The notes under the pieces are model-generated. The model was not told where the DNA came from and ran no database searches. It saw nothing but the letters and a program-made list of their open reading frames with translations. Below, piece by piece: positions 1 through 64,000 of a stretch of DNA of 64,000 nucleotides (positions are counted from its first letter, which is position 1; each line of letters begins with the position of its first letter). Source of the DNA: Gammaproteobacteria bacterium (lineage in GTDB: Bacteria > Pseudomonadota > Gammaproteobacteria > Nitrosococcales > Methylophagaceae). A program made the position numbers and the translations under genes. The stretch is taken from assembly GCA_034110895.1 (NCBI GenBank), contig JAWUYH010000025.1, forward strand, positions 671 to 64,670, written 5' to 3'.

Positions 1-707
1 TTATCAGCCTATGGGCTGGAACCATTTCGACCGTGCACAAGTAAATGTAGATGATTAGTTATTAGACGTTACCATGAATTTTACAGCCATATTTTGTTAC
101 ATATTATTTCAACCATATTAAATATAATTGATAGCCTTTATCAGAAAAAAATAAGCTGGCCGATTATTACTCAGTTGGGTGATATGTAAAGTGGTATTGT
201 AAGTATTGAACTTACACGGCCCTGTGTAATTCAAAACCATAGAGACTTGACTCCTTAAAGGCATTATAAGGAATGGTCTGTCTCTTATTGTTTTTTCCAT
301 TTTTGGTTTGGTGCTTTTTAGTCTAGTACATGAGTCTCTCAAGTAGGCGAGTTCAGTTTTATATTGACAGCAGTAGGGTTAAATTCGAACATTATCAGCC
401 AAAATGCATGTCAAATGATTATTGCTGGTATTGCCAATCCCTTAATGCGTCTCTCTAGTTACACTATCCTTTAAGAAGTTATCATCACAAGGTTGAGCAC
501 CGTAAGCTGGAAAGTTATAAAAGAAAATTAAAATATGTGAACCCATAATACGATTTTTATATCTTTTATTAATAAAAGGTATAGAATTCTCGGAAATTAA
601 GCCTGTCGGTTCTACTAAGATCAGAAATTTAAGTGTTTCAGTAGGTTGGCGTACAAGTGGCTATGATGCTTTATTATGAAATTTACTTCTTTTCTGGGTA
701 TTCTAGA

Positions 708-1205
708 ATGGCCGATATAAATGAATCTGTAGTTGTTGGATGGCGTGAGTGGTTAAGTTTGCCTGAGTTTGGTGTTGTGGCAATAAAAGCCAAAATTGAT
801 ACTGGGGCTAGAACATCAGCTATCCATGCTTTTTCCATTGAACCTTTTGAAAGAGAAGGTGAGTCTTGGGTTCGTTTTGGAATGCACCCTAATCAACATG
901 AATCAGAAACCGAAATATGGTGTGTATCAAAGATCCTTGAGCAACGTAATGTAATAGATTCGGGCGGGCATACCGAACAACGCTATGTCATTAAAACTGA
1001 TGTAACTCTGGGTGAATCAACATGGGCTATCGAGGCTACCTTAACTAATCGTGATTCGATGCTATTTCGCATGTTATTAGGTAGAACAGCCATGAGTTCT
1101 GGAAATATCATTGTTGATCCTGCCCTGTCCTACTTAGCTAGGCAGCGTAATAGTACAAATATTCAAGATCCACTAAAAGAGACTCTTGAGGGAGAAACAG
1201 AATGA
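708..1205 (+). CDS. RimK-associated retropepsin-like protease family protein ('ATP-dependent zinc protease' family, RimB-like)
   Basis: ORF 657..1205. VVGWREW...[14 protein letters not shown] motif is typical of this family. Its stop overlaps the rimK start (ATGA at 1202). Start placed at ATG 708 (MADINES...); the upstream GTG 657 would add an unlikely leader. Confidence 0.7.
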
Positions 1206-2107
1206 AAATAGGTATTTTGTCTAGAAACCCAAAATTGTACTCTACAAGTCGTTTGGTTGAAGCAGCTGAAGCACGTGGTCATGAAGTGCACGTCATTGAT
1301 GTGTTACGTTGTTATATGAACATCACTTCAATGAAGCCAGAAGTACACTACAAGGGGCAGAATTTAACTGATTTTGATGCGGTTATTCCACGAATTGGTG
1401 CATCAATTACCTTTTATGGCACAGCAGTATTACGCCAGTTTGAAATGATGGGCGTATATCCATTAAGTGAATCAGTTGCCATCAGTCGCTCGCGAGATAA
1501 ACTGCGTGCACTGCAGTTACTCTCACGTAAAGGAATTGGACTGCCCGTGACCGGTTTTGCACATAGCCCAGATGATGTCGAAGATTTGATTAAAATGGTT
1601 GATGGCGCACCATTAGTCATTAAATTACTAGAGGGCACGCAAGGCATTGGCGTTGTTTTAGCCGAAACTAAGAGTGCAGCAAGCAGTGTTATTGAAGCTT
1701 TTATGGGCTTGAAAGCTAATATTCTTGTGCAAGAATTTATTAAAGAAGCAGGTGGTGCGGATATTCGTTGTTTTGTTGTGGGTGGTAAGGTGGTAGCTGC
1801 AATGAAACGACAAGGTCAAGAGGGCGAATTTCGTTCAAATATTCATCGTGGCGGTTCTGCGAATCTTATTCGAATTACCCCTGAAGAACGATCAACAGCA
1901 GTGAGAGCGGCTCAAACAATGGGGCTTAATGTGTGTGGTGTTGATCTATTACGCTCTAATCATGGCCCTGTTGTAATGGAGGTAAACTCATCACCTGGTC
2001 TACGTGGGATTGAAGGAGCAACAGGTAAAGATATTGCTACACTGATTATTGAATTTATTGAAAAAAATGCGAAAGCAGGCAAAACCAAAACACGGGGTCA
2101 CGGATAA
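1202..2107 (+). CDS. rimK: Ribosomal protein S6 L-glutamate ligase (ATP-grasp)
   Basis: N-terminus [29 protein letters not shown] closely parallels E. coli RimK. ATP-grasp layout and 301 aa length fit. Confidence 0.93.
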
Positions 2108-3169
2108 GTGGATACGCTTGATCTATTAACTATTGCCGATCAGAATATTCCTTTGGGTGCAAACCTGATAATTGATGTTCCATTGCCTGACTTGTATATG
2201 CATACTTCATTGAGTATGCCTGTACAAGTGATTCGTGGACATCGAAAAGGACCAACACTCTTTATTTCAGCTGCCGTACATGGTGATGAAATAAATGGTG
2301 TAGAGATTATTCGTCGCCTAGTTAAAAGCAAAGCATTAAAAAACCTCAAAGGTACAATAATCACTGTCCCTGTGGTAAATGTGTATGGCTTTATTAATCA
2401 AAGCCGTTATTTACCCGATCGCCGAGATTTAAATCGTTGCTTTCCTGGCTCTGGTCAAGGTTCACTGGCGGGACGACTGGCTAATCTATTTATGGCTGAA
2501 GTAGTGCAAAAGTGCACACATGGGATCGACTTACATACAGCGGCAATTCATCGGGATAATTTGCCTCAAATTAGAGCTGACATATCTAATCCAAAGGTTG
2601 ATCTTTTAGCACGGGCATTTAATGCACCGGTTGTACTAAATTCTGGTCTGATTGAGGGTTCTTTACGTCATGCTTGTCACGAGATAGGGGTGCCAGTTAT
2701 TGTTTATGAAGCTGGCGAGGCACTTCGCTTTAATGAGTTGTCGATTAGGGCTGGTGTTAAAGGTATTCTAGCCGTTATTCGTGCGCTTGACATGCTGTTA
2801 CCTATAAGTAAGAAAGCAAAAAAAATATCAGAACCCTTTGTTGCCCGTTCTAGTACTTGGGTGCGAGCACCAAAAAGTGGAATGTTTCGCATGTTAATAC
2901 CAATGGGTGCACAAGTAAATAAGGGTGATTTACTGGGTATTGTAGCCGTGCCTTGTGGCAATGAAAATACTGAGGCATCAGTTATTGCATCTTATTCGGG
3001 CATTATCATTGGGCGAACTAACTTACCTTTAGTTAATGAAGGTGAAGCCTTGTTTCATATTGCACGATTTAATGATCCAGACGAAGTTGCTGATAGTTTG
3101 GAAGCCTTTCACTCATACCTTGATCCTGCAACAGATACAGCATTGCCAGAAGAACAACCTATTATGTAA
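2108..3169 (+). CDS. Succinylglutamate desuccinylase/aspartoacylase (M14-like zinc hydrolase) family protein
   Basis: GTG start one nt after the rimK stop. Motifs HGDEINGVE and DLNRCFPG are typical of the AstE/AspA family, which is commonly linked to rimK. Confidence 0.75.
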   Translation: MDTLDLLTIADQNIPLGANLIIDVPLPDLYMHTSLSMPVQVIRGHRKGPTLFISAAVHGDEINGVEIIRRLVKSKALKNLKGTIITVPVVNVYGFINQSRYLPDRRDLNRCFPGSGQGSLAGRLANLFMAEVVQKCTHGIDLHTAAIHRDNLPQIRADISNPKVDLLARAFNAPVVLNSGLIEGSLRHACHEIGVPVIVYEAGEALRFNELSIRAGVKGILAVIRALDMLLPISKKAKKISEPFVARSSTWVRAPKSGMFRMLIPMGAQVNKGDLLGIVAVPCGNENTEASVIASYSGIIIGRTNLPLVNEGEALFHIARFNDPDEVADSLEAFHSYLDPATDTALPEEQPIM

Positions 3170-3368
3170 GGGCGCAGAACAATAGAGGACGCCTATGGTT
3201 TAATTTGTTACTTTTAGGTTTATAAAAATCTTATAGCTGCACGACAAACCAACATGGTCCATAAGCAGTCTACGGGGAAAGAACACAATTAATTGGCGAT
3301 TATCCTATTGATTTTAAGTTAAATTACTGAAGGTTTTTCAAAATAATTGCATCAAATTCTTATGCTGA

Positions 3369-3664
3369 ACACATACAGGCTGCTTATACCCTACGACTGC
3401 CTTAGTGATTGAGCTCGTGATGACCTTTATGTTTCTGATGACCATTTTAGGTGTGACGGATAAACGAGCGCCAAAAGGCTTTGTATCTATTACTATTGGA
3501 TTTACTTATATACACTTTATTAGTATTCCGGTGATCAATACATCCCTTAACCCGCACAAAGTACGGGCGCTTCTCTTTTTCAAGGTGATTGGACTGTTTC
3601 TCAATTATGGCTTTTTTGGATTGCACCGATAGCTGGAGCAATTTTAGCTGGGATCGTCTATTGA
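3369..3664 (+). pseudogene. aqpZ: Aquaporin Z remnant (C-terminal ~45% only, with a 1-nt frameshift)
   Basis: [10 protein letters not shown]...[11 protein letters not shown]...[12 protein letters not shown] matches the AqpZ C-terminal half. The frame breaks in the second NPA box (~3551-3554). The next frame reads [37 protein letters not shown]. No N-terminal half is present upstream. Confidence 0.75.
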
Positions 3665-3707
3665 TGACTTGGCACAGAAGAGAATTCTTCGAAAGGGTTA
3701 AACCCAA

Positions 3708-3749
3708 CCCTTTACAGATGGTATTACTACCGCTGTAAAGGGTGTTTTC
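3708..3749 (+). terminator. Hairpin (10-bp stem ccctttacag/ctgtaaaggg) followed by a T-rich tract, downstream of the aqpZ remnant
   Basis: Perfect 10-bp inverted repeat at 3708..3717 / 3733..3742, then tgttttcg. The loop is long (15 nt), so it is only moderately terminator-like. Confidence 0.4.
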
Positions 3750-3849
3750 GTTAACAATTTAGCCGGCTTAGCTCTTTTACTCTGTTTCTCAATAATATGA
3801 TGTCTACTTTCTGTAAGTAAAAAGATATCCCTTTCAGGGAGTCCACTTT

Positions 3850-4911
3850 TTATTTAAGTAAGGGAAGTGTATTTAACATCTTCTCACAATAATCCCATTC
3901 ATCTAATGTCTCTTTCCACTCTAATGGAATGGCATCGACACCCTTGTATGCTCCCAACACCATGCCAATGGCAATCGCTCGTGACGCATTGTCTCCACCC
4001 ACCATGGTATTTGCTTGTAGAGCTTTTTTAAGTCCATCTGTATCGTTTTCATATTTTAGTATGAAGTAGACCGCGCCAGGAAGTGTTCCTTCTGTAGGAC
4101 TGGCTTTACCTACTTTTATCGGTTCTGAGCGACCTACGTCCCACAGTCTTGCCATGCTGGTAATGGCAAGATCATCTGCAAACTGCTCCTGCGAAAGTGG
4201 CGAGTTTTCATCCATTGCTTCTGTTACTTTTGCAATTGCCTGAGCGACTTTATCTTGAAAAAAATCGTCCATTTCTAAAGCTACAGACTCAATTGCATTA
4301 GAGGGGCTTTTGCCGTTAATGACACGATGAGTGACACGAGCAAAAAACTCGCCACCACCTAGGGCATGAACATCTCTATGAGTAAACATACTTTTTCTGG
4401 CAACATCAACCACTTCCTCTTCAGTATCGTAGTAGGCATGTGCTGCTGTATGACGTATCGCCATCGCATTAGAAATGCCACCCAGACGATCAACAGCTAC
4501 ACCCTGTTTTACTTGTGAATAGGTTTCTCTAGTCATCGTACATATCCAAGAACCCCAGCCGTTTTCTAGACGATTGATCCAATGAGGGATCATATCGCTG
4601 ACATCAAAAGGTATTGGGCTAACCGAAAGAGATGCCAAATACTCTAAAACCAAGATGTTGTAATCGCCAGAATCGGTTGTGCCACCGGCTTTTTTACCTG
4701 GATGGTAGTTACGCTGTCCCCAGCCAATTCCATGTGTTTGACCCCCCATCAATTCACCTGGTGACATATACTTTTCTATTGGTTTATTACCATAAGCTTC
4801 ATAGATTTTTTCAGCATCATATTCATAATGACTTCCAAGACAAAGTGCATCAGCGACTATTGCGCCAAAAAAAGCACCTTTTATTCTTTGTTCTTTTGAA
4901 ACATTATTCAT
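3850..4911 (-). CDS. ADP-ribosylglycohydrolase family protein
   Basis: 353-aa ORF. N-terminal RIKGAFFGAIVADALCLG and C-terminal GGDNASRAIAIGMVLGA resemble the conserved metal-binding segments of the DraG/ARH family. Confidence 0.7.
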   Translation of the reverse strand: MNNVSKEQRIKGAFFGAIVADALCLGSHYEYDAEKIYEAYGNKPIEKYMSPGELMGGQTHGIGWGQRNYHPGKKAGGTTDSGDYNILVLEYLASLSVSPIPFDVSDMIPHWINRLENGWGSWICTMTRETYSQVKQGVAVDRLGGISNAMAIRHTAAHAYYDTEEEVVDVARKSMFTHRDVHALGGGEFFARVTHRVINGKSPSNAIESVALEMDDFFQDKVAQAIAKVTEAMDENSPLSQEQFADDLAITSMARLWDVGRSEPIKVGKASPTEGTLPGAVYFILKYENDTDGLKKALQANTMVGGDNASRAIAIGMVLGAYKGVDAIPLEWKETLDEWDYCEKMLNTLPLLK

Positions 4912-5664
4912 GATTTATCCTAGTGTTTTTTGTTAATTGTAACGGGGTGAATATTTTATTTCATCAATTAATGAGATCAGGGTTCGTTGTTGATTACCTT
5001 AAGATGCTAGATAGCGCTAGCGTGGCTTGTGTAATAAAAAAACCTTTAAAGGGCAGCCAGCAGTCATTGATATATTGTGCTTTATATTTGAGTAATTAGG
5101 GTAATGCTTTAATGAGGTAATAAAAATCAGTTCAGTCGTTAACTCTATGGCGCTAGCAGAAATTAGACAAGTCTAGCAAATTAAACGGAGTATTTAAGAA
5201 TTATAGAGTTTATTAGACCAGTACAACGGGACTATTTTTTGCAGAAGTTTTAGTTTAAATAAATAAAAGTGGTCAACACTCCGTTTTAGTATCTGTTGGG
5301 GTTCTGATGTGTTTTTTGGGGACAGGGGTAGAGTCAAAATAGCAAAGATTACTGTTTTTTATGTGAGAGTATATTGGTAGTTGATATTCAATAAAAAATG
5401 GGTAGCTAATAGTTTGTTTGGCTCTAATACGACCTTATCTATTGGCCTATGCTGCTATCACAATGAAATACTTATCGTTAAAACTTGGCCGCTGAAAGCC
5501 ACATTAGGTGCAGAATTCGAACTTTCATAGAATGACCGCTACTAAAATCTTGATTATGACTAGTGTAGCCAGCAATCTTTCGTAGACTTTGCTAACATTA
5601 GCCCTGAAAATTTAAGCGTTTATTTAAGCCTAAGTTCTATTCGTTAATTTAAAGGAATGCTTGC

Positions 5665-6576
5665 ATGTCACAGCATGACATTGAACAAATTTTAAAAGCG
5701 GTCAATGCGATTATTGTTGGCAAAACTAAACCAGTGAAACTTGCTCTGACTTGCCTATTAGCAGGTGGCCATTTATTAATTGAAGATCTTCCTGGTGTCG
5801 GTAAAACGACGTTGGCACATACCTTAGCTAAAACACTGGGTTTAAGTTTTCAGCGCATTCAATTCACTAGTGATATGTTGCCTGCTGATATTCTTGGGGT
5901 CGCTATCTTTAATCGTGATAACCAAGAGTTTACGCTTCACAAAGGTCCAATATTTAGCCAGTTAATATTAGCTGATGAGGTTAATCGAGCGACACCAAGA
6001 ACACAAAGTGCCTTATTAGAAGCAATGGAAGAACACCAAGTTACAATAGAAAATAAAACCTATGATCTGCCTGATCCTTTTTTTATCATTGCTACTCAAA
6101 ATCCGTCAAATCAAATAGGGACATTTCCATTACCTGAATCTCAACTTGATCGCTTTTTGATGCGAATTGAACTGGGTTATCCTGATGCAGAAGCTGAACG
6201 AGGATTATTGTTAGGTAAAGATCGCCGGCAATTGGTCCACGATCTATCTGCCGTTATTGATCAAAGTCAATTGAAATCCTTGCAAGATGAAGTAAGTAAA
6301 ATCCATGTCTCGCCCGCCTTAGTTGATTATATTCAAAAGATATTAGCGTATACACGTAATTCAGGTCAGTTTATTTATGGCTTATCGCCACGTGCAGGCA
6401 TTGCCTTATTGAGAGCAGCCCAAGCATGGGCATTGATTGCACAACATAAACAAGTATTGCCTGAAGATGTGCAAGTTGTTTTGCCAAATGTGATCGCTCA
6501 TCGTTTACATCTTCGAATAGAAAATGCGTCTAATGATTTTATAACTGATCTGATTAATGCTATCGCCATTCCGTAA
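5665..6576 (+). CDS. MoxR-family AAA+ ATPase
   Basis: Walker A LPGVGKTTLA, Walker B ILADEVNRA, and ATQNP...PLPESQLDRF are typical of MoxR/RavA-class ATPases. Confidence 0.9.
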   Translation: MSQHDIEQILKAVNAIIVGKTKPVKLALTCLLAGGHLLIEDLPGVGKTTLAHTLAKTLGLSFQRIQFTSDMLPADILGVAIFNRDNQEFTLHKGPIFSQLILADEVNRATPRTQSALLEAMEEHQVTIENKTYDLPDPFFIIATQNPSNQIGTFPLPESQLDRFLMRIELGYPDAEAERGLLLGKDRRQLVHDLSAVIDQSQLKSLQDEVSKIHVSPALVDYIQKILAYTRNSGQFIYGLSPRAGIALLRAAQAWALIAQHKQVLPEDVQVVLPNVIAHRLHLRIENASNDFITDLINAIAIP

Positions 6577-6581
6577 CAGCT

Positions 6582-7553
6582 ATGACACTCTACTTTAGTC
6601 AACTCTTTCAAAAATTCAATACACTGCGGGGGCGACGTATATTTATAGTGCCCACCCGATTTGGCTTTGTTTATGCTGGCTTTCTGATTCTAATATTATT
6701 GGGGGCGATTAATTATAGTAATAGTCTTGGCCATCTTCTTTGTTTTTTGTTGGCGAGTATGGGCTGGGTGGTCATGCATCACAGTTATCGTAATGTCGCT
6801 AAAGTTGAATTGATTGATGCTAATGCCGATCCGGTATTTGCAGATCAGGCAATAAACTTTAAGCTGATTATTGAAAACCGTTCTCATAACACCAGTTACC
6901 AAGTGCTGTTGGCAAACAAACAATCTATATCAACGTCATGGAATTTATTTAAACGTTGGGGTGGCTTTACTGATAGTTTCACTATTGCACGGCTAAATAG
7001 TATTGAAAAGACGGCGGTAAATTATCGTATTTCAAGTTTGCGTAGAGGTTATCAAGTATTAGGGCAACTTCGTGTTGCAAGTCAGTTTCCTGTCGGCCTG
7101 TATAACACATGGAGCTACTTCAATAGCGATGCTAAAGCTCTTGTTTATCCAATGCCTCAGGGCGAACTACCATTACCTAAATCTAGTGATCCTGGCGGTG
7201 AAAGAACGGATCTAAATCAGAAAGGCGATGATGACTTTTCAGGATTAAACAACTATCGATTAGGTGATCCACTTCATGCCATTGCATGGAAAGCATTAGC
7301 CCGAGATGATGTGTTACGCATTAAACAATTCAGCGGCTATCAGGGAGGCCAGTTAATGTTGTCTTGGCAGGATGTTATTCAACTTTCTAATACTGAAGCT
7401 CGATTATCACAGTTATGTAAATGGGTCCTGCAAGCAGATGAAGCTGGACTAAACTATGGCTTAAACTTACCTAATACCTCTATTGATTATGGATATGGCA
7501 ACCGTCATCGTCATACGTGTTTATCTGCCTTAGCTTTATACGAAAATGAATAA
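6582..7553 (+). CDS. DUF58 domain protein (MoxR partner)
   Basis: N-terminal TM segments. DDFSGLNNYRLGDPLHAIAWKALAR is the DUF58 signature region. Lies directly after MoxR and overlaps the next gene by 8 nt. Confidence 0.75.
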   Translation: MTLYFSQLFQKFNTLRGRRIFIVPTRFGFVYAGFLILILLGAINYSNSLGHLLCFLLASMGWVVMHHSYRNVAKVELIDANADPVFADQAINFKLIIENRSHNTSYQVLLANKQSISTSWNLFKRWGGFTDSFTIARLNSIEKTAVNYRISSLRRGYQVLGQLRVASQFPVGLYNTWSYFNSDAKALVYPMPQGELPLPKSSDPGGERTDLNQKGDDDFSGLNNYRLGDPLHAIAWKALARDDVLRIKQFSGYQGGQLMLSWQDVIQLSNTEARLSQLCKWVLQADEAGLNYGLNLPNTSIDYGYGNRHRHTCLSALALYENE

Positions 7554-9540
7554 GTCTCAGCCCTCTAATAATTCTCTGCTGTGGCTGATGACTGGGCTTA
7601 CACTGGGTGCGATTCCTCATTTCATCTATCAGCCCATTTGGGTTTCGCTGATGTTCATAACGATGGTCATTTGGCGAATAATGGCCATTAAGCAGATGTG
7701 GCCTTTACCAACTAAACGGCTTTCATTACTAAAAGTTTTACATCTTACCTTTGCTGGAATAACATTCTTATTACTGTTTATCAGTTACGGCAATATAATC
7801 GGTCGCGATGCTGGTGTGGCTTTACTGACTGTTATGCTCGGTTTAAAACTAGTTGAGATCCAAAATCATCGTGACTATTATATGAGTTGTTTCCTTGGCT
7901 ATTTTCTGGTGGTTACAAACTTTTTTTATTCACAAAATATTCCTACCGCAATCCTAATGATTGTGGTTGTCGTCATTATGACGGCCAGCCTGATCAGCTT
8001 AAACGATGGTAAAAAATCTTTATCCAATAAAGGACTAATCAAACTAGCTAGTCAGATATTGCTACAAGCTATTCCTTTAATGTTGTTGTTATTTGTATTA
8101 TTTCCCCGAATTCCGGGACCACTATGGGGCTTACCTCAAGATTCTCATTCTGGCATAACCGGTATGGATGACAGTATGACCTTAGGTAATATAAGTGAGC
8201 TTATCTTATCTGATGAAATTGCTTTTCGGGTTAAATTTGATGGTGATATTCCTCCACCTTCTGAGCGGTATTGGCGAGGTCCAGTTCTCTGGCAAACCGA
8301 TGGTACTACTTGGACGCCACTCAACAACAATGATTTGATGTCAACTAAAGTAAACTTTACCACCAGTGGAGACGAGTATGCATACACGACTACGCTTGAA
8401 CCACATAATAAATCTTGGTTATTTGCCCTCGACTTTCCAAGCAAACAACCGATTTCACCCATTAGCCATTATAGTTATGATGGTCAATTGCGTAGCCTTC
8501 TACCAATTAATCAACGTCAACAAATACGTTTAAAATCAAACACTCAATACCGCTTAAATGCTAACAAAGATGACTATATTGATGTTGCTTTAACCTTGCC
8601 TGAAGGCATACATCCACGTACTAAACAACTTGCGAAATCTTGGTTAAAACAAAGCAGCGAACCATTGCAACTAGTCAATATCGCTTTAAGTTATTTCAAT
8701 CAAAACCAATTTTATTACACCCTAAGACCACCTAAATTAAGTGGAGATAGCATCGATAGTTTTTTATTTGAAAGTCGTCGTGGTTTTTGTGAACATTATG
8801 CTGCCAGTTTCACCGTTTTGATGCGTGCGGCTGGTGTACCGGCTAGAGTCGTCACTGGCTACTTAGGAGGAAAGATTAATCCAGTTGATGATTTCCTAGT
8901 GATTAGACAGCGTGACGCTCACGCATGGGCAGAAGTATGGATTCAAGATCAAGGCTGGAGGCGAGTGGATCCCACATCGGCTGTATCACCGCAACGTATT
9001 GAACAGGGAATGAGTACTCTTATGCCGGCAGGATTTAATACACCTTTATTTATGGCAAACAGTCGAAACTTAATAGATTTATGGCGGCAGGTTCGCAACA
9101 ATTGGGATGCACTCGATAATATTTGGAATCAGTGGGTTTTAGCTTATGGCCCCGAACTTCAAAAAGAGTTTTTACAAAAGCTAGGCATGGCAAAGGCTGA
9201 TTTGCAAACGATGGTGTTATGGTTAGTGAGCGGCTTTGTTGTTATTTCACTTATTATCAGTTTTTATTTGTTTTATCATTTACCTAAGCGAGATCCTGTT
9301 TCAAAATTATATTATATTTTCTGTAAAAAAGCGGCACGAGCAGGCGTAGTAAGGTCAAAATATCAAGGTCCACTTGATTTTTCTATGCTATTAAAGCTGC
9401 AATATCCCCACCTCAATAAGCAGATTGATCATATTACTTCACTCTATATTGAGCTACATTATGGTAAAAAAACTGCTTCGGTATCAGATTTACAGCAGGC
9501 AATAAAACAATTGAAATTCACTCAAACAAGGCGTAATTAA
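7546..9540 (+). CDS. Transglutaminase-domain membrane protein (TgpA-like, DUF3488 + transglutaminase core)
   Basis: Multi-TM N-terminal half. Core GFCEHYAASF...RDAHAWAEVW...RVDPT gives a Cys-His-Asp triad. A C-terminal TM segment is present. Confidence 0.8.
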   Translation: MNKSQPSNNSLLWLMTGLTLGAIPHFIYQPIWVSLMFITMVIWRIMAIKQMWPLPTKRLSLLKVLHLTFAGITFLLLFISYGNIIGRDAGVALLTVMLGLKLVEIQNHRDYYMSCFLGYFLVVTNFFYSQNIPTAILMIVVVVIMTASLISLNDGKKSLSNKGLIKLASQILLQAIPLMLLLFVLFPRIPGPLWGLPQDSHSGITGMDDSMTLGNISELILSDEIAFRVKFDGDIPPPSERYWRGPVLWQTDGTTWTPLNNNDLMSTKVNFTTSGDEYAYTTTLEPHNKSWLFALDFPSKQPISPISHYSYDGQLRSLLPINQRQQIRLKSNTQYRLNANKDDYIDVALTLPEGIHPRTKQLAKSWLKQSSEPLQLVNIALSYFNQNQFYYTLRPPKLSGDSIDSFLFESRRGFCEHYAASFTVLMRAAGVPARVVTGYLGGKINPVDDFLVIRQRDAHAWAEVWIQDQGWRRVDPTSAVSPQRIEQGMSTLMPAGFNTPLFMANSRNLIDLWRQVRNNWDALDNIWNQWVLAYGPELQKEFLQKLGMAKADLQTMVLWLVSGFVVISLIISFYLFYHLPKRDPVSKLYYIFCKKAARAGVVRSKYQGPLDFSMLLKLQYPHLNKQIDHITSLYIELHYGKKTASVSDLQQAIKQLKFTQTRRN

Positions 9541-9600
9541 CCTCATTACAATACTAATGACGTTGTCAGCTACTACTTGAAATAGGATGAATTATTTTTC

Positions 9601-10233
9601 TTATCGCTGACATTCTGCTTGGTATAATTCCATTGCTACTGAGCGTCTAAGCGGATTCCCTTCTAGACGTTGTACTTCAGCTGAAAGTTGCTTACATTTC
9701 GCAGAAGTTTTACTCAGCGATTTTACTTTGATGTCACTAGATGCGTTTGGCTCATTAAACATTATTGATGACGATGGATTAGGTGTTGACAGAACGCTTG
9801 CAGTTGACGTTGAACGCTCACTTTCCTCAGCCCACTTTCCCTGTTGATTGCACAAGTTTACAAACGTTGTACTCGTCAATTCTCCAGCAGTATTTATAAA
9901 TCTAGTGTTACGGCAATAATGGTTATCACTTTTGTCGGTGGTTAATATGGTTATCACACCTGCATTTGAGGTTTCTTTGTTCTTCCATACATGACTAGAA
10001 CCATCTGAACTTTTGTCTAAGGCTTCTTTTGCTGTTTCTTTTAATAGTTTCCAGTCGCTTTCAGTTAGGCGAGTCAGGGCAGACTTATCCTCTAAATTTA
10101 GGTTTAAATCGAGTACATCAGCTTGGCTTGTTAAAGTCATTATAGTGAGTACGATTGCGAATGTAGTTTTAGATATAAATGAGTGCACAGTAATTCCCAG
10201 AGAGTATTCAGCGTTTGAAAAATGTAAGCCCAA
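9601..10233 (-). CDS. Secreted hypothetical protein with a surface-antigen-like Cys-containing domain
   Basis: A signal-peptide-like FISKTTFAIVLTIMTLTSQA suggests the true start may be GTG at 10188. HVWKNKETSNAGVITI...YCRNTRF...LCNQQGKW resembles 17-kDa surface-antigen-type domains. Function unknown. Confidence 0.45.
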   Translation of the reverse strand: MGLHFSNAEYSLGITVHSFISKTTFAIVLTIMTLTSQADVLDLNLNLEDKSALTRLTESDWKLLKETAKEALDKSSDGSSHVWKNKETSNAGVITILTTDKSDNHYCRNTRFINTAGELTSTTFVNLCNQQGKWAEESERSTSTASVLSTPNPSSSIMFNEPNASSDIKVKSLSKTSAKCKQLSAEVQRLEGNPLRRSVAMELYQAECQR

Positions 10234-10391
10234 TATACCAGATAATATGGTTTAGGTAATTACACAGCAATATGTAATGACAGGCAAGCCACTGATGATT
10301 TATAGAATCTTTAGTGCATGTTACTACTCAAGTCTGATAGGTCTATGTTGTCACAATAGCCAGTTGTTTATATTGTAATGCTAAGTTGTTA

Positions 10392-10841
10392 TTAAGAGAT
10401 ATCTTCAATTTTATTTAAATAAGCTTCATATCCTTGGTCGACCATTTTATCTTTAGGCACAAAACGCAATGAAGCTGAATTAATACAATATCGAAGACCA
10501 CCTTGATCTTGAGGCCCATCAGGAAAGACATGACCCAAGTGGCTGTCAGCATGTGTAGAGCGAACCTCAGTACGAATCATGCCGAGAGTATCATCCGTAA
10601 TTTCATTGACATTAACGGGATCGATTGCCTTAGTAAAACTTGGCCAGCCGCAGCCAGAATCAAACTTTTTAGATGAGGCAAATAAGGGCTCACCGGACAC
10701 AATATCAACGTATAAACCCGGCAAGTTGTTATTCAGTAATTCACCGCTGCCTGGATGTTCGGTCCCATTTTGTTGAGTGACTCGGAATTGCTCCGGCGTT
10801 AAGCTTGAAATCGCTTGTTTAGATTTTTGATAGTTGTTCAT
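10392..10841 (-). CDS. msrB: Peptide-methionine (R)-S-oxide reductase
   Basis: SelR/MsrB motifs [21 protein letters not shown]. 149 aa. Confidence 0.92.
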
Positions 10842-11341
10842 AGTCTACTCTTTGTTGATTAGTACGTGCATTTTTGGCTAAATATTAACGGGTTCAACAC
10901 CATATTATTTTAATCAGAAAGCGAATACTAGTATAAAAAATAAGTTAATTGACCAGATCTAGGGCTAAGCTAGTCGGATTTGTTGTTTATGCAATCATTA
11001 TTACCAATAGTTCAATCTAGTTTAGATGGACTCGCTTGATTGGTCATTGTTGCCAGAATTAGCATGATTGTAAAATTTTTTTATAACCTTACGTTTAAAG
11101 TATAACAAAGCGCTGCCAAAAGCTGAGGTTATTAGGCTGGGAAACATTTAAAACTAGGAGTTATTGATAATCATAGTCTGGCTAAACAAACTGTTTTAGC
11201 TAAGAAATCATAGGTTTTTCAGTGACAACGACCAATGTCATTTTATTTTATTGATTGTGATAGCAGGATGTTTGCTTTATGCTTTCTACAACTAAATGAT
11301 GATTATCTTAACCATTATAAATTTATAATTAGGGCTTAATT

Positions 11342-12082
11342 TTGACTACTTTTTCACTACTTAAAACTCTACGTGTTGTTTGCTTATTTATTTGCCTAGG
11401 CCTTTTATCTGCCTGTGCAACTCCTACTAAGCCCTCATCGACTGACAATGTCAGTTTTGGTAAACAACCAACAGATTATCAAAATATCGTCAAAACATAT
11501 CTTCAAAACAAGCCCACTAAAACACCTTTGAATATACAAAATATTGAATTCCTAAACGAACCCAATAAATTCATTTATGAAACTTTTAGGCAAGAGAAAT
11601 TTGGCTACCGGGTGTGTACACTGATTAATACGGATAATAATAATGGCTTACGAGCACACTTTTTTTTAATTAACGATGGCAGGATAATTCAACATTCACA
11701 AGATTTAGGTCTTCTTGCTTTGTCTAAGAAAATCTGTGATGTTGATATGCTGACCTCAAACAATAGAGCGGTTAATGCCGCTATTGTTCCTGCTGTTGTG
11801 GCTGAAGTTGTTGATGAAAATGGCTTTAAATATATTAGCTGTCAAGCCAATAGCAGCCAACTTTTCTTTGCTTTTAACAAAGAGACAGGCCAATTATTAG
11901 AGCAACATGACGGTAAACAAGTGGCCGTTATGGATATTGAAGAGATTACTGAAACCTATATTATTGCCACATCAGTTGAGCGTCGTATTTCTATTAACCG
12001 TATCTCGGGTATGCTGTTAGATAGGACGAGTGATACTGAATCTCAGGCAGTTTGTGAATTAAGTAGTCAACAGCGATTTTAA
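11342..12082 (+). CDS. Hypothetical lipoprotein
   Basis: TTG start. Lipobox LGLLSAC-A after a hydrophobic leader. No recognisable catalytic motifs. Confidence 0.5.
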   Translation: MTTFSLLKTLRVVCLFICLGLLSACATPTKPSSTDNVSFGKQPTDYQNIVKTYLQNKPTKTPLNIQNIEFLNEPNKFIYETFRQEKFGYRVCTLINTDNNNGLRAHFFLINDGRIIQHSQDLGLLALSKKICDVDMLTSNNRAVNAAIVPAVVAEVVDENGFKYISCQANSSQLFFAFNKETGQLLEQHDGKQVAVMDIEEITETYIIATSVERRISINRISGMLLDRTSDTESQAVCELSSQQRF

Positions 12083-12512
12083 TTAAACAGCTGACTTTAT
12101 TTATTAAGTATAAGGATGCCATTTTAATGTAGGCAGTACTTGGCAATGAAAAGTATCTGCCACTGTTACTGAGCTAACAAATAAACTATCCTAAATTGAT
12201 AGTGAGAAAAATAGAGTAAGTAATTACATTACAATGTAACTTTAACATGATGATTTTAATGATGTCTATTTGGTTTTAAGTGGAGGTAGAAAGCTCTGTT
12301 GTTTGATTTTTATAGTGTAAGTAAGCAAGGGGCTGTGTAAAGGCTTGTTCTATTGTCCATTGACAAACACTACTAGGCCCTTGTTTTGGCCGAGTTTGAT
12401 AGTGCTTATCATGCCGAGTTGTTCTAATCAGTATGTTGCTCTGTTGAGACTTGACTGGCTTAACTTGGTCACCACAGTGTTAACGACTGTATCTGTTCAA
12501 GACATACAAGAC

Positions 12513-13493
12513 CTAAAAGTCATCTCGTTCAACTTGAAGATAGACCAAACTAATATGTTTACCTAACTCTTCTTCAAAACCAACCCAGCTTGAAAATTTA
12601 GTCATACTTGCCATAATCGGTTCTTTCATTTCAAAGTCAGACATATCTTGTTGGTAATAGTCACTCACCAATTGATGTAATTGTGTCAGATACGCGAGAT
12701 AATCTTCAGGAATTGAATTATGGCCTGACGGGCCATGACCAGGAATATAATGTATAAACTCTAGCTTTAATACTTCCTTGATAGCGGAAATATTACCTAC
12801 TATATCGCCATCATCAAGATGGGGCATGCGGTTATTGAGGACATTATCACCCAGAAAAATAGTATCAAGCTCAACTACTTCTATCATAATGTCATTATTG
12901 GTATGGCTGACACCATAATGATGAATTTTGAAAGTTAAATTATCAAAAATGATTTCATCATTATTTTTAACGGGATGAGTGGGAGCATAAATATGAGTAT
13001 TAACTAGCGGATCTTCTGTTAACTGTCTCATCAATGATAACCAGTGTTTTCCTGTACCTTGGTTAATGGATGTGATCATGTCTGCATGAGCATAAACCGG
13101 AATATTAGGGTACTTTTCAATGATTGCTTGATTGGCAAGCCAATGGTCGCCGTGTTCATGAGTATTAAAAATAGCAATGATAGGCAGCTCAGTTATCTGG
13201 CTGATACGTTTAACAATAATTTCACCAATAAGATTGCTGCTACCTGGATCTATAACAACAACACCTGATTTAGTAATGATAACGCCAGGATTGTTAATAA
13301 ACCCTTTATTGCTTGCGTTGGGTTGTTCATTGAGCCCATGAATAACGTAAAGGTTTTCAGTGACCAACTCAATGGTGAATTGGTCATGATCATATCTATC
13401 TGTCACTATGGTGTCATTATTTGCAGAAGATAATGATAAAAATAGCCCATTTATGAACAACACTAAATAGATAGATAAATATTTCATATTCAT
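12513..13493 (-). CDS. Secreted MBL-fold metallo-hydrolase (SoxH-like position)
   Basis: Signal peptide MNMKYLSIYLVLFINGLFLSLSSA. Metallo-beta-lactamase box NTHEHGDHW. Divergent from soxC. Confidence 0.7.
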   Translation of the reverse strand: MNMKYLSIYLVLFINGLFLSLSSANNDTIVTDRYDHDQFTIELVTENLYVIHGLNEQPNASNKGFINNPGVIITKSGVVVIDPGSSNLIGEIIVKRISQITELPIIAIFNTHEHGDHWLANQAIIEKYPNIPVYAHADMITSINQGTGKHWLSLMRQLTEDPLVNTHIYAPTHPVKNNDEIIFDNLTFKIHHYGVSHTNNDIMIEVVELDTIFLGDNVLNNRMPHLDDGDIVGNISAIKEVLKLEFIHYIPGHGPSGHNSIPEDYLAYLTQLHQLVSDYYQQDMSDFEMKEPIMASMTKFSSWVGFEEELGKHISLVYLQVERDDF

Positions 13494-13604
13494 AACTTTT
13501 GAAACTCACTGGAAATTAGGTGGATATACGTATTCTAAAAAATATGTAAGTCGATACTATAGGGTTATCAAAATTTTCGATATAAGTAAAAATACAGGTG
13601 AGAT

Positions 13605-14921
13605 GTGAAAAAGTTATCTACAACAACAAGAGGCCTACTCAGAGAAATTAAAGCTGAGGCAGCTGAAATACCAGTGGCAGAGCGTCGAAACTTTTTACTA
13701 AGGGGACTACAACTAACAGCGGGTTCTGCCTTTGCTATGGGCGCTGCTAAAGTAATGGCTGAGGGTTCATTGCCGCCAAATATACCCGCATGGACTAAAT
13801 CATTAGGTCGAGGCGTAGTATCAGTCCCTTACGGTCAACCTTCTAGGTTTGAAGATGATGTTATACGCCGTACCGTATCTTGGCTAACCGCGACAACAGA
13901 ATCTTCAATCAGCATGACGCCGATACATGAAATGAAGGGCATAATTACGCCTAGTGGTTTGGTATTTGAACGTTATCATGCCGGTTTACCTGATGTGGAT
14001 CCTGATCAACACCGTTTAATGATACATGGTATGGTCGACAATCCTATTACATTGACCATGGATGATTTAATGCGCTTTCCATCTGAGTCAGTTATTCATT
14101 TTCTTGAATGCCCAGCTAATGGTGGTATGGAGTGGCATGGCACACAAATGGAAGCATTACAGTTTACGCACGGTATGCTCAGTTGCTGTGAATGGACAGG
14201 GGTTAAATTATCAACCATTTTGGAAGAAGTCGGCATTTCACCCGATGCTAAATGGGTCTTAGCGGAGGGTGCTGATGGTGCAACCATGACTCGTAGTATT
14301 CCTATAGAAAAAGCGTTAGATGATACTCTGGTTGTTTATGCTCAAAATGGTGAAAAATTACGTCCAGAACAGGGTTACCCCGTTAGATTGTTTAATCCAG
14401 GCTGGGAAGGCAATACCAGCATCAAGTGGCTGCGTCGTTTAGAAATTGGTGATAAACCTTGGTATCAAAGGGAAGAAACATCGAAATATACTGATTTAAT
14501 GCCAGATGGAACAGCAAGAAAGTTCAGTTTTATTCAAGAATCAAATTCAGTGATAACCTCACCGTGTCCTGAGCGGCCGATGTTAAGGAAAGGGGTGCAT
14601 GAGTTAGAAGGCATCGCCTGGTCTGGCCGAGGAACAGTTAAACGGGTGGATGTTTCACTTGATGGCGGAGTAAGCTGGCGTCAAGCTAAACTTAAAGGTT
14701 TGGTGCTTCCAAAAGCAATTACTCGATTTAGCCTGGAAATTAATTGGCAGGGAGAACCACTTTTACTGCAAAGTCGTTCTATTGATGAAACCGGCTATGT
14801 ACAACCTACACTGACTCAATTACGTGATATACGAGGTAGTAATTCTATCTACCATAAAAATTCCATTCATACATGGAAATTAGATACAGATGGGACGGTA
14901 AGTAATGTTCAATTGGGATAA
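13605..14921 (+). CDS. soxC: Molybdopterin sulfane/sulfite dehydrogenase subunit SoxC
   Basis: GTG start. Tat-like leader RRNFLLRGLQLTAGSAFAMG. Sulfite-oxidase-family size and architecture. Followed by a di-haem cytochrome c and the rest of sox. Confidence 0.8.
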   Translation: MKKLSTTTRGLLREIKAEAAEIPVAERRNFLLRGLQLTAGSAFAMGAAKVMAEGSLPPNIPAWTKSLGRGVVSVPYGQPSRFEDDVIRRTVSWLTATTESSISMTPIHEMKGIITPSGLVFERYHAGLPDVDPDQHRLMIHGMVDNPITLTMDDLMRFPSESVIHFLECPANGGMEWHGTQMEALQFTHGMLSCCEWTGVKLSTILEEVGISPDAKWVLAEGADGATMTRSIPIEKALDDTLVVYAQNGEKLRPEQGYPVRLFNPGWEGNTSIKWLRRLEIGDKPWYQREETSKYTDLMPDGTARKFSFIQESNSVITSPCPERPMLRKGVHELEGIAWSGRGTVKRVDVSLDGGVSWRQAKLKGLVLPKAITRFSLEINWQGEPLLLQSRSIDETGYVQPTLTQLRDIRGSNSIYHKNSIHTWKLDTDGTVSNVQLG

Positions 14922-14928
14922 TAAAATA

Positions 14929-15885
14929 ATGATCAAGGTGTTGTTATTAATCAGCATATTTGCCTTTTCACAAACAGTGTGGAGTAAAGATTCTGGCTAC
15001 TACGGTTATGGTCAGCCTGCAACTCCAGAAGAAATAGCTGGCTGGGATATAGATGTGAGGCCTGATGGTAAAGGTCTACCGATTGGAAGTGGCACGGTCT
15101 CATATGGTGAAGAGTTATATGAAGCTAAATGTGCATCGTGTCATGGTGCGTTTGGTGAAGGTGAAGGACGTTGGCCAAAACTGGCAGGTGGTTTTGATAC
15201 CTTATCTGACGCAAAACCTGAAAAAACAGTAGGTAGTTATTGGCCCTATGCCAGTACTCTGTGGGATTATATTCATCGTGCAATGCCATTTACACAGCCA
15301 CAGTCATTAACCGCTGATGAAACATATGCATTGACAGCGTATGTACTTTATCTCAATGAAATTATTGAGGATGAAGACTTTGAACTTAATCAAGATAATT
15401 TTACTGACATTGAAATGCCTAATAAAGACGGCTTTTTTGTCGATCCAAGACCAGATGTTAACAATCCAGCTTGTATGAATGATTGCAAAGATCCAGCAGC
15501 AATAAAAGTAACGTCAGCGATTAAAGGGATCACACCACTTGAACATATAGACAAAGAAAAACAGTCAAGTGAACAAAAAATGCCCGTTATTGAAGAGCAA
15601 TCTATAACGGATCCATCAAAAGTAAATGAAATGAAAATGGGTGGTAGTATCTATGGTAAGTCGTGTGTTATCTGTCATGGACAAGGTGTAACTGGTGCAC
15701 CGATATTTGGCGATAAGGAGGCTTGGGCACCGCGCATCAAACAAGGGCTTGAATTACTCAATAAACATGCATTAGAAGGCTATGCTGGCGATGCAGGTGT
15801 TATGCCGGCTAAAGGTGGCAACCCAAGCTTAACAGATCAAGAAGTTAATGCAGCGGTGTTGTATATGATAGAGAATAGTCAATAA
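14929..15885 (+). CDS. soxD: Di-haem cytochrome c subunit SoxD
   Basis: Signal peptide MIKVLLLISIFAFSQTVWS. Two CxxCH motifs (CASCHG, CVICHG). Start ATG 14929 preferred over 14905, which overlaps soxC. Confidence 0.7.
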   Translation: MIKVLLLISIFAFSQTVWSKDSGYYGYGQPATPEEIAGWDIDVRPDGKGLPIGSGTVSYGEELYEAKCASCHGAFGEGEGRWPKLAGGFDTLSDAKPEKTVGSYWPYASTLWDYIHRAMPFTQPQSLTADETYALTAYVLYLNEIIEDEDFELNQDNFTDIEMPNKDGFFVDPRPDVNNPACMNDCKDPAAIKVTSAIKGITPLEHIDKEKQSSEQKMPVIEEQSITDPSKVNEMKMGGSIYGKSCVICHGQGVTGAPIFGDKEAWAPRIKQGLELLNKHALEGYAGDAGVMPAKGGNPSLTDQEVNAAVLYMIENSQ

Positions 15886-15922
15886 GAGTTGTTTATTTAA
15901 GTCTGAAAGAAAAGGAAAGAAT

Positions 15923-16297
15923 ATGAATAAAGTAGCAATACAAATAGTTGGCTTAGTGACTCTTTTTACAATGGGTATTTCATATTCCTTAGCAACTGAA
16001 GTTGATCCATCAGCAAATGAAGCTAGTGTCCTAGAACAAGGTAAACAATTAGTTTTTGATAGAAAAAAAGGTAATTGTTTAGCCTGCCATGCTATTTCTG
16101 GTGGTGAGTTAATGGGAAATTTAGGTCCTGAGTTAGTCAATATGAAAGGTCGATATCCAGATAAAAGAATACTTAAGGACCAGATTTGGGATGCAACAAA
16201 ACAAAATCCAGCAACCTCTATGCCTCCCTTTGGAAGACATAGAATGTTGACAGATGAAGAAATCAATAAAGTGGTTGAGTATATCTACAGCCTATAA
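15923..16297 (+). CDS. soxX: Monohaem cytochrome c SoxX
   Basis: 124 aa, signal peptide, single CLACH haem motif, positioned immediately before soxYZA. Confidence 0.75.
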   Translation: MNKVAIQIVGLVTLFTMGISYSLATEVDPSANEASVLEQGKQLVFDRKKGNCLACHAISGGELMGNLGPELVNMKGRYPDKRILKDQIWDATKQNPATSMPPFGRHRMLTDEEINKVVEYIYSL

Positions 16298-16326
16298 AGA
16301 TTATTAAGAATTAACGAGAGGTCAAC

Positions 16327-16788
16327 ATGTTAGAAAACAGAAGAAAAATACTAAAAAGGATCGTTGAGGCAACAGCCGTAATAGGTGCTGTACTAATAAT
16401 GCCTAAACTAGCATTTGCAAAATGGTCAAAAGCTTTTGATGCGGATACAACAGAAGCAGCAATGACAGGTTTGTTTAACAACACTGAAACAATCGCGAGT
16501 GATAAAGTATTTTTGAAAGTACCTGAAATTGCAGAAAATGGGGCCGTTGTGCCAGTTAATGTGAAAACTGATATTGAAAATGTAAAAAGCATAAGTGTCG
16601 TCGCTTTTAAAAACCCACAACCCTTAGCATGTTCATTCACTATTCCTGAAGGCACAGATAGTGATGTATCAATTCGAATTAGATTATTCGAAACTATGGA
16701 TGTACAAGCGATAGTTGAGACCCATGATGGCAAGCTATTTAGTGTACAAAAAGAAGTGAAAGTCACCATCGGTGGTTGTGGCGGTTAA
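16327..16788 (+). CDS. soxY: Sulfur carrier protein SoxY
   Basis: Tat leader NRRKILKR and the diagnostic C-terminal GGCGG* swinging-arm motif. Confidence 0.9.
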   Translation: MLENRRKILKRIVEATAVIGAVLIMPKLAFAKWSKAFDADTTEAAMTGLFNNTETIASDKVFLKVPEIAENGAVVPVNVKTDIENVKSISVVAFKNPQPLACSFTIPEGTDSDVSIRIRLFETMDVQAIVETHDGKLFSVQKEVKVTIGGCGG

Positions 16789-16809
16789 GGTTGAATTGGG
16801 GATATAAAA

Positions 16810-17112
16810 ATGAAAGTTAAAGCAAAAGTAAAAAATGACAAAGTAAAAGTAAAATTATTGGTTAAACATCCTATGGATACTGGATTACAAAAAGACAAAA
16901 ATAGTGGTGATTTAATACCTGTCAAATATATTCATGAATTATCTTGTGTTCACGATGGGAAAACAGTTTTCTTAGCAAGCTTTGGCAGGGCTGTGTCGAA
17001 GGATCCGTATCTAGCATTTTCATTTTCTGGTGGTAAAAAAGGCGATACCTTGTCACTGAAATGGGTAGATAGCATGGGTGATACAGAAGAATTTGAAGCG
17101 GTTATTAAATAA
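16810..17112 (+). CDS. soxZ: SoxZ (SoxY partner)
   Basis: 100 aa. KVKLLVKHPMDTGLQKD...LIPVKYI is the conserved SoxZ core. Directly after soxY. Confidence 0.85.
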   Translation: MKVKAKVKNDKVKVKLLVKHPMDTGLQKDKNSGDLIPVKYIHELSCVHDGKTVFLASFGRAVSKDPYLAFSFSGGKKGDTLSLKWVDSMGDTEEFEAVIK

Positions 17113-17137
17113 AGTCACGCATAGAAGGGCTTCCAAC

Positions 17138-17974
17138 ATGAAACGAAAAACCTATTTTACATTAGCTATAGCAATCAGTATGTCAGTGATGACGCCAAGT
17201 TTTGCTGATCCTGTTTCTGATAATGAAACAGTAAGAACATATTTTGCAGATATTTTCCCAGAACTTGCTCTAGAAAGCTATGTAGATGGTGCTTATGCAA
17301 TAGATAAAAATGGTCGGGATCAGTGGCTACAAATTGAAGAGTTTCCTCCCTATGATGATGCTATAGACAATGGTGAAGAGTTATTTGATATTGCTTTTGC
17401 AAATGGTAAGTCCTATGCAAGCTGTTTCGATAATGAGGGTATTGCGATAAAACAAAACTACCCTTACTTCGATACAGAAAAAAACCAAGTGGTTACACTG
17501 GAGTTAGCCATTAACGAGTGTCGTATTAAAAACGGTGAGCAGCCATTAGCCTACGGTAAAGGACCTCTTGCCTATCTATCTGCGTATATGGCATCAACAT
17601 CTCGTGGTGAATTAATTAATGTAATTGTGCCTGACAATGCAGGTGCACAAGCTGCCTATGAAGAGGGCAAAAAATTCTTCTATGCACGACGTGGACAACT
17701 TAATATGGCCTGTGCTACTTGTCATATGGCGAGTGCTGGTAAGCGATTACGGGCAGATATTTTAAGTCCTGCCTTGGGGCATGTCAGTCATTTCCCTGCC
17801 TTTAGAGCTAAGTGGGATGATGTGGGTACGATTCAACGACGTTATGCTGGTTGTAATATGCAAATTCGTTCAAAACCATTTAAGTTACAAAGTGAACAGT
17901 ATCGGAACTTAGAATATTTTCATACTTATATGAGTAATGGTCTTCCTTTAAATGGTCCTGGCACAAGGAAATAA
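17138..17974 (+). CDS. soxA: Cytochrome c SoxA (monohaem type)
   Basis: Signal peptide MKRKTYFTLAIAISMSVMTPSFA. CATCH haem motif. Conserved RYAGCNMQIR Cys-ligand region. Start ATG 17138 chosen because 17078 overlaps soxZ. Confidence 0.8.
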   Translation: MKRKTYFTLAIAISMSVMTPSFADPVSDNETVRTYFADIFPELALESYVDGAYAIDKNGRDQWLQIEEFPPYDDAIDNGEELFDIAFANGKSYASCFDNEGIAIKQNYPYFDTEKNQVVTLELAINECRIKNGEQPLAYGKGPLAYLSAYMASTSRGELINVIVPDNAGAQAAYEEGKKFFYARRGQLNMACATCHMASAGKRLRADILSPALGHVSHFPAFRAKWDDVGTIQRRYAGCNMQIRSKPFKLQSEQYRNLEYFHTYMSNGLPLNGPGTRK

Positions 17975-17975
17975 C

Positions 17976-18389
17976 ATGATGACTAAAATAAATAAGCTAA
18001 AGCTGGTTTGTATCTTGCTAATTCCCGTTATATTGTCTGCCTGTTCTGATAAGGAAGACGCTGCTGACGTTGCTAACGAGCCTATACAGCAACAAGAACC
18101 GCTTGCACAAACTATAAAACAGAAGGTAATGGAAACAACAAGTGTCGAGGTGCATTTACAAGATTTAATGCATCATGTCGCTCAGGAAGAACGTCATGCG
18201 AATAAGTATGGCTATGTGTGGAGTGTCACGGAAGCACTCATCGTTAAAGGTTATGCCGAGGCAGAAAAAGGCAATGAAAAAATAGCTAAACAGTTATTCT
18301 ATGAGGCAAAGTTACAATTCGAACTTTCGGTTGAGCAAGCAAAATATGCTGAGCAGAATTGGACACTACTTGTTCCTGAAGAATATTAA
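17976..18389 (+). CDS. Hypothetical helical lipoprotein in the sox operon (occupies the SoxK position)
   Basis: Lipobox VILSAC-S. Starts 2 nt after the soxA stop. No motifs recognised; the SoxK assignment rests on position only. Confidence 0.4.
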   Translation: MMTKINKLKLVCILLIPVILSACSDKEDAADVANEPIQQQEPLAQTIKQKVMETTSVEVHLQDLMHHVAQEERHANKYGYVWSVTEALIVKGYAEAEKGNEKIAKQLFYEAKLQFELSVEQAKYAEQNWTLLVPEEY

Positions 18390-18418
18390 TCTAAGTCTAA
18401 ACTCATAAGGTAAAAATA

Positions 18419-19069
18419 ATGAAAAAACTATTAATTAGTACAGCAATATTGTTCTCAAGTTTATTTTTTATAAGCCAGTCCTATGCATTAGAAGTTCAGA
18501 TCACACCAGATTTAGCATCCGTTGATGTTATGCATGATGGTGAAAAAGTGACGATTATGCGAAATCAAGATACCAAAAATACGGTTAATCCAGATTATGC
18601 TAAAACATCTAGAATGTGCCCACCTTTTTGTATCAGACCAATAAAAATTGCTGAAGGTGTAGAAACGGTTGGTGAAGTAGAAATGATTCACTATTTGAAA
18701 ATGAAAAGTGATGGTGACGACTCTATCTTAGTGATCGATTCACGCACACCAGATTGGGTTGCTAAAGGAACTATTCCAGGTTCTATCAATATTCCATGGG
18801 TGAAATTATCACCAGCCAAAGGTGCCGATCCATTTAGTATTGCAGAAATCATGCAAGAACAATTTGGCGTTATCGAACAAGAGGGTTTATGGAATTTTTC
18901 AAAAGCTAAAACCTTAGTGATGTATTGTAATGGTATGTGGTGTGGTCAATCACCAAGAAATATCCTTGCTTTGTTAAACTTTGGCTACCCAGCAGCAAAA
19001 ATCAAATGGTACCGCGGTGGTATGCAAAACTGGGAAGCATTAGGTTTATCAACAGTAAAACAAAAATAA
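18419..19069 (+). CDS. Periplasmic rhodanese-domain sulfurtransferase (SoxL-like)
   Basis: Signal peptide. Rhodanese active-site loop YCNGMWCGQSPR. Lies between soxA and soxB. Confidence 0.7.
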   Translation: MKKLLISTAILFSSLFFISQSYALEVQITPDLASVDVMHDGEKVTIMRNQDTKNTVNPDYAKTSRMCPPFCIRPIKIAEGVETVGEVEMIHYLKMKSDGDDSILVIDSRTPDWVAKGTIPGSINIPWVKLSPAKGADPFSIAEIMQEQFGVIEQEGLWNFSKAKTLVMYCNGMWCGQSPRNILALLNFGYPAAKIKWYRGGMQNWEALGLSTVKQK

Positions 19070-19095
19070 TTACAGAGTAGTCTCAACAAACTTCA

Positions 19096-19167
19096 CCACT
19101 GCCCTTGGTATAGGTATCAAATTTTTTGATCCTTATTACCTTAAATTATAGGGCAGTGGTTTTTTTA
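19096..19167 (+). terminator. Long-loop hairpin plus T-run between the rhodanese gene and soxB
   Basis: ccactgccct (19096..19105) pairs with agggcagtgg (19150..19159), followed by T8. The loop is ~44 nt with an internal small hairpin, so this is an attenuator or weak terminator at best. Confidence 0.4.
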
Positions 19168-19189
19168 GTTTTTTATATCCGGTTATATT

Positions 19190-20944
19190 ATGAATCGTCG
19201 TGAATTCGCCCAAATACTTGCAGCAGCAAGTGTAGCAAACATCTTTCCAAGAACTAGTTTTTCAAAAGGTTTAGATGCTTCATCTGCAGATATGTACGAA
19301 ATGCCAAACTTTGGTAACGCTCGGCTTTTGCATATGACGGATAGTCATGCCCAATTATTACCAGTATATTTCAGAGAACCAAGTGTCAATATTGGGATCA
19401 CGACTGAAAATGGACGACCTCCACATTTAGTGGGTGATCATTTTCTAGATTATTTTGGCATTAAAAGTAATAGCATATCAGCGCATGCCTTTACTTCACT
19501 TGACTTCACGCAAGCAGCCAACCAGTTTGGTAAAGTAGGTGGTTATGCTCACTTAAGCACACTAGTTAAAAAACTACGCCAATCATATGGTGACCAAGGA
19601 CGCTCCTTATTACTGGATGGCGGTGATACATGGCAAGGTTCTGCCACAGCCTATTGGACACGTGGTAAAGATATGGTTGAAGCATCCAATATTTTGGGTG
19701 TAGACGTGATGACAGGGCATTGGGAGTTCACTTATAAGGATGATGAAGTATTGGAAAATATTTCAGAGTTCAATGGCGAATTTCTTGCTCATAATGTAAA
19801 AGTAGACGAAGAAGCCTTATTTGATGGGGCTGAAGCCTACGATGAAGATGAGGGTTATGCCTTTAAACCCTATACTATGAAAGCAATGGGGGATCACCGA
19901 GTAGCCATTATAGGCCAAGCATTTCCCTATACACCAATTGCAAATCCTAAACGATTTATCCCTGATTGGACTTTTGGTATTCAATCAGATGAGCTACAAC
20001 AACTTATTGATAAGGTTCGCGAAACTGAGTCACCTGATGCGGTGATTCTTTTGTCACATAATGGTATGGATGTTGACTTGAAGTTAGCTGCCACAGTGAC
20101 CGGTCTGGACGTTATATTAGGTGGACATACTCACGATGGTGTACCCAAACCGGTGGCTGTTAAAAATTCAAGTGGTACTACCTTAGTAAGCAATGCGGGC
20201 TCTAATGGTAAATACCTCGCAGTATTGGATTTGGAGCTCGGAAAGGGACGTGTTATCGATTATCGTTATACCCTGCTGCCTGTCTTTTCAAACTTCATCG
20301 ATGCCGATCCAGAAATGGCTAGTTATATTGAAAAAACGCGTCAACCTTATCTTGATATATTGACTGAAAATTTGGCGGTAGCAGATGAGTTGCTATATCG
20401 ACGAGGTAATTTTAACGGCACATTTGATCAAGTAATATGTAATGCTTTATGTGACGTTAATGGTGCGGATATTTCACTTTCTCCAGGTTTTAGGTGGGGA
20501 ACAACAGTACTACCTGGGCAAGCGATTACGATGGAACATGTAATGGACCAGACATGTATTACATATCCTGAAACCTATACCAGAGATATGACCGGCACCC
20601 AAATCAAGGCAATATTAGAAGATGTCTGTGACAATATCTTTAATCTAGACCCATTTTATAGGCAAGGTGGTGATATGGTTCGACTTGGTGGTATGGACTA
20701 CACCTGTGATCCAACAGCTGTCATGGGTAAACGGATCACAGAAATGCGACTCAATAACGGTGAAATGATTAGTGCAAGTAAGACGTATAAAGTAGCAGGT
20801 TGGGCAACGGTTAATTCACAGTCTGACGGTGCGCCTATTTGGGACGTTGTGGCGGATTATTTACGTGAGATCCAACATGTTACTTTGGATAAACTTAATA
20901 CTCCCATCATTAAAAATATGGAAGGTAATAAAGGTATTGTTTAG
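19190..20944 (+). CDS. soxB: Thiosulfohydrolase SoxB (di-manganese, 5'-nucleotidase fold)
   Basis: Tat leader MNRREFAQILAAAS. Metallophosphoesterase motifs (HMTDSHAQ, GGDTWQGS, GHWEF, LSHNG, GGHTH). 584 aa. Confidence 0.9.
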   Translation: MNRREFAQILAAASVANIFPRTSFSKGLDASSADMYEMPNFGNARLLHMTDSHAQLLPVYFREPSVNIGITTENGRPPHLVGDHFLDYFGIKSNSISAHAFTSLDFTQAANQFGKVGGYAHLSTLVKKLRQSYGDQGRSLLLDGGDTWQGSATAYWTRGKDMVEASNILGVDVMTGHWEFTYKDDEVLENISEFNGEFLAHNVKVDEEALFDGAEAYDEDEGYAFKPYTMKAMGDHRVAIIGQAFPYTPIANPKRFIPDWTFGIQSDELQQLIDKVRETESPDAVILLSHNGMDVDLKLAATVTGLDVILGGHTHDGVPKPVAVKNSSGTTLVSNAGSNGKYLAVLDLELGKGRVIDYRYTLLPVFSNFIDADPEMASYIEKTRQPYLDILTENLAVADELLYRRGNFNGTFDQVICNALCDVNGADISLSPGFRWGTTVLPGQAITMEHVMDQTCITYPETYTRDMTGTQIKAILEDVCDNIFNLDPFYRQGGDMVRLGGMDYTCDPTAVMGKRITEMRLNNGEMISASKTYKVAGWATVNSQSDGAPIWDVVADYLREIQHVTLDKLNTPIIKNMEGNKGIV

Positions 20945-20975
20945 ACAATATGCAGCAGTATTAGACTAGATAGTC

Positions 20976-21890
20976 ATGGCTATTAAGTTTGTCATTACCT
21001 TATTATTGTTATGTGCCGCTGAGTTATCAATGGCAGACGATATTGAAATTACATTATTAGGTACGGGGGGGCCTTCTCCTACTATTGAACGTTTTGGACC
21101 CTCTACTGTTATTGAAACTCAGGGTCAATACTTTGTATTTGATGCCGGTCGAGGCACCACTATACGCCTACAACAAGCAGGCATTCCATTAGATAAAATT
21201 GAACATGTTTTTTTAACTCACTTACATTCAGATCACATAACAGGTTTATCTGATCTATGGCTAAGCAGCTGGATTTGGCAACGTCAAAACAAAATGCAAC
21301 TGTTTGGTCCACCTGGAACTAAAGACTTTGCTGATCATTTGCAGCAGGCCTTTACTGAAAACATCAGCTTACGCACATTAAATTCAGGTTTAAATGAACA
21401 ATACAGTAAATTAATAGTGGAAGAATCAGCTGTAGATAATATTGTTGTTTATCAAAAGCATGATATAAAGATAACAGCTTTTCATGTCAATCATGGTGTC
21501 GTAAAGCATGCCTATGGCTACAAATTTGAGTCTCATGGTCGAAAAATAATAATTTCAGGCGATACGGCCTACTCAGAAAATTTAATTAAACATGCAAAAA
21601 ATGCAGATATTCTCATTCATGAGATTGCTGCAGCAAGTAAAGCCTTACTTGATAGCAATAAACGTTTAACAAAGATAATGGCTTATCATACCGATCCTGA
21701 CAGTTTAGCTTTAGTTCTCAATAAGACCCAAGCAAAACATACCATTCTCACCCATGTTTTGTTGTTTGGAATTTCACAAAAAGAAGTGTTAACACAACTA
21801 AAAAACGAGTTTAATCGGCCGCTTTATTTTGGCAAAGACTTACTTAAGATATCCATTGGTGAATCAATTGTTATTACTGCTGAAAATTAA
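20976..21890 (+). CDS. Secreted MBL-fold metallo-hydrolase
   Basis: Signal peptide MAIKFVITLLLLCAAELSMA. HLHSDHITG box. Immediately downstream of soxB. Confidence 0.7.
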   Translation: MAIKFVITLLLLCAAELSMADDIEITLLGTGGPSPTIERFGPSTVIETQGQYFVFDAGRGTTIRLQQAGIPLDKIEHVFLTHLHSDHITGLSDLWLSSWIWQRQNKMQLFGPPGTKDFADHLQQAFTENISLRTLNSGLNEQYSKLIVEESAVDNIVVYQKHDIKITAFHVNHGVVKHAYGYKFESHGRKIIISGDTAYSENLIKHAKNADILIHEIAAASKALLDSNKRLTKIMAYHTDPDSLALVLNKTQAKHTILTHVLLFGISQKEVLTQLKNEFNRPLYFGKDLLKISIGESIVITAEN

Positions 21891-21995
21891 ATATTTCATA
21901 AGCATAAATGGCATATAAAACACTAAGCTAATTGTTCATTACCAAATTAAAAGTCTCATTGTTAGTATTAATACTAGGCTTTATTTGTAGAACTT

Positions 21996-22048
21996 TACTG
22001 TATCCTGATTTACTGTATCGTAATATATAATAGTTCATAGATACAGTA
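21996..22048. promoter_or_regulatory. Three copies of TACTGTATC (two direct, one inverted) upstream of the methanethiol-oxidase homologue
   Basis: TACTGTATC at 21996..22004 and 22011..22019; reverse complement GATACAGTA at 22040..22048. About 150-200 bp upstream of ATG 22198. Confidence 0.3.
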
Positions 22049-22197
22049 TTTATCTAACGATGAATTAAATCAATTTCAAATAAATTCCAAGCATGTTAAA
22101 TAAGTACAATTTTTATAAAAATTAGAGAATATAAGTCTTACAATATAATGAGTACATTGAGTTGTAAGAACCATTGAAATAACAAAGGAGATGGTAA

Positions 22198-23577
22198 ATG
22201 AAAATTAAAAAATTTATAACACAACCACTAAAATTAATGCTGCCACTTTTAGCAGCAACAATGCTAGCTGGCCCAGCAACAGTAATTGCCGATGAGACCT
22301 GTATGTCTCCATATATGGCTAAAATTGTTGGACAAGAAGATTTTGTCTACGTTTGGACTCTAGGTGTCGAAGGTCTTGGCGATGGTCAAGATAAAATGGT
22401 CACAGTTTCGGTTAATCCAGATGCCAAGACTTACGGCCAAGTTGTTGCCTCTGAATCAGTAGGCGGACGAAATGAAGCACATCACTCAGGTTTTACAGAT
22501 GATCGTAAATTCTTGTGGGCTGGTGCATTAGATTCAAATAAAATTTTCATTTTTGATGTACACACCAATCCAGCTAAAGCAACATTGGTTAAAACAATCG
22601 ATGATTTTGTAAGCAAATCTGGTGGTGTTGTTGGACCTCATACTACATACGCTATGCCTGGTAGAATGATCGTATCTGGTCTTTCAAATAATAAAGATCA
22701 CGGCGGCCGAACTGCATTAGTTGAATACACTAATGGCGGTGAGTATATTGAAACATACTGGATGCCTACTGATGATAATCTTCAAGGCGCAGTTAAAGAA
22801 GGTCAATTTGCTGATGGTTATGGTTATGATTTAAGAGCATTACCTAGCCGTAATGTGATGTTCACATCATCATTTACTGGTTGGTCTAACTACATGATGG
22901 ACTTTGGACAAATGTTGGGTGATCCAGAAGCAATGAAACGCTTTGGTAACACAATGGTAGTTTGGGATCTTCATACTCGTAAAGCAAAACAAGTTTTAGA
23001 TGTACCTGGTGCACCACTAGAAATCAGATGTACATGGAAAGCTGAAAATAATTATTGCTTCACTACTACCGCTTTAACATCACAGATTGTATTGCTTGAA
23101 GAAGATGGGACTGAAGGTAAATGGAAAGCAACTAGTGTTTCAGACATTGGTAACCCTGCTGACATTCCATTACCTGTAGATATCTCAATTAGTAGTGATG
23201 ATTCATTATTATGGGTCAATACTTTCTTAGATGGTAAAACGCGCGGTTTTGATATTACAGATCCACATAACCCAACACAGGTTTATGAGAAACAAATTGG
23301 TAATCAAGTCAATATGGTTTCTTCAAGCTGGGATGGTAAACGTTTGTACTACACTACATCATTGTTAGGAAACTGGGATAAAAAAGCTGAAGATAATGAC
23401 CAATTCCTAAAACTTTACCATTGGGATGGTAAAGAAATGACAGAACAATTCAGCATCGATTTCATTGAAGCAAAACTAGGCCGAGCTCATCAAATGCGCT
23501 TTGGTGCTTATTCTCTTTACGGCAAAACAGCAAGTTTAGAGCAAGGTCAAGATACCGACCTAGCGCTTAACAGATAA
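22198..23577 (+). CDS. mtoX: Selenium-binding-protein (SBP56) family protein, methanethiol oxidase homologue
   Basis: Signal peptide. SBP56-like segments (NEAHHSGF, GPHTTYAMPG, HQMRFG). 459 aa. Followed by SCO1/MauG as in described mtoX loci. Confidence 0.8.
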   Translation: MKIKKFITQPLKLMLPLLAATMLAGPATVIADETCMSPYMAKIVGQEDFVYVWTLGVEGLGDGQDKMVTVSVNPDAKTYGQVVASESVGGRNEAHHSGFTDDRKFLWAGALDSNKIFIFDVHTNPAKATLVKTIDDFVSKSGGVVGPHTTYAMPGRMIVSGLSNNKDHGGRTALVEYTNGGEYIETYWMPTDDNLQGAVKEGQFADGYGYDLRALPSRNVMFTSSFTGWSNYMMDFGQMLGDPEAMKRFGNTMVVWDLHTRKAKQVLDVPGAPLEIRCTWKAENNYCFTTTALTSQIVLLEEDGTEGKWKATSVSDIGNPADIPLPVDISISSDDSLLWVNTFLDGKTRGFDITDPHNPTQVYEKQIGNQVNMVSSSWDGKRLYYTTSLLGNWDKKAEDNDQFLKLYHWDGKEMTEQFSIDFIEAKLGRAHQMRFGAYSLYGKTASLEQGQDTDLALNR

Positions 23578-23595
23578 CTAGAGAGTAAAATAGTA

Positions 23596-25581
23596 ATGAA
23601 ATATCCCGTTGTAATTACGAGTATTGTATTTTTTAGTTTGGCATTAAATAGCCTTGGCTATGCAGATGAACAAGCTGGTGATAAAAAATTACAAGTTGAA
23701 TTACTTGCACCGGGATATGGTGAATTAAATTTTGAAGTGCCTAAGGCTGGTAGTTATAAACTGCCAGCCCTTGGGTATGCAAAAGATGCAAAAGTTCTTA
23801 ATACAGATAATGAATACGTCACGTTTCATAATACCTTTGATAAAAAGTATACCGTCTTGAGTTTTATGTATACCCAATGTGACGATGTTAATGGGTGCCC
23901 ATTAACTAATGTGGTGTTTAATCGCATTAGAAGTGAAATGGAAAAAACACCTGAGTTAGCAAAAAAAATGCAACTAGTGAGCATGAGCTTTGACCCTAAA
24001 AATGATACCCCAGCTGTGCTTAAAAAAATTAGTATGGGCGGGATGGATCATAGCCAACATGAAGGTCATGATATGAGTAATATGGATCATGACATGTCAA
24101 GTGATAGTAATAATCAAGCCATGCAATGGCATTATTTAACCACTAATTCACAACAATCTCTAATGCCTATTTTGAATGACTATAATCAAGCGATTCAAAA
24201 TAAGACCGATGAAAATGGAGAGGAGCTAAGTACTTTTTCTCATATATTGCGGGTATATTTAGTTGATACTGAAAACAATTTACGAAATATTTATAGTACA
24301 GCTTTTCTACATCCAGATATCATTATCAATGATATCAAAACGCTGATCCTTGAAGATAAAATGTCATCTGTGGACACACTACAAGCTAAGACAATAGTAC
24401 GTATGGGGCCTGGGGATAGTAAAAAAGGTTACGATACTCTCAACTATAAAACGGATTCATTAGCCTTAACAGAACGTAAAGGTCAACAAACAGATTTAAA
24501 AAAACTAATAATATCTCCACCATTAGGATTACCTAAAGTCCCAGTGCCAGCGGATAACCCCGTTACAGAATCAAAAATACAATTAGGTAAAAAGCTATTT
24601 TATGATAGACGATTATCGCTTAATAACACTGTATCATGTGCCATGTGTCACATTGCAGAGCAAGGTTTCACCAATAATGAGTTACAAAAATCGATAGGCT
24701 TTGAAGGTCGTTCTGTTAAACGTAATGCACCCACTATGTATAACGTTGCCTATTATGAACAACTGTTTCATGATGGACGTGAATCAACATTAGAAAACCA
24801 AGTATGGCAACCATTGCTTGCTCATAATGAGATGGCCTTACCAAGTATTGGTCAAGTGATTGCAAAAATAAAAAGCCTTGAAGACTATAATGCAATGTTC
24901 GAGCAAGCCTTCGATGGTCAACAAGCTGATGTAAAAACGATAGGTGAATCAATCGCAAGTTATGAACGCACATTAGTATCTGCTAATTCACCATTTGATA
25001 AGTGGTATTTTGGGAAAGAAACTGACGCAATATCAGAATCAGCTCAACGTGGTTTTAAATTATTCGGTGGAAAAGGACAATGTATAGCCTGCCACACCAT
25101 TAAAGAAGACCATGCTCTGTTTACTGATAATCAACTCCATAATACAGGATTAGGCTGGAATGTTGCTATGAGAAAAGAACCTGAAAAAGAGCGGATGTTA
25201 ATAGCTCCAGGTATCTATATGGATATAAAAAAATCGACTAAAGATGAAGTAGGTCATAAAGCATTGGCTGATCTAGGACGGTACGAAATAACTCAAAACC
25301 CAGACGATAGATGGCGTTATCGGACGCCAATATTAAGGAATGTAGCATTAACAGCGCCTTATATGCATGATGGTTCGATTGCCAGCTTAGAGGCTGTGGT
25401 AGAATTTTATAATCAAGGTGGTTTTAAAAATAAAAACCAATCGCCACTTATCAATAAGCTCAATCTAACGACTGACGAAGTACAAGATATAGTGTCATTT
25501 CTTAAAACATTAACCGGTGATAATGTCAGTGAACTAGTCTCGGATGCCTATACTGCACCAGTAGGTGATACCCGTCATTAG
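23596..25581 (+). CDS. Fusion protein: SCO1/SenC-like copper chaperone domain + di-haem cytochrome c peroxidase/MauG-like domain
   Basis: N-terminal half has YTQCDDVNGCP and a Met/His-rich stretch. C-terminal half has CAMCH and CIACH plus RTPILRNVALTAPYMHDGS, the CCP/MauG hallmark. Confidence 0.75.
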   Translation: MKYPVVITSIVFFSLALNSLGYADEQAGDKKLQVELLAPGYGELNFEVPKAGSYKLPALGYAKDAKVLNTDNEYVTFHNTFDKKYTVLSFMYTQCDDVNGCPLTNVVFNRIRSEMEKTPELAKKMQLVSMSFDPKNDTPAVLKKISMGGMDHSQHEGHDMSNMDHDMSSDSNNQAMQWHYLTTNSQQSLMPILNDYNQAIQNKTDENGEELSTFSHILRVYLVDTENNLRNIYSTAFLHPDIIINDIKTLILEDKMSSVDTLQAKTIVRMGPGDSKKGYDTLNYKTDSLALTERKGQQTDLKKLIISPPLGLPKVPVPADNPVTESKIQLGKKLFYDRRLSLNNTVSCAMCHIAEQGFTNNELQKSIGFEGRSVKRNAPTMYNVAYYEQLFHDGRESTLENQVWQPLLAHNEMALPSIGQVIAKIKSLEDYNAMFEQAFDGQQADVKTIGESIASYERTLVSANSPFDKWYFGKETDAISESAQRGFKLFGGKGQCIACHTIKEDHALFTDNQLHNTGLGWNVAMRKEPEKERMLIAPGIYMDIKKSTKDEVGHKALADLGRYEITQNPDDRWRYRTPILRNVALTAPYMHDGSIASLEAVVEFYNQGGFKNKNQSPLINKLNLTTDEVQDIVSFLKTLTGDNVSELVSDAYTAPVGDTRH

Positions 25582-25630
25582 AATTTGATAGCTTAAACAC
25601 TAAATGTATCAGAACTATAAAAGGAAAAGA

Positions 25631-26125
25631 ATGCGTCTATTTTTATATATCAGTCTTACTCTATTTTCATTAGCCACTTTTGCTGCGGATAATATAATGG
25701 GTAAAATTGAAAATCCTGAAAATGCTGCCAGTTTCAGCTTAGCGGATCTGCAAGGAAATGAAATATCATTAACAGACTATATAGGTAAATATGTTTTAAT
25801 TAACTTTTGGGCTCAATGGTGTGGTCCATGTGTAAAAGAAATGCCGGATATGGAAGCGATGTATAAGGATCTAGAAGGGCAAGATTTTGAAATAATAGCT
25901 ATTCATGCTGGCCCGGTTGATCAAAATGTAAATAAGTTTCTAGCCGATAAAAATATAACCTTTAAAGTGTTAGTGGATGAAAAAACAGATGTTCAGGGCT
26001 GGAAAGTACCGGTTTTACCGATGAGCTACCTAGTATCACCAGATGGAATCCTGACACATAAAGCACATGGTGCTATTGAATGGAATGCTGCAGCCATGCT
26101 TCAGTTAATGGAAGATGATAGCTAA
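25631..26125 (+). CDS. Periplasmic TlpA/ResA-like thiol:disulfide oxidoreductase
   Basis: Signal peptide MRLFLYISLTLFSLATFA. Thioredoxin motif WAQWCGPC. RBS aaggaaaag precedes ATG 25631. Confidence 0.75.
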   Translation: MRLFLYISLTLFSLATFAADNIMGKIENPENAASFSLADLQGNEISLTDYIGKYVLINFWAQWCGPCVKEMPDMEAMYKDLEGQDFEIIAIHAGPVDQNVNKFLADKNITFKVLVDEKTDVQGWKVPVLPMSYLVSPDGILTHKAHGAIEWNAAAMLQLMEDDS

Positions 26126-26455
26126 CATAGCTTTAAAGCGCAGTGATAGATAACAGAATCAGATATCGCACTAGGTTTAATACTATTTAATTATTAATAA
26201 AATACCTATTACAACGCCAAAGTTTAATAAATTATAGAGTATCTGGTCGTTATATTAGGGTGACTGAAATACTCTCAAGACTTACACTAGTCTGATTTAA
26301 TTGAGTGTGTAATTGATTGTTCTTAAATTTAGTGAAGGCACTAGGTATAAATACTAGTTAGTAATTGGATAGATATAGCCTATCGTTACTCTATGATACA
26401 AACAGCCACTATAATATTTAAAATTATTATTACCCAATGAAGCGAGTCCCTCAAT

Positions 26456-27505
26456 ATGTCTAACAATAGTTTCTACACAGCTGCTCAACATGGTGATTTT
26501 GAAATTTTTGAACTTGAAAATTTTGTACTGGAAGGGGGAGAAACCCTTCGTGGAGCCACTTTAGCCTACACCTGTTATGGCAAACTTAATGCCAAAGGTG
26601 ATAATGCAATTCTGTTTCCAGTCATGTTTTCTGGCACACATGCTGCCATGGCCCCATACGTTGGTGAAGGTTTAGCACTGGATCCGAGCGAATATTTTAT
26701 AGTTATACCCAATCAATTAGGCGGCGGTCTATCAACTTCGCCTCATAATACAAGTGGGCCTTATCAAGCAGGATATTTCCCAGATTTAGCCATTGCTGAT
26801 GATGTAAGAGCTCAACATCAGTTATTAACTCATCTTGGTGTTAAACACCTACAACTAGTCACTGGTTGGTCTATGGGGGCACAACAAACCTATGAATGGG
26901 CTGTTCGTTATCCGGAGATGGTTGAGCGTGCAGCACCTATAGCAGGAACTGCAAAAACAACACCGCATTGTTCACTCTACGTTGACGTGTTTAGTGAAGC
27001 ATTAACTTCGGATCCAGCATGGCAGAATGGTGCTTACAATGAATCGGCAGATGTAGGGCAAGGTTTACGTCGTATGGCTCAAGTTTTTGCAATGATGGGC
27101 GTTTGTCAAAACTTTTATAACGACAAGCTATGGGCAAACTATGGTTTTTCTTCTCAACAAGACATGCTTAAAGGTCTTTGGGAAAATTGGTTTTTGCCTA
27201 TGGATCCTAATAACTTGCTTAGCATGGCAAAAAAATGGAATGCAGGTGATGTCAGCTTACATACGAATGGTGATTTATCGGCAGCCTTAGCTACTATTAC
27301 GGCTAAAGTTTTTGTTATTTCTTTTGAGCAAGACATGTTTGTATCGGCAGCAGATTGTAAAAAAGAACAACAAATGATTGCTGGTAGTGAGTTAGTCTCA
27401 ATTCCATCAGCATGGGGTCACTTCACTATGCTGGGTATTTCTCCTGAAGACTTCCAAGCAATAAATGGCAGTCTGAAAAGATTACTCGCCATCTCAAATG
27501 ACTAG
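26456..27505 (+). CDS. Homoserine O-acetyltransferase (MetX)-like alpha/beta hydrolase family protein
   Basis: MetX-like N-terminus (FELENFVLEGGETLRGATLAY), nucleophile elbow GWSMGA, C-terminal AWGHF. Substrate not inferable. Confidence 0.65.
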   Translation: MSNNSFYTAAQHGDFEIFELENFVLEGGETLRGATLAYTCYGKLNAKGDNAILFPVMFSGTHAAMAPYVGEGLALDPSEYFIVIPNQLGGGLSTSPHNTSGPYQAGYFPDLAIADDVRAQHQLLTHLGVKHLQLVTGWSMGAQQTYEWAVRYPEMVERAAPIAGTAKTTPHCSLYVDVFSEALTSDPAWQNGAYNESADVGQGLRRMAQVFAMMGVCQNFYNDKLWANYGFSSQQDMLKGLWENWFLPMDPNNLLSMAKKWNAGDVSLHTNGDLSAALATITAKVFVISFEQDMFVSAADCKKEQQMIAGSELVSIPSAWGHFTMLGISPEDFQAINGSLKRLLAISND

Positions 27506-27643
27506 TTCATAATCATCGATAATATAGTTAGAAACAGACAGTCCATTTTAAATATTTAAATAAATAATGTTTTTAGTTGTGATAAACACGATATCGAACA
27601 ACTCATACAATTGTGTAAGAGTATATTGAAGGACAAGGATAAT

Positions 27644-28807
27644 ATGTACTCGGAAACCTCTAAAGTACTAGAAACAGTCGAAGAGATTAGTCGAACTATA
27701 ATTGCAAAAAATGCAATTAATACCGATAAATATGCTCAATGGCCAGAAGCGGGTATTCGTGCATTATTAGCCGCTGGTTTGGGTGGTTTAACTGTGCCAT
27801 TAGAATATGGTGGTTTAGGTCATGGCACCGAAACCTTAGCTAAGATCTGTGAGATTATTGGCCAATATTGTCCTAGTACCTCCATCTGTTATGGTATGCA
27901 CTGTGTCGGCAGTGCTGTTATTGCTTCAAAAGTAACAAAGTACCAGCAGGAGCATTATTTAACCCCAATATGCGAAGGTAGGCATATTACTTCATTATCG
28001 CTTAGCGAATCTGCTTCTGGCTCGCACTTTTATTTACCAGAAACAAAAATGAATAAAGACAGTGACGGCAATTATGTTATTAATGGCTCAAAGTCTTTTG
28101 CCACTAATGGGGGACGCGCGGATTCCTACGTTGTGTCTGTTGTTACAGAAGAAACTAATCAGCCTCTTGGCCGATTTAATTGCATTATGATACAAGGTGA
28201 TAGCGCAGGCGTTGAATGGGGCCCAGAATGGACAGGCTTAGGTATGCGAGGTAATAGTTCACGAAATTTATTATTAGATAATGTGGTTATCTCAAGCGAA
28301 GATATTCTGGGAAATGTTGGTGATCATATCTGGTATATTTTTAATGTTATTACGCCTTATTTTTTAACCGCAATTACAGGTGCCTATCTAGGTTTAGCAC
28401 GTGCTGCTCTTGAAGAAATAAAATCCCATTTGATACAACGAGAATATTCATTTACAGAGAATAATTTAGCATCTTCATCGGTAATTCAGCACCAGATGGG
28501 TGTATTGTGGGCCAAATATGCTAGAACGCGGGCATTAATATATTATTCAACTCAATGTTATGATAAAGGCTTGGACAGCGCTCAAATAGATTTATTTTCA
28601 TCTAAAGCAGAAGTAGCTGAAATAGTCATTGATATTGTCAATGATGGCATGACGCTTTGTGGCGGCAGTGCATATCGTGAAAACTCCAGCTTAAACAGGA
28701 TGTTACGTGATGCAAGAGCGGCCCATATTATGTCGCCTACAACAGATATGTTAAGAATATGGATCGGAAGATCAATTCTAGAACAGCCACTTCTTACAGA
28801 AATTTAA
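27644..28807 (+). CDS. Acyl-CoA dehydrogenase-fold flavoprotein lacking the canonical catalytic Glu
   Basis: ACAD-like three-domain layout (SLSESASGSH, FATNGG, MTLCGGSAY). The C-terminal segment reads ARAAHIMSPTTDML where ACADs have ...IYEGT... Start ATG 27644 follows aagga. Confidence 0.7.
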   Translation: MYSETSKVLETVEEISRTIIAKNAINTDKYAQWPEAGIRALLAAGLGGLTVPLEYGGLGHGTETLAKICEIIGQYCPSTSICYGMHCVGSAVIASKVTKYQQEHYLTPICEGRHITSLSLSESASGSHFYLPETKMNKDSDGNYVINGSKSFATNGGRADSYVVSVVTEETNQPLGRFNCIMIQGDSAGVEWGPEWTGLGMRGNSSRNLLLDNVVISSEDILGNVGDHIWYIFNVITPYFLTAITGAYLGLARAALEEIKSHLIQREYSFTENNLASSSVIQHQMGVLWAKYARTRALIYYSTQCYDKGLDSAQIDLFSSKAEVAEIVIDIVNDGMTLCGGSAYRENSSLNRMLRDARAAHIMSPTTDMLRIWIGRSILEQPLLTEI

Positions 28808-28808
28808 G

Positions 28809-30764
28809 ATGAGTTGCAGAATTTCACTCTATTCATCAGATGATGAATCGTTATTAAATTATTTAAATGAGCATTTAAGTGCAGGTGTGTTTTTAGAATA
28901 TATCGATATTATTGATGATTTGTATAACCGAATAGACAGAGCTTATGGTAGCCCAGATATACTCGTTTTAGGTTTAAACGTTCACGATCCGATAAGATTA
29001 GCAGAACGTACACACATTATTGCCAAAACCAGTAAAATAGTTATTTTGTGTGAATCACAACAACAAGCGAAACTAAAACAGTCAATACGGTTCTCTCCAT
29101 TTTTAAGTTCTGGTGTGTCAACTTATATTTATACGGGTGAAGAGAATCTTTTAAATCTCATTCAGGAAAAAGTAAACGGAATAGAAAAACAGCGCAGTTA
29201 TGTATCCACGATAGCTGAAGTTGAAAAAGATCGCGTAGCATTAAGATCTAACCAACCACTGGTTGCTAACTACTTAGATAAGTTATTAGATAAGCTACCC
29301 ATTGGGATCTTGAATGTAGATTCACAAGGAAAGATTTTAAACCTAAATCCTAGAGCACGAAGGTTGCTGAAACATAGCGACCGAACCTTGGTCGGTACTT
29401 ATCTATTTAATCTTTTTCCACGAAATAATTTAAATGAAATTAGAGCGCTTATTGAAGAAGTAGTTGAGGCTAATAGTCTGACTTATAAGGGCTCTATGGT
29501 ATGTAATTTCAATGGTTTAACCGGAAGCCAGTATTTTGAGATGACGATCTCAATACTAACTCAGACTGCCGTTGAGCCCATATTGAATGTGATTTTGCAA
29601 GAAGTCACACTTAAAGTAGAAGAAGAATCCAAGCGCCTTGTAATAGAAAATGCACTTCATCAGAGTGAGCAACAGTTAAAGCTGGTTATAAATGCAATAC
29701 CTGAGCTTATTGCTTATGTCGATCGCGATTTAAAGTTTCAATTTAATAATAAAGCTTACGAAAAATGGTTTGGACTGACACGTCAGGATATTATTGGTAA
29801 GGATATCTGGGATGTGATTGGTAATCAGTCCTATAAAATTGTTGAACACTATGTAAAGCGAGCAATTTCAGGAGAAACAGTTACTTTTGAAGAAAAGCTC
29901 CATTACCCAAGGCAAGACGAAAAATGGATCCGTAGTACTTATGTACCTAATTTCTCTGACAGTGGTGATGTGACTGGTTTTGTAGTTTTAACGGCAGACA
30001 TTAGCCAGTTAAAACTAGATGAGGAAATTGAAAAAAAACATATGCTTGAATTAGCACACACCTCTCGAATGATCACTATAGGTGAAATGAGTTCGCAATT
30101 AGCTCATGAGTTGTCTCAACCTCTGACATCAATTGAAGCCTATAGCCGAGCTTGTATTACCTTAATAGAAAAAGATAAAACAACCAAAGAAGAAATTTTA
30201 AAAGCATTAAGAAGTGTCTCTACTCAAGCGATCCGTGCACAAGAAATAATGCATGAGTTACGAAACTTTGTAAAAAAAGATGATACAAGGAAAAATATTT
30301 GTATAAATTCGCTGATTAAATCATCACTTAAGTTGTTACGATTAGAGTTTCAAGAACATGATCCTGATATCGAACTTAAACTAATAAATGATCTACCCTC
30401 TGTATTTGCAGATAGAATACTTATAGAACAAATATTGATCAACTTAATCAAAAATGCCATGGAAGCTATGCGTTCAATAGCTGCTTCCGAGCGACGTCTT
30501 CAAATTGAGTCCTGTATTAGTTCAGACAATGAAGTAGCTGTTTCTGTTGTAGATAGTGGCCCTGGATTAAGTGAATATGAAATAAATAAAATTTTTGAAC
30601 CATTTTATACTACTAAACCAGAAGGAATGGGAATGGGGCTAGCTATTACTCGCTCGATTATTAACTCGCATGGAGGCAGTTTATTGGTTAAACTAAATTC
30701 GCATGGTGGTACAACATTTAAGTTTACTCTGCCGATGAATGATATAGAATTTGTAGGAGGATGA
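28809..30764 (+). CDS. Soluble sensor histidine kinase (degenerate receiver-like N-terminus, PAS domains, HisKA/HATPase)
   Basis: No TM segments. H-box SQLAHELSQPLTSI. N and G boxes LIKNAMEAM, DSGPGL, GMGMGLAITRSII. PAS-like repeats between ~aa 150-400. Confidence 0.8.
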   Translation: MSCRISLYSSDDESLLNYLNEHLSAGVFLEYIDIIDDLYNRIDRAYGSPDILVLGLNVHDPIRLAERTHIIAKTSKIVILCESQQQAKLKQSIRFSPFLSSGVSTYIYTGEENLLNLIQEKVNGIEKQRSYVSTIAEVEKDRVALRSNQPLVANYLDKLLDKLPIGILNVDSQGKILNLNPRARRLLKHSDRTLVGTYLFNLFPRNNLNEIRALIEEVVEANSLTYKGSMVCNFNGLTGSQYFEMTISILTQTAVEPILNVILQEVTLKVEEESKRLVIENALHQSEQQLKLVINAIPELIAYVDRDLKFQFNNKAYEKWFGLTRQDIIGKDIWDVIGNQSYKIVEHYVKRAISGETVTFEEKLHYPRQDEKWIRSTYVPNFSDSGDVTGFVVLTADISQLKLDEEIEKKHMLELAHTSRMITIGEMSSQLAHELSQPLTSIEAYSRACITLIEKDKTTKEEILKALRSVSTQAIRAQEIMHELRNFVKKDDTRKNICINSLIKSSLKLLRLEFQEHDPDIELKLINDLPSVFADRILIEQILINLIKNAMEAMRSIAASERRLQIESCISSDNEVAVSVVDSGPGLSEYEINKIFEPFYTTKPEGMGMGLAITRSIINSHGGSLLVKLNSHGGTTFKFTLPMNDIEFVGG

Positions 30765-31402
30765 TAATGGATAATGTTTATATAATTGATGATGATTATG
30801 CTGTCAGGGAATCATTATCAATGTTACTAAGATCGGAAGACTTTAATGTTGGTGCATTTGAAAACCCATTAGAGTTTTTATCAAAAGTAACCACATTGGA
30901 TGATGGCATTATTATTTTGGACCTGTTTATGCCAGAAATGAGCGGTATGCAGGTAATGGAAGAATTAGCAGGTCTCAAGATAACTATGCCTATTATCTGT
31001 ATTACAGGCCATGGTGATATACCCACAGCAGTAAAAGCATTAAAAATGGGTGCCTATGAATTTCTTGAAAAACCTTTTGATTCAACTATGCTCATTGATA
31101 TGGTTAAGACATGTATCTCAGACCGAATGAACACTCAGCATTTTAATAATTTTATTAGCAATGCGGAAGAGGTGATTGACAGTCTTACTCCTAGAGAACA
31201 TGAGGTTCTTAAAGGAATGGTTGATGGTCTGAGGAATAAACAAATTGCCTACAATATGGATATTAGCATACGTACGGTAGAGCTTCATCGCGTTCATGTT
31301 ATGGAAAAACTAAATGCTAACTCACTATCTGATGTTTTAAAAATAGCCATAGCAGCCGGCTTTAGTTATGTTGATATTCCGATAAAAGTAAATTCTTATT
31401 AG
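30761..31402 (+). CDS. FixJ/NarL(LuxR)-family response regulator
   Basis: REC domain (IIDDD, ILDLFMPEMSG, KP) plus LuxR HTH (LTPREHEVLKGMVDGLRNKQIAYNMDISIRTVELHR). 4-nt overlap with the kinase gene. Confidence 0.85.
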   Translation: MIMDNVYIIDDDYAVRESLSMLLRSEDFNVGAFENPLEFLSKVTTLDDGIIILDLFMPEMSGMQVMEELAGLKITMPIICITGHGDIPTAVKALKMGAYEFLEKPFDSTMLIDMVKTCISDRMNTQHFNNFISNAEEVIDSLTPREHEVLKGMVDGLRNKQIAYNMDISIRTVELHRVHVMEKLNANSLSDVLKIAIAAGFSYVDIPIKVNSY

Positions 31403-31813
31403 CAAGTAACTTGATTGAAAAATTACTGTACTAGAAGCTGAGGTTCGATTGCGAGTAAAACAAGCGGACTCTGCGCCTCTTTTAATGCTTACTCATTAGA
31501 TTGTATAGCTATCAACTAACAATCGTAATTAAAACTAACGATTATTTCCGTGAGATATTTTTAACGATCCAAAGGTAAATGGATTGATTTAAGTCAAGAT
31601 CTCCTGATCTAGATCAATATTATGTCACTTATTTTCATAATATATGAAGTATTACGTAGATGAATTTTGATCAAAAATGGTTATCGTTACCACAATGATA
31701 TAGAGCACCGGTATGCCAATAGCATCACGTTAATTATTTATATAAATATGCTGTGGTAAATATTAGTCAGTTTTATTGATGTAACTAATTAACTTTATAA
31801 AGAGGAAAAGACA

Positions 31814-32479
31814 ATGGGATGGTTTAATTTTGGTAAAAAGAAAAAGAAAAGTAGTCAAGAGATTCAGCTACTCGGCATTACGGGCCAGATAGCTACACTA
31901 AAATGCTTGATACTTGCGCGCATTAAAGATGTGCCATTGCAGACCACACTAGCGCCTTATACTGTTGGTGTTGATCAGGTGAAGAGTTATCAGTATTTAG
32001 CTGACTCAACAAGATCGCCGACCGTGGAACATGATGGTTCCAAGCTTTCAGGAACAACAGCCATTCTTACTTATTTAGATATTCGTGGTACGGGCGCATC
32101 GCTAACACCACGCAAAGCTAGGATTCTCGGCCAACAGAATTATTGGATTGATATTTGTTATCAAGTATTAGCACCTGTAACAGCGGCTGTTACTACCGGT
32201 AGGGCGACGGATAATGACCATCAACTTTTAAAGAAATTATTAAATAGTTTAAATAATTTATTAACTGAAAATTTATACGTGGTCGGTCCGATGTCATTTG
32301 CTGATCCACATGTTGCCGCCTATGTTCATGCTTTATCTTGCAGTGGTGTTGACATTGCTTCATATCCAAAGATTGGTGATTGGGTAGCAAGACTAGAAAC
32401 AGATATGGGAGGCCCACTAGATATTGAATATCTTCAAATGGACTCAACAAAATTTTCTGTTGCTGGTCAAGTAGCATAA
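31814..32479 (+). CDS. GST-fold protein, paralogue A
   Basis: LLGITGQIATLKCL..., GTTAILTYLD..G.GASLTPR, FADPHV. Aligns by eye with 32507..33283 and 44454..45140. Confidence 0.55.
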   Translation: MGWFNFGKKKKKSSQEIQLLGITGQIATLKCLILARIKDVPLQTTLAPYTVGVDQVKSYQYLADSTRSPTVEHDGSKLSGTTAILTYLDIRGTGASLTPRKARILGQQNYWIDICYQVLAPVTAAVTTGRATDNDHQLLKKLLNSLNNLLTENLYVVGPMSFADPHVAAYVHALSCSGVDIASYPKIGDWVARLETDMGGPLDIEYLQMDSTKFSVAGQVA

Positions 32480-32506
32480 ATCACTAACTACAAGAGGTAA
32501 ATTATA

Positions 32507-33283
32507 ATGGATATATTTGATCAACTTGCACCGACAGCATCAGAGGAACATGGCAGTTCTGGTGAGATGAAAAAAGCGCAATATATGTTACAACTATTGG
32601 GTACACCATGGGATGCTAATACATTAAAGTGTCTTATCGCTGCTGCAGAGCAAGGTATGGAAATGTTTAGTGGTTATTTAGATGTTTTAAATAACCAACA
32701 AGACACCGAGTCTTATCGAAGCATTTTCGAATTTGGTAGTTACCCCGGTTTGAAAGAAGCAGATTATAATATAGCGGGTTCTACCGGCATATTAGCTTTT
32801 GTAAACGCACGAGGCTTGGGTTTTTCATTAACACCTAAAAATGTTGTCGAAGCAGCCACACAGGATTTCTGGGTTGATTTTGCTGTTACAGAAGCTACAC
32901 CTTGTATCAATAGCCTTGTGCAAGAAAATATTGTCAAACCAATGGTTGATGCTAACTACTCGCAAGATAACGCGGCGATTGAACAAGCAAGATCTACTTT
33001 AGAATCAATATTGACTGATCTGAATCAACAATTGACTGGAAATCAGTATGTCATAGGTAAGTACACGTTTGCCGACGTTCACTGGACAGCACTGATTCAC
33101 TTATTATTAATGACTGAAAGTAGTGATTTGGTTCTACAACACCCAGAAATTAATCGTTGGTATAACTCACTTGCGACACGAAAGAGTAATTGTGGTCAAG
33201 ATATTATCTCATTTTCATTATTACCCAGTCTAGAAGATATTAAAAATAAAAAGCTAGCATCAGTGATAATTAAAGATTTCTAA
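32507..33283 (+). CDS. GST-fold protein, paralogue B
   Basis: LLGTPWDANTLKCLIAAAEQG, GSTGILAFVNARGLGFSLTPK, FADVHW, C-terminal LLPSLEDIKNK shared with paralogue C. Confidence 0.55.
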   Translation: MDIFDQLAPTASEEHGSSGEMKKAQYMLQLLGTPWDANTLKCLIAAAEQGMEMFSGYLDVLNNQQDTESYRSIFEFGSYPGLKEADYNIAGSTGILAFVNARGLGFSLTPKNVVEAATQDFWVDFAVTEATPCINSLVQENIVKPMVDANYSQDNAAIEQARSTLESILTDLNQQLTGNQYVIGKYTFADVHWTALIHLLLMTESSDLVLQHPEINRWYNSLATRKSNCGQDIISFSLLPSLEDIKNKKLASVIIKDF

Positions 33284-34135
33284 GAAATAACTAACAGTGA
33301 TTCAAAGTGGGTGTGAGATGGATGTCATGCCCATTTATTATTAAAAATTAATAATATAGAGCGTATTATATTAAGAACGAAAATGTTAGTGTCACTTAGA
33401 CTTGACTTAGAGAGACCTTGCTAAGTATGTCTTTTAAGTTTTTACAGATCTAAGGTACTTTCGTACAATTTGACACTGATATGATGTATATCAGGTTTAC
33501 AATTTGTAGTTAAAGCGGGTTAATAGTAAGCAATAGTGAGAGTGGTACATTTTACAATCTCTGCTGATCCTACAACAGCTCTTGAATAAACCTCCAGTAT
33601 TGTGAGTATTACGTGACCTTGTAGATGGCAATAATACACAGTGAAATTGGTCTCTAGTTGCTAAATAACAGTACAAAAAGATGATACAGTTATGGCTGAT
33701 CCTGTAGGTCTGGTTATTTGATATACGTATAATTACAGCTATCCCTACATCAAACTTATCAATAAAATTGAACATCATCCTAAATCTTTTGGTAATAGAA
33801 GACGTTGTATTCTAGATATAGCATGTATTAATGTGCTGTTAACCATTATTCAGACAGCAAAGATTAGATATCGTTCATGTTGTACACTGCTAGATCGCGT
33901 GAACCAAGCGAGCTACTTTCACTTATACTAAGTGATATAAAGACAGAACAATTTCAGTTCTCAGGAGGCAAAAGCTTGATAAATGTGCGGCTCTGTTTTA
34001 TGGTGAAGGCCGCTATATTAAACAAATGACAAAAAATGAAGAGTTGTAGTAACTGAATTTTAATTAGTTTAGTTAAAGTGCTTTTAGATATAGAAGGTTT
34101 ATTACAAAATGTATAGCCGTTATGGAGAAGAATGA

Positions 34136-34840
34136 GTGATATTTAAACAGTTTTTTGAGCCTGAAAGTTCCACTTTCACTTATCTTCTAGGGTGTGAAGA
34201 GACCAAACAAGCGGTCTTGATAGATAGCGTTGGTTCTGAAATAGATAGCTATATTGAAGAACTAGAAAAAGGTGGCCTTAAACTCATTTATACATTAGAA
34301 ACTCATGTGCATGCCGATCATATTACAGCAGCAGATCCTCTCAGACAAAAGCTGGGTAGTAAAAGTGTAATGCATAGAGATGCAGGCGCTATGTGTGCTG
34401 ATCTATTAGTAACTGATGGTATTCACTTAAATATTGGAACAGTTGATATAGAGGTGAGGTATTCACCAGGTCATACCAATGGATGCACTAGTTATTTTTG
34501 TAAAGACAGAATCTTTACAGGAGATACTTTACTCATTGGTGGTTGTGGAAGAACTGATTTTCAAATGGGTGATGCTGGGCAGTTATATGACAGCATCCAT
34601 AAGCAAATATTTCAATTACCAGATGAAACCTTGATATACCCCGGCCATGATTACAATGGCAATATAGAATCAACAGTAGGTCATGAGAAAAAACACAATG
34701 CTAGAGTGGGTAACAATAAAACTCGTGAAGAATTTATAGCTATAATGTCGGAATTAAAATTAGCTTATCCAAAACAAATCGATAAGGCGCTCCCAGCCAA
34801 TGAGGCTTGTGGCCGAGTAGACAAGCAACAAGCATCATAA
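34136..34840 (+). CDS. Persulfide dioxygenase (ETHE1-like MBL fold)
   Basis: GTG start. IFKQFFEPESSTFTYLLG, ETHVHADHIT, GDTLLIGGCGRTDFQ are typical of ETHE1/PDO enzymes. Confidence 0.8.
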   Translation: MIFKQFFEPESSTFTYLLGCEETKQAVLIDSVGSEIDSYIEELEKGGLKLIYTLETHVHADHITAADPLRQKLGSKSVMHRDAGAMCADLLVTDGIHLNIGTVDIEVRYSPGHTNGCTSYFCKDRIFTGDTLLIGGCGRTDFQMGDAGQLYDSIHKQIFQLPDETLIYPGHDYNGNIESTVGHEKKHNARVGNNKTREEFIAIMSELKLAYPKQIDKALPANEACGRVDKQQAS

Positions 34841-34862
34841 AATTAAATATAGGACTGAGCCA

Positions 34863-36524
34863 ATGAAATCATCAAAAATCAACCAAGAAATTACAGTAGC
34901 ATATCAAATTACAGTGTCTGATCTAGCCGAGATAGTCGAGCAAGGGTTTAAGACAATATTCTGTCATCGTCCAGATGGCGAAGGCCCTGATCAACCAAAT
35001 TTTGAAGAAATAGAGAGTGCTGCTAGAAAATTAGGCTTGGAGCTTAAATATCTGCCTGTGACCATGGGTAAAATAAGCGATGATGATATACAACAATTTT
35101 CTAGCAGTTTTGATGCAGCCATTAAACCAATATTTTCCTATTGCAGATCAGGTATGCGTGCAATAACGTTGTGGAGTCTTAAAGAGGCCGATACGACTTC
35201 TTTACCAGAACTATTAAGTATTGGTAAAAATGCTGGGTATGATATGTCTGGATTAAGTTTAAGATTAGCTTCAGGTAAACAATCTCCGAGTAATACAAAA
35301 GATCACCAAATTGTTATTGTGGGTGGTGGTGCTGCTGGGATCTCAGTCGCTTCGAGTTTACTTTCACGAGATTCTAGCTTAGACATAGCCATTATAGACC
35401 CTGCTGAAACACATTATTATCAACCTGGATGGACCATGGTCGGTGGTGGTATTTTTGAAGCAGAGGAAACCGTCAGAACAATGGCATCCGTCATGCCTAA
35501 AAATGTAACTTGGATTAAAGCGGCTGTTGCAGCATTTGAACCTGAACAAAATATGGTGACATTAGAGGGTTACAGATTAGTAAAATATGAAAAACTGATT
35601 GTTTGTCCTGGTATTAAGCTCAATTGGAATGGTATTGAAGGTCTTATAGAAACACTGGGTCAAAATGGTGTTACTTCAAATTATCGGTATGATCTAGCTC
35701 CATACACATGGGAATTAGTGAGCTCAATGCGCAAAGGGAAGGCAATCTTCACCCAGCCACCGATGCCTATAAAATGTGCAGGAGCGCCACAAAAAGCAAT
35801 GTACTTGTCTGGAGACCATTGGTTCCGTACAGGCGATCTAAAAAATATAGATATTAGCTTCTTCACCAGCACTCCTGGCTTATTTGGTGTTAAAGATTAT
35901 GTGCCAGCATTGATGAAATATGTTGAAAAGTATGATGCAAGCTTAAATTTCGGACATACATTGACAAAAATTGACGGTAAGAAAAAGCTAGCCTGGTTTA
36001 CCAAAAAATTAGAAGATGGCACTGTAGATACCATTGAAACAGATTTCGATATGATCCATGTAGTACCACCTCAGCAAGCCCCTGATTTCATTAGAGCAAG
36101 TACCATTGTTGATGATGCAGGATGGGTTGATGTCAGTCAAGAAACCTTACAACACAAAAGATATCCAAATATCTATGGTTTAGGCGACGTAATTAATGCT
36201 CCTAATGCTAAGACCGCTGCTGCAGCCAGAAAACAAGCACCTGTTGTGGCTACAAATATCTTATTTGATTTGAAAAAGAGCTCGAACAAAGCCATTTATA
36301 ATGGCTATGGTTCTTGTCCATTAACAGTAGAACGTGGCAAGGTTATTTTGGCTGAGTTTGGCTATGGTGGTAAATTATTACCAAGCTTCCCTAAATGGTT
36401 TTTGAATGGTCAAGAACCAACAAAACTAGCTTGGGTACTGAAAGAAACAATCTTACCTCGTATGTATTGGAAAGGTATGCTTAAAGGACGTGAGTGGCTT
36501 GCTAATCCAGATGATAATGTCTAA
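34863..36524 (+). CDS. sqr: Fusion of DUF442 (TIGR01244-type, sulfurtransferase/phosphatase-like) domain with sulfide:quinone oxidoreductase
   Basis: N-terminal FKTIFCHRPDGEGPDQP. FAD fold IVIVGGGAAGISVAS. SQR-type PIKCAGAPQKAMY and GLGDV motifs. Confidence 0.8.
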   Translation: MKSSKINQEITVAYQITVSDLAEIVEQGFKTIFCHRPDGEGPDQPNFEEIESAARKLGLELKYLPVTMGKISDDDIQQFSSSFDAAIKPIFSYCRSGMRAITLWSLKEADTTSLPELLSIGKNAGYDMSGLSLRLASGKQSPSNTKDHQIVIVGGGAAGISVASSLLSRDSSLDIAIIDPAETHYYQPGWTMVGGGIFEAEETVRTMASVMPKNVTWIKAAVAAFEPEQNMVTLEGYRLVKYEKLIVCPGIKLNWNGIEGLIETLGQNGVTSNYRYDLAPYTWELVSSMRKGKAIFTQPPMPIKCAGAPQKAMYLSGDHWFRTGDLKNIDISFFTSTPGLFGVKDYVPALMKYVEKYDASLNFGHTLTKIDGKKKLAWFTKKLEDGTVDTIETDFDMIHVVPPQQAPDFIRASTIVDDAGWVDVSQETLQHKRYPNIYGLGDVINAPNAKTAAAARKQAPVVATNILFDLKKSSNKAIYNGYGSCPLTVERGKVILAEFGYGGKLLPSFPKWFLNGQEPTKLAWVLKETILPRMYWKGMLKGREWLANPDDNV

Positions 36525-36588
36525 CGCAATAACGATCTAAAGAACGTTATACAGACAATAAAATAAATGAGAAGGTAATAGACGGTAA

Positions 36589-38343
36589 ATGAGTAAGCCT
36601 GGCAATATGTTAACGAAGTACCTGCCAATATTGGTTTGGGCAAAGAAATACAATAAAGGGGATGCTACAAATGATTTAATGGCAGCTGTAATAGTGACAT
36701 TAATGTTAGTACCCCAAGCCTTAGCTTATGCTGTTTTATCTGGTTTACCTCCACAAGTAGGGCTTTACGCTAGTATGTTGCCATTAATTGCCTATGCAAT
36801 TTTTGGCACTAGTAGCACACTAGCGGTTGGTCCAGTGGCGGTTGCTTCTTTAATGACAGCTGCAGCCATTCAACCCTTTTCAGCAATTGATATCAACCTA
36901 GGTATACAGGCGGCCGTGATAATAGCCTGTATTTCTGGTTTTATACTGGTACTGTCAGGTTTACTTAGATTAGGTTTCTTAGCAAACTTTTTATCTCATC
37001 CTGTCATTACGGGCTTTATTTCAGCTGCTAGTATTGTTATTGCTACTAGTCAATTATCGACACTACTAGGTTATTCAGTGAGAGCGGAAACACTTATTGA
37101 ATTGATTAGTAGTATTTATGAACATATTCATAAAACCGATATTGTGACCTTGGTTTTGTCAATATTCACCTTATTATTTCTTGTTTTTAACAAAAAATAC
37201 GCATTAACGTTTTGGACCAACATTGGCATGTCAACATTTTGGGCTCAAACCGTGGCCCGATCAGCGCCGGCTTTACTTGTTTTGTTGGGTACTCTGGCAA
37301 TGAAGGCTGATATTACTTGGTTAGCTACTGTCCGAACAGTAGGTGATATTTCGGGTGGATTACCAAGTTTTTCAATGCCTAATACTGATTTGAGTCTTTG
37401 GCAGGCACTTTGGATCCCAGCTCTATTGATCACCATTATTGGTTATGTTGAATCTATTTCCGTTGCACAAAGTCTCGCAATGAAACGTAAGGAAAGAATA
37501 GATCCTGATCAAGAGCTTATCGCACTAGGGATGTCCAACCTAGCAGCAGGCTTCACTGCTGGTCTTCCTGTATCGGGTGGTGTCTCCAGATCGGTTGTTA
37601 ATATGGATGCCGGTGCAGTCACTCCCGCTGCTGGCTTAATAACGGCATTTGGAATGATGATAGCCAGTGTCTTTATTGCTAACTGGTTAGGTGATTTACC
37701 ACGCTTTATATTGGCAGCAATAATCATTGTAGCGGTAATGGGTTTATTTGATGTCGGAGTATTTAAGCGTACCTGGAAATATAGTTATCATGACTTTATG
37801 GCCTTGGTCATCACCTTCAGTCTGACTTTATTGGTTAATGTGCAATCAGGTATTACCGCCGGTGTATTATTGTCGATTGGTCTTCATTTATACAAAAGCA
37901 GTCACCCTCATACGGCTATAGTAGGGCATGTATCAGGTACAGAACATTTTCGTAATGTTGAAAGACATGACGTTAATGTTTGTCCAAAAGTAGTTACTCT
38001 CCGTGTCGATGAGAGTCTTTATTTTGCTAACGCACGGTTTCTCGAACAACGCATACTTGAAATTCTGGCTGAGAAAAAATCTACAAAACATTTAATTTTA
38101 ATGTGTTCTGCGATTAATAATATTGATGGCAGTGCATTAGAAATTTTAGAAACTATCAATGAACAACTTAAGTATTTAGAAATAGGATTTCATCTGTCCG
38201 AAGTTAAAGGACCGGTTATGGATAATCTAAACAAAAGTCATTTCATTGATGATTTAAATGGTCAGGTGTATCTTTCTCAGTTTAAGGCTTACGAAGATTT
38301 ATCTTGCTTCGATACAGGCTCTAAACCCACTAACAAATCATAG
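36589..38343 (+). CDS. SulP-family anion (sulfate) permease with C-terminal STAS domain
   Basis: Multi-TM SulP core (LVPQALAYAVLSGLPPQVGLYAS) and a STAS-like tail (LRVDESLYFANA...IDGSALE). Confidence 0.88.
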   Translation: MSKPGNMLTKYLPILVWAKKYNKGDATNDLMAAVIVTLMLVPQALAYAVLSGLPPQVGLYASMLPLIAYAIFGTSSTLAVGPVAVASLMTAAAIQPFSAIDINLGIQAAVIIACISGFILVLSGLLRLGFLANFLSHPVITGFISAASIVIATSQLSTLLGYSVRAETLIELISSIYEHIHKTDIVTLVLSIFTLLFLVFNKKYALTFWTNIGMSTFWAQTVARSAPALLVLLGTLAMKADITWLATVRTVGDISGGLPSFSMPNTDLSLWQALWIPALLITIIGYVESISVAQSLAMKRKERIDPDQELIALGMSNLAAGFTAGLPVSGGVSRSVVNMDAGAVTPAAGLITAFGMMIASVFIANWLGDLPRFILAAIIIVAVMGLFDVGVFKRTWKYSYHDFMALVITFSLTLLVNVQSGITAGVLLSIGLHLYKSSHPHTAIVGHVSGTEHFRNVERHDVNVCPKVVTLRVDESLYFANARFLEQRILEILAEKKSTKHLILMCSAINNIDGSALEILETINEQLKYLEIGFHLSEVKGPVMDNLNKSHFIDDLNGQVYLSQFKAYEDLSCFDTGSKPTNKS

Positions 38344-38356
38344 AGCTGATAATATA

Positions 38357-38761
38357 ATGTTCAATTTAGAATTAATTAAACACAAAAGTAAGTTAAAACT
38401 TGATTTAGCTAAATGTTTTGCTTCACTGATAGATGAACTGGGTAATGTACCTCTAACAATGCAGACAGATCCCGTCATCAATGGCGCGATAGTGAGCGTT
38501 TGTAATAATTACCTAGAGAGCCAAAATATATCAAAAAAGTTATCAAAAGCATTAGTCATTGATAGCGTGTTTGAAGAAATTTACCGACTCGAATCGATTG
38601 CTGTTCAGACACGTGTTGATCAATGGTTAGAAAATAATGAGGCTTTATATATTCAAGGTTGCCAATACATTAAACAACAATCAGACCATGACTTAAATTT
38701 ACAATGGTTAGCAGACTATAGTCGACAAAACTTTAAGCAAGCGACAGGGTTAATGTTATAA
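38357..38761 (+). CDS. Hypothetical protein (134 aa)
   Basis: ATG 38357 lies 14 nt after the SulP stop; the longer ORF from 38258 overlaps sulP. No motifs recognised. Has a decayed tandem paralogue downstream. Confidence 0.4.
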   Translation: MFNLELIKHKSKLKLDLAKCFASLIDELGNVPLTMQTDPVINGAIVSVCNNYLESQNISKKLSKALVIDSVFEEIYRLESIAVQTRVDQWLENNEALYIQGCQYIKQQSDHDLNLQWLADYSRQNFKQATGLML

Positions 38762-38789
38762 CTATTTAAACCGTCTTAAGGAGAAGGTT

Positions 38790-39193
38790 ATGTTCGTATT
38801 AACCATGGTTAAACGTGAACATATTCTTAAACAAACCTTTTCTGCCAGCTTGCTCCTAGTTAATGATAATCTGGGCAATGTGCCGATAGCTAGGCATACC
38901 AGCAAGCTATTTACAGTAATACTGTGTATTTATAGCGCCTATCAACAGACACAACAAATCAGTGAACCACCTTTTAATTTACTGTTTGTTGCGGTGTTGA
39001 GAATATCTTCAGAAGGGAATCAGTTAAAGTTCAACTGATCACAGAAGCATCCTTATAACAGGTCGATGCCCATATTCTAGAATACTATTTTAATGCAAAA
39101 TCTAATGCCAATAGTGATCCAGATTTAATCTGGCTACAGTATTTGGCAATAGATCAACTTATGCAGACAGATAGCATTTTTTTCCAACTGTAA
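38790..39193 (+). pseudogene. Decayed tandem paralogue of 38357..38761 (one frameshift plus one in-frame TAA)
   Basis: Shares LGNVP, V(F/E)(E/N)I(Y/F)R.ES and D(H/P)DL..(W)L segments with the upstream gene, but these are spread over two frames and interrupted by a stop. Confidence 0.45.
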
Positions 39194-39224
39194 AAAACAA
39201 CTGAGTTTAGATAAATAATAAAGC

Positions 39225-40040
39225 TTAAAAAATAGTATCAATCATTTCATGTAATAACAGTTTGGTATCTTCATCATCTGTTATTGCATCAGCCATAGCA
39301 CACCTACATGCCATCTCTGGTTTAAAACCATTTTTAATGAGTTTAGCAGTATGCACAATTAAGCGTGTACTGGCACCTTCTTCTAAGCCGTTACCTACTA
39401 GGTTTCTTGTCATATGGGCTAATTTAACTAAATGTGCACATTGCTGCATATCTAAGCCTGTTTCCTCGTGAACTATTTTTGTTTCAAGTTCTTCGGTCGG
39501 ATAACTAAAATCTATAGCAATAAAACGTTGTCGCGTGCTGGGTTTAAGATCCTTAACTGCACTTTGATAACCTGGATTGTAGGAAATGGTCAGACAAAAG
39601 TCATCTGAAGCTTTGACAAGTTGACCTAATTTTTCAAGTGGAAGTACTCGTCTATAATCACACAAGGGGTGAATAACAACAGTGGTGTCTTTACGTGCCT
39701 CTACGATTTCATCTAAATAACAGATGCAGCCCTCTCTAACGGCGGTGGTTAAAGGGCCATCTACCCAAACCGTACTATCATTTTTAATCAAATAGCGACC
39801 GACTAAATCAGATGTAGTTAAATCATCATGACATGAAACCGTAATTAATGGCCTTTTATGATACCAACTCATATATTCCATAAATCGTGTTTTACCGCAA
39901 CCTGTTGGTCCTTTAAGTAAAACGGGTATTTTCTCAGATAAGGCCGTGTTAAATATCTCAACTTCGTTAGCGGTAGGTAAATAATAAGGCTCTTCATTAA
40001 TCATATATTCTGAGTTATTTACAATAGTATTAGTAGTCAT
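39225..40040 (-). CDS. CbbQ/NorQ/NirQ-family (MoxR-class) AAA+ ATPase
   Basis: LLKGPTGCGKTRFMEYM, DLVGRY, VWVDGPLTTAVREGCICYLDEIVEARKDTTVVIHPL, ISYNPGYQS...KPSTRQRF. Near-canonical CbbQ/NorQ signature blocks. Confidence 0.88.
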   Translation of the reverse strand: MTTNTIVNNSEYMINEEPYYLPTANEVEIFNTALSEKIPVLLKGPTGCGKTRFMEYMSWYHKRPLITVSCHDDLTTSDLVGRYLIKNDSTVWVDGPLTTAVREGCICYLDEIVEARKDTTVVIHPLCDYRRVLPLEKLGQLVKASDDFCLTISYNPGYQSAVKDLKPSTRQRFIAIDFSYPTEELETKIVHEETGLDMQQCAHLVKLAHMTRNLVGNGLEEGASTRLIVHTAKLIKNGFKPEMACRCAMADAITDDEDTKLLLHEMIDTIF

Positions 40041-40045
40041 AGTAT

Positions 40046-42130
40046 TTATGTCGTTAATTGTTTATAAATGGTAGAAATTTGAATAGGTAACATTGCGATA
40101 TTGGAAATTAATCGGAAATGTTTCTTTCCAAGCATATAAGGTAAATAGTCCATAGCCTCCTGATCAAAGGTTAATACAAAAGGATTAATCTGTTGCGCTT
40201 TTGCTTCATTAAAAGCACGGCGAGTATCTTCAACACCATAATGGCCCCTATAACTATCAACGTCATCAGGTTTACCATCTGTCAGTACAAATAAAATTTT
40301 AGTTTTAGCATCAGTCTGTCTTAAGGTTTTACTCAAATGTCTGATAGCAGCGCCCATTCGTGTATATTGCTGTGCTTCAAGAGATAAAATACGCTGTTTA
40401 ATATGATCATTATAGTTTTCATCAAACTTTTTTATAGGATAAATGTGGCACTGTTCGCGGCCTGAACCAGAAAACGCATAAATAGCATACTGATCATTTA
40501 GCTTAGCTAATGTGCGAGATAATAACCAGGTTGATTGCTTGATGATTTTATTTTTCCAGCCGGCGGTTGAGCCACTAATATCAACCGCAAACATAATGGC
40601 AACACTGCGACTATTTTTATTGTTTCTAATATAAAGGTTTTGAAAGTCATCAGCATGTTTTGTTTTATTTGATTTAGCACTAACCCATGCATCAATATCT
40701 ATGTCATCACCGTCACTTTGATAGCGAATAAGTTTTTGATCGTTAATCACTAGATCTAAAGCTTTCTTAATACGATATTCAAAAAACTTCAATTCAGGAT
40801 CATCAATGGTTTGTATTTGCTCATTTTGTAGTTCGATAGGAATTTCTCGAATTCGGCACCAGTCAGTTCGATATTGATTGATCGATGTATCCCATTCCGG
40901 GTATAGATAAGTGTTTTGTTTCTGTTCGTCTCTTAATTTTTCTTGTTTTTGTTGGTGATTTTCAACTTTACCAGCAAGATCTTGCCAAATATCAACTTGT
41001 GATTGACTGGCACTGCTTGGGGCATCTGAGTTGGCATTATGTTTAAAGTAGACACGTTGAGAATCTTGACTATTCTCTTCCTCCTGAGCTATTTCCTCAT
41101 CAGGATTATAAATATTCATATGCACTGGCTGCTTGGTAGTTATTTCTGTTGAATCGTAGATTAATTTTTCAGGTGAAAAATTACTTTGATAAGGTAGACT
41201 AGTAAAATTATTTTGTTTATTAGCCAGTTTCTTCACTAAGGCAATACTATCAAACACGGTAGTTTCTGCGCTGTTAGTCAAGGTTAGTTCAGGATAATCA
41301 TCAATACCTAGCTGCTGCTGTAATTTAATAATATTTTTCCAAATACCTGGAAACTTATGTTTAAGATGTTGATCTATTCTTAAGGTTTCTACTGTTGAAA
41401 ATAAATCAAGGAAGTCATCCCCATATTCAACAACGCCTTGTTTTATTTCCTCTACAGCCAGGTTTGTTTGGCATTCGATTTGACCTAGTTGATGAAAAGC
41501 AATGATTTTATAGAGCAAATAGTTATCCTGATAATTGTCAAATAAGCTAATTGATTCAGGTAGAAAAATACTTTTCCCATTGGTGTATGGTTTATCTTCG
41601 ATGGTGTGATCTAAACGAACTAATGTGTATTCCTGTTCGGTAATAGAAAAGATAAGTTTTTCTAAAATATCAGCAACATTGACGAATTGTGTGGTGGATG
41701 TATTTATTTGAGATTTAAAATCAGTGTAGTTATCGATAAGACTGTTAGCTTTTACTGTCTCCTTTGCACTTACAGCTTCAATAAGTTGTTCTATCCATTG
41801 TTGGTGTTGTGACGTATCCATTATAGTTAATGCAGGTTCGTAGACAAGCATCATAGAATAAGCATGCTCCATAGAGATATCTGCAAGTTGTTCGAGTCGA
41901 TTTAAAAATTCAGATTGTGAGAGATGGCTTAGTTTAGCCAGTTGAGTTACTGGAGCCATGATCGATTCTTTACTTTTAATATCAGTCAAAATCAATTCAA
42001 TACGAATTTTCAACTCTGTTGTGCTCATACCTCCACAAGAACCCGTTTGTTTAGATTCTAATAAGGCGATACGGCCCTTGTTATTTATTGGTATTGCTTT
42101 CTTTTTAAACCAATCACTAATGAACTTCAT
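40046..42130 (-). CDS. CbbO/NorD-like protein with C-terminal von Willebrand factor A domain
   Basis: 694 aa. C-terminal VWA with MIDAS-like VDISGST...S.G...TDG (LTDGKPDD). Lies 5 nt upstream of the CbbQ/NorQ-like gene, the usual pairing. Confidence 0.75.
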   Translation of the reverse strand: MKFISDWFKKKAIPINNKGRIALLESKQTGSCGGMSTTELKIRIELILTDIKSKESIMAPVTQLAKLSHLSQSEFLNRLEQLADISMEHAYSMMLVYEPALTIMDTSQHQQWIEQLIEAVSAKETVKANSLIDNYTDFKSQINTSTTQFVNVADILEKLIFSITEQEYTLVRLDHTIEDKPYTNGKSIFLPESISLFDNYQDNYLLYKIIAFHQLGQIECQTNLAVEEIKQGVVEYGDDFLDLFSTVETLRIDQHLKHKFPGIWKNIIKLQQQLGIDDYPELTLTNSAETTVFDSIALVKKLANKQNNFTSLPYQSNFSPEKLIYDSTEITTKQPVHMNIYNPDEEIAQEEENSQDSQRVYFKHNANSDAPSSASQSQVDIWQDLAGKVENHQQKQEKLRDEQKQNTYLYPEWDTSINQYRTDWCRIREIPIELQNEQIQTIDDPELKFFEYRIKKALDLVINDQKLIRYQSDGDDIDIDAWVSAKSNKTKHADDFQNLYIRNNKNSRSVAIMFAVDISGSTAGWKNKIIKQSTWLLSRTLAKLNDQYAIYAFSGSGREQCHIYPIKKFDENYNDHIKQRILSLEAQQYTRMGAAIRHLSKTLRQTDAKTKILFVLTDGKPDDVDSYRGHYGVEDTRRAFNEAKAQQINPFVLTFDQEAMDYLPYMLGKKHFRLISNIAMLPIQISTIYKQLTT

Positions 42131-42245
42131 TAGATTTATCCACTGAACTATAAATGAAAATTAAGCATGATGGATAGCTGCTGAGTTGTTAATACGTAGT
42201 TTTACTTAATGTGTGAGCTATCGTTAAGGTATATTGTGATAGTTA

Positions 42246-42294
42246 TGTGACAGTTAACGTATAAATTGGCTAATGTTAACGTATAATGTGACAG
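42246..42294. promoter_or_regulatory. Permuted direct repeats TGTGACAG and GTTAACGTATAA in the divergent intergenic region
   Basis: GTTAACGTATAA at 42253..42264 and 42275..42286 (22-bp spacing). TGTGACAG at 42246..42253 and 42287..42294. Variant TGTGATAG at 42235..42242. Confidence 0.4.
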
Positions 42295-42493
42295 ATTATG
42301 GTAGAGATTAAATTTAGCTCGACAATAGATGGCATTTACTAAACATTTGAGCAATTAGTAAACTATATTTATGCTAAGTTGGCTATGTCATAACATACTG
42401 AAAATGAACTTAAATCGATAAAAAAGTGGTCAGTAAGGATATATACGTATACCCAAGAGACCATTAGAAACATACAGTATATGCCAGTTGAGG

Positions 42494-42518
42494 GATTTTC
42501 TATCTAGTCTAGAAAATC
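42494..42518. promoter_or_regulatory. Perfect 9-bp inverted repeat GATTTTCTA-N7-TAGAAAATC about 70 bp upstream of the AlkB-like start
   Basis: Read directly at 42494..42502 / 42510..42518. A 10-bp palindrome TATACGTATA lies at 42442..42451. Operator-like geometry. Confidence 0.35.
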
Positions 42519-42585
42519 GACGGTCATTAGACCGATAAACTTCAATGTGAATTTATAATTATAATTGTCCGGGAGACTAAATGTC

Positions 42586-43770
42586 ATGAAAAAGATTTTG
42601 ATTAATTTAAGGTATTTCTTGGCACCAATACTCATACTAGTAAGTATGGTTGGTGTATTAGTAGGGGGCCCATTTGTATGGGTCGGTGTCATATTATTTG
42701 GGGTAGGTATAGTTCTTGATACCGCAAGTATGAATTTCCACACTAAAGGCGCTGGATTTGATAAAAATGGTGATACCAACGGTATGGCTGGAATGCAAAA
42801 CGCTGTAATGTACATCATGTTACCTGTGTTTGCTCTTTTACAGCTTGCACTAGCATGGCGCGTTTTTGAATATGTTAACGGTGTGCCAATGGCATCTGAA
42901 ATGTTCATGGGTATACCTGTTCAAATTGGTATTACAGGTTCTCAGCTAGTCGGTGCAACATTGTCGACTGGTATCTTTGCAGGAATCGGTATTATCTATG
43001 GTCATGAATTAGCTCATACAAAAGGTTTTAGTTTTGTAATTTCTAGATTGATGATGGGTTTAAGTGGTGCAGCTCATTTTTGTTACGCTCACGTATACAA
43101 TCATCATTTAGAGTTAGCTCATCAAGATGATCCAGCAACATCACCACGCGGTCGTTCTATCTATAGACATTTCTGGTTATCTCACATGGGACAATCAAAA
43201 TTCCTCTATAAAATGGAATCAGTACGTTTAGCTAAGTTAGGAAAATCTTTTATCTCTCTAGATAATAGATGGATCCGTGGTTATTTCATGAGCCTTCCAA
43301 CTATGATTCTGTTTGCATGGGTAGGTGGTCCAATCGGTATCGCATGCATGTTCTTAGTTTGGACAGTATCAAACTTTGAATTAGAAGCGCTTAACTACAT
43401 GGAACATTACGGTCTTATTCGTGAAAAAGGTCAACCTATTGATTATCGCCACTCTTGGGATAATGACAATATGTTTACAAGCTGGTTCTTTATCGAAATT
43501 GGTCGTCAAGGTGATCACCATGACCGTGGAGAAACACACTTTTGGGAATTGGATGAAGTAGGCTCACCTAATCCAGGTTGGGGATATTTCACTGAATTCA
43601 CAATCGCTTTGATTCCACCATTATGGCACTCTGTTTACAAGAAAAAATTAGCAACATGGGACAGAGACTTTGCGTCAGAAGGTGAATTAGCTATAGCAAG
43701 AAAAGTGAATGCACAAGCTAACTATGAAGTGGAAAATGAAAACTCTCCAGCATCATACGCAAAAATTTAG
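42586..43770 (+). CDS. AlkB/XylM-family integral-membrane di-iron hydroxylase (fatty-acid-desaturase superfamily)
   Basis: Boxes GHELAHT, HVYNHHLELAHQDDPATSPRG, NYMEHYGL, HSWDN, GRQGDHH align by eye with P. putida AlkB. Multiple TM segments. RBS gggaga precedes ATG 42586. Confidence 0.85.
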   Translation: MKKILINLRYFLAPILILVSMVGVLVGGPFVWVGVILFGVGIVLDTASMNFHTKGAGFDKNGDTNGMAGMQNAVMYIMLPVFALLQLALAWRVFEYVNGVPMASEMFMGIPVQIGITGSQLVGATLSTGIFAGIGIIYGHELAHTKGFSFVISRLMMGLSGAAHFCYAHVYNHHLELAHQDDPATSPRGRSIYRHFWLSHMGQSKFLYKMESVRLAKLGKSFISLDNRWIRGYFMSLPTMILFAWVGGPIGIACMFLVWTVSNFELEALNYMEHYGLIREKGQPIDYRHSWDNDNMFTSWFFIEIGRQGDHHDRGETHFWELDEVGSPNPGWGYFTEFTIALIPPLWHSVYKKKLATWDRDFASEGELAIARKVNAQANYEVENENSPASYAKI

Positions 43771-43777
43771 TTAAAAC

Positions 43778-43808
43778 GCAGCTGGGATGTTGTCCCAGCT
43801 GCTTTTTT
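43778..43808 (+). terminator. Rho-independent terminator-like hairpin immediately after the AlkB-like gene
   Basis: Perfect 10-bp GC-rich stem gcagctggga/tcccagctgc, 5-nt loop, then T6. Confidence 0.75.
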
Positions 43809-43826
43809 AAATAAATGAGGTGATTT

Positions 43827-44189
43827 ATGAGTGAAGAAAGTTTATACGATAGATTAGGTGGTCACGATGCATTGGTGGCTTTAGCAAGAACTACGTTTAA
43901 TAATCATTGTAAAAATGATTTGATCAAAAATAGATATGTGAATAGTGATCCAGAAGAAGTTGTTAGAAAAGTTGGCGAGTTTATGTGTGCAGGTTTTGGT
44001 GGTAAAGAAGCCTACACGGGTGATGATATGCTAACGGCTCATACAGGAATGAACATTTCAGAAGAAGAGTTTAACGCCGTTGTTGACGATGTTATGAAAG
44101 CACTTGAAACACATAATGCAGGCCAAAGAGAGAAAGATGAAATCTTAGCGGCTTTATGGTCAATGCGTCCTGAAATTGTTCACGTTTAA
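43827..44189 (+). CDS. Truncated haemoglobin (2-on-2 globin), cytoplasmic
   Basis: 120 aa. N-terminal LYDRLGG and ...MLTAHTGMNISEEEFNAVVDDVMKAL are typical trHb helices (proximal His region). Confidence 0.8.
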   Translation: MSEESLYDRLGGHDALVALARTTFNNHCKNDLIKNRYVNSDPEEVVRKVGEFMCAGFGGKEAYTGDDMLTAHTGMNISEEEFNAVVDDVMKALETHNAGQREKDEILAALWSMRPEIVHV

Positions 44190-44214
44190 TTAACCCACTC
44201 CAAGGAGCATCGAT

Positions 44215-44400
44215 ATGAAACTTAATTGGGATAGTGAAGTATGTCAACATGCAGGCGTTTGCGTAACAAAGTTTGCTCATGTTTATTCAATAGAAGATGG
44301 TTCATTTTTAATTGATACTTCAACAGCGACTGATGAAGAATTAAAGATGAGTATAGCTCAATGCCCATCGGGTGCAATCTCAAGTTCAGCCGAAGACTAA
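44215..44400 (+). CDS. YjdI-like 'divergent 4Fe-4S mono-cluster' small iron-sulfur protein
   Basis: 61 aa. VCQHAGVCV ... AQCPSGAIS parallels E. coli YjdI ICQHSGNCV ... CPSGAL. Confidence 0.55.
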   Translation: MKLNWDSEVCQHAGVCVTKFAHVYSIEDGSFLIDTSTATDEELKMSIAQCPSGAISSSAED

Positions 44401-44453
44401 AAATATAACAATAACTATAAAAATAATTAATAACCACTAGGGGAGAGAGAACA

Positions 44454-45140
44454 ATGGCAATAGGTGATCATCTAGCAGATGTAAAAATACTTTATGGTGT
44501 AGCAGGTTGTGCACAAACAAGCAAATGTCTATTTGTAGCAGCTGAAAAAGGCATCGATATTGATGGCCGAGCACTTGATGTGAATTCAGCCACAGACATG
44601 GCACAAATCAAAGCGGGTTCACCGTTTGATATTTTACCAGTACTAAAAGATGTAGATTTCTATGTATATGGTACCGAAGCAATATTGTCATATCTTGATG
44701 ACAAGGGTTTTGGTAATTCGCTAGTACCTAGAAATGGAGTTGCAAGAGCTCAACAATACCAATGGATTGGGGTTGCTCAGCATGTGTTTGCTCCAGAAGT
44801 AAAAAAAATCAGTGATGGGAATTCAGATAGTGTCGCACTAGAAAATGTGAAAGGCATTTTAGCTAATCTTGAAAATCAGCTTACGAGTAAACCACAACGT
44901 GGAGATTATATCGTTGGTGATTTAACCTTAGCAGATATTCACTGGGCTCCTTATATCCATAGCTGTTGCTTGTATGGCAATGAAGCACTTATTGATGCTT
45001 TACCTGCTGTTAAAAAGTGGTGGTCACATATGAAAGTAAGAAAGAGTACGAGTAAAGAAAATTATGTTGCTTACACGGTATTACCATCACTCGATGAAAT
45101 TCGTAACAACATAGTACGTTCAGTCAGTATCAATGCATAA
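44454..45140 (+). CDS. GST-fold protein, paralogue C
   Basis: KILYGVAGCAQTSKCLFVAAEKGIDI, LPVLKD...YGTEAILSYLDDKGFGNSLVPR, LADIHW, C-terminal VLPSLDEIRNN. Confidence 0.6.
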   Translation: MAIGDHLADVKILYGVAGCAQTSKCLFVAAEKGIDIDGRALDVNSATDMAQIKAGSPFDILPVLKDVDFYVYGTEAILSYLDDKGFGNSLVPRNGVARAQQYQWIGVAQHVFAPEVKKISDGNSDSVALENVKGILANLENQLTSKPQRGDYIVGDLTLADIHWAPYIHSCCLYGNEALIDALPAVKKWWSHMKVRKSTSKENYVAYTVLPSLDEIRNNIVRSVSINA

Positions 45141-45178
45141 TATTGATACTTCATTTTAATAATTAATGGGTAGAATTA

Positions 45179-46246
45179 ATGTTCGGATTTTTCAAAAATA
45201 AAAAGCTAGACTACGAAGTAAAAATTAATTCAGGCAATACCCTGGTAGTCAAGGCCGGTGACAACTTGTTAAAAGCAGCCTTACAGGCTGATATTGCATG
45301 GCCTCACGACTGTCGAGTTGGCAGTTGTGGGACCTGTAAATGCAAACTTGTTGACGGCAAAATAAAAGCACTCGCTGATTTCAGTTATGTTTTAGAGGGT
45401 GAAGAGTTACGAGATGGTTATATTTTAGCGTGTCAAACTCAATTAAGATCAGATGTTTCAGTCGAAGTTGCATTGCTTTCTGACAGCGAAAAACAAAGCC
45501 ATTGGGAATCAGATGCTGTAATTACAACTATCAATGATCTTACACATGATATTAAAGAGGTCATAGTTGAGATTGATGTTAATGAGCTGCCTAAAGGTGT
45601 CAGTCTATTTAAAGCCGGCCAGTATGCCGATCTGAAAATACCTGAGTTAAGCGAAGGCAGAAATTATTCATTTGCTTCAGCACCACATGAAAATCAAAAC
45701 CAATTTAAGTTTTATATTAGACACGTACCCGGTGGTGAGTTTACTGACTGGTTATTCGACACCGATCGAACAGGTCAAGCTCTTAAGATGTCAGGGCCTT
45801 TTGGTGTGTTTGGTCTAAAAGAAGATAAGCTACCAATGACATGTATTGCAGGCGGTAGCGGCATGAGTGCAGTCATCAGTGTCTTACAACAGGCACTGTC
45901 GTCTGGAGTAAAACGCAATGTACGTTTCTTATTTGGAGCAAGAACTGAAGCAGATCTTTATTGTGGAGATTTGATTGATCAATTAGCTGCAGATTGGAAA
46001 AAGAAAGGCTTAGGGACATTTGAATATTTACCATGCCTATCACAAGAACCAGAAGCTAGTGCATGGCAGGGCCGAAGAGGTTCTTGCATAGATTATATTG
46101 TTGAAGAGGGTGTCAAACTTTCTGGACAAGCTTATTTATGTGGACCACCTGGAATGATTGATGCCGGAATAAGTATCTTCGAAAAAAACGGCATAACAAA
46201 AGATGCAATATTCTTTGATAAATTTCTTGATAAGAGTAACCAATAA
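45179..46246 (+). CDS. XylA-type oxidoreductase: N-terminal plant-type 2Fe-2S ferredoxin fused to an FAD/NAD(P)H ferredoxin-reductase module
   Basis: CRVGSCGTCKC...ACQT cluster ligands. RNYSFAS flavin motif. GGSGMS and CGPPGM nucleotide-binding motifs. Confidence 0.85.
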   Translation: MFGFFKNKKLDYEVKINSGNTLVVKAGDNLLKAALQADIAWPHDCRVGSCGTCKCKLVDGKIKALADFSYVLEGEELRDGYILACQTQLRSDVSVEVALLSDSEKQSHWESDAVITTINDLTHDIKEVIVEIDVNELPKGVSLFKAGQYADLKIPELSEGRNYSFASAPHENQNQFKFYIRHVPGGEFTDWLFDTDRTGQALKMSGPFGVFGLKEDKLPMTCIAGGSGMSAVISVLQQALSSGVKRNVRFLFGARTEADLYCGDLIDQLAADWKKKGLGTFEYLPCLSQEPEASAWQGRRGSCIDYIVEEGVKLSGQAYLCGPPGMIDAGISIFEKNGITKDAIFFDKFLDKSNQ

Positions 46247-46271
46247 ACTAATAGTTTGGGAGGAAAATACA

Positions 46272-46481
46272 ATGGCTTCATTTAAAGCATTGATAGTAAT
46301 GGCTATATGGACTGGAATCGTAGGGTATGGCTTGTATAGCGTAGGGGCACATCAAAGTGAAAACTATACTCAACCACTTTGGGCAATCGCAATTGGTACT
46401 GGTTTATTAGTAACGCATATTGTAAACATGGCGATTTATTTCAAAGTGGCAGGCGAAAGACCATTTGAGTGGATTAAATAA
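46272..46481 (+). CDS. Small two-TM membrane protein (69 aa)
   Basis: Strong RBS gggagga upstream of ATG 46272. Two hydrophobic helices (ALIVMAIWTGIVGYGLY; LWAIAIGTGLLVTHIV). No homology recognised. Confidence 0.45.
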   Translation: MASFKALIVMAIWTGIVGYGLYSVGAHQSENYTQPLWAIAIGTGLLVTHIVNMAIYFKVAGERPFEWIK

Positions 46482-46539
46482 AATAATTTAACCATTCGTT
46501 AAGTATACAAAAATAAATAAAATAATTTCGGGAGAGAGC

Positions 46540-47796
46540 ATGAATAATAAAAAATATTTAGCAATAGTGATTGCAGCATTAGCTGCCTCATCAACTGCAG
46601 TTGTAGCCGGTACAAACGGTACCGATTTAAATAATAACTTGTTGCCAGCAACGGGTGGTATGGGTGGAGCGAGTGTTGCTCGCACCGTAGAGCCAGCTGC
46701 AGCCGTATTTGGTAACCCTGCCAACTTAACTCAATATAATGAAGGCACTAGTTTTACCTTTGGTGCCACTTATTTTGACCATAATGTCGAAGGTAATGCA
46801 TCAGCTGCTTTTGGTGGTGCAGATATTAAGTCACAAACAAATCCTTATTTAGTACCCACCATTGCTATTACCCAAGCCTTTAGTGAAAACCTTGTAGCAG
46901 GTTTAGGCCTATCTGTAACTGCTGGTCTAGGTGCAGATTTTAGAGGAGAAGGTATTGGCGATCCTCTTAGTGAACTTATTGTGTTTAATGCAAATGTTGG
47001 TGCGGGTTACAAAGTAACAGAAAACTTATCATTGGGCGCTATGGCCACTATTGGTAATGGTTATTTTCAAGCCAGCACAAATGAAAATTCTGGCTCGACT
47101 CATAACTTTGGTTTTAGAGCAACAGTAGGCGGAAAATATGATATGGGCGCTACCAGTTTTGGTGCCTATTACAGAAGTGAACTGAAAATCCGCTACGATA
47201 ATTATATTTCTGATGGAGCCGGTAATTTCTGGGATGATCATGTAGCTCAACCAGCAGAAATAGCGTTTGGTGTTGCTAATAATAGTCTGATGGGCGGAGC
47301 CTTACAAGTTAATGCCGATGTTATTCATAAAGATTATTCTGGTGCTGCTTTCTACAAAGATTTCTATCGTGATCAAACCGTATTTAATTTAGGTGCTCAG
47401 TTAACGACTGGAAAGGCACAATGGCGCGTAGGTTATAGTCATGCTAGAGATCCAATTAAACGTAATCTTGATCCAGGTAATATTGGTATCGGTGGCAACG
47501 ATCCTATCCAAACCCCTTCAGCATTCGTACCATTATTTGGTCCACAGCTTCCTGTTACTGGTCCAGTCGTAGAGTATTTCCAAGCTACTAATGCAGCTGC
47601 TGTTTGGGAAAATACGGTTACCGCAGGTATGGGTTATCAACTAATGCCTAATATTAAAGTAGATATACATGCTGCATTTTCACTAGACAATGAAGAAGAT
47701 ATTGGTACTGCCAATAGTGCTCTCGGCGATAATGTTTGGACAATAGAAGCCTCAGCATGGCAAGCAGGCCTTGGTCTTACATGGTCTTTTAAATAA
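46540..47796 (+). CDS. FadL/TodX/XylN-type outer-membrane hydrophobic-compound channel
   Basis: Signal peptide. N-terminal hatch-like GGMGGASVARTVEPAAAVFGNPANLT. Beta-strand-rich with a terminal ...GLGLTWSF aromatic residue. Confidence 0.7.
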   Translation: MNNKKYLAIVIAALAASSTAVVAGTNGTDLNNNLLPATGGMGGASVARTVEPAAAVFGNPANLTQYNEGTSFTFGATYFDHNVEGNASAAFGGADIKSQTNPYLVPTIAITQAFSENLVAGLGLSVTAGLGADFRGEGIGDPLSELIVFNANVGAGYKVTENLSLGAMATIGNGYFQASTNENSGSTHNFGFRATVGGKYDMGATSFGAYYRSELKIRYDNYISDGAGNFWDDHVAQPAEIAFGVANNSLMGGALQVNADVIHKDYSGAAFYKDFYRDQTVFNLGAQLTTGKAQWRVGYSHARDPIKRNLDPGNIGIGGNDPIQTPSAFVPLFGPQLPVTGPVVEYFQATNAAAVWENTVTAGMGYQLMPNIKVDIHAAFSLDNEEDIGTANSALGDNVWTIEASAWQAGLGLTWSFK

Positions 47797-47817
47797 ACGA
47801 TAGGTTAGGAAATAGAT

Positions 47818-48309
47818 ATGAATACATTAATTAAAAGCATCGCAATCGCGGGAATAATGAGTACTTCATTTGCCGCGATGAATGTTGTTGCAGTAGAAGT
47901 AGCCGCTGAAATGCCAGCAGTAGCAGCACCATCACTTTATGAACGTATTGGTGGGGAAGTTGTATCAAGAGCCATTGTTGAAGATATTTGGACTAACCAT
48001 AGTAACAATCCTATTGTTAAAGGTCGCTTTCTTTATAGTGATGCTGAGCAAGTGAAAGAGCGCGTATTTGAAATATTTGCTGTAGCAACTGGTGGCGATG
48101 TTAAATATAACGGTATGGATTTAGCTGAAAGACATAGCAATATGAATATCAGTGATATGGAATTTAATGCTGCTGTAGATGATATTATGGCTGCATTGAC
48201 TAAAAACAATATTGCTCAAAAAGAAAAAGACGAAGTATTAGTCATTCTATGGTCAGTTAAACCTGCCATAGTTAACACTTTTATGACAACTGAAGCTTTA
48301 ACTAAATAA
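47818..48309 (+). CDS. Truncated haemoglobin with an N-terminal export signal
   Basis: Leader MNTLIKSIAIAGIMSTSFAAMNVVA followed by LYERIGG...AERHSNMNISDMEFNAAVDDIMAAL. Paralogous to 43827..44189. Confidence 0.75.
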   Translation: MNTLIKSIAIAGIMSTSFAAMNVVAVEVAAEMPAVAAPSLYERIGGEVVSRAIVEDIWTNHSNNPIVKGRFLYSDAEQVKERVFEIFAVATGGDVKYNGMDLAERHSNMNISDMEFNAAVDDIMAALTKNNIAQKEKDEVLVILWSVKPAIVNTFMTTEALTK

Positions 48310-48326
48310 ACAAAGTTTGGCTCACT

Positions 48327-48365
48327 AAAACCAACGTCTATATTTAATAGACGTTGGTTTTATTG
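48327..48365 (+). terminator. Rho-independent terminator
   Basis: aaaaccaacgtctat / atagacgttggtttt 15-bp stem, 5-nt loop, T-rich tail. Confidence 0.7.
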
Positions 48366-48441
48366 TTTTAAAGAACGAATATTGTATAACAGTCAAAATA
48401 ATCAGCTACATAAAGCTTACTTATCAATAGAGAGAATTATT

Positions 48442-48705
48442 ATGCCAAAATATATTATTGAAAGAGAAATACCGGGTGCAGGTAACTGGACGCAAGAGGA
48501 TATCGCCGGAATTACAGAAAAATCATGTTCAATCCTAAAAGACATGGGTCCAGAAATAGAATGGCTTCATAGTTATGTGACAGATGATAAAGTTTATTGT
48601 CTATACAATGCTGTCAATGAGCAAGCCGTTATGGATCATGCAACGGAAGGTGGTTTCCCCGCTAATAAAATCACTGAAGTAAAAAATATGCTTAACCCTC
48701 AATAA
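48442..48705 (+). CDS. DUF4242-like small protein
   Basis: MPKYIIEREIPGAGNWTQED...VYCLY.A...AV..HA..GGFPA resembles the DUF4242 family. Start ATG 48442 preferred to 48382. Confidence 0.55.
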   Translation: MPKYIIEREIPGAGNWTQEDIAGITEKSCSILKDMGPEIEWLHSYVTDDKVYCLYNAVNEQAVMDHATEGGFPANKITEVKNMLNPQ

Positions 48706-48739
48706 CGGTTTAAATTTAGCCCAGATTAGAATAATTATA

Positions 48740-49807
48740 ATGCTTAAAACAAGTTTTACTAAATTGGTCGGTATTCAATGGCCAATTGTGCAAGCACCGA
48801 TGATTGGTGGCTATAGCAGTCCTGAAATGGTTGCTATAGTTTCTAACTTAGGTTGTTTAGGCACACTTGCATTGGGTAATTTGAGTGCAGAGCAAGTCAC
48901 ACAACACTGTCTACAAGCCTTAGCACTGACCGATAAACCTATTGCTGCCAATTTATTTGCACATTCCAATCAAGAGTTCATAAGCGAGACAGATAAGACG
49001 CCAGCAATTAAGGCTCTACAAACTCATTATCAGCAGTTAGATATTGATGACAGTGTACTGTTTAATCAAACCTTAACTGACTTACCTGATTTAGATTCAC
49101 AGGTTGAAGCCATTATTAATACCGCGGTGCCCATTGTCAGCTTCACTTTTGGAATTCCTAATCGCGCTATCGTAAAAAAACTTAAACAACATGGTAAAAT
49201 CGTTATTGCAACGGCAACTACTATTGAAGAAGCCAAACAAATTGAACAAAATGATTTTGACGCGGTGATCTTACAAGGTATCGAAGCAGGTGGTCACCGC
49301 GCTTCCTTTCTTAGCGATGGACATAGCGGTCCAACGTCACAATCATTACTCAAACAAACACAACAAGCCATTTCTATTCCCATCGTCATTACCGGTGGCA
49401 TCATGAATGGTCAGCATATAGCGCAGCACATTAACAATGGTGCTAAAGCTTGTCAGCTTGGTACGGCCTTTTTATTCACTAATGAGTCTAAAATAGAACC
49501 TTTTTATTTGCAAGCATTGTTACAACAACAAAATAAAACCTGTCTTAGTAAGGCTTTTACCGGTAAATATGCACGTATTATTAACAATAAGTTTGCTCAA
49601 CAAATGGTCAATAAGGCTATTGCTGACTTTCCCTATCAAGGACAATTAACATCAAGTCTTCGTAGTAAAGCAACAGCGCTAGCACAGTATGAATACCTTC
49701 CTTTTTGGGCGGGTGAATCATATGCCTTAGGCTGTCTTCAATCGGCCGAAATGCTGACAAAAAAACTAATTAAAGAATTACAGAGCGCAATCAGCACTCA
49801 AAAGTGA
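48740..49807 (+). CDS. Nitronate monooxygenase (2-nitropropane dioxygenase) family FMN enzyme
   Basis: IQWPIVQAPMIGG, LQGIEAGGHRASF, ITGGI motifs of the NMO TIM-barrel family. Confidence 0.8.
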   Translation: MLKTSFTKLVGIQWPIVQAPMIGGYSSPEMVAIVSNLGCLGTLALGNLSAEQVTQHCLQALALTDKPIAANLFAHSNQEFISETDKTPAIKALQTHYQQLDIDDSVLFNQTLTDLPDLDSQVEAIINTAVPIVSFTFGIPNRAIVKKLKQHGKIVIATATTIEEAKQIEQNDFDAVILQGIEAGGHRASFLSDGHSGPTSQSLLKQTQQAISIPIVITGGIMNGQHIAQHINNGAKACQLGTAFLFTNESKIEPFYLQALLQQQNKTCLSKAFTGKYARIINNKFAQQMVNKAIADFPYQGQLTSSLRSKATALAQYEYLPFWAGESYALGCLQSAEMLTKKLIKELQSAISTQK

Positions 49808-49901
49808 TGTCAACACTGTAACGTTGACTTTAACGAGTTACTAATGCAGTGTTAAATCTCTTTTTTAACAGGCCATTACTTTTATATTACTAAGATAAAC
49901 T

Positions 49902-51092
49902 ATGACAGATCTTATATTACATAAGCATGAAAAGTATATTACAGAAGACTTAGGTTATTATTTCTCTGGTAAAAGAGATATCAATAATCAAGTTCGACCC
50001 AGTCAAGATATTTACAGCTTAACGCTTAACTCTCAGCACTTCAATATCGATTATAACGATGGCAAAGTAGGTAATTTGTTTTTCCCAATCCCTGCTTTTT
50101 CAGTTGATCGGATTTATCTAGGAATAAGTTTTCCACTATTTGCCAATAACTGGGGAAGCTCTTTTCTTCGTTACTTATTGACTAGGATAAAACCCAACGG
50201 TTGTATAATATTACCGGTCTACCCTGAAATGCAGGCTTCCGAAAAAAACCTATGGTCTAGAAGTATCTTAGAAGATTCCTTTCTTAGTCGTAGCCGTTGG
50301 AAAGGCACAAGTAATATTTGGGCAGAAAACGACGGTGTTATGTCGATACGAGTCGGTCGGAAATGGCCTGCAATGATTAGAAGCACCGCTAAATATTTGT
50401 TTGCTCAAGGTACTCATATTATTGTACGAAATAGTCTAAAAAACAGTGCGGTTAGTACCAGTGAATCACTTTTTAAGTTGGGTAACATCTATTGGAATAA
50501 TGCCAATAATGCTGCGATTTTAGAAACTATTATTCAAGATCACTTTGGCAGGAAACAAGCCGTGTCCTTGTGTGATTTGGGAGATAGCAATGGCCTTGCA
50601 GCTATAGAATGTCTGCTAAGTGATTATATCAATATAAAGCAGGCGATATGTTTTACCACTGAAAATGAAGACTTGATCGACTATAAATTATTACTAAATA
50701 GTTTTCATCATGAAATCCATAATCGTTATAGTCCTATAAATAGCAGTAAACTTGACACATTAGCATTGTTAGCTAGTTTCGATGTTATATGTATTATTGA
50801 CTGTTTATCCACTTATGATTCACAAACAGATATTGAACAATTATTATTAAAAGCCTGGCAGAAAGTCACTGTTGGAGGTTTGTTGATTATTAAAGATGAA
50901 CAAAATATTAACGATAATATAAAGTCATTATTAGCCTCCTTTGGCAGCATTAACTATTATTCATCAATCGTTGCATCAAAAATAATCGATGACGAACAGA
51001 TTTCACACTATAGCTCAAAGATAGAACAAGAGTTAGTGATTGAAAGCCGTGATAAAAACCAAGCATTCCATATTATTGAGAAGCTGACATAA
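49902..51092 (+). CDS. Hypothetical protein with a class-I SAM-methyltransferase-like C-terminal half
   Basis: VSLCDLGDSNGLAA (motif I-like), FDVICIIDCL, VTVGGLLIIKD (post-II/III-like). The N-terminal half also has RIKPNGCIILPV. Weak, motif-level evidence only. Confidence 0.4.
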   Translation: MTDLILHKHEKYITEDLGYYFSGKRDINNQVRPSQDIYSLTLNSQHFNIDYNDGKVGNLFFPIPAFSVDRIYLGISFPLFANNWGSSFLRYLLTRIKPNGCIILPVYPEMQASEKNLWSRSILEDSFLSRSRWKGTSNIWAENDGVMSIRVGRKWPAMIRSTAKYLFAQGTHIIVRNSLKNSAVSTSESLFKLGNIYWNNANNAAILETIIQDHFGRKQAVSLCDLGDSNGLAAIECLLSDYINIKQAICFTTENEDLIDYKLLLNSFHHEIHNRYSPINSSKLDTLALLASFDVICIIDCLSTYDSQTDIEQLLLKAWQKVTVGGLLIIKDEQNINDNIKSLLASFGSINYYSSIVASKIIDDEQISHYSSKIEQELVIESRDKNQAFHIIEKLT

Positions 51093-51112
51093 GATTGAGA
51101 TGTAAGTTTTAG

Positions 51113-51385
51113 CTACTTGTCACACTCAATCGTCAAATACTCTTTGTAGATGGTTTTTGGATGTTCGCCATAATGCACTATTAGTTCTGAAGACTCTTTA
51201 GAAAGCTCAATGACATCGTAACCATTAGGACACAATTCAGCTGACTTCTGATAACATTTGTCTATACCTGAACTGCAATACATTTTGTAAGCTTGTTGAC
51301 CATTTCCCCCTGTAATTGAAGTCGGCACAATGGCACAGCCGCTGACAATAACAGCAATAAAAAGAGCTGTAATTTTACTTTTCAT
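51113..51385 (-). CDS. Small lipoprotein (90 aa)
   Basis: Lipobox IVSGC-A. Four further Cys residues. Convergent with the preceding gene. Confidence 0.5.
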   Translation of the reverse strand: MKSKITALFIAVIVSGCAIVPTSITGGNGQQAYKMYCSSGIDKCYQKSAELCPNGYDVIELSKESSELIVHYGEHPKTIYKEYLTIECDK

Positions 51386-51788
51386 GGTTTGACTCTTACA
51401 ATTTAAATAAGCAAGTAGTTTACGCTATTAATCCCTGTATTCTCAATAAAATAATAGAGTTGATAAACATTAGATCCTTGCCAAGCTAGGATAAACCTTA
51501 AATACCGGCATGATATAAATATTGTTGCTAGCTACTCATACAACAGCTATTTGTTATAAAAAACTGAGCACTGACTGCTGTAATAAACAGTCAAAATGTA
51601 ATTATCCAACTGAATATGTTATCTTTCTCACCTAAGTCAATGATAGTTTTTTAAGTAGTCTGTTATTATTGATACTAATAATTTTGCCTCGCAAGTGTTT
51701 ATAGATTTAGTGCTGACAACGCTATGATATATTGAGAAAGTTAACTTAAAAAAGTCTTGATTTATATTGATAACAGAAAAGGAATGCA

Positions 51789-52586
51789 ATGTCCTCAATA
51801 AAATTGTCTGAATTGTCCATTTTTTTAGTAGAACCGTCTGCAACACAACGTAAGATAATAGTTTCACATCTAAAAAAAGCAGGTGTTTATAATATAGAGG
51901 GTTTTGCCTCAGGCTCAGATGCCTTAAAAACCATTCGCCAGTATCCGCCAGATCTTGTTATTAGTGCACTTCATCTTCCTGATATGACTGCTGATAAACT
52001 CATTTTGTTGACTCGGGATATTAAAAGTGAAACTCAAGTTCATTTTATGCTGATTTCAAGTGAAACTCGTTTTACTCAACTTGATGATGTTAAACAAGCA
52101 GGCATAGTTGCCATTCTACCAAAACCATTTGATCATAATGATCTCAAAAAAGCGCTGGAGACAACCATTGACTTTATGGAACCTGATGAGCTTCAATTAG
52201 ATCATTATGATGTCAGTGAATTAAGAGTATTAGTTGTAGATGACAGTAGTACCGCCCGTAATCATATTAGCCGTGTTTTAAACAATCTGGGTATTGAGAA
52301 AATCATCAAAGCGATTGATGGGGTAAGTGCTGTTAACATTGTCAAAGAAAATAATTTTGAGCTGATTATTACCGACTTAAATATGCCTAATATGGACGGT
52401 AAACAGCTAGTTGAATATATCCGTAATGATCTCAATAATACGATTACACCTATCATTATGGTGACCAGTGATAATGATGAGGGCCGACTAGATGAAGTGA
52501 GACAAGCAGGCGTGACAGATATTTGTGATAAGCCGTTTGAACCTGAATCAATTCGGCGTTTACTTACTCAAGTTTTTAGTAACTAA
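51789..52586 (+). CDS. Tandem receiver-domain protein (degenerate REC + canonical CheY-like REC)
   Basis: REC2 has VVDDSS, IITDLNMPNMDG and DKPF. REC1 has EPS for DD and ISALHLPDM (Ala at the phospho-acceptor position). Confidence 0.75.
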   Translation: MSSIKLSELSIFLVEPSATQRKIIVSHLKKAGVYNIEGFASGSDALKTIRQYPPDLVISALHLPDMTADKLILLTRDIKSETQVHFMLISSETRFTQLDDVKQAGIVAILPKPFDHNDLKKALETTIDFMEPDELQLDHYDVSELRVLVVDDSSTARNHISRVLNNLGIEKIIKAIDGVSAVNIVKENNFELIITDLNMPNMDGKQLVEYIRNDLNNTITPIIMVTSDNDEGRLDEVRQAGVTDICDKPFEPESIRRLLTQVFSN

Positions 52587-52657
52587 CATAAGAGTTGGTT
52601 GGCTACTTAAGACACAGTTTGACTTTAAAAAATTGTGAAAATAAATAGTAGCAGTGA

Positions 52658-52694
52658 GTCATCAAGCTGTCTGCCAGCTTGATGACTTTATTTT
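52658..52694. terminator. Bidirectional terminator hairpin between convergent genes
   Basis: gtcatcaagctg / cagcttgatgac 12-bp perfect stem, 5-nt loop, T-rich on the plus side and A-rich upstream. Confidence 0.6.
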
Positions 52695-52708
52695 CCTGCT
52701 AAAGTGGC

Positions 52709-53983
52709 CTAACTAACTTTAGCTAAGGCCTGTTCAACATCAGCAATAATATCATCAATATTTTCAATACCTACTGAAATTCTTACTAAATCAGTACTTA
52801 CGCCTGCAGCCGCTAATTCTTTCTCATTTAACTGGCGATGGGTAGTCGATGCAGGGTGACATGCTAGTGATTTAGCATCACCAATATTAACTAGGCGTAA
52901 AATCATCTGCAGTGCATCTATAAATTCTCCGCCTGCTTTTGCACCACCAGTAATACCAAAACTTAATATTCCTGAGGCTTTGCCATCGGTGATTTTTTGA
53001 CAAAGTTTATAATAAGGACTTTTATCTAGTGTGGCATAGTTAACCCATAATATTTTGTCATGGTTTTGCAGGTATTTAGCCAGTTTTTCTGCATTTTCAC
53101 AATGGCGTTCCATACGTAAACCTAAAGTTTCTAAACCTTGCAGTATTTGGAATGAGTTCATTGGTGAAATAGCCGCACCAGTATTACGAAGTGGGGCAAC
53201 ACGACAACGACCAATATAGGCTGCAGGCCCGAGCGCCTCGGTATAGATCACACCATGATAAGAAGGATCAGGTTCATTTAAAACAGGGAATCGTTTTTTA
53301 TTGGCCACCCAGTCGAATTTTCCTGAATCAATAATGACACCACCAATCGATGTGCCATGACCACCAATATATTTGGTGAGTGAATGAATAACGATATCTG
53401 CACCAAACTCAATTGGACGACATAAAAAAGGAGTAGCGACCGTATTATCTACCATTAGAGGTATGCCATGTTTACGAGCAATTTCGGCTAATTTTGCTAT
53501 GTCAACAATATTGCCGGCAGGATTACCAATTGATTCACAAAAAATAGCTTTAGTATTTTCATCAATCGCTGCCTCGAACCCCTCATAATCATCAAATGAG
53601 ATTAGACGAACATCAATACCTTGTCGTGGGAGAGCATGAGCAAATAAATTATAGGTACCACCATAAAGTTGACTTGTACTGACAATATTGTCTCCTACAC
53701 TACAAATACACTGAATTGCATAGGTGATAGCAGCCATGCCTGAGGCAACTGCAAGAGAGGCAATACCACCTTCCATTGCCGCAAGACGTTGCTCCAATAC
53801 ATCGGTAGTAGGATTCATAATGCGAGTATAAATGTTGCCTGGCACTTTCAAATCAAACAGATCTGCACCATGTTGGGTATCATCAAAAGTATATGATGTA
53901 GTTTGATAAATAGGTACAGCCGCAGCCTTTGTAGTTGCTTCTGATTCATAGCCATGATGTAGCGCCAGTGATTCAAGTTTCAT
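52709..53983 (-). CDS. metY: O-acetylhomoserine sulfhydrylase (aminocarboxypropyltransferase), PLP-dependent
   Basis: MKLESLALHHGYE...AVPIYQTTSY.F, NPTTDVLEQRLAAMEGG, PLP-lysine HSLTKYIGGHG. 424 aa. Confidence 0.9.
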   Translation of the reverse strand: MKLESLALHHGYESEATTKAAAVPIYQTTSYTFDDTQHGADLFDLKVPGNIYTRIMNPTTDVLEQRLAAMEGGIASLAVASGMAAITYAIQCICSVGDNIVSTSQLYGGTYNLFAHALPRQGIDVRLISFDDYEGFEAAIDENTKAIFCESIGNPAGNIVDIAKLAEIARKHGIPLMVDNTVATPFLCRPIEFGADIVIHSLTKYIGGHGTSIGGVIIDSGKFDWVANKKRFPVLNEPDPSYHGVIYTEALGPAAYIGRCRVAPLRNTGAAISPMNSFQILQGLETLGLRMERHCENAEKLAKYLQNHDKILWVNYATLDKSPYYKLCQKITDGKASGILSFGITGGAKAGGEFIDALQMILRLVNIGDAKSLACHPASTTHRQLNEKELAAAGVSTDLVRISVGIENIDDIIADVEQALAKVS

Positions 53984-54377
53984 TCTAGTCTCCCTTGTTT
54001 AATTTGTTTATGCACACTCGTGGATAACGATAGGTTTTAAAGTTAATCATTTATAGTATGTTAATCGAGCTTGTATTACCAACTTATTCAAAAAGAAAAA
54101 CAAGTAGCCAAGTAGCCAAGTAGCTTGAGCTTTTATGAAATAAAAACTATTTTATAAAAGATCAATAGGCTAAGCTATTCTAGAAATTAGAATGGGTGTG
54201 ACATAGGGTTAAATAAAATTATTAAACTTAAGGAGTTCTAACTATTTGTTCATGGATTGAACTAACTTAAGGTGGATAACGTAATTCCGATACGACTTGA
54301 TGATCGTGAATTAAATAATGGTGTAACTAGCATTATGTGTTTATTCGTAATTATTGTCATAATATTTAAAGAGTTAC

Positions 54378-56468
54378 ATGAATTCATTGAAATCTAATAG
54401 CCTGCAATGGAAAATAGCAGTTAGTACTTTTATAAGTATTATGCTGGCCTCATTATCGGCTATATTACTGCTTAGTTATTTACTCCATCCTTATCTATCA
54501 CTGTCTAAAGCAGACTTGATTAACTACCTGATTGTAATCTCTATTGGGCTTGTTTTTGTCGCATTATTATTTGCTCTGCGTAGCTCTAAGGGATTAACTC
54601 AATTAGTCCAGAGTCTCGAACACATCACCCTTGCCTTGCCTCTATTGTCATCAAAAAAATACGATGAAGCCAAACTCGCTTTCAGCTTGGCTGACAAAAA
54701 GTCACAACACAAGGAAATAACACAATTACAATTTTCTGTTTTTCAATTAACGTCGCTACTTGAAAAGCTGGATGCCAACGTTCACAACTTATTCATGCTC
54801 AAAAAAGTGAACTTGAAGGTGAGCGAGATTTTATTAAAAACTTATTGAATACGGCTCAACTTATTATTGTGACAACCGATGATGCCTTAAATATAACTAC
54901 CTTTAATCATTATGCTAAAAAAATAACAGGCTTCACCGAAAATGACATGATTGAAACAGACGTATCTCGTTTGTTTCCAGCGGGTAATTGGACTGAAGCA
55001 AAGCCACTGTTTAAAGAACTTTTATTAAACAATATGACTATTGCTCAACAAGATGCTGAAATGATTGATGCTGAAGGTCATATTAAACAGATCTCCTGGT
55101 TACACTGAGAATCATGCTGCTGCTATTCTCAGTGTTGGTCTGGACATAACCTCGAAAAAAGAAGCTGAAAAACGTATTGTATGGATGGCAGAACATGATC
55201 CTTTAACCGATTTAGCTAATCGTCGTAAATTCATGGCAGAGTTCGAAAAATCATTGCAAACATCAATAAGCTATCAACATAACAATGCACTACTTTATCT
55301 TGATTTAGATGAGTTCAAAGATATCAACGATACCAGTGGTCATGGTGCGGGTGATGAGCTTTTACAAGCGGTTGCAGAAACGCTAAAAAAAGTAACTCGA
55401 TATACTGACCTAGTTGCACGATTAGGTGGTGATGAATTTGCAATTTTAATACCTGAAACAGATAATGCTGGCGCTGCTTTCCTGGCCAATAAAATTATTA
55501 CAGAATTAGCTAAAATAAAACTATCTTATGGAGAAATAAAACATAAAATATCTAGTAGTATTGGTATTGTTCACTATCCCTAAACAGATGCTGGTACTCA
55601 TCAATTGATGGGCTTTGCTGATCTTGCTATGTACAAGGCAAAAGCTGATGGCAAAGGTGCTCATCATACTTTTTCAGTTGACGATAAAACCAAAGAATTA
55701 TTAGAGACACATATACTGTGGAAACACAAAATTGAAAAGGCATTAGAAAATTCCCTCTTTGTTTTATATTTTCAACCGATTATAAATACAAATACGATTC
55801 AGCATCATGAAGTGCTGATCAGGATGCGTGACAGTAATACTGGTGAAATAAGTCTACCTGGTAAATTCATCGAAATTGCCGAGGAAACGGGCTTAATACA
55901 TTCAATTGATCACTATGCGGTACAACATAGCATGAAAAAATTAGTAACGCTTCAAGCGCAAAGTATCAACGCGAAATTAGCGATTAATTTATCGGGCGCA
56001 GTTGTTGATAATAAGTTATTACTTCCTTTTCTCAAATGAAGCATTAGTCAATATAATATTAAGCCAAGTAGCCTGATCTTTGAAATAACGGAAACCGCTG
56101 CGGTATCAAATCTTCAACAAGTTAAATTGCTAATGACAGAAATTAAAAAATTAGGCTGTCAGTTTTCATTGGATGAGTTTGGTGTTGGTTTTTCATCATT
56201 TAATTATCTGCGTGAACTACCAGTAGATATTATCAAAATCGATGGGATTTTCATTAAAGACCTTGACAAAAATGCGGATGATCAATTATTTGTTAAAGCC
56301 TTAGTTAATGTAGCAAAAGGCTTAGGTAAAAAGGCCATTGCTGAATATGTAGAGAATAAAGAGGTTTTAGCAATATTGGCATCCTTTGGTGTCGATTATG
56401 CTCAAGGCTATTACATTGGACATCCTGACAGCAAGATGATGAAAGATACTGATTGGTTACCTGCTTAA
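54378..56468 (+). pseudogene. Disrupted membrane-anchored PAS-GGDEF-EAL c-di-GMP protein gene (two frameshifts, two nonsense codons)
   Basis: Five consecutive ORFs together spell TM/coiled-coil, PAS, GGDEF (RLGGDEFAIL) and EAL (HHEVLIR, FEITE, DEFG) parts. In-frame TAA at 55581 and TGA at 56037. Frame changes near 54780-54850 and 55095-55110. Confidence 0.8.
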
Positions 56469-56753
56469 CAGATTCCAGTAATGAGATTGCACAGTGAAAA
56501 AGCTATTGGTAAAGATGATTTGACCGAGATATTGAGCTTGTTGTCAACTGATGTTACCCGCTAATTTTATACTAGCAACAGGCTGTCCATTGCTAATTTT
56601 TGTCAGTAGTTAATTATTGAATTTGACTTACCTAACAATAACATCAATAATTAGCTTTCATCTGATGCTTAGGTGTTTATATTTAAGGAATTAATGCATG
56701 AAAAACATAACAAACAAGCAGAGTATTGATACTGGTATTAAGAGTGACCATAA

Positions 56754-57287
56754 ATGAATTCAATTCTCCGTATGACACTAGCCCTTAGCATTGCAACTGC
56801 AATAACGGGATGTAGCTCACTCAACACTAAACAAACATCTGAATTAAGACAGAGTATCGAAGCCCCTGTTGTAATGGCTGATGCAACTAAAACATCGTTT
56901 TGCATCACACAACCACACGCTGTTTCAGAGCCTAGCCCTATATATACTGCGCCAGCACCTTTTGCCGCTAAATTATATTTCTTATCTGATAAAACGGACT
57001 TTACGGTTGATTCTGAAGCAGAAGCAGCAAAAATTTACCAAGAAATATTAAGTCGAGATCCATCTGAAGTTTCTCTTAGTGGTCACACCGATACAAAAGC
57101 ATCCGATGAATATAACGAGGCACTGTCACGTCGTCGTTCAGAACGTGTTAAACAAGATCTTATCAATGTAGGTCTTGCAGCGGATATTATTTCGACTTCA
57201 TCAGAAGGAGAATATCGACTTTTAGTCGCCACTCCAGATGAAACAGTTGAAGCACTAAATCGCCGCGTCGAAATAAACCTGCGCTAA
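56754..57287 (+). CDS. OmpA-C-like peptidoglycan-associated lipoprotein
   Basis: Lipobox ITGC-S. OmpA-like GHTDTKASDEYNEALSRRRSERV ... NRRVEI. Confidence 0.75.
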   Translation: MNSILRMTLALSIATAITGCSSLNTKQTSELRQSIEAPVVMADATKTSFCITQPHAVSEPSPIYTAPAPFAAKLYFLSDKTDFTVDSEAEAAKIYQEILSRDPSEVSLSGHTDTKASDEYNEALSRRRSERVKQDLINVGLAADIISTSSEGEYRLLVATPDETVEALNRRVEINLR

Positions 57288-57304
57288 CATACGGAGACAA
57301 ACAG

Positions 57305-58675
57305 ATGAATCGCACACTAAAACAAATAACATTTTCAACGACTATGCTAGCGGCAATGCTTTTTACAGCTCAGCCTCTTGTCGCCCAAACCTTGACTGAA
57401 GCCGTCACTACCACCATAAAAAGTAACCCACTGATTTTGGCAGAAAGTTACCGTAGTTTGAGTGTTGATCAAACTATTGGTCAAGCTGAAGCAGGATACT
57501 TTCCTCAAGTTGACTTAACGATGGGAACCGGCCGAGAAAGAAGTGATAACCCACAAACTCGAGTCAATAACGAAGATCGCAAGTGGCTAGACCGTGGAGA
57601 GTCTGGGATAACGGCATCACAAATGATTTATGATGGCTTTGCTACAAAAAACTCGGTAGATCAAACTAAATCTTTAGCCGAATCTGCAGGTTACTCAGTA
57701 GCTGATACTACTGAAACAATAAGTCTTCGCACTATTCAGGTTTATCTTGAAGTTATTCGCAGGCAAGAACTGCTAAAGGTAACAGAGGATAATTTAGAGA
57801 GTAACGAACGTGTTTTTTCTCAAATTAAATTACGAGCTGACAGTGGTGTTGGTACTAAAGCAGATGTTGAACAGTCTTCGGGCAGAGTAGCTTTATCAAA
57901 AGCTAATAATAAAGCTAACATTGGTAATTTAGTGGATGCTAAAACCACTTTTTTACGTGAAGTAGGGGAACCTGCTGATTCATTAGTAGAGCCAACAGAA
58001 GATTGCTGTAGCAATGCACCTGCAACCTTAGAAGATGCCATTAACATTGCTTACCATCAACATCCTGCTATACGCGCTGCTTTGTCACAACATGAAGCAA
58101 GTTTGGCCCAGCAACAAGGGGCCGTAGCACCTATGCACCCTCGCGTCGATCTTGAATTAGCCGCTAGTGCTAATAATGATCTGGAAGGGGTTGAAGGACA
58201 TAATAACGACCGACTAGTTATGGTTCGTCTTCGCTATAACCTATTAAATGGTGGAGCAGATAGTGCTTTTATTGATCAAACAGGTTTTATTAGTGAACAA
58301 GTAAAATATGAAGCCAATCTTGCTCAGCGTGTAATTGAACAGGACGTTAGACTTGCATGGAATGAACTACAAAGACAGACAAATCGTCTTGAGTTTTTAC
58401 AACTTCGCGTTAAATCTACCGAAGAGACTCGTGAAGCATACCAATTACAATTCAGCCTGGGTCAACGTACACTTCTTGACTTGCTGGATACAGAAAATGA
58501 AGTATTAACTGCACGTTCAGAGTTAATAAATGGTCACTATGATCGTTTGTATGCCTGTTACTGGTTAACAGAAACAACAGGAAAACTTCTAGAGACTTTG
58601 AAATTAGAAGCACCAGCTGAAGCCATTACAGTTGAAAGCCCATTACAGATGGACAAAGTTAGTTCAATTAACTAA
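57305..58675 (+). CDS. TolC-family outer-membrane efflux/type I secretion protein
   Basis: Signal peptide, LTEAVTTTIKSNPLILAE start, two repeated coiled-coil/beta halves, 456 aa. Confidence 0.8.
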   Translation: MNRTLKQITFSTTMLAAMLFTAQPLVAQTLTEAVTTTIKSNPLILAESYRSLSVDQTIGQAEAGYFPQVDLTMGTGRERSDNPQTRVNNEDRKWLDRGESGITASQMIYDGFATKNSVDQTKSLAESAGYSVADTTETISLRTIQVYLEVIRRQELLKVTEDNLESNERVFSQIKLRADSGVGTKADVEQSSGRVALSKANNKANIGNLVDAKTTFLREVGEPADSLVEPTEDCCSNAPATLEDAINIAYHQHPAIRAALSQHEASLAQQQGAVAPMHPRVDLELAASANNDLEGVEGHNNDRLVMVRLRYNLLNGGADSAFIDQTGFISEQVKYEANLAQRVIEQDVRLAWNELQRQTNRLEFLQLRVKSTEETREAYQLQFSLGQRTLLDLLDTENEVLTARSELINGHYDRLYACYWLTETTGKLLETLKLEAPAEAITVESPLQMDKVSSIN

Positions 58676-58689
58676 TATCAAGTAAATAA

Positions 58690-58727
58690 AAGCGCTACTA
58701 GCTATTCAGGCTGTAGTGCTTTTTTTT
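58690..58727 (+). terminator. Terminator-like hairpin with T9 tail after the TolC-like gene
   Basis: agcgctac / gtagtgct 8-bp stem (one G-U pair) followed by ttttttttt. Confidence 0.5.
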
Positions 58728-58844
58728 GTCAGAAATTTAAAGGTTTCTTTGCCTTTAAATAAAATTTGTCGAAACCCTAAAATCTCTTATTAGATTTGTT
58801 ACCAGCTCTGGTATGATCTGTGGTTTTTACATCGGTATTTACTC

Positions 58845-60227
58845 ATGGCTAGCGACAGTTTTTCTTCACTTTCTATATCACCTGAACAGATAGCCAATTT
58901 AGAGTCTCTTGGTTATAAAAAAATGACGCCGATCCAAGCACAAAGTTTACCGCATATTCTCAAAGGGAAGGACTTGATTGCTAAAGCTAAAACCGGAAGT
59001 GGTAAAACGGCTGCTTTTGGTATTGGTATATTAAATCACATCAATCCCCGTTTTTTTGGCATACAAGCTTTAGTGATTTGTCCCACTCGTGAATTAGCTG
59101 ATCAAGTAGGCAAAGAAATTCGTAGACTTGCACGCGCTGTACCCAATATAAAATTGGTATCACTCTGTGGTGGCAAACCATTAGGACCACAAATTGGGTC
59201 GCTTGAACATGGCGCTCATATTGTGGTGGGAACGCCAGGTCGCTTGCAAGACCACCTGACTAAAGGCACGCTTAAACTGGACAGTTTAAAAGCCCTTGTA
59301 CTTGATGAAGCTGATCGTATGCTAGATATGGGGTTTGCTGAGGTGATGGAAGATATTATTTCTTATATGCCAAAATCTCGTCAAACTATGTTGTTTTCAG
59401 CAACCTATCCAGACACAATAAAAAAGATGAGTAAAGCGATACAACGTGATCCTGTTACGGTTACCGTTGAATCAGAGCATCAAGAAAGTGTTATCGAACA
59501 ATTATTTTATGAAGTAAAAAAACATCAGCGTAATACTACTTTATTAGCTTTATTTGAACATTACAAGCCTGAAACAACGATCGTATTTTGTCATACTAAA
59601 ATCCAATGTGACGAAGTGGCCAGTATGTTGAGAGAACATAGGATTGAAGCATTGGCTATTCATGGCGATCTTGATCAACGTGAACGCGATAAAGTATTAG
59701 TACGGTTTTCCAATAATAGTTGTTCGGTGCTAGTGGCGACCGATGTAGCTGCACGAGGCCTAGATATCAAAGCCTTAGAAGCGGTTATCAATTATGAATT
59801 ACCTCGCGATCCTGAAATTTTTATACATCGAATTGGTCGCACTGGACGAGCAGGAGAAACGGGTTTGGCATTGAGTATATATACTTCGTCAGATGTTATG
59901 CGTTTAAATGCGATAGAAAAATATCAGAAAAAACCCTGTGTCTCTGATGTATTAGAGTCACTCGATCGCGATCCTAGTTTCACCTTGGTTCCACCAATGG
60001 TGACCATTCAACTGGATGGTGGTCGTAAGAGCAAAATACGTCCCGGTGATATTTTAGGGGCTTTGACTGGCGATGCTGGTTTGAGTGGCTCGCAAATTGG
60101 TAAAATTGATATTTTCGACATGTCGAGTTATGTTGCCGTTGAAAGTGAAGCAGCTCGAAAAGCACTGAGTTATTTGGCTGATGGTAAAATCAAAGGCCGA
60201 GCAGTAAGAGCTCGTAAAGTTCGATAA
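58845..60227 (+). CDS. dbpA: ATP-dependent DEAD-box RNA helicase DbpA
   Basis: AKTGSGKTAAF, PTRELA, VLDEADRMLDMGF, SAT, HRIGRTGRAG, and the C-terminal DbpA RNA-binding domain (GKIDIF...SYVAV). Confidence 0.88.
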   Translation: MASDSFSSLSISPEQIANLESLGYKKMTPIQAQSLPHILKGKDLIAKAKTGSGKTAAFGIGILNHINPRFFGIQALVICPTRELADQVGKEIRRLARAVPNIKLVSLCGGKPLGPQIGSLEHGAHIVVGTPGRLQDHLTKGTLKLDSLKALVLDEADRMLDMGFAEVMEDIISYMPKSRQTMLFSATYPDTIKKMSKAIQRDPVTVTVESEHQESVIEQLFYEVKKHQRNTTLLALFEHYKPETTIVFCHTKIQCDEVASMLREHRIEALAIHGDLDQRERDKVLVRFSNNSCSVLVATDVAARGLDIKALEAVINYELPRDPEIFIHRIGRTGRAGETGLALSIYTSSDVMRLNAIEKYQKKPCVSDVLESLDRDPSFTLVPPMVTIQLDGGRKSKIRPGDILGALTGDAGLSGSQIGKIDIFDMSSYVAVESEAARKALSYLADGKIKGRAVRARKVR

Positions 60228-60338
60228 AGATTGATTTATCAACGGTGTTATGTTTTTAGTTAAGCGACAAAATAAAATGCATATATACAATTCAATTGAA
60301 ATAGATAACTTATAAATGATAGTGAAGAGGCTTAGATT

Positions 60339-63191
60339 TTGGCAGTAACAGAATATGCAATTGGACAACGTTGGATCAGCAATGGTGAAGCCGAACTTGG
60401 CCTCGGGATTATTAAAAATAATACCGGCAGACAAATAGAAGTGAGTTTTCCTGCTGCAGGTGAACAACGTACTTATGCAGGTGAGAATGCACCCTTAAGT
60501 CGCGTTATATATCCTGTTGGCGAGCAAGTTAAAACGGATGAGGATCTGAGATTTATTATCACTGCCCGTCATGACATAAATAATTGCTATATCTATCAAG
60601 GTGATGATGACCTTGGTAATGAAATAAGCATTCATGAAATGGATTTGAATAGTTTTGTTCAATTCAGTCAACCACAAGACCGTTTATTTGCAGGTCAAAT
60701 TGATAAAAATCGTCAATTTGAATTACGCATAGAAAGCTTAGCTCAGCAACATAAAAGACAACAAACTTCTATCTTTGGTCTGATGGGAGCACGTGTTCAA
60801 CTTTTGCCTCATCAGATTTATATTGCCTATCAGGTGTCAAAGCGCCATGCACCTAGAGTGTTGTTGGCTGATGAGGTTGGTTTAGGAAAAACAATTGAAG
60901 CCGGCTTGATTTTGCATCAGCAATTGCTCACGGGTCGAACACAACGGGCCTTAATTATTGTGCCTGATAGCTTGGTGCATCAGTGGTTAGTTGAAATGTT
61001 ACGCCGTTTTAATTTATCCTTTACGATTATTGATGAACAACGCTACGCGGCTATTAGTGAATCTGATGAAGGTAATCCGTTTGAAAGTGCACAATTAGTT
61101 TTATGCAGTTTATCCTCTTTAACCTCAAATGAAGAGATGTTGGACCAAGCACTACAGGCCTCTTGGGATATGATGATTGTTGATGAGGCGCATCATTTAG
61201 AATGGCATGAGCAGCAAGCTAGTCAAGAATATCAGTGTATCGAAAGACTAGCTAATGAAGTCGCAGGTTTATTATTGTTGACAGCTACGCCAGAGCAATT
61301 AGGAATTGAAAGTCACTTTGCTCGTTTACGATTATTGGATCCAGATCGTTATTTTGATTTGGCTAAGTTTCGTCAGCAAGAAACCGAATACCAAGCAGTT
61401 AGTGAATTAGTGAGTCAATTATTAGCTAATAATGCACAACAATTATTAATGACATTACAGGATAAAATTGAGCAGTACCTCGGCCAAAAAGGCTATTTAG
61501 CTTTAGTGAACGCTGATGATTTTGGGGCCGCAATAGTTCAAGCCATCGGTGATTTGTTAGATCGTCACGGTACTGGCCGAATTTTATTTAGAAATACGCG
61601 TGATGTGGTTGAAGGCTTTCCTGAACGGCATTTACATCGTTATCCTTTAATTGCACCCTCTGAATATATCGCAGAGCTAGTAGATGCCGATATCACAGCC
61701 TGCATTCAAGCTGAAAGACTGTTAGGTAAAGATTGGCTTAACACTGATAGCCGAGTAGCGTGGTTAAGTGGCTGGTTAAGCGAACACAAATTAGACAAAA
61801 TATTAGTGATTTGTGGCCAAGCTGAAACGGCTCAATCCTTAGAGTTATATTTACGTGTTAATAAAGGAGTTCGAAGCTCGGTCTTTCATGAAGGTCTGTC
61901 GCTGGTTCATCGTGACCGTGCTGCCGCTTATTTTGCCGATGAGGAAGAGGGCGCTCAGGTAATGATTTGCTCTGAAATTGGCAGTGAAGGTCGTAACTTT
62001 CAATTTTCCCATCAGTTAGTACTATTTGATTTGCCATTAAACCCAGATTTATTAGAGCAACGGATTGGCCGCTTAGACCGTATTGGCCAGCGTCATAATG
62101 TACAAATTCATGTTCCTTATTATGAAAGTTCAGCACAAGAAGTTTTATTGCAATGGTATCACCAAGGTTTGAATGCATTTGAGCAGGTGTTTTCTGCTGG
62201 CAGTACTATTAAACAAGCTGTTAACGATTCTTTAGAGAACTGTCTAGTTGAGGCTAATAATGACAAGGGAATATCTGATCTTATTAAACAAACACAGAAA
62301 CTTACGGCTGAAACCTTAGAGGTTCTTCAACAAGGTCGCGACCGATTATTAGAGCTTAATTCTTGCAATTTACCTGTTGCTAATGAGTTGGTAGCAGATT
62401 TAGATGAAGCTAGCGAAACCTTTGAGCTGGCTTCATTCATGGATAAAATCTTCGATGAATATGGGGTTGAACAGCAAATGCATAGTGCAGACGCTATTAT
62501 TCTTGAGCCCGGCAATCATATGGTCGAACACCAATTTCCTGGTTTGCCTGAAGATGGTCTCACCGCCACCTATAAACGCCATCGTGCACTCGTTCGTGAG
62601 GATATGGCCTTTTTAAGCTGGGAGCACCCGATGGTGATCGGTAGCTTAGACATGATCATTAATAGTGATTTTGGTAATAGTGCCTTTTGTACGCTTGAAA
62701 ATGAAGATTTAGCAGCAGGCACATTATTGTTAGAAGCCATATTTACCATTAAATGTCCTGCTCCACGGTCCTTACAAGTTGGGCGTTACCTCAACCATTC
62801 CTATTTACGTATTGTAGCTGATGAACAAGGTCATGATTTTAATCAACACTTAACAGAAACTGACTTTAATGATGCTGCAGGCCGTATTCCACGTGTTACA
62901 GCACAAGAACTTGTTCGACATGCACGGCCTAAAATTTCTGAACTGATTAGCCAAGCCCAACAATTAGCAGTGGTGCAACAACAGCTGATAATTGACCAAG
63001 CAATAAATGCTATGCACCAGTCACTGCAACCCGAACAAGATCGTCTGACAGCTCTGGCATCCATTAACTCGACTATTCGTCCGGCAGAAATTGCCTACAT
63101 CGAACAATCACAAAAACTATTAGTCGAATATTTACAATCGGCACAACTTAGTCTAGATGCAGTAAGGGTTGCGATTGTAACTCACCGTTAA
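60339..63191 (+). CDS. rapA: RNA polymerase-associated SWI2/SNF2 ATPase RapA (HepA)
   Basis: TTG start. GQRWISNGEAELGLG N-terminus as in E. coli RapA. DEVGLGKTIEAG, DEAHHLE, RIGRLDRIGQ. 950 aa. Confidence 0.92.
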   Translation: MAVTEYAIGQRWISNGEAELGLGIIKNNTGRQIEVSFPAAGEQRTYAGENAPLSRVIYPVGEQVKTDEDLRFIITARHDINNCYIYQGDDDLGNEISIHEMDLNSFVQFSQPQDRLFAGQIDKNRQFELRIESLAQQHKRQQTSIFGLMGARVQLLPHQIYIAYQVSKRHAPRVLLADEVGLGKTIEAGLILHQQLLTGRTQRALIIVPDSLVHQWLVEMLRRFNLSFTIIDEQRYAAISESDEGNPFESAQLVLCSLSSLTSNEEMLDQALQASWDMMIVDEAHHLEWHEQQASQEYQCIERLANEVAGLLLLTATPEQLGIESHFARLRLLDPDRYFDLAKFRQQETEYQAVSELVSQLLANNAQQLLMTLQDKIEQYLGQKGYLALVNADDFGAAIVQAIGDLLDRHGTGRILFRNTRDVVEGFPERHLHRYPLIAPSEYIAELVDADITACIQAERLLGKDWLNTDSRVAWLSGWLSEHKLDKILVICGQAETAQSLELYLRVNKGVRSSVFHEGLSLVHRDRAAAYFADEEEGAQVMICSEIGSEGRNFQFSHQLVLFDLPLNPDLLEQRIGRLDRIGQRHNVQIHVPYYESSAQEVLLQWYHQGLNAFEQVFSAGSTIKQAVNDSLENCLVEANNDKGISDLIKQTQKLTAETLEVLQQGRDRLLELNSCNLPVANELVADLDEASETFELASFMDKIFDEYGVEQQMHSADAIILEPGNHMVEHQFPGLPEDGLTATYKRHRALVREDMAFLSWEHPMVIGSLDMIINSDFGNSAFCTLENEDLAAGTLLLEAIFTIKCPAPRSLQVGRYLNHSYLRIVADEQGHDFNQHLTETDFNDAAGRIPRVTAQELVRHARPKISELISQAQQLAVVQQQLIIDQAINAMHQSLQPEQDRLTALASINSTIRPAEIAYIEQSQKLLVEYLQSAQLSLDAVRVAIVTHR

Positions 63192-63418
63192 GGAAAGTTT
63201 TTCGACTGAAAATACGCTGTCTTGTTCTCTAAAACTTAGGTGCTAGTCATTTTATTAAAACCATATTGTTGAATAGATTAACAGTAATGGAAGATATCGT
63301 GTATCTTCAAATAATTGCATTGTATTAACAGTGATTGTCGAACGATAGGTTTAAATAAATGTCTCTAACCAGACAAACAATAATATTACTTTGCTAGCAA
63401 GTTACTAGGAGAAAGAAG

Positions 63419-64000
63419 TTGCTAAAACGTATTGTGTTACCACTTATTATTATTGCCATCGCGATAACTAGCTTTACAGGTTTGAAACAAAGTAAACCTG
63501 AAAAAGTGGTTATTAAAAAACCTGAAAAAATCTGGCAAGTAAACACTGTTGCAGTCAATATTGATCAGATTTCTCCTGAAATAACAGTGTACGGACGGGT
63601 AGAAACACCTAGAAAATCATTATTAAAATCTGCGTTGATTGCTGACGTATTGACCATAGAAATATTGGAAGGGTCACTAGTTGAAGCGGGTCAAGTATTG
63701 ATGATGCTAGATGATACCGATATGCAATTATTACTGATACAACGTCAAGCTGACTTAGCAGAGATTGATGGACTGATAGCTGCTGAAAATCAACGTTTTA
63801 AACGTGATCGTGGTCTATTAGAGCAGGAAACTCAACTATTGAATTTAGCTGATAAATCGGTTAGTAGATCTAAAAAATTAGAGCAATCGCGTTTAGCTTC
63901 AATGGCAAGTTTAGATGATGCACTCGCTAATAAACAACGCCAGCTATTAACCCTTAAACAACTCAATTTTGAGATTGCTGAACATCCATCAAGAGTGGTG
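63419..64000 (+). CDS. Efflux transporter periplasmic adaptor (HlyD/MFP family), 5' partial, runs off the window
   Basis: aggag RBS, then TTG 63419. N-terminal TM anchor, lipoyl-like VEAGQVLMMLDD, then coiled coil. Open to position 64000. Confidence 0.65.
   Translation, partial: MLKRIVLPLIIIAIAITSFTGLKQSKPEKVVIKKPEKIWQVNTVAVNIDQISPEITVYGRVETPRKSLLKSALIADVLTIEILEGSLVEAGQVLMMLDDTDMQLLLIQRQADLAEIDGLIAAENQRFKRDRGLLEQETQLLNLADKSVSRSKKLEQSRLASMASLDDALANKQRQLLTLKQLNFEIAEHPSRVV

What the first reader, a model, noticed from the sequence alone, without database searches (positions are those of the whole stretch)
13605..49807. A ~36-kb run of sulfur-metabolism modules ends in the AlkB-like locus: is the substrate a volatile organosulfur compound?
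Seen in sequence: the following modules are contiguous. First sox (13605..20944), then the mtoX module (22198..26125). Next come the MetX-like and ACAD-fold genes, a two-component system, GST-fold genes, PDO/SQR/SulP (34136..38343) and finally the AlkB-like locus. Established knowledge: methanethiol oxidase yields H2S, formaldehyde and H2O2, and PDO/SQR/Sox oxidise the sulfide. No gene in the window resembles the known flavin-type DMS monooxygenase. Inference: methyl hydroxylation of dimethylsulfide or a related thioether by the AlkB-like enzyme would release methanethiol plus formaldehyde and feed the neighbouring modules. GST-fold proteins could handle the thiol or formaldehyde adducts.
Basis: inference. 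Interest (0 to 1): 0.6.

Follow-up and report, generated by a model that had tools for sequence, protein, structure and literature searches.

The report
Candidate AlkB-type dimethylsulfide monooxygenase locus
A marine methylotroph keeps an AlkB-like membrane oxygenase next to its methanethiol- and sulfide-oxidising genes, and comparative genomics plus published expression data make it the best candidate for the long-missing enzyme that starts dimethylsulfide breakdown in Methylophaga-type bacteria.

Summary
Window 13.6-49.8 kb carries soxCD(X)YZA-B, mtoX/SCO1-MauG/TlpA, MetX-like/ACAD/PAS-kinase/LuxR regulator, two GST-fold genes, PDO/SQR/SulP, NorQ/NorD and an AlkB-like operon.

The adjacency is not accidental.
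- Among 400 near-complete Gammaproteobacteria, 16 of 17 genomes with this AlkB-like protein also have mtoX, against 15 of 383 without it.
- In Methylophagaceae the figures are 13 both, 1 AlkB-like only, 2 mtoX only and 67 neither.
- The two genes lie 2-25 kb apart in at least five lineages, in different arrangements.
- The palindrome ATACGTAT marks the sox, PDO and AlkB-like promoter regions here. It is conserved upstream of AlkB-like, MetX-like and mtoX genes in relatives.

Methylophaga thiooxydans DMS010 holds the same block. I mapped its published DMS-induced genes "fatty acid desaturase" MDMS009_226 (1359 vs 10), MDMS009_61 and glbN onto the AlkB-like gene, its reductase and a globin. A SIP-identified DMS-consuming MAG also carries the cassette. 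The genome has no DmoA-type gene.

Best reading (about 0.55): an AlkB-family DMS (thioether) methyl hydroxylase that yields methanethiol plus formaldehyde. The biochemistry is untested, and the papers I found still call this step unidentified in Methylophaga. It is a new variant of a known kind.

The parts
12513..13493 (-). MBL-fold protein, divergent from soxC; the shared 111-bp intergenic region carries the ATACGTAT motif at 13526
   Evidence: Pfam Lactamase_B; motif; an MBL0 homologue sits beside soxC in L006/L007
13605..20944 (+). sox cluster: soxC, soxD, cytochrome c (probable soxX), soxY, soxZ, soxA, an unknown ORF, a rhodanese, soxB
   Evidence: Pfam Oxidored_molyb/Mo-co_dimer, Cytochrom_C, SoxY, SoxZ, SoxA-TsdA, Rhodanese, 5_nucleotid_C
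20976..21890 (+). MBL-fold protein after soxB (SoxH-like position)
   Evidence: Pfam Lactamase_B_2
22198..23577 (+). methanethiol oxidase MtoX
   Evidence: NF052453 741 bits, cut-off 650; SBP56
23596..25581 (+). SCO1-MauG fusion, the presumed MtoX maturation factor
   Evidence: Pfam SCO1-SenC + CCP_MauG; same gene order as the mto clusters of M. thiooxydans
25604..26125 (+). TlpA/AhpC-like thioredoxin-fold protein of the mto cluster
   Evidence: Pfam AhpC-TSA/Redoxin
26456..28807 (+). MetX-like alpha/beta hydrolase (26456-27505) and ACAD-fold flavoprotein (27611-28807)
   Evidence: NCBIfam PRK07581 447 bits; ACAD domains; found next to the AlkB-like cassette in Methylophagaceae, L018 and L030
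28809..31402 (+). PAS histidine kinase (28809-30764) and LuxR/GerE response regulator (30761-31402); candidate regulator pair of the block
   Evidence: Pfam; linked to the AlkB-like gene in 9 of 80 loci including distant ones; the M. thiooxydans orthologue is MDMS009_167
31814..33283 (+). two GST-fold paralogues (GSTa 31814-32479, GSTb 32507-33283)
   Evidence: weak Pfam GST_N/GST_C; homologues sit inside the AlkB-like cassette in 17 distant loci
33723..33730 (.). ATACGTAT palindrome (in TGATATACGTATAA) about 410 bp upstream of PDO
34136..38343 (+). persulfide dioxygenase (34136-34840), DUF442/BLH sulfurtransferase-SQR fusion (34863-36524), SulP permease (36589-38343)
   Evidence: Pfam and NCBIfam; same order after mtoX in M. 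thiooxydans
39225..42130 (-). NorQ/CbbQ-type AAA+ ATPase (39225-40040) and NorD-like VWA protein (40046-42130), divergent from the AlkB-like gene
   Evidence: Pfam AAA_5 + CbbQ_C; VWA; conserved upstream of the AlkB-like gene in Methylophagaceae loci
42443..42450 (.). ATACGTAT palindrome (in GGATATATACGTATAC) 143 bp upstream of the AlkB-like start
   Evidence: conserved at -122 to -149 in L002-L005, L009, L011, L013-L015 and G080; genome-wide enrichment P=4e-6
42586..43770 (+). AlkB-family membrane di-iron monooxygenase (394 aa), candidate DMS/thioether methyl hydroxylase; strong terminator-like hairpin at 43778-43802
   Evidence: PF00487; profile match to the solved AlkB 8sbb, E 4e-35; homologues; terminator
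43827..44189 (+). truncated (2-on-2) globin without a leader
   Evidence: Pfam Bac_globin; follows the AlkB-like gene in 25 of 80 loci
44454..45140 (+). GST-fold protein of the core cassette
   Evidence: Pfam GST_N_3/GST_C_3; 38 of 80 loci; distant PDB GST matches
45179..46246 (+). 2Fe-2S ferredoxin-FAD-NAD(P)H reductase (BenC/MmoC/XylA architecture), presumed electron donor
   Evidence: Pfam Fer2 + FAD_binding_6 + NAD_binding_1; NCBIfam and PDB; 38 of 80 loci
46272..46481 (+). 69-aa protein with two hydrophobic, transmembrane-like segments, conserved with the cassette
   Evidence: orthologues of 67-71 aa starting MASFKA in 29 of 80 loci
46540..47796 (+). FadL/TodX-type outer-membrane channel for hydrophobic substrates
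   Evidence: AF2 model pLDDT 72, pTM 0.76; Foldseek top hits TodX 3bs0 (E 5e-29), FadL, TbuX, CymD
47818..48309 (+). second truncated globin with an N-terminal hydrophobic leader
   Evidence: Pfam Bac_globin; sequence
48382..51092 (+). SCO4226-like small protein (48382-48705), NMO-family FMN oxidoreductase (48740-49807), methyltransferase-fold protein (49902-51092)
   Evidence: Pfam; the AF2 + Foldseek hits for 49902-51092 are SAM methyltransferases, E about 1e-8 with low TM; syntenic in Methylophagaceae

Best explanation
The block is a dimethylsulfide-to-sulfate catabolic unit, and the AlkB-like enzyme carries out its first step.

Proposed route (inferred unless marked otherwise):
1. DMS, or a close methyl thioether, crosses the outer membrane through the FadL/TodX-type channel (46540-47796).
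2. The AlkB-family membrane di-iron monooxygenase (42586-43770) hydroxylates one methyl group. It receives NAD(P)H electrons through the ferredoxin-FNR reductase (45179-46246). The 69-aa membrane protein and perhaps the globin assist it.
3. The hemithioacetal CH3-S-CH2OH falls apart, spontaneously or with help from a GST-fold protein, into methanethiol and formaldehyde.
4. MtoX (annotated by homology), matured by SCO1-MauG and TlpA, oxidises methanethiol to formaldehyde, H2S and H2O2.
5. SQR and PDO, then Sox, take the sulfide to sulfate, and SulP may export the sulfate/sulfite.
6. Formaldehyde enters the RuMP cycle.

NorQ/NorD would load or repair the metal centre. The PAS kinase and LuxR regulator would act through the ATACGTAT site to co-regulate the operons.

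Shown here: the gene content, the co-occurrence and linkage, the conserved motif, and the DMS induction of the M. thiooxydans orthologues. Inferred: the substrate, the reaction, and the roles of the accessory proteins.
For: 1. Co-occurrence. In 400 near-complete Gammaproteobacteria, 16 of 17 AlkB-like genomes have mtoX, against 15 of 383 others. The genomes with both belong to 10 GTDB families. In 83 Methylophagaceae the counts are 13 both, 1 AlkB-like only, 2 mtoX only and 67 neither, and all three exceptions are 81-84% complete. Of 50 further AlkB-like genomes, 46 have mtoX. AlkB-like carriers are almost a subset of mtoX carriers, as expected for an upstream feeder enzyme.

2. Linkage despite rearrangement. 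The two genes lie 2-25 kb apart in Methylophagaceae, in families f10, f159 and f119, and in L006/L007.

3. Expression. G080 is M. thiooxydans DMS010, shown by coordinate matches and a 68/68-nt identity to MDMS009_167. It holds the same block. On the 292-kb scaffold that carries locus tags below 300, the AlkB-like gene is the only FA_desaturase-domain gene. Table S6 of PMC6548844 gives, for DMS versus methanol: MDMS009_226 1359 vs 10, 'oxidoreductase NAD-binding' MDMS009_61 618 vs 12, and glbN MDMS009_199 601 vs 21.

4. Other DMS degraders. The cassette is in M. sulfidovorans (L015) and in SIP MAG 21, accession JAIBDZ (L009). Thirty-four of 37 genomes of the Methylophaga genus lack both genes.

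5. No alternative enzyme. The genome has no luciferase-like gene (so no DmoA) and no Tmm. The papers state that the Methylophaga DMS-to-methanethiol enzyme is unidentified. A 2026 review lists only DmoA, DdhA, DsoB and Tmm.

6. Shared regulation. ATACGTAT lies upstream of sox, PDO and the AlkB-like gene. Three of the 19 genomic copies fall in 4.1 kb of block intergenic DNA (P=4e-6, the best of 256 palindromic 8-mers). The site is conserved in relatives upstream of AlkB-like, MetX-like and mtoX genes.

7. Uptake. A TodX/FadL-type channel sits in the operon.

8. Downstream fit. The organism is a RuMP methylotroph.

9. From my own knowledge, not checked here: Pseudomonas AlkB oxidises methyl thioethers and demethylates methyl ethers.
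Against: - There is no biochemical or genetic test of the enzyme.
- According to PMC6548844, Boden et al. 2010 detected no DMS monooxygenase activity in DMS-grown M. thiooxydans and proposed a methyltransferase. A membrane multi-component enzyme could have been missed, but that is only an excuse.
- Induction on DMS could respond to methanethiol, sulfide or H2O2 rather than DMS. The enzyme might therefore act on a by-product.
- The authors of the RNA-seq study read the gene as a lipid desaturase for membrane repair.
- The mapping of MDMS009_226 rests on locus-tag range plus domain uniqueness, not on the deposited sequence. The strand column of Table S6 is internally inconsistent for the two mtoX genes.
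- One of the nine canonical AlkB histidines is a glutamine, so the chemistry may differ from AlkB.
- Four of 50 AlkB-like genomes, and one of 17 in the class sample, show no mtoX.
- In several sponge-symbiont lineages the two genes are far apart.
- A terminator-like hairpin directly follows the AlkB-like gene.
Confidence: 0.55

Rival explanations
1. The AlkB-like enzyme belongs to organosulfur metabolism but acts on another substrate or in another way. Possibilities are S-oxygenation of DMS to DMSO, oxidation of dimethyl disulfide or trisulfide formed from methanethiol plus H2O2, or attack on another methylthio compound. The neighbouring ACAD-fold or methyltransferase-fold protein might then perform the real first DMS step.
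For: The same co-occurrence, linkage and induction data fit any methanethiol-linked substrate. Paralogues at 48-61% identity coexist in single genomes, which suggests several substrates. A methyltransferase-fold protein and an ACAD-fold protein are syntenic, and earlier physiology proposed a methyltransferase. AlkB is known to sulfoxidise thioethers (my own knowledge).
Against: DMS was the only carbon and sulfur substrate in the inducing culture, and MtoX was induced massively. Methanethiol must therefore come from DMS, and no other induced oxygenase or corrinoid methyltransferase is listed. DMSO formation would not explain the near-subset relation to mtoX. SAM-type methyltransferases do not normally demethylate thioethers. 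The ACAD and methyltransferase-fold genes are far less widely linked to the cassette than the GST, reductase and small membrane protein.
Confidence: 0.22
2. The gene encodes a membrane lipid desaturase or hydroxylase. It is switched on as a stress response to H2O2 and sulfide from methanethiol oxidation. This is the reading of the authors of the M. thiooxydans study.
For: The Pfam family is FA_desaturase. The authors proposed membrane-lipid homeostasis. Co-induction with MtoX would follow if H2O2 were the signal.
Against: The protein carries the AlkB-specific NYxEHYG motif and matches the solved AlkB, not desaturases. It has its own XylA-type reductase and a TodX-type substrate channel in the operon. 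About half of the mtoX genomes lack it. The other FA_desaturase gene of M. thiooxydans lies on a different contig.
Confidence: 0.08
3. The locus has a reactive-nitrogen theme. NorQ/NorD, truncated globins (NO dioxygenase-like) and a nitronate-monooxygenase-family protein handle NO or nitroalkanes, and the AlkB-like protein is part of that task.
For: Pfam assigns CbbQ/NorQ, VWA, Bac_globin and NMO. A first-stage note raised this reading.
Against: There are no nor or nir genes in the window. NorQ/NorD and NMO are restricted to Methylophagaceae loci, whereas the conserved core is AlkB-like, GST, reductase and the small membrane protein. The cassette tracks mtoX and is induced by DMS.
Confidence: 0.05
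4. It is an ordinary alkane or aromatic-side-chain hydroxylase, as automatic annotation (K00496) says. It happens to sit in an accessory region next to sulfur genes.
For: Sources name the homologues 'alkane 1-monooxygenase'. The architecture (AlkB-family oxygenase + Fer2-FNR reductase + TodX-like channel) is that of xylene or cymene monooxygenase systems. Methylophaga has been implicated in hydrocarbon degradation.
Against: There are no alcohol or aldehyde dehydrogenase genes and no rubredoxin in the locus. Identity to the solved AlkB is only about 30%. The 94% versus 4% association with mtoX across 10 families, and the DMS induction, are unexplained by hydrocarbon use.
Confidence: 0.05

Closest known systems
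AlkB alkane 1-monooxygenase (Pseudomonas putida GPo1; solved Fontimonas thermophila AlkB, PDB 8sbb/8f6t)
   Same: Membrane FA_desaturase-superfamily di-iron enzyme. Conserved HELxH, HxxxHH and NYxEHYG motifs. The profile match to 8sbb has E 4e-35 over residues 90-356.
   Different: About 30% identity. The first His of box 3 (LQRHSDHH) is an invariant Gln (IGRQGDHH), with an extra invariant His six residues later. There is no rubredoxin or rubredoxin reductase in the locus. The partners are a GST-fold protein, a truncated globin, a 69-aa membrane protein and NorQ/NorD. The genomic and transcriptional context is methanethiol and sulfide oxidation, not alkane oxidation.
Xylene/p-cymene monooxygenases XylMA and CymAaAb with OM channels XylN/CymD/TodX
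   Same: An AlkB-family membrane hydroxylase paired with a single ferredoxin-FNR fusion reductase, plus a FadL/TodX-type outer-membrane channel in the operon. These enzymes hydroxylate a methyl group (the family architecture is from my own knowledge).
   Different: No downstream benzyl-alcohol or aldehyde dehydrogenases. The context is sulfur metabolism. I did not compare sequences with XylM here, because no named XylM sequence was available to the tools.
DmoAB, the FMNH2-dependent DMS monooxygenase of Hyphomicrobium sulfonivorans
   Same: The proposed reaction (DMS + O2 + reductant gives methanethiol + formaldehyde) and its position upstream of MtoX.
   Different: An unrelated fold: soluble luciferase-like flavin enzyme versus membrane di-iron enzyme. 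No luciferase-like gene exists in this genome.
mto clusters 1 and 2 of Methylophaga thiooxydans DMS010 (Kroeber & Schaefer 2019, PMC6548844)
   Same: mtoX, SCO1-MauG, TlpA-like, PDO, SQR and SulP in the same order at 35-76% identity. mto-cluster 1 lies 8 kb from the orthologous AlkB-like operon.
   Different: In this window the PDO/SQR/SulP genes are separated from mtoX by the MetX-like/ACAD/two-component/GST genes. A complete sox cluster (with soxA and soxB) sits upstream. M. thiooxydans lacks soxAB according to the paper.
NorQ/NorD (CbbQ/CbbO) MoxR-VWA chaperone pairs
   Same: The same two-gene architecture, with AAA_5 + CbbQ_C and a C-terminal VWA domain.
   Different: The pair is coupled to a membrane di-iron hydroxylase rather than to NO reductase or RuBisCO. 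Only Methylophagaceae-type loci carry it. Its function here is inferred.

Membership tests
AlkB-type membrane di-iron monooxygenase (FA_desaturase superfamily) | PF00487 domain and significant similarity to a solved AlkB | tested here: met
   PF00487 85.8 bits; family profile versus 8sbb E 4e-35 and 8f6t E 3e-33
AlkB-type membrane di-iron monooxygenase (FA_desaturase superfamily) | His box 1 (HELxH), His box 2 (HxxxHH) and the AlkB-specific NYxEHYG motif | tested here: met
   GHELAH, AHVYNHH and NYMEHYG are invariant in 13 homologues and align with the FtAlkB motifs
AlkB-type membrane di-iron monooxygenase (FA_desaturase superfamily) | His box 3, HxxHH (LQRHSDHH), completing the nine-histidine di-iron site | tested here: not met
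   The box aligns as IGRQGDHH. The first His is an invariant Gln, and an extra invariant His follows six residues later. This is a variant site, so I file the protein as AlkB-like rather than canonical AlkB.
AlkB-type membrane di-iron monooxygenase (FA_desaturase superfamily) | Rubredoxin / rubredoxin-reductase electron chain | tested here: not met
   Pfam found no rubredoxin among the window's listed ORFs. A Fer2-FNR reductase is present instead.
XylMA-type two-component methyl-group monooxygenase | Reductase with an N-terminal plant-type 2Fe-2S domain followed by FAD and NAD(P)H domains, encoded with the hydroxylase | tested here: met
   Fer2 18-89, FAD_binding_6 116-211 and NAD_binding_1 223-329; BenC/MmoC-like; co-located in 38 of 80 loci
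XylMA-type two-component methyl-group monooxygenase | Close sequence relationship of the hydroxylase to XylM | not tested
   No named XylM sequence was available to the tools
DmoA flavin-dependent DMS monooxygenase | Luciferase-like (PF00296) FMNH2-dependent oxygenase | tested here: not met
   No PF00296 match anywhere in the 99.6%-complete genome
Any DMS monooxygenase (functional class) | DMS-dependent O2 and NAD(P)H consumption with formation of methanethiol plus formaldehyde | not testable with these tools
   Only indirect evidence exists: DMS induction of the orthologue and co-occurrence with mtoX
MtoX methanethiol oxidase module | Score above the NF052453 equivalog cut-off, with an adjacent SCO1/MauG maturation gene | tested here: met
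   741 bits versus cut-off 650; the SCO1-MauG fusion lies directly downstream
Sox thiosulfate-oxidising system | SoxYZ, SoxB, SoxXA and SoxCD all present | tested here: inconclusive
   SoxC, D, Y, Z and A have family-specific Pfam hits. SoxB rests on a 5'-nucleotidase C-terminal domain hit plus size and position. SoxX is inferred from a 124-aa cytochrome c at 15923-16297 with no specific model.
FadL/TodX outer-membrane hydrophobic-substrate channel | 14-stranded beta-barrel fold with an N-terminal hatch and a signal peptide | tested here: met
   AF2 model pTM 0.76. Foldseek hits are TodX (E 5e-29), FadL (TM 0.62-0.69), TbuX and CymD. The sequence has an N-terminal leader and a C-terminal WSF. 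No sequence-level Pfam or PDB hit was found.

The most novel reading that the evidence does not exclude
The cassette of AlkB-like enzyme, GST, globin, reductase and small membrane protein is the long-sought DMS-to-methanethiol monooxygenase of marine Methylophagaceae. It is also widespread in sponge-symbiont and other marine sulfur-oxidising Gammaproteobacteria. It would be a second, membrane-bound di-iron type of DMS monooxygenase, unrelated to DmoA. Part of the 'alkB' (K00496) signal in ocean metagenomes would then report DMS consumption rather than alkane degradation.
Probability: 0.5. Interest if true: 0.9.

Novelty: new variant of a known kind. Interest (0 to 1): 0.78.

Why it matters
DMS is the main biogenic sulfur gas leaving the ocean, and bacterial consumption controls how much escapes. 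For Methylophaga and related Piscirickettsiaceae, which SIP studies identify as key marine DMS consumers, the enzyme that converts DMS to methanethiol has been missing since 2010. Papers from 2019 and 2022 say so explicitly, and a 2026 review still lists only DmoA, DdhA, DsoB and Tmm.

This analysis nominates a specific, testable gene set. It also shows that the supporting expression data already exist but were read as a lipid-stress response.

If confirmed, the finding would have three consequences:
- It would give a functional marker for DMS oxidation alongside mtoX.
- It would extend AlkB-family chemistry to thioether demethylation.
- It would call for a re-reading of marine 'alkB' gene counts, since these proteins are auto-annotated as alkane 1-monooxygenase and are abundant in marine metagenomes, including Tara Oceans data.

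Tried and rejected
- **Sequencing runs.** I could not re-map the M. thiooxydans RNA-seq or look for expression of the window itself.
- **Direct look-up of MDMS009_226.** The sequences of MDMS009_226 and MDMS009_61 are not in the stored supplements, because the file of re-annotated hypothetical proteins is truncated. The mapping therefore rests on three points. G080 is proven to be DMS010. Locus tags fall in ranges by scaffold. The AlkB-like gene is the only PF00487 gene on that scaffold.
- **Island boundaries.** I tried to define them from flanking genes (TgpA, RapA) across the genus. The GTDB genus is too diverse (63-87% RapA identity) and the flanks are not syntenic, so no empty site could be shown. 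The window has no tRNA, integrase or transposase and no composition shift. The block is therefore patchy and accessory but not demonstrably mobile.
- **12-mer motif.** ATATACGTATAT with 2 mismatches is not enriched against window shuffles. I kept only the exact 8-mer/10-mer analysis against the whole genome, together with the phylogenetic footprint.
- **Sequence searches for the 418-aa protein.** Pfam, NCBIfam and PDB gave nothing. Only the fold search identified it.
- **Schaefer 2007** (DMS-induced polypeptides) is not held in the library.
- **Prior claims.** I searched for an AlkB-type DMS monooxygenase in the literature and found none.
- **Rejected readings.** These were an accidental adjacency, a canonical alkane hydroxylase, and a reactive-nitrogen locus. 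The reasons are given under the rival explanations.

Full report
**What is there.**
The window comes from a 2.55-Mb, 99.6%-complete genome at about 37% GC. The genome falls in the same GTDB family as Methylophaga sulfidovorans and M. thiooxydans.
The modules are:
- a sox cluster, 13605-20944;
- mtoX (741 bits, above the 650-bit equivalog cut-off) with a SCO1-MauG fusion and a TlpA-like protein, 22198-26125;
- a MetX-like hydrolase, an ACAD-fold protein, a PAS histidine kinase and a LuxR-type regulator, 26456-31402;
- two GST-fold genes, 31814-33283;
- PDO, a DUF442-SQR fusion and SulP, 34136-38343;
- NorQ/NorD on the minus strand, 39225-42130;
- an operon starting with an AlkB-like gene, 42586-43770.

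After the AlkB-like gene come a truncated globin, a third GST-fold gene and a ferredoxin-FNR reductase. These are followed by a 69-aa membrane protein (46272-46481) and a 418-aa exported protein. The operon then continues with a second globin carrying a leader, a SCO4226-like protein, an NMO-family protein and a 396-aa protein.
The flanks hold housekeeping genes. There is no tRNA, integrase or transposase. The composition is uniform.

**The AlkB-like protein.**
It has more than 1000 close homologues, mostly from marine metagenomes including Tara Oceans data. Many are auto-named 'alkane 1-monooxygenase' or K00496. One is the 'fatty acid desaturase' of M. sulfidovorans at 83% identity.
A profile of 13 homologues matches only the two solved AlkB structures in the PDB (8sbb, E 4e-35). 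HELAH, AHVYNHH and NYMEHYG align with the AlkB motifs. The third box reads IGRQGDHH where AlkB has LQRHSDHH, so one canonical histidine is an invariant glutamine.
The reductase has the Fer2-FAD-NAD architecture of BenC, MmoC and XylA.
The 418-aa protein had no sequence-level match. Its AlphaFold model (pTM 0.76) hits TodX, FadL, TbuX and CymD (E down to 5e-29). It is therefore an outer-membrane channel for small hydrophobic substrates, as found in toluene, xylene and cymene operons.
The 396-aa protein has a methyltransferase-like fold, though the structural match is weak.

**Is the adjacency accidental?**
I fetched 80 loci encoding relatives (66-90% identity) from GTDB genomes and mapped the window's proteins onto them.
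- The conserved core is the AlkB-like gene with the GST (38 loci), the reductase (38), the small membrane protein (29) and a globin (25).
- Homologues of the other two GST-fold genes join the cassette in 17 distant loci.
- ACAD, kinase and regulator are neighbours in Methylophagaceae and in two distant lineages.
- NorQ/NorD are neighbours in Methylophagaceae.
- sox follows the cassette in four loci, and mtoX lies within 10 kb in one.

At genome level the association with mtoX is striking.
- In 83 Methylophagaceae, 13 genomes have both genes, 1 has only the AlkB-like gene, 2 have only mtoX and 67 have neither. The three exceptions are 81-84% complete.
- In the Methylophaga genus, the same 3 of 37 genomes have both.
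- In an even sample of 400 near-complete Gammaproteobacteria, 16 of 17 AlkB-like genomes have mtoX, against 15 of 383 others. The 16 genomes belong to 10 GTDB families.
- Of 50 further AlkB-like genomes, 46 have mtoX.

AlkB-like carriers are thus nearly a subset of mtoX carriers, which is what an upstream feeder enzyme would show.
The two genes lie 2-25 kb apart in Methylophagaceae and in families f10, f159 and f119, and also in the L006/L007 lineage. They are far apart in several sponge-symbiont lineages.
Related genomes are not independent, so I give counts per family rather than a P-value.

**A shared promoter element.**
The palindrome ATACGTAT occurs three times in the window, and all three copies are intergenic:
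- in the 111-bp divergent region before soxC;
- about 410 bp before PDO;
- 143 bp before the AlkB-like start.

Genome-wide there are 19 copies. Fourteen of the other 16 lie inside ORFs of at least 100 aa. The 10-mer ATATACGTAT occurs only at these three sites in 2.55 Mb.
Among all 256 palindromic 8-mers it is by far the most enriched in the block's 4.1 kb of intergenic DNA. The binomial P is 4e-6, and the next best is 0.026.
The site is conserved at -122 to -149 of the AlkB-like gene in ten related loci. It also recurs upstream of the MetX-like operon and in the mtoX divergent region of relatives, including M. thiooxydans.
This points to one regulon. The LuxR-type regulator in the block is the obvious candidate, but that assignment is inference.

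**Expression evidence already in the literature.**
Genome G080 is M. thiooxydans DMS010, on three grounds:
- One of its two mtoX genes lies at the coordinates the paper gives for MDMS009_211.
- The TlpA-like gene of the second cluster lies at the paper's coordinates for MDMS009_894 when counted from the other contig end.
- The first 68 nt of the block's kinase gene are identical to the paper's MDMS009_167.

Its 292-kb scaffold carries the same gene set as window 22-51 kb, rearranged and without sox.
Locus tags below about 300 belong to that scaffold, and the AlkB-like gene is its only FA_desaturase-domain gene.
Table S6 of Kroeber & Schaefer 2019 lists the following, as DMS versus methanol. 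All three genes are on the strand that fits:
- 'fatty acid desaturase domain protein' MDMS009_226, 1359 vs 10;
- 'oxidoreductase, NAD-binding domain' MDMS009_61, 618 vs 12;
- glbN MDMS009_199, 601 vs 21.

The authors interpreted the desaturase as membrane repair. They noted that the primary DMS enzyme was missing and might be 'a hydrolase or monooxygenase'.
Two 2022 papers repeat that the Methylophaga enzyme is unidentified. A 2026 review lists only DmoA, DdhA, DsoB and Tmm.
MAG 21 of Liu et al. 2022 (JAIBDZ) was flagged by isotope probing as a DMS consumer, with mtoX as its only known gene. It is my locus L009, which carries the AlkB-like gene with NorQ/NorD and the ACAD/kinase/regulator genes.

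**Interpretation.**
The genome has no luciferase-like gene, so no DmoA, and no Tmm. It is a RuMP methylotroph.
The simplest reading is that the AlkB-like enzyme hydroxylates a methyl group of DMS. The hemithioacetal then releases methanethiol and formaldehyde. MtoX, SQR/PDO and Sox finish the sulfur oxidation, and formaldehyde is assimilated.
I put this at about 0.55. I put the broader claim, that the cassette serves methanethiol-linked organosulfur metabolism, at about 0.85.

The main caveats are:
- There is no enzymology.
- The earlier DMS monooxygenase assay was negative and a methyltransferase was proposed.
- The inducer may be a downstream product.
- The metal site is altered.
- A terminator-like hairpin directly follows the AlkB-like gene.
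- The locus-tag mapping is indirect.

The rivals are another methylated-sulfur substrate or S-oxygenation, a lipid-stress role, a reactive-nitrogen role and ordinary alkane hydroxylation. The report weighs each separately.

**Limits.**
Island boundaries could not be defined, because the flanks are not syntenic within this diverse genus.

Noticed in passing
window 43501-43539 (box 3 of the AlkB-like protein): The first histidine of the third AlkB histidine box is an invariant glutamine (IGRQGDHH versus LQRHSDHH). An extra invariant His lies six residues downstream. The di-iron ligand set may therefore differ from that of the solved AlkB.
   Followed up: partly
window 47818-48309: The second truncated globin carries a hydrophobic N-terminal leader, so it may be exported. 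It sits directly after the TodX-like channel gene. A periplasmic 2-on-2 globin would be unusual.
   Followed up: no
window 49902-51092: A conserved 396-aa protein with no Pfam hit models as a SAM-methyltransferase-like fold (Foldseek E about 1e-8, low TM). This is of interest because earlier physiology proposed a 'DMS methyltransferase'.
   Followed up: partly
window 52709-53983 (-) and 10392-10841 (-): A Cys/Met-metabolism PLP enzyme (MetY/MetB type) lies just downstream of the block, and MsrB lies just upstream. My speculation is that such an enzyme, together with the MetX-like gene, could assimilate methanethiol into methionine.
   Followed up: no
window 55065-56468: A GGDEF-EAL gene appears broken into three consecutive ORFs: GGDEF 55065-55583 and EAL halves 55605-56039 and 56127-56468. 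It is probably a pseudogene or contains sequencing frameshifts.
   Followed up: no
G250:C9:186027-187190 and G403:C2:69627-70790 (family f119): The AlkB-like matches in two related genomes each contain two in-frame TAA stops, although both genomes carry two mtoX copies 18 kb away. The genes may be decaying, or the stops may be assembly artefacts.
   Followed up: no
G034, G035, G023, G528, G255 and many sponge-symbiont MAGs (for example L010-L012, L034/L035/L081): Single genomes carry 2-5 AlkB-like paralogues at 48-78% identity. Some are solitary and some have the full cassette, which hints at several substrates within the family.
   Followed up: no
PMC6548844 Table S6: The strand labels of the two mtoX genes (211 '-', 768 '+') disagree with those of their co-directional SCO1/MauG partners (51 '+', 908 '-') and with the genome (G080). 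The two labels look swapped.
   Followed up: partly
window 38258-38761: This ORF overlaps the end of SulP. It has 47-50% identical homologues next to NorQ or mtoX in L002, L004, L005, L015 and M. thiooxydans. It is a real gene of unknown function, and the true start is probably near 38357.
   Followed up: no
window 42190-42290: The NorD/AlkB-like intergenic region also holds two direct copies of GTTAACGTATAA (42253 and 42275) and a TAATACGTAG element (42190). These share the ACGTA core of the palindrome and may be additional regulator sites.
   Followed up: partly

What the first reader, a model, noticed from the sequence alone, without database searches (positions are those of the whole stretch)
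39225..49807. AlkB/XylM-type membrane monooxygenase locus with a non-textbook accessory set
Seen in sequence: an AlkB-family hydroxylase (42586..43770) is followed on the same strand by a truncated haemoglobin, a YjdI-like Fe-S protein, a GST-fold protein and a 2Fe-2S/FNR reductase. A 69-aa membrane protein, a FadL/TodX-like channel, an exported second truncated haemoglobin, DUF4242 and a nitronate monooxygenase come next. A CbbQ/NorQ + CbbO/NorD pair is transcribed divergently. Established knowledge: the textbook partner sets are XylM/XylA/XylN and AlkB/rubredoxin/rubredoxin reductase. The hydroxylase + XylA-like reductase + FadL-like channel fits the xyl logic. Globins, a GST and a MoxR/VWA pair belong to neither paradigm. 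Inference: a self-contained uptake, oxygenation and conjugation module for a small hydrophobic or volatile substrate, possibly an undescribed system.
Basis: partly seen in the sequence, partly recalled or inferred. Interest (0 to 1): 0.82.

Follow-up and report, generated by a model that had tools for sequence, protein, structure and literature searches.

The report
Candidate membrane dimethylsulfide monooxygenase gene cluster
A conserved gene cluster built around an unusual relative of the alkane-oxidising enzyme AlkB lies inside a methanethiol and sulfur-oxidation island. Its exact counterpart in Methylophaga thiooxydans is switched on roughly 30- to 140-fold by dimethylsulfide, which makes it the best candidate so far for the still-unidentified enzyme that starts dimethylsulfide breakdown in marine methylotrophs.

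Summary
The gene order is conserved. The full 13-gene set recurs in Methylophagaceae. A core of AlkB-like hydroxylase, truncated globin, Fer4_19 protein, Cys-type GST, 2Fe-2S/FNR reductase and a small membrane protein recurs in relatives only 66-69% identical.

The window is a methylated-sulfur island carrying sox genes, a bona fide methanethiol oxidase MtoX, a SCO1/MauG fusion, a persulfide dioxygenase and an SQR.

Methylophaga thiooxydans DMS010 carries the same cluster gene for gene. Published RNA-seq and proteomics, re-mapped here, show strong induction on DMS versus methanol:
- hydroxylase, 136-fold
- reductase, 52-fold
- exported globin, 29-fold
- adjacent CysB-type regulator, 61-fold
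- SCO4226-like protein, 9-fold at the protein level

The authors read the hydroxylase as a lipid desaturase. The first enzyme of DMS catabolism in this genus is still called unidentified.

Best explanation (confidence about 0.6): a multicomponent AlkB-type DMS monooxygenase feeding MtoX. The family is tight and isolated, and one of the nine invariant His ligands is replaced by Gln. No enzyme activity has been shown. This is a new variant of a known kind.

The parts
39225..40040 (-). NorQ/CbbQ-type MoxR AAA+ ATPase (271 aa), divergent from the hydroxylase operon
   Evidence: Pfam AAA_5 + CbbQ_C. Matches CbbQ 5c3c at 327 bits and NorQ 9qhd at 320 bits. Walker A GPTGCGKT is read from the sequence. 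82% identical to the M. thiooxydans orthologue.
40046..42130 (-). NorD-like VWA partner (694 aa) with the MIDAS motif DISGS
   Evidence: Pfam VWA at residues 512-663. Matches NorD 9qhd_G at E 3e-40 over residues 401-692, with no CbbO match.
42131..42585 (.). 455-bp divergent intergenic (promoter) region, with a local repeat TGTGACAG-TTAACGTATAA / GTTAACGTATAA-TGTGACAG at about 42246-42294
   Evidence: Sequence. The repeat is not conserved in orthologous intergenic regions.
42586..43770 (+). AlkB-like integral-membrane di-iron hydroxylase (394 aa). Motifs: H140ELAH144, H169VYNH173H174, N270YMEH274YG, Q308GDH311H312
   Evidence: PF00487. FtAlkB by sequence, E 2e-29, and by fold, TM 0.67-0.71. 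Gln replaces the first His of the last motif in 115 of 116 full-length homologues. 85% identical to M. thiooxydans EEF81234.1 = MDMS009_226, whose expression was 1359 on DMS versus 10 on methanol.
43778..43802 (+). GC-rich hairpin directly after the hydroxylase stop codon (11-bp stem, followed by a T-run here)
   Evidence: A hairpin at the same position but with a different sequence is present in all 14 loci folded.
43827..44189 (+). Cytoplasmic group-1 truncated haemoglobin of subgroup N-2 type (120 aa)
   Evidence: Pfam Bac_globin. The closest solved structure is Shewanella benthica SbHbN, E 4e-28, sharing Phe B10, His B13 and Tyr CD1.
44215..44400 (+). Fer4_19 (YjdI-like) small Fe-S protein (61 aa), a candidate electron shuttle
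   Evidence: Pfam PF06902, E 7e-12. Conserved in the core operon.
44454..45140 (+). GST-fold protein with conserved Cys19, the cis-Pro motif PVL and a family-specific C-terminal extension
   Evidence: Pfam GST N- and C-terminal domains. Alignment of 30 orthologues. Register against maize GST I 1axd.
45179..46246 (+). NADH-dependent reductase: plant-type 2Fe-2S domain + FAD + NAD domains (XylA/BenC/MmoC architecture)
   Evidence: Pfam. NCBIfam BenC 209 bits and MmoC 199 bits, both below cut-off. The orthologue EEF81069.1 = MDMS009_61 showed 618 versus 12.
46272..46481 (+). 69-aa membrane protein (DUF1145-like), part of the conserved core
   Evidence: Conserved after the reductase gene in near and distant loci. 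UniRef names the orthologue DUF1145.
46540..47796 (+). FadL/TodX-family outer-membrane channel (418 aa)
   Evidence: Homologues carry PF03349 and are named OmpP1/FadL. 68% identical to the M. thiooxydans orthologue.
47818..48309 (+). Second group-1 truncated haemoglobin with an N-terminal signal-like extension (163 aa)
   Evidence: Pfam Bac_globin at residues 39-148. The orthologue EEF81207.1 = MDMS009_199 showed 601 versus 21.
48442..48705 (+). SCO4226-like (DUF4242) small protein
   Evidence: Pfam E 2.5e-27. The published MDMS009_82 protein sequence (9.3-fold up on DMS) is identical to the L081 cluster gene and 72% identical to this ORF.
48740..49807 (+). NMO-family FMN oxidoreductase
   Evidence: Pfam NMO, E 5e-63. 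Sources name the orthologue 'NAD(P)H-dependent flavin oxidoreductase'.
49902..51092 (+). Tandem methyltransferase-fold protein (396 aa). It forms the tail of the cluster in Methylophagaceae only
   Evidence: No Pfam or NCBIfam hit. Model pLDDT 88.6. Foldseek finds two-domain class I methyltransferases. It stands alone in a sponge-type genome.
22198..25581 (+). Context: methanethiol oxidase MtoX (22198-23577) and a SCO1/MauG fusion (23596-25581), the proposed downstream step
   Evidence: NCBIfam MthilOxMtoX at 741 bits, cut-off 650. Pfam SBP56, SCO1-SenC + CCP_MauG.
26456..33283 (+). Context that travels with the cluster in Methylophagaceae: MetX-like hydrolase, ACAD-like protein, PAS histidine kinase, FixJ/LuxR-type response regulator, and two GST paralogues
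34136..38343 (+). Context: persulfide-dioxygenase-type MBL protein, sulfurtransferase-SQR fusion, SulP permease

Best explanation
The locus encodes a multicomponent, membrane-bound monooxygenase of the AlkB/XylM type. Its physiological substrate is probably dimethylsulfide (DMS).

Proposed working:
1. DMS crosses the outer membrane through the FadL-family channel.
2. NADH electrons pass through the 2Fe-2S/FAD reductase, probably via the small Fer4_19 protein, to the di-iron centre of the inner-membrane hydroxylase.
3. The hydroxylase hydroxylates one S-methyl group.
4. The resulting hemithioacetal (CH3-S-CH2OH) falls apart to methanethiol and formaldehyde.
5. MtoX oxidises the methanethiol, and the sulfide is handled by SQR, persulfide dioxygenase and Sox, all encoded in the same window. 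Formaldehyde enters methylotrophic metabolism.

Proposed accessory roles:
- The NorQ/NorD-like pair most likely loads or repairs iron in the histidine-rich site, by analogy with NorQD and nitric oxide reductase.
- The Cys-type GST and the two apolar-pocket truncated globins probably manage reactive by-products such as thiol adducts, peroxide or O2.

Shown here: gene content, family and fold assignments, synteny, the island context, and DMS induction of the orthologous M. thiooxydans genes.
Inferred: the substrate, the reaction product and every accessory role.
For: (1) The hydroxylase is a real AlkB-fold protein with a dedicated reductase.

(2) The window also holds an equivalog-level MtoX, a SCO1/MauG fusion, a persulfide dioxygenase, an SQR and soxCDYZAXB. 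In L003, mtoX lies 6 kb upstream of the cluster.

(3) M. thiooxydans DMS010 scaffold GG657883.1 carries the same genes in the same order, 47-85% identical.

(4) Locus tags map to accessions with a constant offset, fixed by four source-labelled pairs. With that mapping, Table S6 of PMC6548844 gives, for DMS versus methanol:
- hydroxylase MDMS009_226: 1359 versus 10
- reductase MDMS009_61: 618 versus 12
- exported globin MDMS009_199: 601 versus 21
- adjacent CysB-type regulator MDMS009_120: 669 versus 11
The annotation names also match. The SCO4226-like protein MDMS009_82 was 9.3-fold up in the proteome, and its published sequence is identical to the cluster gene.

(5) Neither dmoA nor ddhA is present in M. 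thiooxydans or M. sulfidovorans, and the first DMS enzyme is stated to be unidentified (PMC9563715). A 2026 review lists only DmoA for DMS to methanethiol. M. sulfidovorans also has the whole cluster (L013).

(6) From my own knowledge: AlkB of P. putida is known to oxidise methyl thioethers and to demethylate methyl ethers (Katopodis, Smith and May, 1988).

(7) Exact duplication of the hydroxylase gene within genomes suggests a high-flux catabolic enzyme.
Against: - No enzyme assay or mutant exists.
- Induction on DMS could be a response to DMS-derived methanethiol, sulfide or peroxide rather than to the substrate itself. The adjacent regulator is of the CysB type.
- Boden et al. 2010, as cited in PMC6548844, found no DMS monooxygenase activity in M. 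thiooxydans extracts and proposed a methyltransferase. Membrane multicomponent oxygenases do often lose activity in extracts.
- The known AlkB chemistry on thioethers is sulfoxidation, which would give DMSO rather than methanethiol.
- One of the nine otherwise invariant His ligands is replaced by Gln, so the chemistry may differ from that of AlkB.
- mtoX lies next to the cluster only in the window and L003. Whether the sponge-associated and Rhodobiaceae carriers have mtoX could not be checked.
- The FadL-type protein listed in Table S6 (MDMS009_906) is, by the accession offset, not the cluster's own channel.
Confidence: 0.6

Rival explanations
1. The same enzyme system acts on DMS but oxygenates the sulfur atom, giving DMSO or DMSO2. 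It would serve detoxification, energy or sulfur assimilation rather than producing methanethiol.
For: From my own knowledge, AlkB sulfoxidises methyl alkyl sulfides. All the DMS-induction and island evidence fits equally well. In Acinetobacter baylyi, DMS is oxidised stepwise to DMSO and DMSO2 by other monooxygenases (PMC13352529).
Against: M. thiooxydans grows on DMS as a carbon source, with MtoX induced up to about 470-fold (17350 versus 37). That requires a source of methanethiol, and no other candidate was induced. No DMSO- or DMSO2-processing genes (sfnG, msuD, DMSO reductase) were seen in the window.
Confidence: 0.1
2. One reading: a hydroxylase or epoxidase for a small hydrocarbon (short alkane, alkene or isoprene-like volatile), with GST conjugation of the product. 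The sulfur island would be a neighbour by coincidence.
For: AlkB fold, XylA-like reductase and FadL-type channel. Monooxygenase-plus-GST pairs exist in isoprene and styrene catabolism (my own knowledge). Methylophaga has been implicated in hydrocarbon degradation by stable-isotope probing (title of PMC3936186).
Against: - Induction by DMS in a defined medium without hydrocarbons.
- The GST is Cys-type, not a conjugating type.
- No alcohol or aldehyde dehydrogenase and no epoxide-pathway genes are in the cluster.
- The family is 65% or more diverged from any canonical AlkB and has an altered metal site.
Confidence: 0.12
3. A stress-defence module induced by the products of DMS catabolism (methanethiol, sulfide, H2O2, possibly NO). 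The globins, the GST and the NorQD-like pair would be the functional centre, and the hydroxylase would modify an endogenous membrane compound. This includes the original authors' idea of a fatty-acid desaturase repairing peroxide-damaged lipids.
For: - The authors' interpretation.
- The closest solved globin, SbHbN, reacts with peroxide and does not bind O2 reversibly.
- A CysB-type regulator is adjacent and induced.
- Solo copies in sponge-type genomes lie next to fabA and a MerR-type regulator.
Against: - Only the AlkB fold is matched, not SCD1-type desaturases (PMC10110569).
- The NYxEHYG motif is typical of AlkB.
- A dedicated NADH reductase and an outer-membrane uptake channel argue for an external hydrophobic substrate.
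- The fabA neighbourhood belongs to one syntenic clade and carries little weight.
Confidence: 0.1
4. The DMS-attacking enzyme of the island is a different protein: the ACAD-fold protein (27611-28807) working with the NMO-type flavin reductase, or the tandem methyltransferase-fold protein (49902-51092) acting as the long-postulated 'DMS methyltransferase'. The AlkB-like system would then act on a downstream or side product.
For: ACAD-fold flavin monooxygenases oxidise DMS and DMSO in A. baylyi. The ACAD and MetX-like genes travel with the cluster. A methyltransferase was proposed by Boden et al.. The 396-aa protein has a methyltransferase fold.
Against: - The ACAD is closer to true acyl-CoA dehydrogenases (130 bits) than to DszC (about 70 bits).
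- Class I SAM methyltransferases donate methyl groups rather than remove them from thioethers (my own knowledge).
- The 396-aa family occurs on its own, away from the hydroxylase, in sponge-type genomes.
- Neither protein appears among the induced genes listed in the tables I could read.
Confidence: 0.06

Closest known systems
AlkB / AlkG / AlkT alkane hydroxylase system (P. putida GPo1; FtAlkB structures 8F6T and 8SBB)
   Same: Same fold (TM 0.67-0.71). About 25-30% identity over the catalytic core. Motifs HELxH, HxxxHH, NYxEHYG and xxDHH are present, as are the conserved Glu (E273 here, E281 in FtAlkB) and Leu (L274 equivalent).
   Different: - No rubredoxin or rubredoxin reductase.
- The first His of the last motif (FtAlkB H321) is Gln, and the Glu before motif 2 is Ala (AHVYNHH). 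Both changes hold across the family.
- Bulkier residues (Phe, Trp) sit where FtAlkB has channel-lining L315 and L313. This is read from the alignment and interpreted by me.
- The accessory set and the likely substrate differ.
XylM / XylA / XylN xylene monooxygenase (TOL plasmid)
   Same: The logic is the same: a membrane di-iron hydroxylase, a single reductase with an N-terminal plant-type 2Fe-2S domain and an FNR module, and a FadL-family outer-membrane channel. XylA and XylN architectures are from my own knowledge.
   Different: Similarity to XylM itself was not measured. XylMA has no globins, Fer4_19 protein, GST, DUF1145 protein or NorQD pair. The context here is sulfur metabolism, not aromatic catabolism.
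AlkB-like hydroxylases fused to ferredoxin and ferredoxin reductase ('ferr_ferrR_AlkB', Williams and Austin 2022, PMC8918992)
   Same: These are the nearest relatives in a search of 1.84 billion representatives (30-37% identity). Their fused 2Fe-2S motif (SCRIGSCGTCKCKL) is almost the same as that of the separate reductase here (DCRVGSCGTCKCKL).
   Different: They keep the canonical EHVYGHH and RHS(D/H)HH motifs. Their reductase is fused rather than separate. There is a sharp identity gap: at least about 60% within the family versus at most 37% to these relatives.
DmoA/DmoB DMS monooxygenase of Hyphomicrobium sulfonivorans
   Same: The proposed overall reaction is the same (DMS + O2 + NADH gives methanethiol + formaldehyde), as is the position upstream of MtoX.
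   Different: It is unrelated in sequence and cofactor: DmoA is a soluble FMNH2-dependent luciferase-type enzyme. No dmoA is present in the Methylophaga genomes.
NorQ / NorD (maturation of nitric oxide reductase) and CbbQ / CbbO (Rubisco activase)
   Same: The ATPase matches NorQ and CbbQ about equally (320-327 bits). The VWA partner matches NorD at E 3e-40. Both form a MoxR AAA+ and VWA pair with a MIDAS motif.
   Different: The window contains no norCB and no Rubisco genes. The pair is adjacent to the hydroxylase only in the Methylophagaceae clade. Its client is inferred, not shown.
amoCAB / pmoCAB multi-copy membrane monooxygenase genes
   Same: The catalytic-subunit gene occurs in two or three copies per genome, some of them 100% identical in DNA over exactly the gene while the flanks differ.
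   Different: The proteins are unrelated (copper enzymes versus a di-iron AlkB fold). Here only the hydroxylase gene is duplicated, not the operon.

Membership tests
AlkB/XylM-type integral-membrane di-iron monooxygenases (FADS-like superfamily) | PF00487 domain and AlkB fold | tested here: met
   PF00487, E 5e-24. Foldseek finds FtAlkB 8f6t (TM 0.71) and 8sbb (TM 0.67) at probability 1.00, and no other fold below E 0.1.
AlkB/XylM-type integral-membrane di-iron monooxygenases (FADS-like superfamily) | Nine invariant His ligands in four motifs (HELxH, EHxxGHH, NYxEHYG, HxxHH) | tested here: not met
   Eight of the nine are present. The first His of the last motif is Gln308 (RQGDHH) in 115 of 116 full-length family members. 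PMC10110569 calls these His residues invariant and indispensable.
AlkB/XylM-type integral-membrane di-iron monooxygenases (FADS-like superfamily) | Dedicated NAD(P)H-linked electron-transfer partner encoded nearby | tested here: met
   The Fer2+FAD+NAD reductase gene lies 1.4 kb downstream and is conserved in the core operon.
Canonical AlkB alkane hydroxylase system | Rubredoxin (AlkG) and rubredoxin reductase (AlkT) partners, or a fused rubredoxin | tested here: not met
   No rubredoxin-type ORF is in the cluster or among the ORFs listed for the window. The partners are a 2Fe-2S/FNR reductase and a Fer4_19 protein.
Canonical AlkB alkane hydroxylase system | Alkane omega-hydroxylation activity | not testable with these tools
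   This needs an enzyme assay. No NCBIfam alkane-monooxygenase model is matched at E<0.01.
XylMA-type two-component xylene monooxygenase | Hydroxylase plus a reductase with an N-terminal plant-type ferredoxin domain, plus a FadL-type channel | tested here: met
   Domain order Fer2-FAD-NAD. The channel's homologues carry PF03349. Direct similarity to XylM and XylA was not measured.
DmoA-type DMS monooxygenase | Luciferase-like FMNH2-dependent oxygenase with a flavin reductase | tested here: not met
   The cluster has no luciferase-like monooxygenase. The resemblance would be in function only.
NorQ/NorD metal-insertion chaperone | MoxR AAA+ with a CbbQ_C domain, plus a VWA/MIDAS partner homologous to NorD | tested here: met
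NorQ/NorD metal-insertion chaperone | Encoded with, and acting on, NorCB nitric oxide reductase | tested here: not met
   No norC or norB is in the window. The pair is divergent from the AlkB-like gene in 9 Methylophagaceae loci.
Group 1 truncated haemoglobin, subgroup N-2 | Bac_globin fold, proximal His F8, hydrophobic B10 and E11 | tested here: met
   Pfam. The alignment to SbHbN shows Phe B10, His B13, Tyr CD1 and the conserved 'AH' proximal site. Residue roles are from PMC11904497.
Conjugating (Ser/Tyr-type) glutathione S-transferases | Catalytic Ser or Tyr at the start of helix 1 | tested here: not met
   Cys19 occupies that position and is conserved in 26 of 27 cluster GST orthologues. 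The register is taken from the phmmer match to 1axd and assumes no gap in the first residues.

The most novel reading that the evidence does not exclude
This is a previously unrecognised, globally distributed family of membrane-bound DMS monooxygenases. It would be the missing first enzyme of DMS catabolism in marine Methylophagaceae, and possibly a way for sulfur-oxidising sponge symbionts, Thiothrix-like bacteria and Rhodobiaceae to harvest sulfur and C1 units from DMS. The enzyme would use an eight-His-plus-Gln di-iron site, be matured by a NorQD-type chaperone, be served by globins and a Cys-GST, and have its catalytic gene kept in identical multiple copies like amoA and pmoA.
Probability: 0.45. 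Interest if true: 0.88.

Novelty: new variant of a known kind. Interest (0 to 1): 0.78.

Why it matters
DMS is the main biogenic sulfur gas leaving the ocean, and most of it is consumed by bacteria before it escapes. Only one enzyme that converts DMS to methanethiol (DmoA) is known, and it is absent from Methylophaga, the marine methylotrophs that stable-isotope probing repeatedly identifies as DMS consumers. The literature I could read still calls their enzyme unidentified in 2022 and lists only DmoA in 2026.

If this cluster is that enzyme:
- It provides a marker gene for a major DMS sink. More than 1200 homologues are already present in marine metagenomes.
- It shows that many 'alkB' or 'alkane 1-monooxygenase' calls in ocean surveys are mis-assigned to hydrocarbon degradation.
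- It gives enzymologists a natural AlkB variant with one His ligand replaced by Gln and a new set of helper proteins.

All of this is directly testable in a cultivated, sequenced strain.

Tried and rejected
- Literature searches for a prior description found none. I tried AlkB with truncated haemoglobin or NorQ, Methylophaga with alkB, methanethiol oxidase with alkB, and DMS monooxygenase with Methylophaga. The library lacks most subscription journals.
- Rfam over the whole window gave no match.
- The repeat TGTGACAG/GTTAACGTATAA in the divergent intergenic region is not conserved in ten orthologous regions, so I did not pursue it as an operator.
- I considered the ACAD-like protein as a DszC/Dms-type flavin monooxygenase. 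It scores much better against true acyl-CoA dehydrogenases.
- I considered the 396-aa protein as a core component. It has a tandem methyltransferase fold but stands alone, far from the hydroxylase, in a sponge-type genome.
- I tried to equate the FadL-type protein of Table S6 (MDMS009_906) with the cluster's channel. The accession offset instead gives MDMS009_172 for the cluster's channel, so 906 is probably a paralogue.
- M. thiooxydans was missing from the 80 loci kept by the genome scan although it has the cluster. Absence from that list is therefore not evidence of absence, and I made no claim about Methylophaga species that lack the cluster.
- NCBIfam has no model matching the hydroxylase, either globin, or the Fer4_19 protein.

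Full report
**Observation**

On the minus strand:
- 39225-40040 is a MoxR-type AAA+ ATPase with a CbbQ_C domain.
- 40046-42130 is a 694-aa protein with a C-terminal VWA domain.

On the plus strand, separated by gaps of only 21-132 nt:
- an FA_desaturase-superfamily protein (42586-43770)
- a Bac_globin (43827-44189)
- a Fer4_19 protein (44215-44400)
- a GST-fold protein (44454-45140)
- a Fer2+FAD+NAD reductase (45179-46246)
- a 69-aa membrane protein (46272-46481)
- an outer-membrane protein (46540-47796)
- a second Bac_globin with an N-terminal hydrophobic extension (47818-48309)
- an SCO4226-like protein (48442-48705)
- an NMO-family flavoprotein (48740-49807)

The outer-membrane protein has no Pfam hit of its own, but most of its homologues carry PF03349 (FadL/TodX).

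The hydroxylase matches FtAlkB in sequence (E 2e-29). Its AlphaFold model (pLDDT 79, pTM 0.82) matches only the two FtAlkB entries in the PDB (TM 0.67-0.71).

**Conservation**

The hydroxylase has 1263 homologues at E<=1e-5, nearly all from marine samples. The 120 best are 67-100% identical.

I fetched eighty genomic loci. The whole gene order, including the divergent ATPase/VWA pair, recurs in the Methylophagaceae clade (L002-L006, L010, L012, L013). A core of hydroxylase, (globin), Fer4_19, GST, reductase and small membrane protein recurs in relatives only 66-69% identical. These include sponge-associated gammaproteobacteria labelled Candidatus Porisulfidus and MAGs labelled Thiotrichales. 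In the sponge-associated group this core sits between housekeeping genes (pnp, msrB | core | gluQ, dksA, xseA), so it behaves as a self-contained module.

A HMMER search of 1.84 billion cluster representatives shows that the family is tight and isolated. It collapses into one full-length 50%-identity cluster plus fragments. The next relatives are at most 37% identical. Those relatives keep the canonical AlkB motifs, and several are fused to a ferredoxin/ferredoxin-reductase module.

**An altered metal site**

FtAlkB binds two irons through nine histidines. These are described as invariant and indispensable, and the last motif is H321xxHH325 (PMC10110569).

In this family the motif reads RQ(G/A)DHH in 115 of 116 full-length members. 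Gln308 therefore replaces the first of these histidines. Motif 2 reads AHVYNHH rather than EHxxGHH. The NYMEHYG motif and its glutamate are kept.

In the alignment, Phe and Trp stand where FtAlkB has the channel-lining L315 and L313. I read this as consistent with a small substrate, but it is only an inference.

The rest of the window is a methylated-sulfur island. It carries:
- soxC, D, Y, (Z), A and B at 13.6-21 kb
- a methanethiol oxidase at 22198-23577 that passes NCBI's equivalog cut-off (741 bits against 650)
- the SCO1/MauG fusion that accompanies mtoX
- a thioredoxin-like protein
- a MetX-like hydrolase and an ACAD-like protein
- a PAS histidine kinase with a FixJ/LuxR-type response regulator
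- two further GST paralogues
- a persulfide-dioxygenase-type MBL protein
- a sulfurtransferase-SQR fusion and a SulP permease

An O-acetylhomoserine sulfhydrylase-like gene lies just downstream, assigned from its sequence only.

The MetX-like, ACAD, kinase and regulator genes accompany the cluster in every Methylophagaceae locus, on one side or the other. In L003, mtoX lies 6 kb upstream of the cluster.

**The link to dimethylsulfide**

A full-text search led to Kroeber and Schaefer 2019 (PMC6548844), who compared M. thiooxydans DMS010 grown on DMS and on methanol. They reported a strongly induced 'fatty acid desaturase' and an NAD(P)H flavin reductase. They explained these as membrane-lipid maintenance under peroxide stress, and they stated that the primary DMS-degrading enzyme had not been found.

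I retrieved the M. thiooxydans locus through the orthologue of the outer-membrane channel. Scaffold GG657883.1 carries, in the same order and orientation:
- a CysB-family LysR regulator
- two small hypothetical genes
- the NorQ-like and VWA genes
- the hydroxylase, globin, Fer4_19, GST, reductase and DUF1145-like protein
- the FadL-type channel, second globin, SCO4226-like protein and NMO
- the 398-aa protein, MetX-like hydrolase, ACAD, PAS kinase, regulator and the two GST paralogues

Pairwise identities to the window proteins are 47-85%.

Locus tags were mapped as follows. Four proteins carry the tag in a source label:
- EEF81060.1 = MDMS009_52
- EEF81167.1 = MDMS009_159
- EEF81103.1 = MDMS009_95
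- EEF81141.1 = MDMS009_133

This gives a constant offset of 81008. With that offset:
- EEF81234.1 ('fatty acid desaturase domain protein') is MDMS009_226.
- EEF81069.1 ('oxidoreductase NAD-binding domain protein') is MDMS009_61.
- EEF81207.1 (the 163-aa globin) is MDMS009_199.
- EEF81128.1 (CysB family) is MDMS009_120.

The names agree with those in Table S6. That table gives expression on DMS versus methanol as 1359/10, 618/12, 601/21 and 669/11 respectively.

There is independent support that does not rely on the offset. Table S5 prints the sequence of MDMS009_82, a 'hypothetical protein' 9.3-fold more abundant on DMS. That sequence is identical to the SCO4226-like gene of the cluster and 72% identical to 48442-48705.

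Five genes in or beside the orthologous cluster are therefore among the most DMS-responsive in the organism. The same is true of mtoX (17350/37) and SCO1/MauG.

**State of knowledge**

- M. thiooxydans and M. sulfidovorans lack dmoA and ddhA. Both have this cluster (L081, L013).
- A 2022 paper from the same group still says the gene for the Methylophaga DMS-to-methanethiol step 'remains unidentified'.
- A June 2026 review lists only DmoA for that reaction.
- A 2026 study of Acinetobacter found flavin enzymes, not AlkB-type ones.
- I found no paper connecting an AlkB-like enzyme with DMS.

**Most likely mechanism**

The reductase has the plant-type C-x4-C-x2-C...C motif, RxYS and GGxG motifs (read) and the XylA/BenC/MmoC architecture. 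It can take electrons from NADH.

The Fer4_19 protein is conserved in the core. It stands where rubredoxin stands in alk systems, so it is the obvious candidate shuttle (inferred).

The hydroxylase would hydroxylate a methyl group of DMS. The hemithioacetal product decomposes to methanethiol and formaldehyde (established chemistry of the DmoA reaction), which feeds the neighbouring MtoX and the sulfide-oxidising enzymes.

From my own knowledge, AlkB of P. putida demethylates methyl ethers and sulfoxidises methyl thioethers. DMS is thus within the family's reach, but S-oxygenation to DMSO is a real alternative.

The ATPase is as close to NorQ as to CbbQ, and its partner matches NorD (E 3e-40). 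NorQD is known for inserting the non-haem iron of nitric oxide reductase (my own knowledge). Iron loading of the histidine-rich site is therefore the most economical reading. The pair is adjacent only in Methylophagaceae.

The GST keeps the G-site cis-Pro and has a conserved Cys at the catalytic position. This argues for thiol exchange (methanethiol-glutathione mixed disulfides, or hemithioacetal exchange) rather than conjugation.

The cytoplasmic globin is closest to Shewanella benthica SbHbN, with which it shares Phe B10, His B13 and Tyr CD1. SbHbN does not bind O2 reversibly and reacts with peroxide. A role in handling peroxide or small sulfur ligands is therefore as likely as O2 delivery.

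All accessory roles are inferred.

**Caveats**

- Nothing here shows activity.
- Induction could be secondary to methanethiol, sulfide or peroxide. The adjacent regulator is of the CysB type.
- Boden et al. found no DMS monooxygenase activity in extracts (cited).
- The altered ligand set may mean different chemistry.
- Whether carriers outside Methylophagaceae possess mtoX is unknown.
- Hairpins after the hydroxylase gene and after the second globin gene mean that co-transcription of the whole row is not established.
- In M. thiooxydans the hydroxylase transcript is about twice as abundant as those of the reductase and the second globin. That fits partial termination or selective mRNA stabilisation at the first hairpin.

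**Verdict**

The finding is real and the gene set is conserved. The neighbourhood plus re-mapped public expression data turn a generic 'odd AlkB locus' into a specific, testable candidate for the missing DMS monooxygenase of marine methylotrophs.

It belongs to a known kind (AlkB/XylM-type membrane monooxygenases) but fails one defining feature, the nine-His site. It also has a new partner set and probably a new substrate. I therefore rate it a new variant of a known kind, with interest 0.78.

Noticed in passing
L022/L023, L028/L039, L027/L052, L062/L063, L034/L036 (hydroxylase at about 9991-11240 in each): In long-read MAG chromosomes of sponge-associated gammaproteobacteria, the operon copy and a 'solo' copy of the hydroxylase gene are 100% identical in DNA (99.6% in one pair). 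The identity runs from about 10 nt before the start codon to the stop codon or about 100 nt beyond, and the flanks are unrelated. Third copies are 80-83% identical in protein. This resembles the concerted evolution of amoA and pmoA copies.
   Followed up: partly
window 43778-43802; the same position in L081, L013, L001-L006, L010, L023, L027, L039, L022: A strong GC-rich hairpin follows the hydroxylase stop codon in every locus folded. The stem sequences differ, and only some are followed by a T-run. It may be an intercistronic mRNA stabiliser or a partial terminator that sets the ratio of hydroxylase to accessory proteins.
   Followed up: partly
window 49902-51092: This conserved 396-aa protein has no Pfam or NCBIfam match. 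It folds with high confidence (pLDDT 88.6) into two tandem class I methyltransferase-like domains, and the N-terminal half is the more conserved. The family has 253 members. It also occurs in the sponge-type genomes that carry the hydroxylase, but elsewhere on the chromosome.
   Followed up: partly
window 31814-32479, 32507-33283 and 44454-45140: There are three GST-fold paralogues in one window. The cluster GST and the 258-aa paralogue share an unusual C-terminal extension (…STSKE/SNCGQ…LPSL-D/E-I…S-V/I-x-I-N/K).
   Followed up: no
L084 (Logan assembly of SRR8295928, 8964 nt) and L083 (SRR8295927): One M. thiooxydans contig starts 237 nt upstream of the hydroxylase start codon and ends 238 nt after the 398-aa gene, so it spans exactly the 11-gene row. 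The run numbers are close to what would be expected for the RNA-seq project PRJNA509071. If it is an RNA-seq assembly, this would be evidence for continuous high expression across the row. I could not verify what these runs are.
   Followed up: no
L018, L022, L026, L033, L053, L075 and about 25 others, upstream of the solo hydroxylase copies: Solo copies lie divergent from a 322-aa MerR-type regulator and next to fabA. Some have a molybdopterin oxidoreductase and a second reductase paralogue (39-42% identical) 4-6 kb downstream. All these loci belong to one syntenic clade, so the association carries little weight.
   Followed up: partly
L023, L029, L062 and 9 other loci, about 590-650 nt upstream of the hydroxylase: In the sponge-associated clade the core operon is immediately preceded by msrB (methionine-R-sulfoxide reductase), another enzyme that acts on a methyl-sulfur compound.
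   Followed up: no
window 42246-42294: The divergent promoter region contains a near-palindromic arrangement, TGTGACAG-TTAACGTATAA … GTTAACGTATAA-TGTGACAG. It is not conserved in orthologous regions.
   Followed up: yes
window 26456-28807 and 52709-53983: A MetX-like hydrolase (NCBIfam PRK07581, 447 bits) paired with an ACAD-like protein travels with the cluster, and an O-acetylhomoserine sulfhydrylase-like gene lies just downstream. Together these could assimilate methanethiol directly into methionine. The sponge-type locus L085 likewise has a hydrolase and a Cys/Met-metabolism PLP enzyme near the 398-aa homologue.
   Followed up: no
public annotations of family members: Sources name these proteins 'alkane 1-monooxygenase', 'fatty acid desaturase' or 'hypothetical protein'. 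Ocean surveys that count alkB by homology probably include this family as hydrocarbon degraders.
   Followed up: no

What the first reader, a model, noticed from the sequence alone, without database searches (positions are those of the whole stretch)
39225..43770. NorQ/NorD (CbbQ/CbbO)-type AAA+/VWA pair coupled to a membrane di-iron hydroxylase instead of NOR or RuBisCO
Seen in sequence: the 271-aa ATPase carries near-canonical CbbQ/NorQ blocks. The 694-aa partner ends in a VWA/MIDAS domain. The pair shares a 455-bp repeat-bearing divergent intergenic region with the AlkB-like gene. No norCB, RuBisCO or gas-vesicle genes occur in this 64-kb window. Established knowledge: NorQ/NorD is required for non-haem iron (FeB) insertion into cNOR, and CbbQ/CbbO remodels RuBisCO. 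Inference: this pair may mature or reactivate the His-ligated di-iron site of the AlkB-like enzyme, or of another client in the locus. That client class has not, to my knowledge, been described for these chaperones.
Basis: partly seen in the sequence, partly recalled or inferred. Interest (0 to 1): 0.78.

Follow-up and report, generated by a model that had tools for sequence, protein, structure and literature searches.

The report
Iron-chaperone-like pair beside membrane monooxygenase
A two-protein ATP-driven machine, of the kind known to load iron into nitric-oxide reductase or to unblock RuBisCO, is here consistently placed next to a membrane di-iron monooxygenase operon that is switched on by dimethylsulfide in a related bacterium, which suggests a new client for these machines and a candidate for the unidentified first enzyme of marine DMS breakdown.

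Summary
Window 39225-40040(-) encodes a CbbQ/NorQ-type MoxR AAA+ ATPase. Window 40046-42130(-) encodes a NorD-like VWA/MIDAS protein. Window 42586-43770(+) encodes an AlkB-fold membrane di-iron enzyme. No NOR, RuBisCO or gas-vesicle genes were found among the window ORFs scanned.

This VWA subfamily (44% identity or more) lies head-to-head with the AlkB-like operon in 14 of 15 evaluable species genomes and in six metagenome contigs. A 14-nt box (GGATWTWTACGTAT) occurs once in every such intergenic region and in none of 144 other loci.

The reverse does not hold. Only about 14-18% of AlkB-like loci carry the pair, so it is a lineage-specific accessory and not a general requirement of the enzyme family.

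The operon lies in a sox/mtoX/persulfide-dioxygenase island. Published data show that its Methylophaga thiooxydans orthologues are induced 29-136-fold on DMS, and that organism's primary DMS enzyme is unknown.

Best reading: a NorQD-like remodeller that loads or rescues the di-iron site of an organosulfur-linked AlkB-like monooxygenase. The linkage is well supported. The client and mechanism are inferred.

Verdict: a new variant of a known kind, experimentally testable. Interest 0.72.

The parts
39225..40040 (-). CbbQ/NorQ-type MoxR AAA+ ATPase, 271 aa. It has Walker A GPTGCGKT, Walker B CYLDE and a CbbQ_C lid domain. The P-loop cysteine pair C48/C70 has the same 22-residue spacing as the redox-sensitive C46/C68 of P. 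denitrificans NorQ.
   Evidence: Pfam AAA_5 plus CbbQ_C. About equal scores to solved CbbQ and NorQ. Motifs read from the translation. The cysteine pair is described in PMC13036017.
40046..42130 (-). NorD/CbbO-like adaptor protein, 694 aa. It has a helical N-domain (about residues 35-325), a disordered linker (326-387), a beta-hairpin segment before the VWA domain (about 405-430) that is likely the pore-inserting finger, a VWA domain with an intact MIDAS site, and a conserved C-terminal IYKQLTT tail.
   Evidence: Pfam VWA. Subfamily alignment with invariant MIDAS residues. NorD match restricted to residues 401-693, by sequence and by profile. AlphaFold architecture. Best fold matches are NorD VWA chains 9qh6_G and 9qhd_G, TMt 0.74-0.75.
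42131..42585 (.). Divergent promoter region of 455 bp. It is about 140 bp longer than in related loci because of an insertion that carries the 12-nt repeat pair at 42253-42264 and 42275-42286.
   Evidence: Sequence, repeats, alignment of 14 intergenic regions.
42437..42450 (+). Conserved 14-nt box GGATATATACGTAT (pattern GGATWTWTACGTAT), 136 bp upstream of the AlkB-like ATG (box end to start codon). It is a presumed operator shared by the two divergent transcription units.
   Evidence: One copy lies in the VWA/AlkB-like intergenic region of 23 pair-bearing loci and none in 144 other loci. There is one copy in the window, against 0.01 expected by chance.
42190..42211 (+). Second, less strictly conserved box (consensus ATACGTAnTTnTACT) on the VWA side. 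It forms an inverted repeat with the box region at 42431-42450.
   Evidence: Inverted repeat I1. Conserved columns in the intergenic alignment.
42586..43770 (+). AlkB-fold integral-membrane di-iron monooxygenase, 394 aa. It carries motifs HELAH, AHVYNHH and NYMEHYGL. The third His box reads GRQGDHH, so the first His of the canonical LQRHSDHH is Gln.
   Evidence: Pfam. AlkB 8sbb/8f6t by sequence and by fold. The Gln substitution is present in 120 of 120 clade members.
43778..43802 (+). GC-rich hairpin followed by a T-run, immediately after the AlkB-like stop codon. It could be a partial terminator or attenuator ahead of the downstream genes.
   Evidence: Terminator-like scan. Function not tested.
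43827..44189 (+). Group I truncated haemoglobin, 120 aa, cytoplasmic.
   Evidence: Pfam Bac_globin. NCBI names of the orthologue.
44215..44400 (+). Small mono-cluster ferredoxin, 61 aa, with the cysteine pattern CxxHxxC...CP.
   Evidence: ORF. The orthologues carry Pfam Fer4_19.
44454..45140 (+). Glutathione S-transferase family protein, 228 aa.
   Evidence: Pfam GST_N_3 and GST_C_3.
45179..46246 (+). Reductase with 2Fe-2S, FAD and NAD domains, of the BenC/MmoC type. It is the presumed electron donor to the monooxygenase.
   Evidence: Pfam Fer2, FAD_binding_6 and NAD_binding_1. NCBIfam partial matches to BenC and MmoC.
46269..46481 (+). Conserved small membrane protein of about 70 aa with no family assignment.
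   Evidence: Conserved in the operon of related loci. No Pfam hit.
46540..47796 (+). FadL/TodX-family outer-membrane channel for hydrophobic compounds.
   Evidence: The orthologues carry Pfam Toluene_X. NCBI names them OmpP1/FadL family.
47818..48309 (+). Second group I truncated haemoglobin, 163 aa, with an N-terminal hydrophobic segment that looks like a signal peptide (judged from the sequence; not tested with a predictor).
   Evidence: Pfam Bac_globin. The orthologue, locus tag MDMS009_199, is induced on DMS.
48442..51092 (+). Operon tail: an SCO4226-like small protein (48442-48705), an NMO-family flavoenzyme (48740-49807) and a conserved 396-aa protein of unknown family (49902-51092).
   Evidence: Pfam. 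Synteny. The protein sequence of the SCO4226-like orthologue appears in Table S5 of PMC6548844, 9.3-fold up on DMS.
22198..26125 (+). Context: methanethiol oxidase MtoX (SBP56 family), a SCO1/MauG fusion and a peroxiredoxin-like protein.
   Evidence: Pfam. MtoX is 73% identical to M. thiooxydans MtoX.
34136..38343 (+). Context: a metallo-beta-lactamase-fold protein of the persulfide-dioxygenase type, a BLH-domain flavoprotein of the SQR type, and a SulP transporter.
   Evidence: Pfam.

Best explanation
The two genes encode a genuine MoxR-class AAA+ motor (CbbQ/NorQ type) and its VWA/MIDAS adaptor (NorD/CbbO type). Together they form a distinct subfamily that is dedicated to an AlkB-like membrane di-iron monooxygenase operon.

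Proposed mechanism, by analogy with NorQD:
1. The ATPase forms a hexamer.
2. The beta-finger ahead of the VWA domain inserts into the ATPase pore, and the conserved C-terminal tail contacts the ring.
3. The subfamily-specific N-domain and the MIDAS site dock on the cytoplasmic face of the AlkB-like enzyme.
4. ATP-driven twisting transiently opens the His-rich di-iron pocket. Iron can then be loaded or re-loaded, or an inhibitory ligand can be released.

The pair and the operon share a divergent promoter with a conserved operator, so they are probably co-regulated.

The operon lies in a methanethiol-oxidase, persulfide-dioxygenase and Sox island, and its orthologues are strongly induced by DMS in M. 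thiooxydans. The hydroxylase therefore probably acts on DMS or a related volatile. Thiol and sulfide products would be expected to attack a di-iron site, which would explain a dedicated rescue factor in these lineages.

Shown here: family identity, domain architecture, conserved linkage, the shared box, and DMS induction of the operon's orthologues.
Inferred: the identity of the client, the iron-insertion or reactivation chemistry, the substrate, and co-regulation.
For: Identity of the pair:
- The MIDAS residues and the IYKQL tail are invariant.

Linkage seen from the pair's side:
- In a scan of 185,579 species genomes, 17 loci carry a VWA protein at 44-72% identity.
- In 14 of these the AlkB-like gene is divergently adjacent. 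Two more end too close to the VWA gene to tell.
- One locus (L016) is rearranged but still has the operon's OMP and 396-aa genes 7-8 kb away.
- Six metagenome contigs show the same layout.
- The synteny holds while VWA identity falls to 44%.

Shared operator:
- GGATWTWTACGTAT occurs once in each of 23 pair-bearing loci and in the window. It is absent from 144 other loci, including AlkB-like operons that lack the pair.

Distant homologues:
- Full-length VWA homologues at 29-34% identity lie a few kb from AlkB-like operons in two further lineages, L003 and L129.

No alternative client nearby:
- No RuBisCO motif was found in any fetched locus. No NOR or RuBisCO family was found in the L001/L002 gene lists or among the window ORFs scanned.
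- The N-domain shows no detectable sequence similarity to NorD's.

Analogy:
- NorQD inserts a non-haem iron into a His/Glu site of a membrane protein from the cytoplasmic side (PMC9976466, PMC13036017).

Physiology:
- The M. thiooxydans orthologues rise sharply on DMS relative to methanol: AlkB-like 1359 vs 10, reductase 618 vs 12, secreted globin 601 vs 21, and the SCO4226-like protein 9.3-fold.
- mtoX lies in the window and within 10 kb in L006, L018, L009, L019 and L085.
- Among six Methylophaga species compared in PMC6548844, only the two with mto also appear in my scan as carriers of the pair.
Against: - Most AlkB-like homologues lack the pair. Of 51 loci chosen by the AlkB-like gene that have at least 3 kb upstream, 7 have the close pair and 2 have a distant VWA homologue.
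- Some loci have a full operon with reductase and no pair (L085, L116, L120, L156, L167).
- No residue in the AlkB-like protein separates pair-linked from pair-free copies.
- Nothing here shows a physical interaction or any effect on iron content.
- Expression of the pair on DMS is not reported in the tables that were available.
- The closest outgroup VWA proteins (26-31% identity) sit in housekeeping contexts that give no clue to a client. The ancestral client is therefore unknown.
- Only 64 kb of this genome was visible, so a NOR elsewhere in the genome cannot be excluded.
Confidence: 0.58

Rival explanations
1. The pair serves the operon, but its client is another component and not the AlkB-like protein. 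Candidates are the 2Fe-2S/FAD reductase, the small ferredoxin, one of the truncated haemoglobins, or a membrane complex that includes the 70-aa protein.
For: - The linkage is to the operon as a whole.
- The gene set common to pair-bearing loci and to loci with a distant VWA homologue contains the AlkB-like gene, ferredoxin, GST, reductase and the small membrane protein.
- Pair-free AlkB-like genes often also lack the reductase. The pair therefore tracks the full operon rather than the hydroxylase alone.
Against: - The pair is always placed head-to-head with the AlkB-like gene, not with the other genes.
- The known clients of the closest relatives are a His-ligated non-haem iron site in a membrane protein (NorB) and RuBisCO. 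None is an Fe-S or haem protein.
- Full operons with reductase and globin exist without the pair.
Confidence: 0.2
2. The pair is an ordinary NorQ/NorD, as public annotation says, or an ordinary CbbQ/CbbO. It serves a nitric-oxide reductase or RuBisCO encoded elsewhere in the genome, and its position beside the AlkB-like gene has no functional meaning.
For: - Sources name the orthologues 'nitric oxide reductase activation protein NorD/NorQ'.
- The ATPase gives full-length matches of 305-327 bits to solved NorQ and CbbQ.
- Related VWA proteins in other bacteria are encoded away from any visible client.
- Only 64 kb of the genome was seen.
Against: - The divergent arrangement is conserved in about 20 distinct contigs while VWA identity falls to 44%.
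- A pair-specific operator box lies in the shared intergenic region.
- The N-domain does not match NorD's.
- The gene order is VWA then ATPase. From my own knowledge, norQ-norD and cbbQ-cbbO have the opposite order.
- M. thiooxydans assimilates carbon through the RuMP cycle (PMC6548844). From my own knowledge, Methylophaga does not use RuBisCO.
- No RuBisCO motif was found in any fetched locus.
Confidence: 0.07
3. The pair acts as a regulator or assembly checkpoint and not as a metal-site chaperone. It might control membrane insertion, oligomerisation or turnover of the hydroxylase complex, or couple it to the redox state of the cell through the P-loop cysteine pair.
For: - The redox-sensitive cysteine pair described for NorQ is conserved here: C48 and C70, compared with C46 and C68 in the paper.
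- MoxR/VWA systems such as RavA-ViaA modulate respiratory complexes rather than insert metals (abstract of PMC10585395).
- The enzyme family works without the pair in most lineages.
Against: - The closest characterised relative by sequence and fold of the VWA domain is NorD, whose function is metal insertion.
- No regulatory domain was detected.
Confidence: 0.12

Closest known systems
NorQ/NorD (cNOR FeB-insertion chaperone; PDB 9qh4-9qhg; PMC9976466, PMC13036017)
   Same: - The ATPase is the same CbbQ/NorQ subclass of MoxR proteins (AAA_5 plus CbbQ_C), with a 320-bit full-length match.
- The VWA protein shares the YPEWD segment before the VWA domain, an intact MIDAS site, the C-terminal IY(K/R)QL tail, and the layout of N-domain, disordered linker, finger and VWA.
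- The best fold match is NorD.
- The presumed client is likewise an integral membrane enzyme whose His-ligated non-haem iron faces the cytoplasm.
   Different: - No norCB genes are nearby.
- The N-domain of about 330 aa has no detectable sequence similarity to NorD's.
- The gene order is reversed (VWA then ATPase).
- The protein is longer (694 aa against about 640).
- The partner operon encodes an AlkB-like di-iron monooxygenase.
CbbQ/CbbO (RuBisCO activase; PDB 5c3c, 6l1q)
   Same: - The ATPase scores marginally best against CbbQ (327 and 324 bits).
- It is a two-gene motor-plus-VWA-adaptor system that reactivates an inhibited metalloenzyme rather than only assembling it. The 'rescue' reading proposed here follows that logic.
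   Different: - No RuBisCO is present in the window or in any related locus.
- The hosts include RuMP-cycle methylotrophs.
- The client would be a membrane protein.
- No CbbO sequence was available for direct comparison.
AlkB alkane 1-monooxygenase (PDB 8sbb, 8f6t) and XylM/XylA xylene monooxygenase
   Same: - It has the AlkB fold (TM 0.63-0.68), the His boxes HELxH and HxxxHH, and the NYxEHYGL motif.
- Its redox partner is a 2Fe-2S/FAD/NAD reductase. From my own knowledge this is the XylA type.
- A FadL/TodX outer-membrane channel is encoded in the operon, as in hydrocarbon-degradation operons.
   Different: - Identity to solved AlkB is only about 22-23% in the fold alignments.
- The first His of the third box is Gln throughout the clade, giving 8 His plus Gln instead of 9 His.
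- There is no rubredoxin or rubredoxin reductase.
- The operon carries two truncated haemoglobins and a GST.
- It lies in an organosulfur island and is DMS-induced.
- No canonical AlkB or XylM operon is known to me to carry a MoxR/VWA pair.
Other MoxR/VWA metal-centre systems (CoxD/CoxE for Mo-Cu CO dehydrogenase, MxaR/MxaL/MxaC for methanol dehydrogenase, CobS/CobT, BchI/BchD)
   Same: The general theme is the same: an AAA+ motor and a VWA/MIDAS partner assist cofactor insertion into a dedicated enzyme encoded nearby.
   Different: These belong to different AAA+ subfamilies (AAA_3 MoxR proper, or chelatases) and have different adaptors and soluble or periplasmic clients. None has been described for a membrane di-iron hydroxylase.
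DmoA DMS monooxygenase (Hyphomicrobium)
   Same: It catalyses the net reaction proposed in the novel reading: DMS + O2 + NADH gives methanethiol + formaldehyde, upstream of MtoX.
   Different: The protein is unrelated: a soluble flavin-dependent luciferase-like enzyme. dmoA is absent from all six Methylophaga genomes compared in PMC6548844.

Membership tests
CbbQ/NorQ subfamily of MoxR AAA+ ATPases | AAA_5 ATPase core followed by the CbbQ/NirQ/NorQ C-terminal domain | tested here: met
   Pfam AAA_5 2e-32 (residues 39-173) and CbbQ_C 1.7e-28 (residues 186-269).
CbbQ/NorQ subfamily of MoxR AAA+ ATPases | Full-length similarity to solved CbbQ and NorQ, with Walker A and Walker B motifs | tested here: met
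   5c3c 327 bits, 6l1q 324 bits, 9qhd 320 bits, 9qh4 305 bits. GPTGCGKT and CYLDE were read from the translation.
CbbQ/NorQ subfamily of MoxR AAA+ ATPases | Adjacent, translationally coupled VWA partner gene | tested here: met
   The gap in the window is 5 bp. L006 has a 4-bp overlap. The partner is present in all 17 subfamily loci.
NorD | C-terminal VWA domain with an intact MIDAS site (DxSxS...T...D) | tested here: met
   D517, S519, S521, T590 and D618 are invariant in 14 sequences. Pfam VWA.
NorD | Finger segment before the VWA domain, and a C-terminal tail that contacts the ATPase ring | tested here: inconclusive
   The YPEWD segment and the IY(K/R)QL tail align with NorD. The model shows a beta-hairpin at residues 407-429. 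The best fold matches are NorD VWA chains. Contact with the ATPase was not modelled.
NorD | NorD-type N-terminal domain (the presumed cNOR-specificity domain) | tested here: not met
   A profile of 14 subfamily members matches full-length NorD chains only over positions 402-693. Nothing matches positions 1-400 at E up to 1.
NorD | Genomic linkage to norCB | tested here: not met
   No NOR family was found among the window ORFs scanned with Pfam or in the gene lists of L001/L002. The neighbour is an AlkB-like operon instead.
NorD | Required for FeB insertion into cNOR | not testable with these tools
   This needs genetics and biochemistry.
CbbO | Genomic linkage to RuBisCO genes, or presence of RuBisCO in the host | tested here: not met
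   The RuBisCO active-site motif is absent from the 82 loci fetched at that point. No RuBisCO family was found among the window ORFs scanned with Pfam. Whole genomes could not be scanned.
CbbO | Sequence similarity to the CbbO N-domain | not tested
   No CbbO sequence was reachable. The PDB sequence set returned none, and the word search with the N-domain returned nothing.
AlkB (membrane alkane 1-monooxygenase) | FA_desaturase-superfamily membrane fold matching solved AlkB | tested here: met
   Pfam 5e-24. 8sbb 2e-29. The only significant fold matches are 8f6t and 8sbb, TM 0.63-0.68.
AlkB (membrane alkane 1-monooxygenase) | Nine conserved His ligands (HELxH, EHxxGHH, NYxEHYGL, LQRHSDHH) | tested here: not met
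   Eight of the nine are present. The first His of the last box is Gln (GRQGDHH) in 120 of 120 clade members.
AlkB (membrane alkane 1-monooxygenase) | Rubredoxin and rubredoxin-reductase electron chain | tested here: not met
   The operon encodes a Fer2-FAD-NAD reductase and a Fer4_19 ferredoxin instead.
AlkB (membrane alkane 1-monooxygenase) | Match to a curated equivalog model | tested here: not met
   No NCBIfam model matched at E up to 0.01.
AlkB (membrane alkane 1-monooxygenase) | Alkane hydroxylation activity | not testable with these tools
   The substrate is unknown. The available expression data point to DMS growth.

The most novel reading that the evidence does not exclude
The AlkB-like enzyme is the long-missing primary DMS-oxidising enzyme of Methylophaga-type marine bacteria. 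In this reading it is a membrane di-iron monooxygenase that hydroxylates a methyl group of DMS. The product falls apart into methanethiol and formaldehyde, which feed MtoX, persulfide dioxygenase/SQR and Sox, all encoded in the same island. The NorQD-like pair is then a dedicated 'activase' that keeps the di-iron site loaded and free of thiolate or sulfide. This would be a third client class for CbbQ/NorQ-type MoxR-VWA machines, and the first that repairs a membrane oxygenase.
Probability: 0.22. Interest if true: 0.88.

Novelty: new variant of a known kind. Interest (0 to 1): 0.72.

Why it matters
To my knowledge, CbbQ/NorQ-type motors with NorD/CbbO-type adaptors have two established clients: cNOR and RuBisCO.

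A conserved, co-regulated third pairing with an AlkB-fold di-iron monooxygenase would matter for three reasons.

1. It would show that the N-domain of the adaptor is a swappable client-recognition module. It would also give the field a second membrane client on which to test the new 'finger-in-pore twisting' model.
2. It bears on how membrane di-iron oxygenases obtain or keep their metals, about which I know of no established answer.
3. It points to a concrete candidate for the primary DMS-degrading enzyme in Methylophaga. That enzyme was left unidentified by the 2019 proteome and transcriptome study, which read the same gene as a lipid desaturase. DMS turnover is a major term in the marine sulfur cycle. 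The AlkB-like clade is widespread in marine metagenomes: 1263 hits, with more than 530 metagenome stretches.

Tried and rejected
- Word-indexed protein search with the VWA N-domain (residues 1-342), meant to find named CbbO or NorD relatives, returned nothing, not even the protein itself. It was uninformative.
- I examined the more distant VWA relatives (26-31% identity; Poriferihabitaceae, Arenicellales, Thiothrix and others) for a client. Their neighbours are housekeeping genes (ychF, prs, uvrD, dnaG, RNR, PFK). There is no RuBisCO, NOR or AlkB-like gene, and often no CbbQ gene within 10 kb. The ancestral client stays unknown.
- I searched for residues in the AlkB-like protein that separate pair-linked from pair-free copies and found none.
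It lies in a window-specific insertion of about 140 bp. The conserved element is a different 14-nt box.
- L016 (Cocleimonas) looked like an exception to the linkage. It is a rearrangement: the operon's OMP and 396-aa genes lie 7-8 kb away on the other strand, and the expected position of the AlkB-like gene is beyond the fetched flank.
- Table S6 locus tag 906 (OMP) does not map to the operon's OMP (EEF81180 gives tag 172), so I did not count it as operon induction.
- Literature searches that combined NorQ/NorD/MoxR/VWA with alkane monooxygenase, and mtoX/methanethiol/Methylophaga with AlkB, found no prior description. The library lacks most subscription journals.
- I rejected a gas-vesicle GvpN reading: the TIGR02640 match is 75 bits against a cut-off of 267, and no gvp genes were found.

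Full report
**1. What is in the sequence**

- Window 39225-40040(-) encodes a 271-aa ATPase with AAA_5 and CbbQ_C domains. It aligns end to end with solved CbbQ (5c3c, 327 bits; 6l1q, 324 bits) and NorQ (9qhd, 320 bits; 9qh4, 305 bits). The sequence does not tell CbbQ from NorQ.
- Window 40046-42130(-) encodes a 694-aa protein whose last 290 residues or so align with solved NorD (3e-40). Its MIDAS residues (D517, S519, S521, T590, D618) and C-terminal IYKQLTT tail are invariant in the subfamily.
- The gene order is VWA then ATPase, 5 bp apart. In M. thiooxydans the two genes overlap by 4 bp. This points to translational coupling.
- Across a 455-bp divergent spacer lies an AlkB-like gene. The likely start is ATG 42586 behind a GGGAG site. 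Its only solved relatives are AlkB, by sequence (8sbb 2e-29) and by fold (8f6t and 8sbb, TM 0.63-0.68; nothing else significant).

Pfam scans covered most window ORFs of 100 aa or more, including every ORF of 320 aa or more. They found no NOR, RuBisCO or gas-vesicle genes. Some smaller ORFs were not scanned.

**2. The operon beside the pair**

Downstream of the AlkB-like gene, on the same strand, are:

- a group I truncated haemoglobin;
- a 61-aa mono-cluster ferredoxin;
- a GST;
- a 2Fe-2S/FAD/NAD reductase;
- a membrane protein of about 70 aa;
- a FadL/TodX outer-membrane channel;
- a second truncated haemoglobin with a signal-peptide-like N-terminus;
- an SCO4226-like protein;
- an NMO-family flavoenzyme;
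- a conserved 396-aa protein of unknown family.

The same gene order is found in Methylophaga sulfidovorans.

**3. Architecture of the VWA protein**

An AlphaFold model built from 14 subfamily sequences has a mean pLDDT of 67. It shows a confident helical N-domain (about residues 35-325), a disordered linker (326-387), a beta-hairpin ahead of the VWA domain, and the VWA domain itself.

The best fold matches are the NorD VWA chains from the 2026 NorQD cryo-EM structures (TMt 0.74-0.75). This is the NorD layout described in PMC9976466 and PMC13036017: N-domain, linker, pore-inserting finger and MIDAS.

A profile of the subfamily matches full-length NorD only over positions 402-693. Nothing matches the N-domain. 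The NorQD authors assign client specificity to that domain, so a different N-domain is what a different client would predict.

**4. Co-occurrence, seen from the pair's side**

I scanned 185,579 species-representative genomes with the VWA alignment and received the 80 best loci. I then ran tblastn with all window proteins against them. Seventeen loci carry a VWA protein at 44-72% identity. They come from M. thiooxydans, M. sulfidovorans, uncultured Methylophaga, Piscirickettsiaceae, Cocleimonas and gammaproteobacterial MAGs.

- All 17 have the CbbQ-like gene directly after the VWA gene.
- Fourteen have the AlkB-like gene divergently upstream.
- Two end too close to the VWA gene to tell.
- One (L016) is rearranged. 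[quoted passage not shown]

Six metagenome contigs show the same head-to-head layout.

**5. Co-occurrence, seen from the AlkB-like side**

The AlkB-like clade is large and conserved: 1263 hits, with the top 120 at 67% identity or more.

| Loci chosen by the AlkB-like gene, with at least 3 kb upstream | Count |
|---|---|
| Total | 51 |
| With the close pair | 7 |
| With a distant full-length VWA homologue (29-34% identity) a few kb from the operon (L003, L129) | 2 |
| With no such gene in reach | 42 |

- In a neighbour-joining tree, pair-linked copies fill one Methylophaga-type clade almost completely. In a second clade they are scattered among pair-free copies.
- Pair-free copies there are often solo genes without the reductase. 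However, full operons without the pair also exist (L085, L116, L120, L156, L167).
- No alignment column separates pair-linked from pair-free proteins.

Conclusion: the pair is specific to this operon, but the enzyme family does not generally need it.

**6. A shared operator**

I aligned 14 VWA/AlkB-like intergenic regions. The alignment shows an almost invariant box, in the window GGATATATACGTAT at 42437-42450. A second, looser box (ATACGTAnTTnTACT, 42190-42211) lies in inverted orientation.

- The pattern GGATWTWTACGTAT occurs exactly once in each of 23 pair-bearing loci, always in that spacer.
- It occurs in none of the other 144 fetched loci, including AlkB-like operons without the pair.
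- In the window it occurs once, against 0.01 expected by chance.

It lies in a window-specific insertion and is not conserved elsewhere.

**7. Physiological context**

The window is an organosulfur and sulfur-oxidation island.

| Coordinates | Genes |
|---|---|
| 13.6-21 kb | soxCD, cytochrome c, soxYZ, soxA, rhodanese, soxB-like |
| 22198-26125 | methanethiol oxidase MtoX, SCO1/MauG, peroxiredoxin-like |
| 26-31 kb | hydrolase, acyl-CoA-dehydrogenase-like, PAS kinase, LuxR regulator |
| 34-38 kb | persulfide-dioxygenase-like, SQR-like, SulP |
| from 39225 | the pair and the AlkB-like operon |

MtoX also lies within 10 kb of the operon in L006, L018, L009 and L019, and directly next to the AlkB-like gene in L085.

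PMC6548844 compared M. thiooxydans DMS010 grown on DMS and on methanol.

| Locus tag | Product | Expression, DMS vs methanol |
|---|---|---|
| MDMS009_61 | NAD-binding oxidoreductase | 618 vs 12 |
| MDMS009_199 | glbN | 601 vs 21 |
| MDMS009_120 | cysB | 669 vs 11 |

These values are from Table S6. I mapped the tags to the L006 genes in two ways.

- The GenBank accessions of the L006 proteins (EEF81234, EEF81069, EEF81207, EEF81128) each equal the tag number plus 81008, and the product names agree.
- The protein sequence printed for MDMS009_82 in Table S5 (9.3-fold up on DMS) is identical to the SCO4226-like ORF of L006.

The authors read the 'desaturase' as a lipid-homeostasis enzyme. They stated that the primary DMS enzyme is still missing and that 'a hydrolase or monooxygenase' may exist. 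dmoA is absent from all six Methylophaga genomes they compared. mto is present only in M. thiooxydans and M. sulfidovorans, and those are the only named Methylophaga species in my scan that carry the pair and operon.

**8. A clade-wide change at the metal site**

Canonical AlkB has nine His ligands. In this clade the first His of the last box is Gln (GRQ[GA]DHH against LQRHSDHH) in 120 of 120 sequences. This holds with or without the pair, so it does not explain the pair. It does mark the clade as a distinct AlkB subfamily.

**9. Mechanism and alternatives**

The best-supported reading is a NorQD-like remodeller whose adaptor has acquired a new N-domain. That domain would direct it to the AlkB-like monooxygenase, where ATP-driven twisting would open the cytoplasmic His-rich pocket for loading or re-loading of iron, or for release of an inhibitory ligand.

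The DMS and methanethiol context suggests why only some lineages keep such a factor: thiols and sulfide are good iron ligands. This last step is inference.

Alternatives:

- another operon product is the client;
- the pair has a regulatory or assembly role;
- the pair is a conventional NorQD or CbbQO serving a distant client. The conserved synteny, the shared operator, the non-NorD N-domain and the RuMP-cycle hosts make this the least likely.

**10. Novelty**

Five literature searches found no description of a MoxR/VWA pair with an AlkB-type enzyme, and none of an AlkB-like enzyme in DMS metabolism. The searchable library is incomplete.

Public annotation calls these proteins NorD and NorQ. 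For the adaptor this is probably a mis-assignment of function.

I classify the finding as a new variant of a known kind of system.

Noticed in passing
window 13605-38343 and 42586-51092; L006 17345-20772: The finding lies inside a sulfur island made up of sox genes, methanethiol oxidase mtoX with SCO1/MauG, a persulfide-dioxygenase-like gene and an SQR-like gene. The operon's M. thiooxydans orthologues are induced 29-136-fold on DMS in published data. The AlkB-like enzyme is therefore a candidate for the unidentified primary DMS monooxygenase.
   Followed up: partly
window 42586-43770 (residue Q308 of the 394-aa protein): The first His of the third His box of AlkB is replaced by Gln (GRQGDHH) in all 120 closest homologues. 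The di-iron site therefore has 8 His plus Gln instead of 9 His.
   Followed up: partly
window 42437-42450 and 42190-42211: A 14-nt box, GGATWTWTACGTAT, is present once in every pair-bearing locus and in none of 144 others. A looser inverted partner box lies on the VWA side. The regulator is unknown. Candidates are the LuxR-type response regulator at 30761-31402 or a CysB-type regulator found in Methylophaga loci.
   Followed up: partly
window 43778-43802: A strong GC-rich hairpin with a T-run follows the AlkB-like stop codon directly, ahead of the globin gene. It could be a partial terminator that sets the ratio of hydroxylase to downstream products.
   Followed up: no
window 38258-38761 and 38790-39190: Two tandem paralogues of a small protein of about 135-147 aa with no family lie convergent with the ATPase gene. 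They are conserved in Methylophaga-type loci. In the window the second copy matches its homologues in two different reading frames, which suggests a frameshift or pseudogene.
   Followed up: partly
window 43827-44189 and 47818-48309: The same operon holds two group I truncated haemoglobins, one cytoplasmic and one with a signal-peptide-like N-terminus. They might supply O2 to the monooxygenase or scavenge sulfide or NO.
   Followed up: no
L016 477-2848: In Cocleimonas the pair is not next to the AlkB-like gene. [quoted passage not shown] This fits formaldehyde as a product of the pathway.
   Followed up: no
window 5665-9540: A second, unrelated MoxR system: an AAA_3 ATPase, a 323-aa protein without a Pfam hit, and a TgpA-type transglutaminase membrane protein.
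   Followed up: no
L021-L082 (e.g. L021 10025-12175, L057 8684-11815): A large set of full-length VWA homologues at 26-31% identity occurs in sponge-associated and sulfur-oxidising Gammaproteobacteria. They sit in housekeeping neighbourhoods, many with no CbbQ-like gene within 10 kb. Their client is unknown.
   Followed up: partly
window 27611-31402; L003, L085, L122, L129: An acyl-CoA-dehydrogenase-like gene, a PAS histidine kinase and a LuxR response regulator accompany the AlkB-like operon in several distant lineages. They may be its sensor and an auxiliary oxidoreductase.
   Followed up: no
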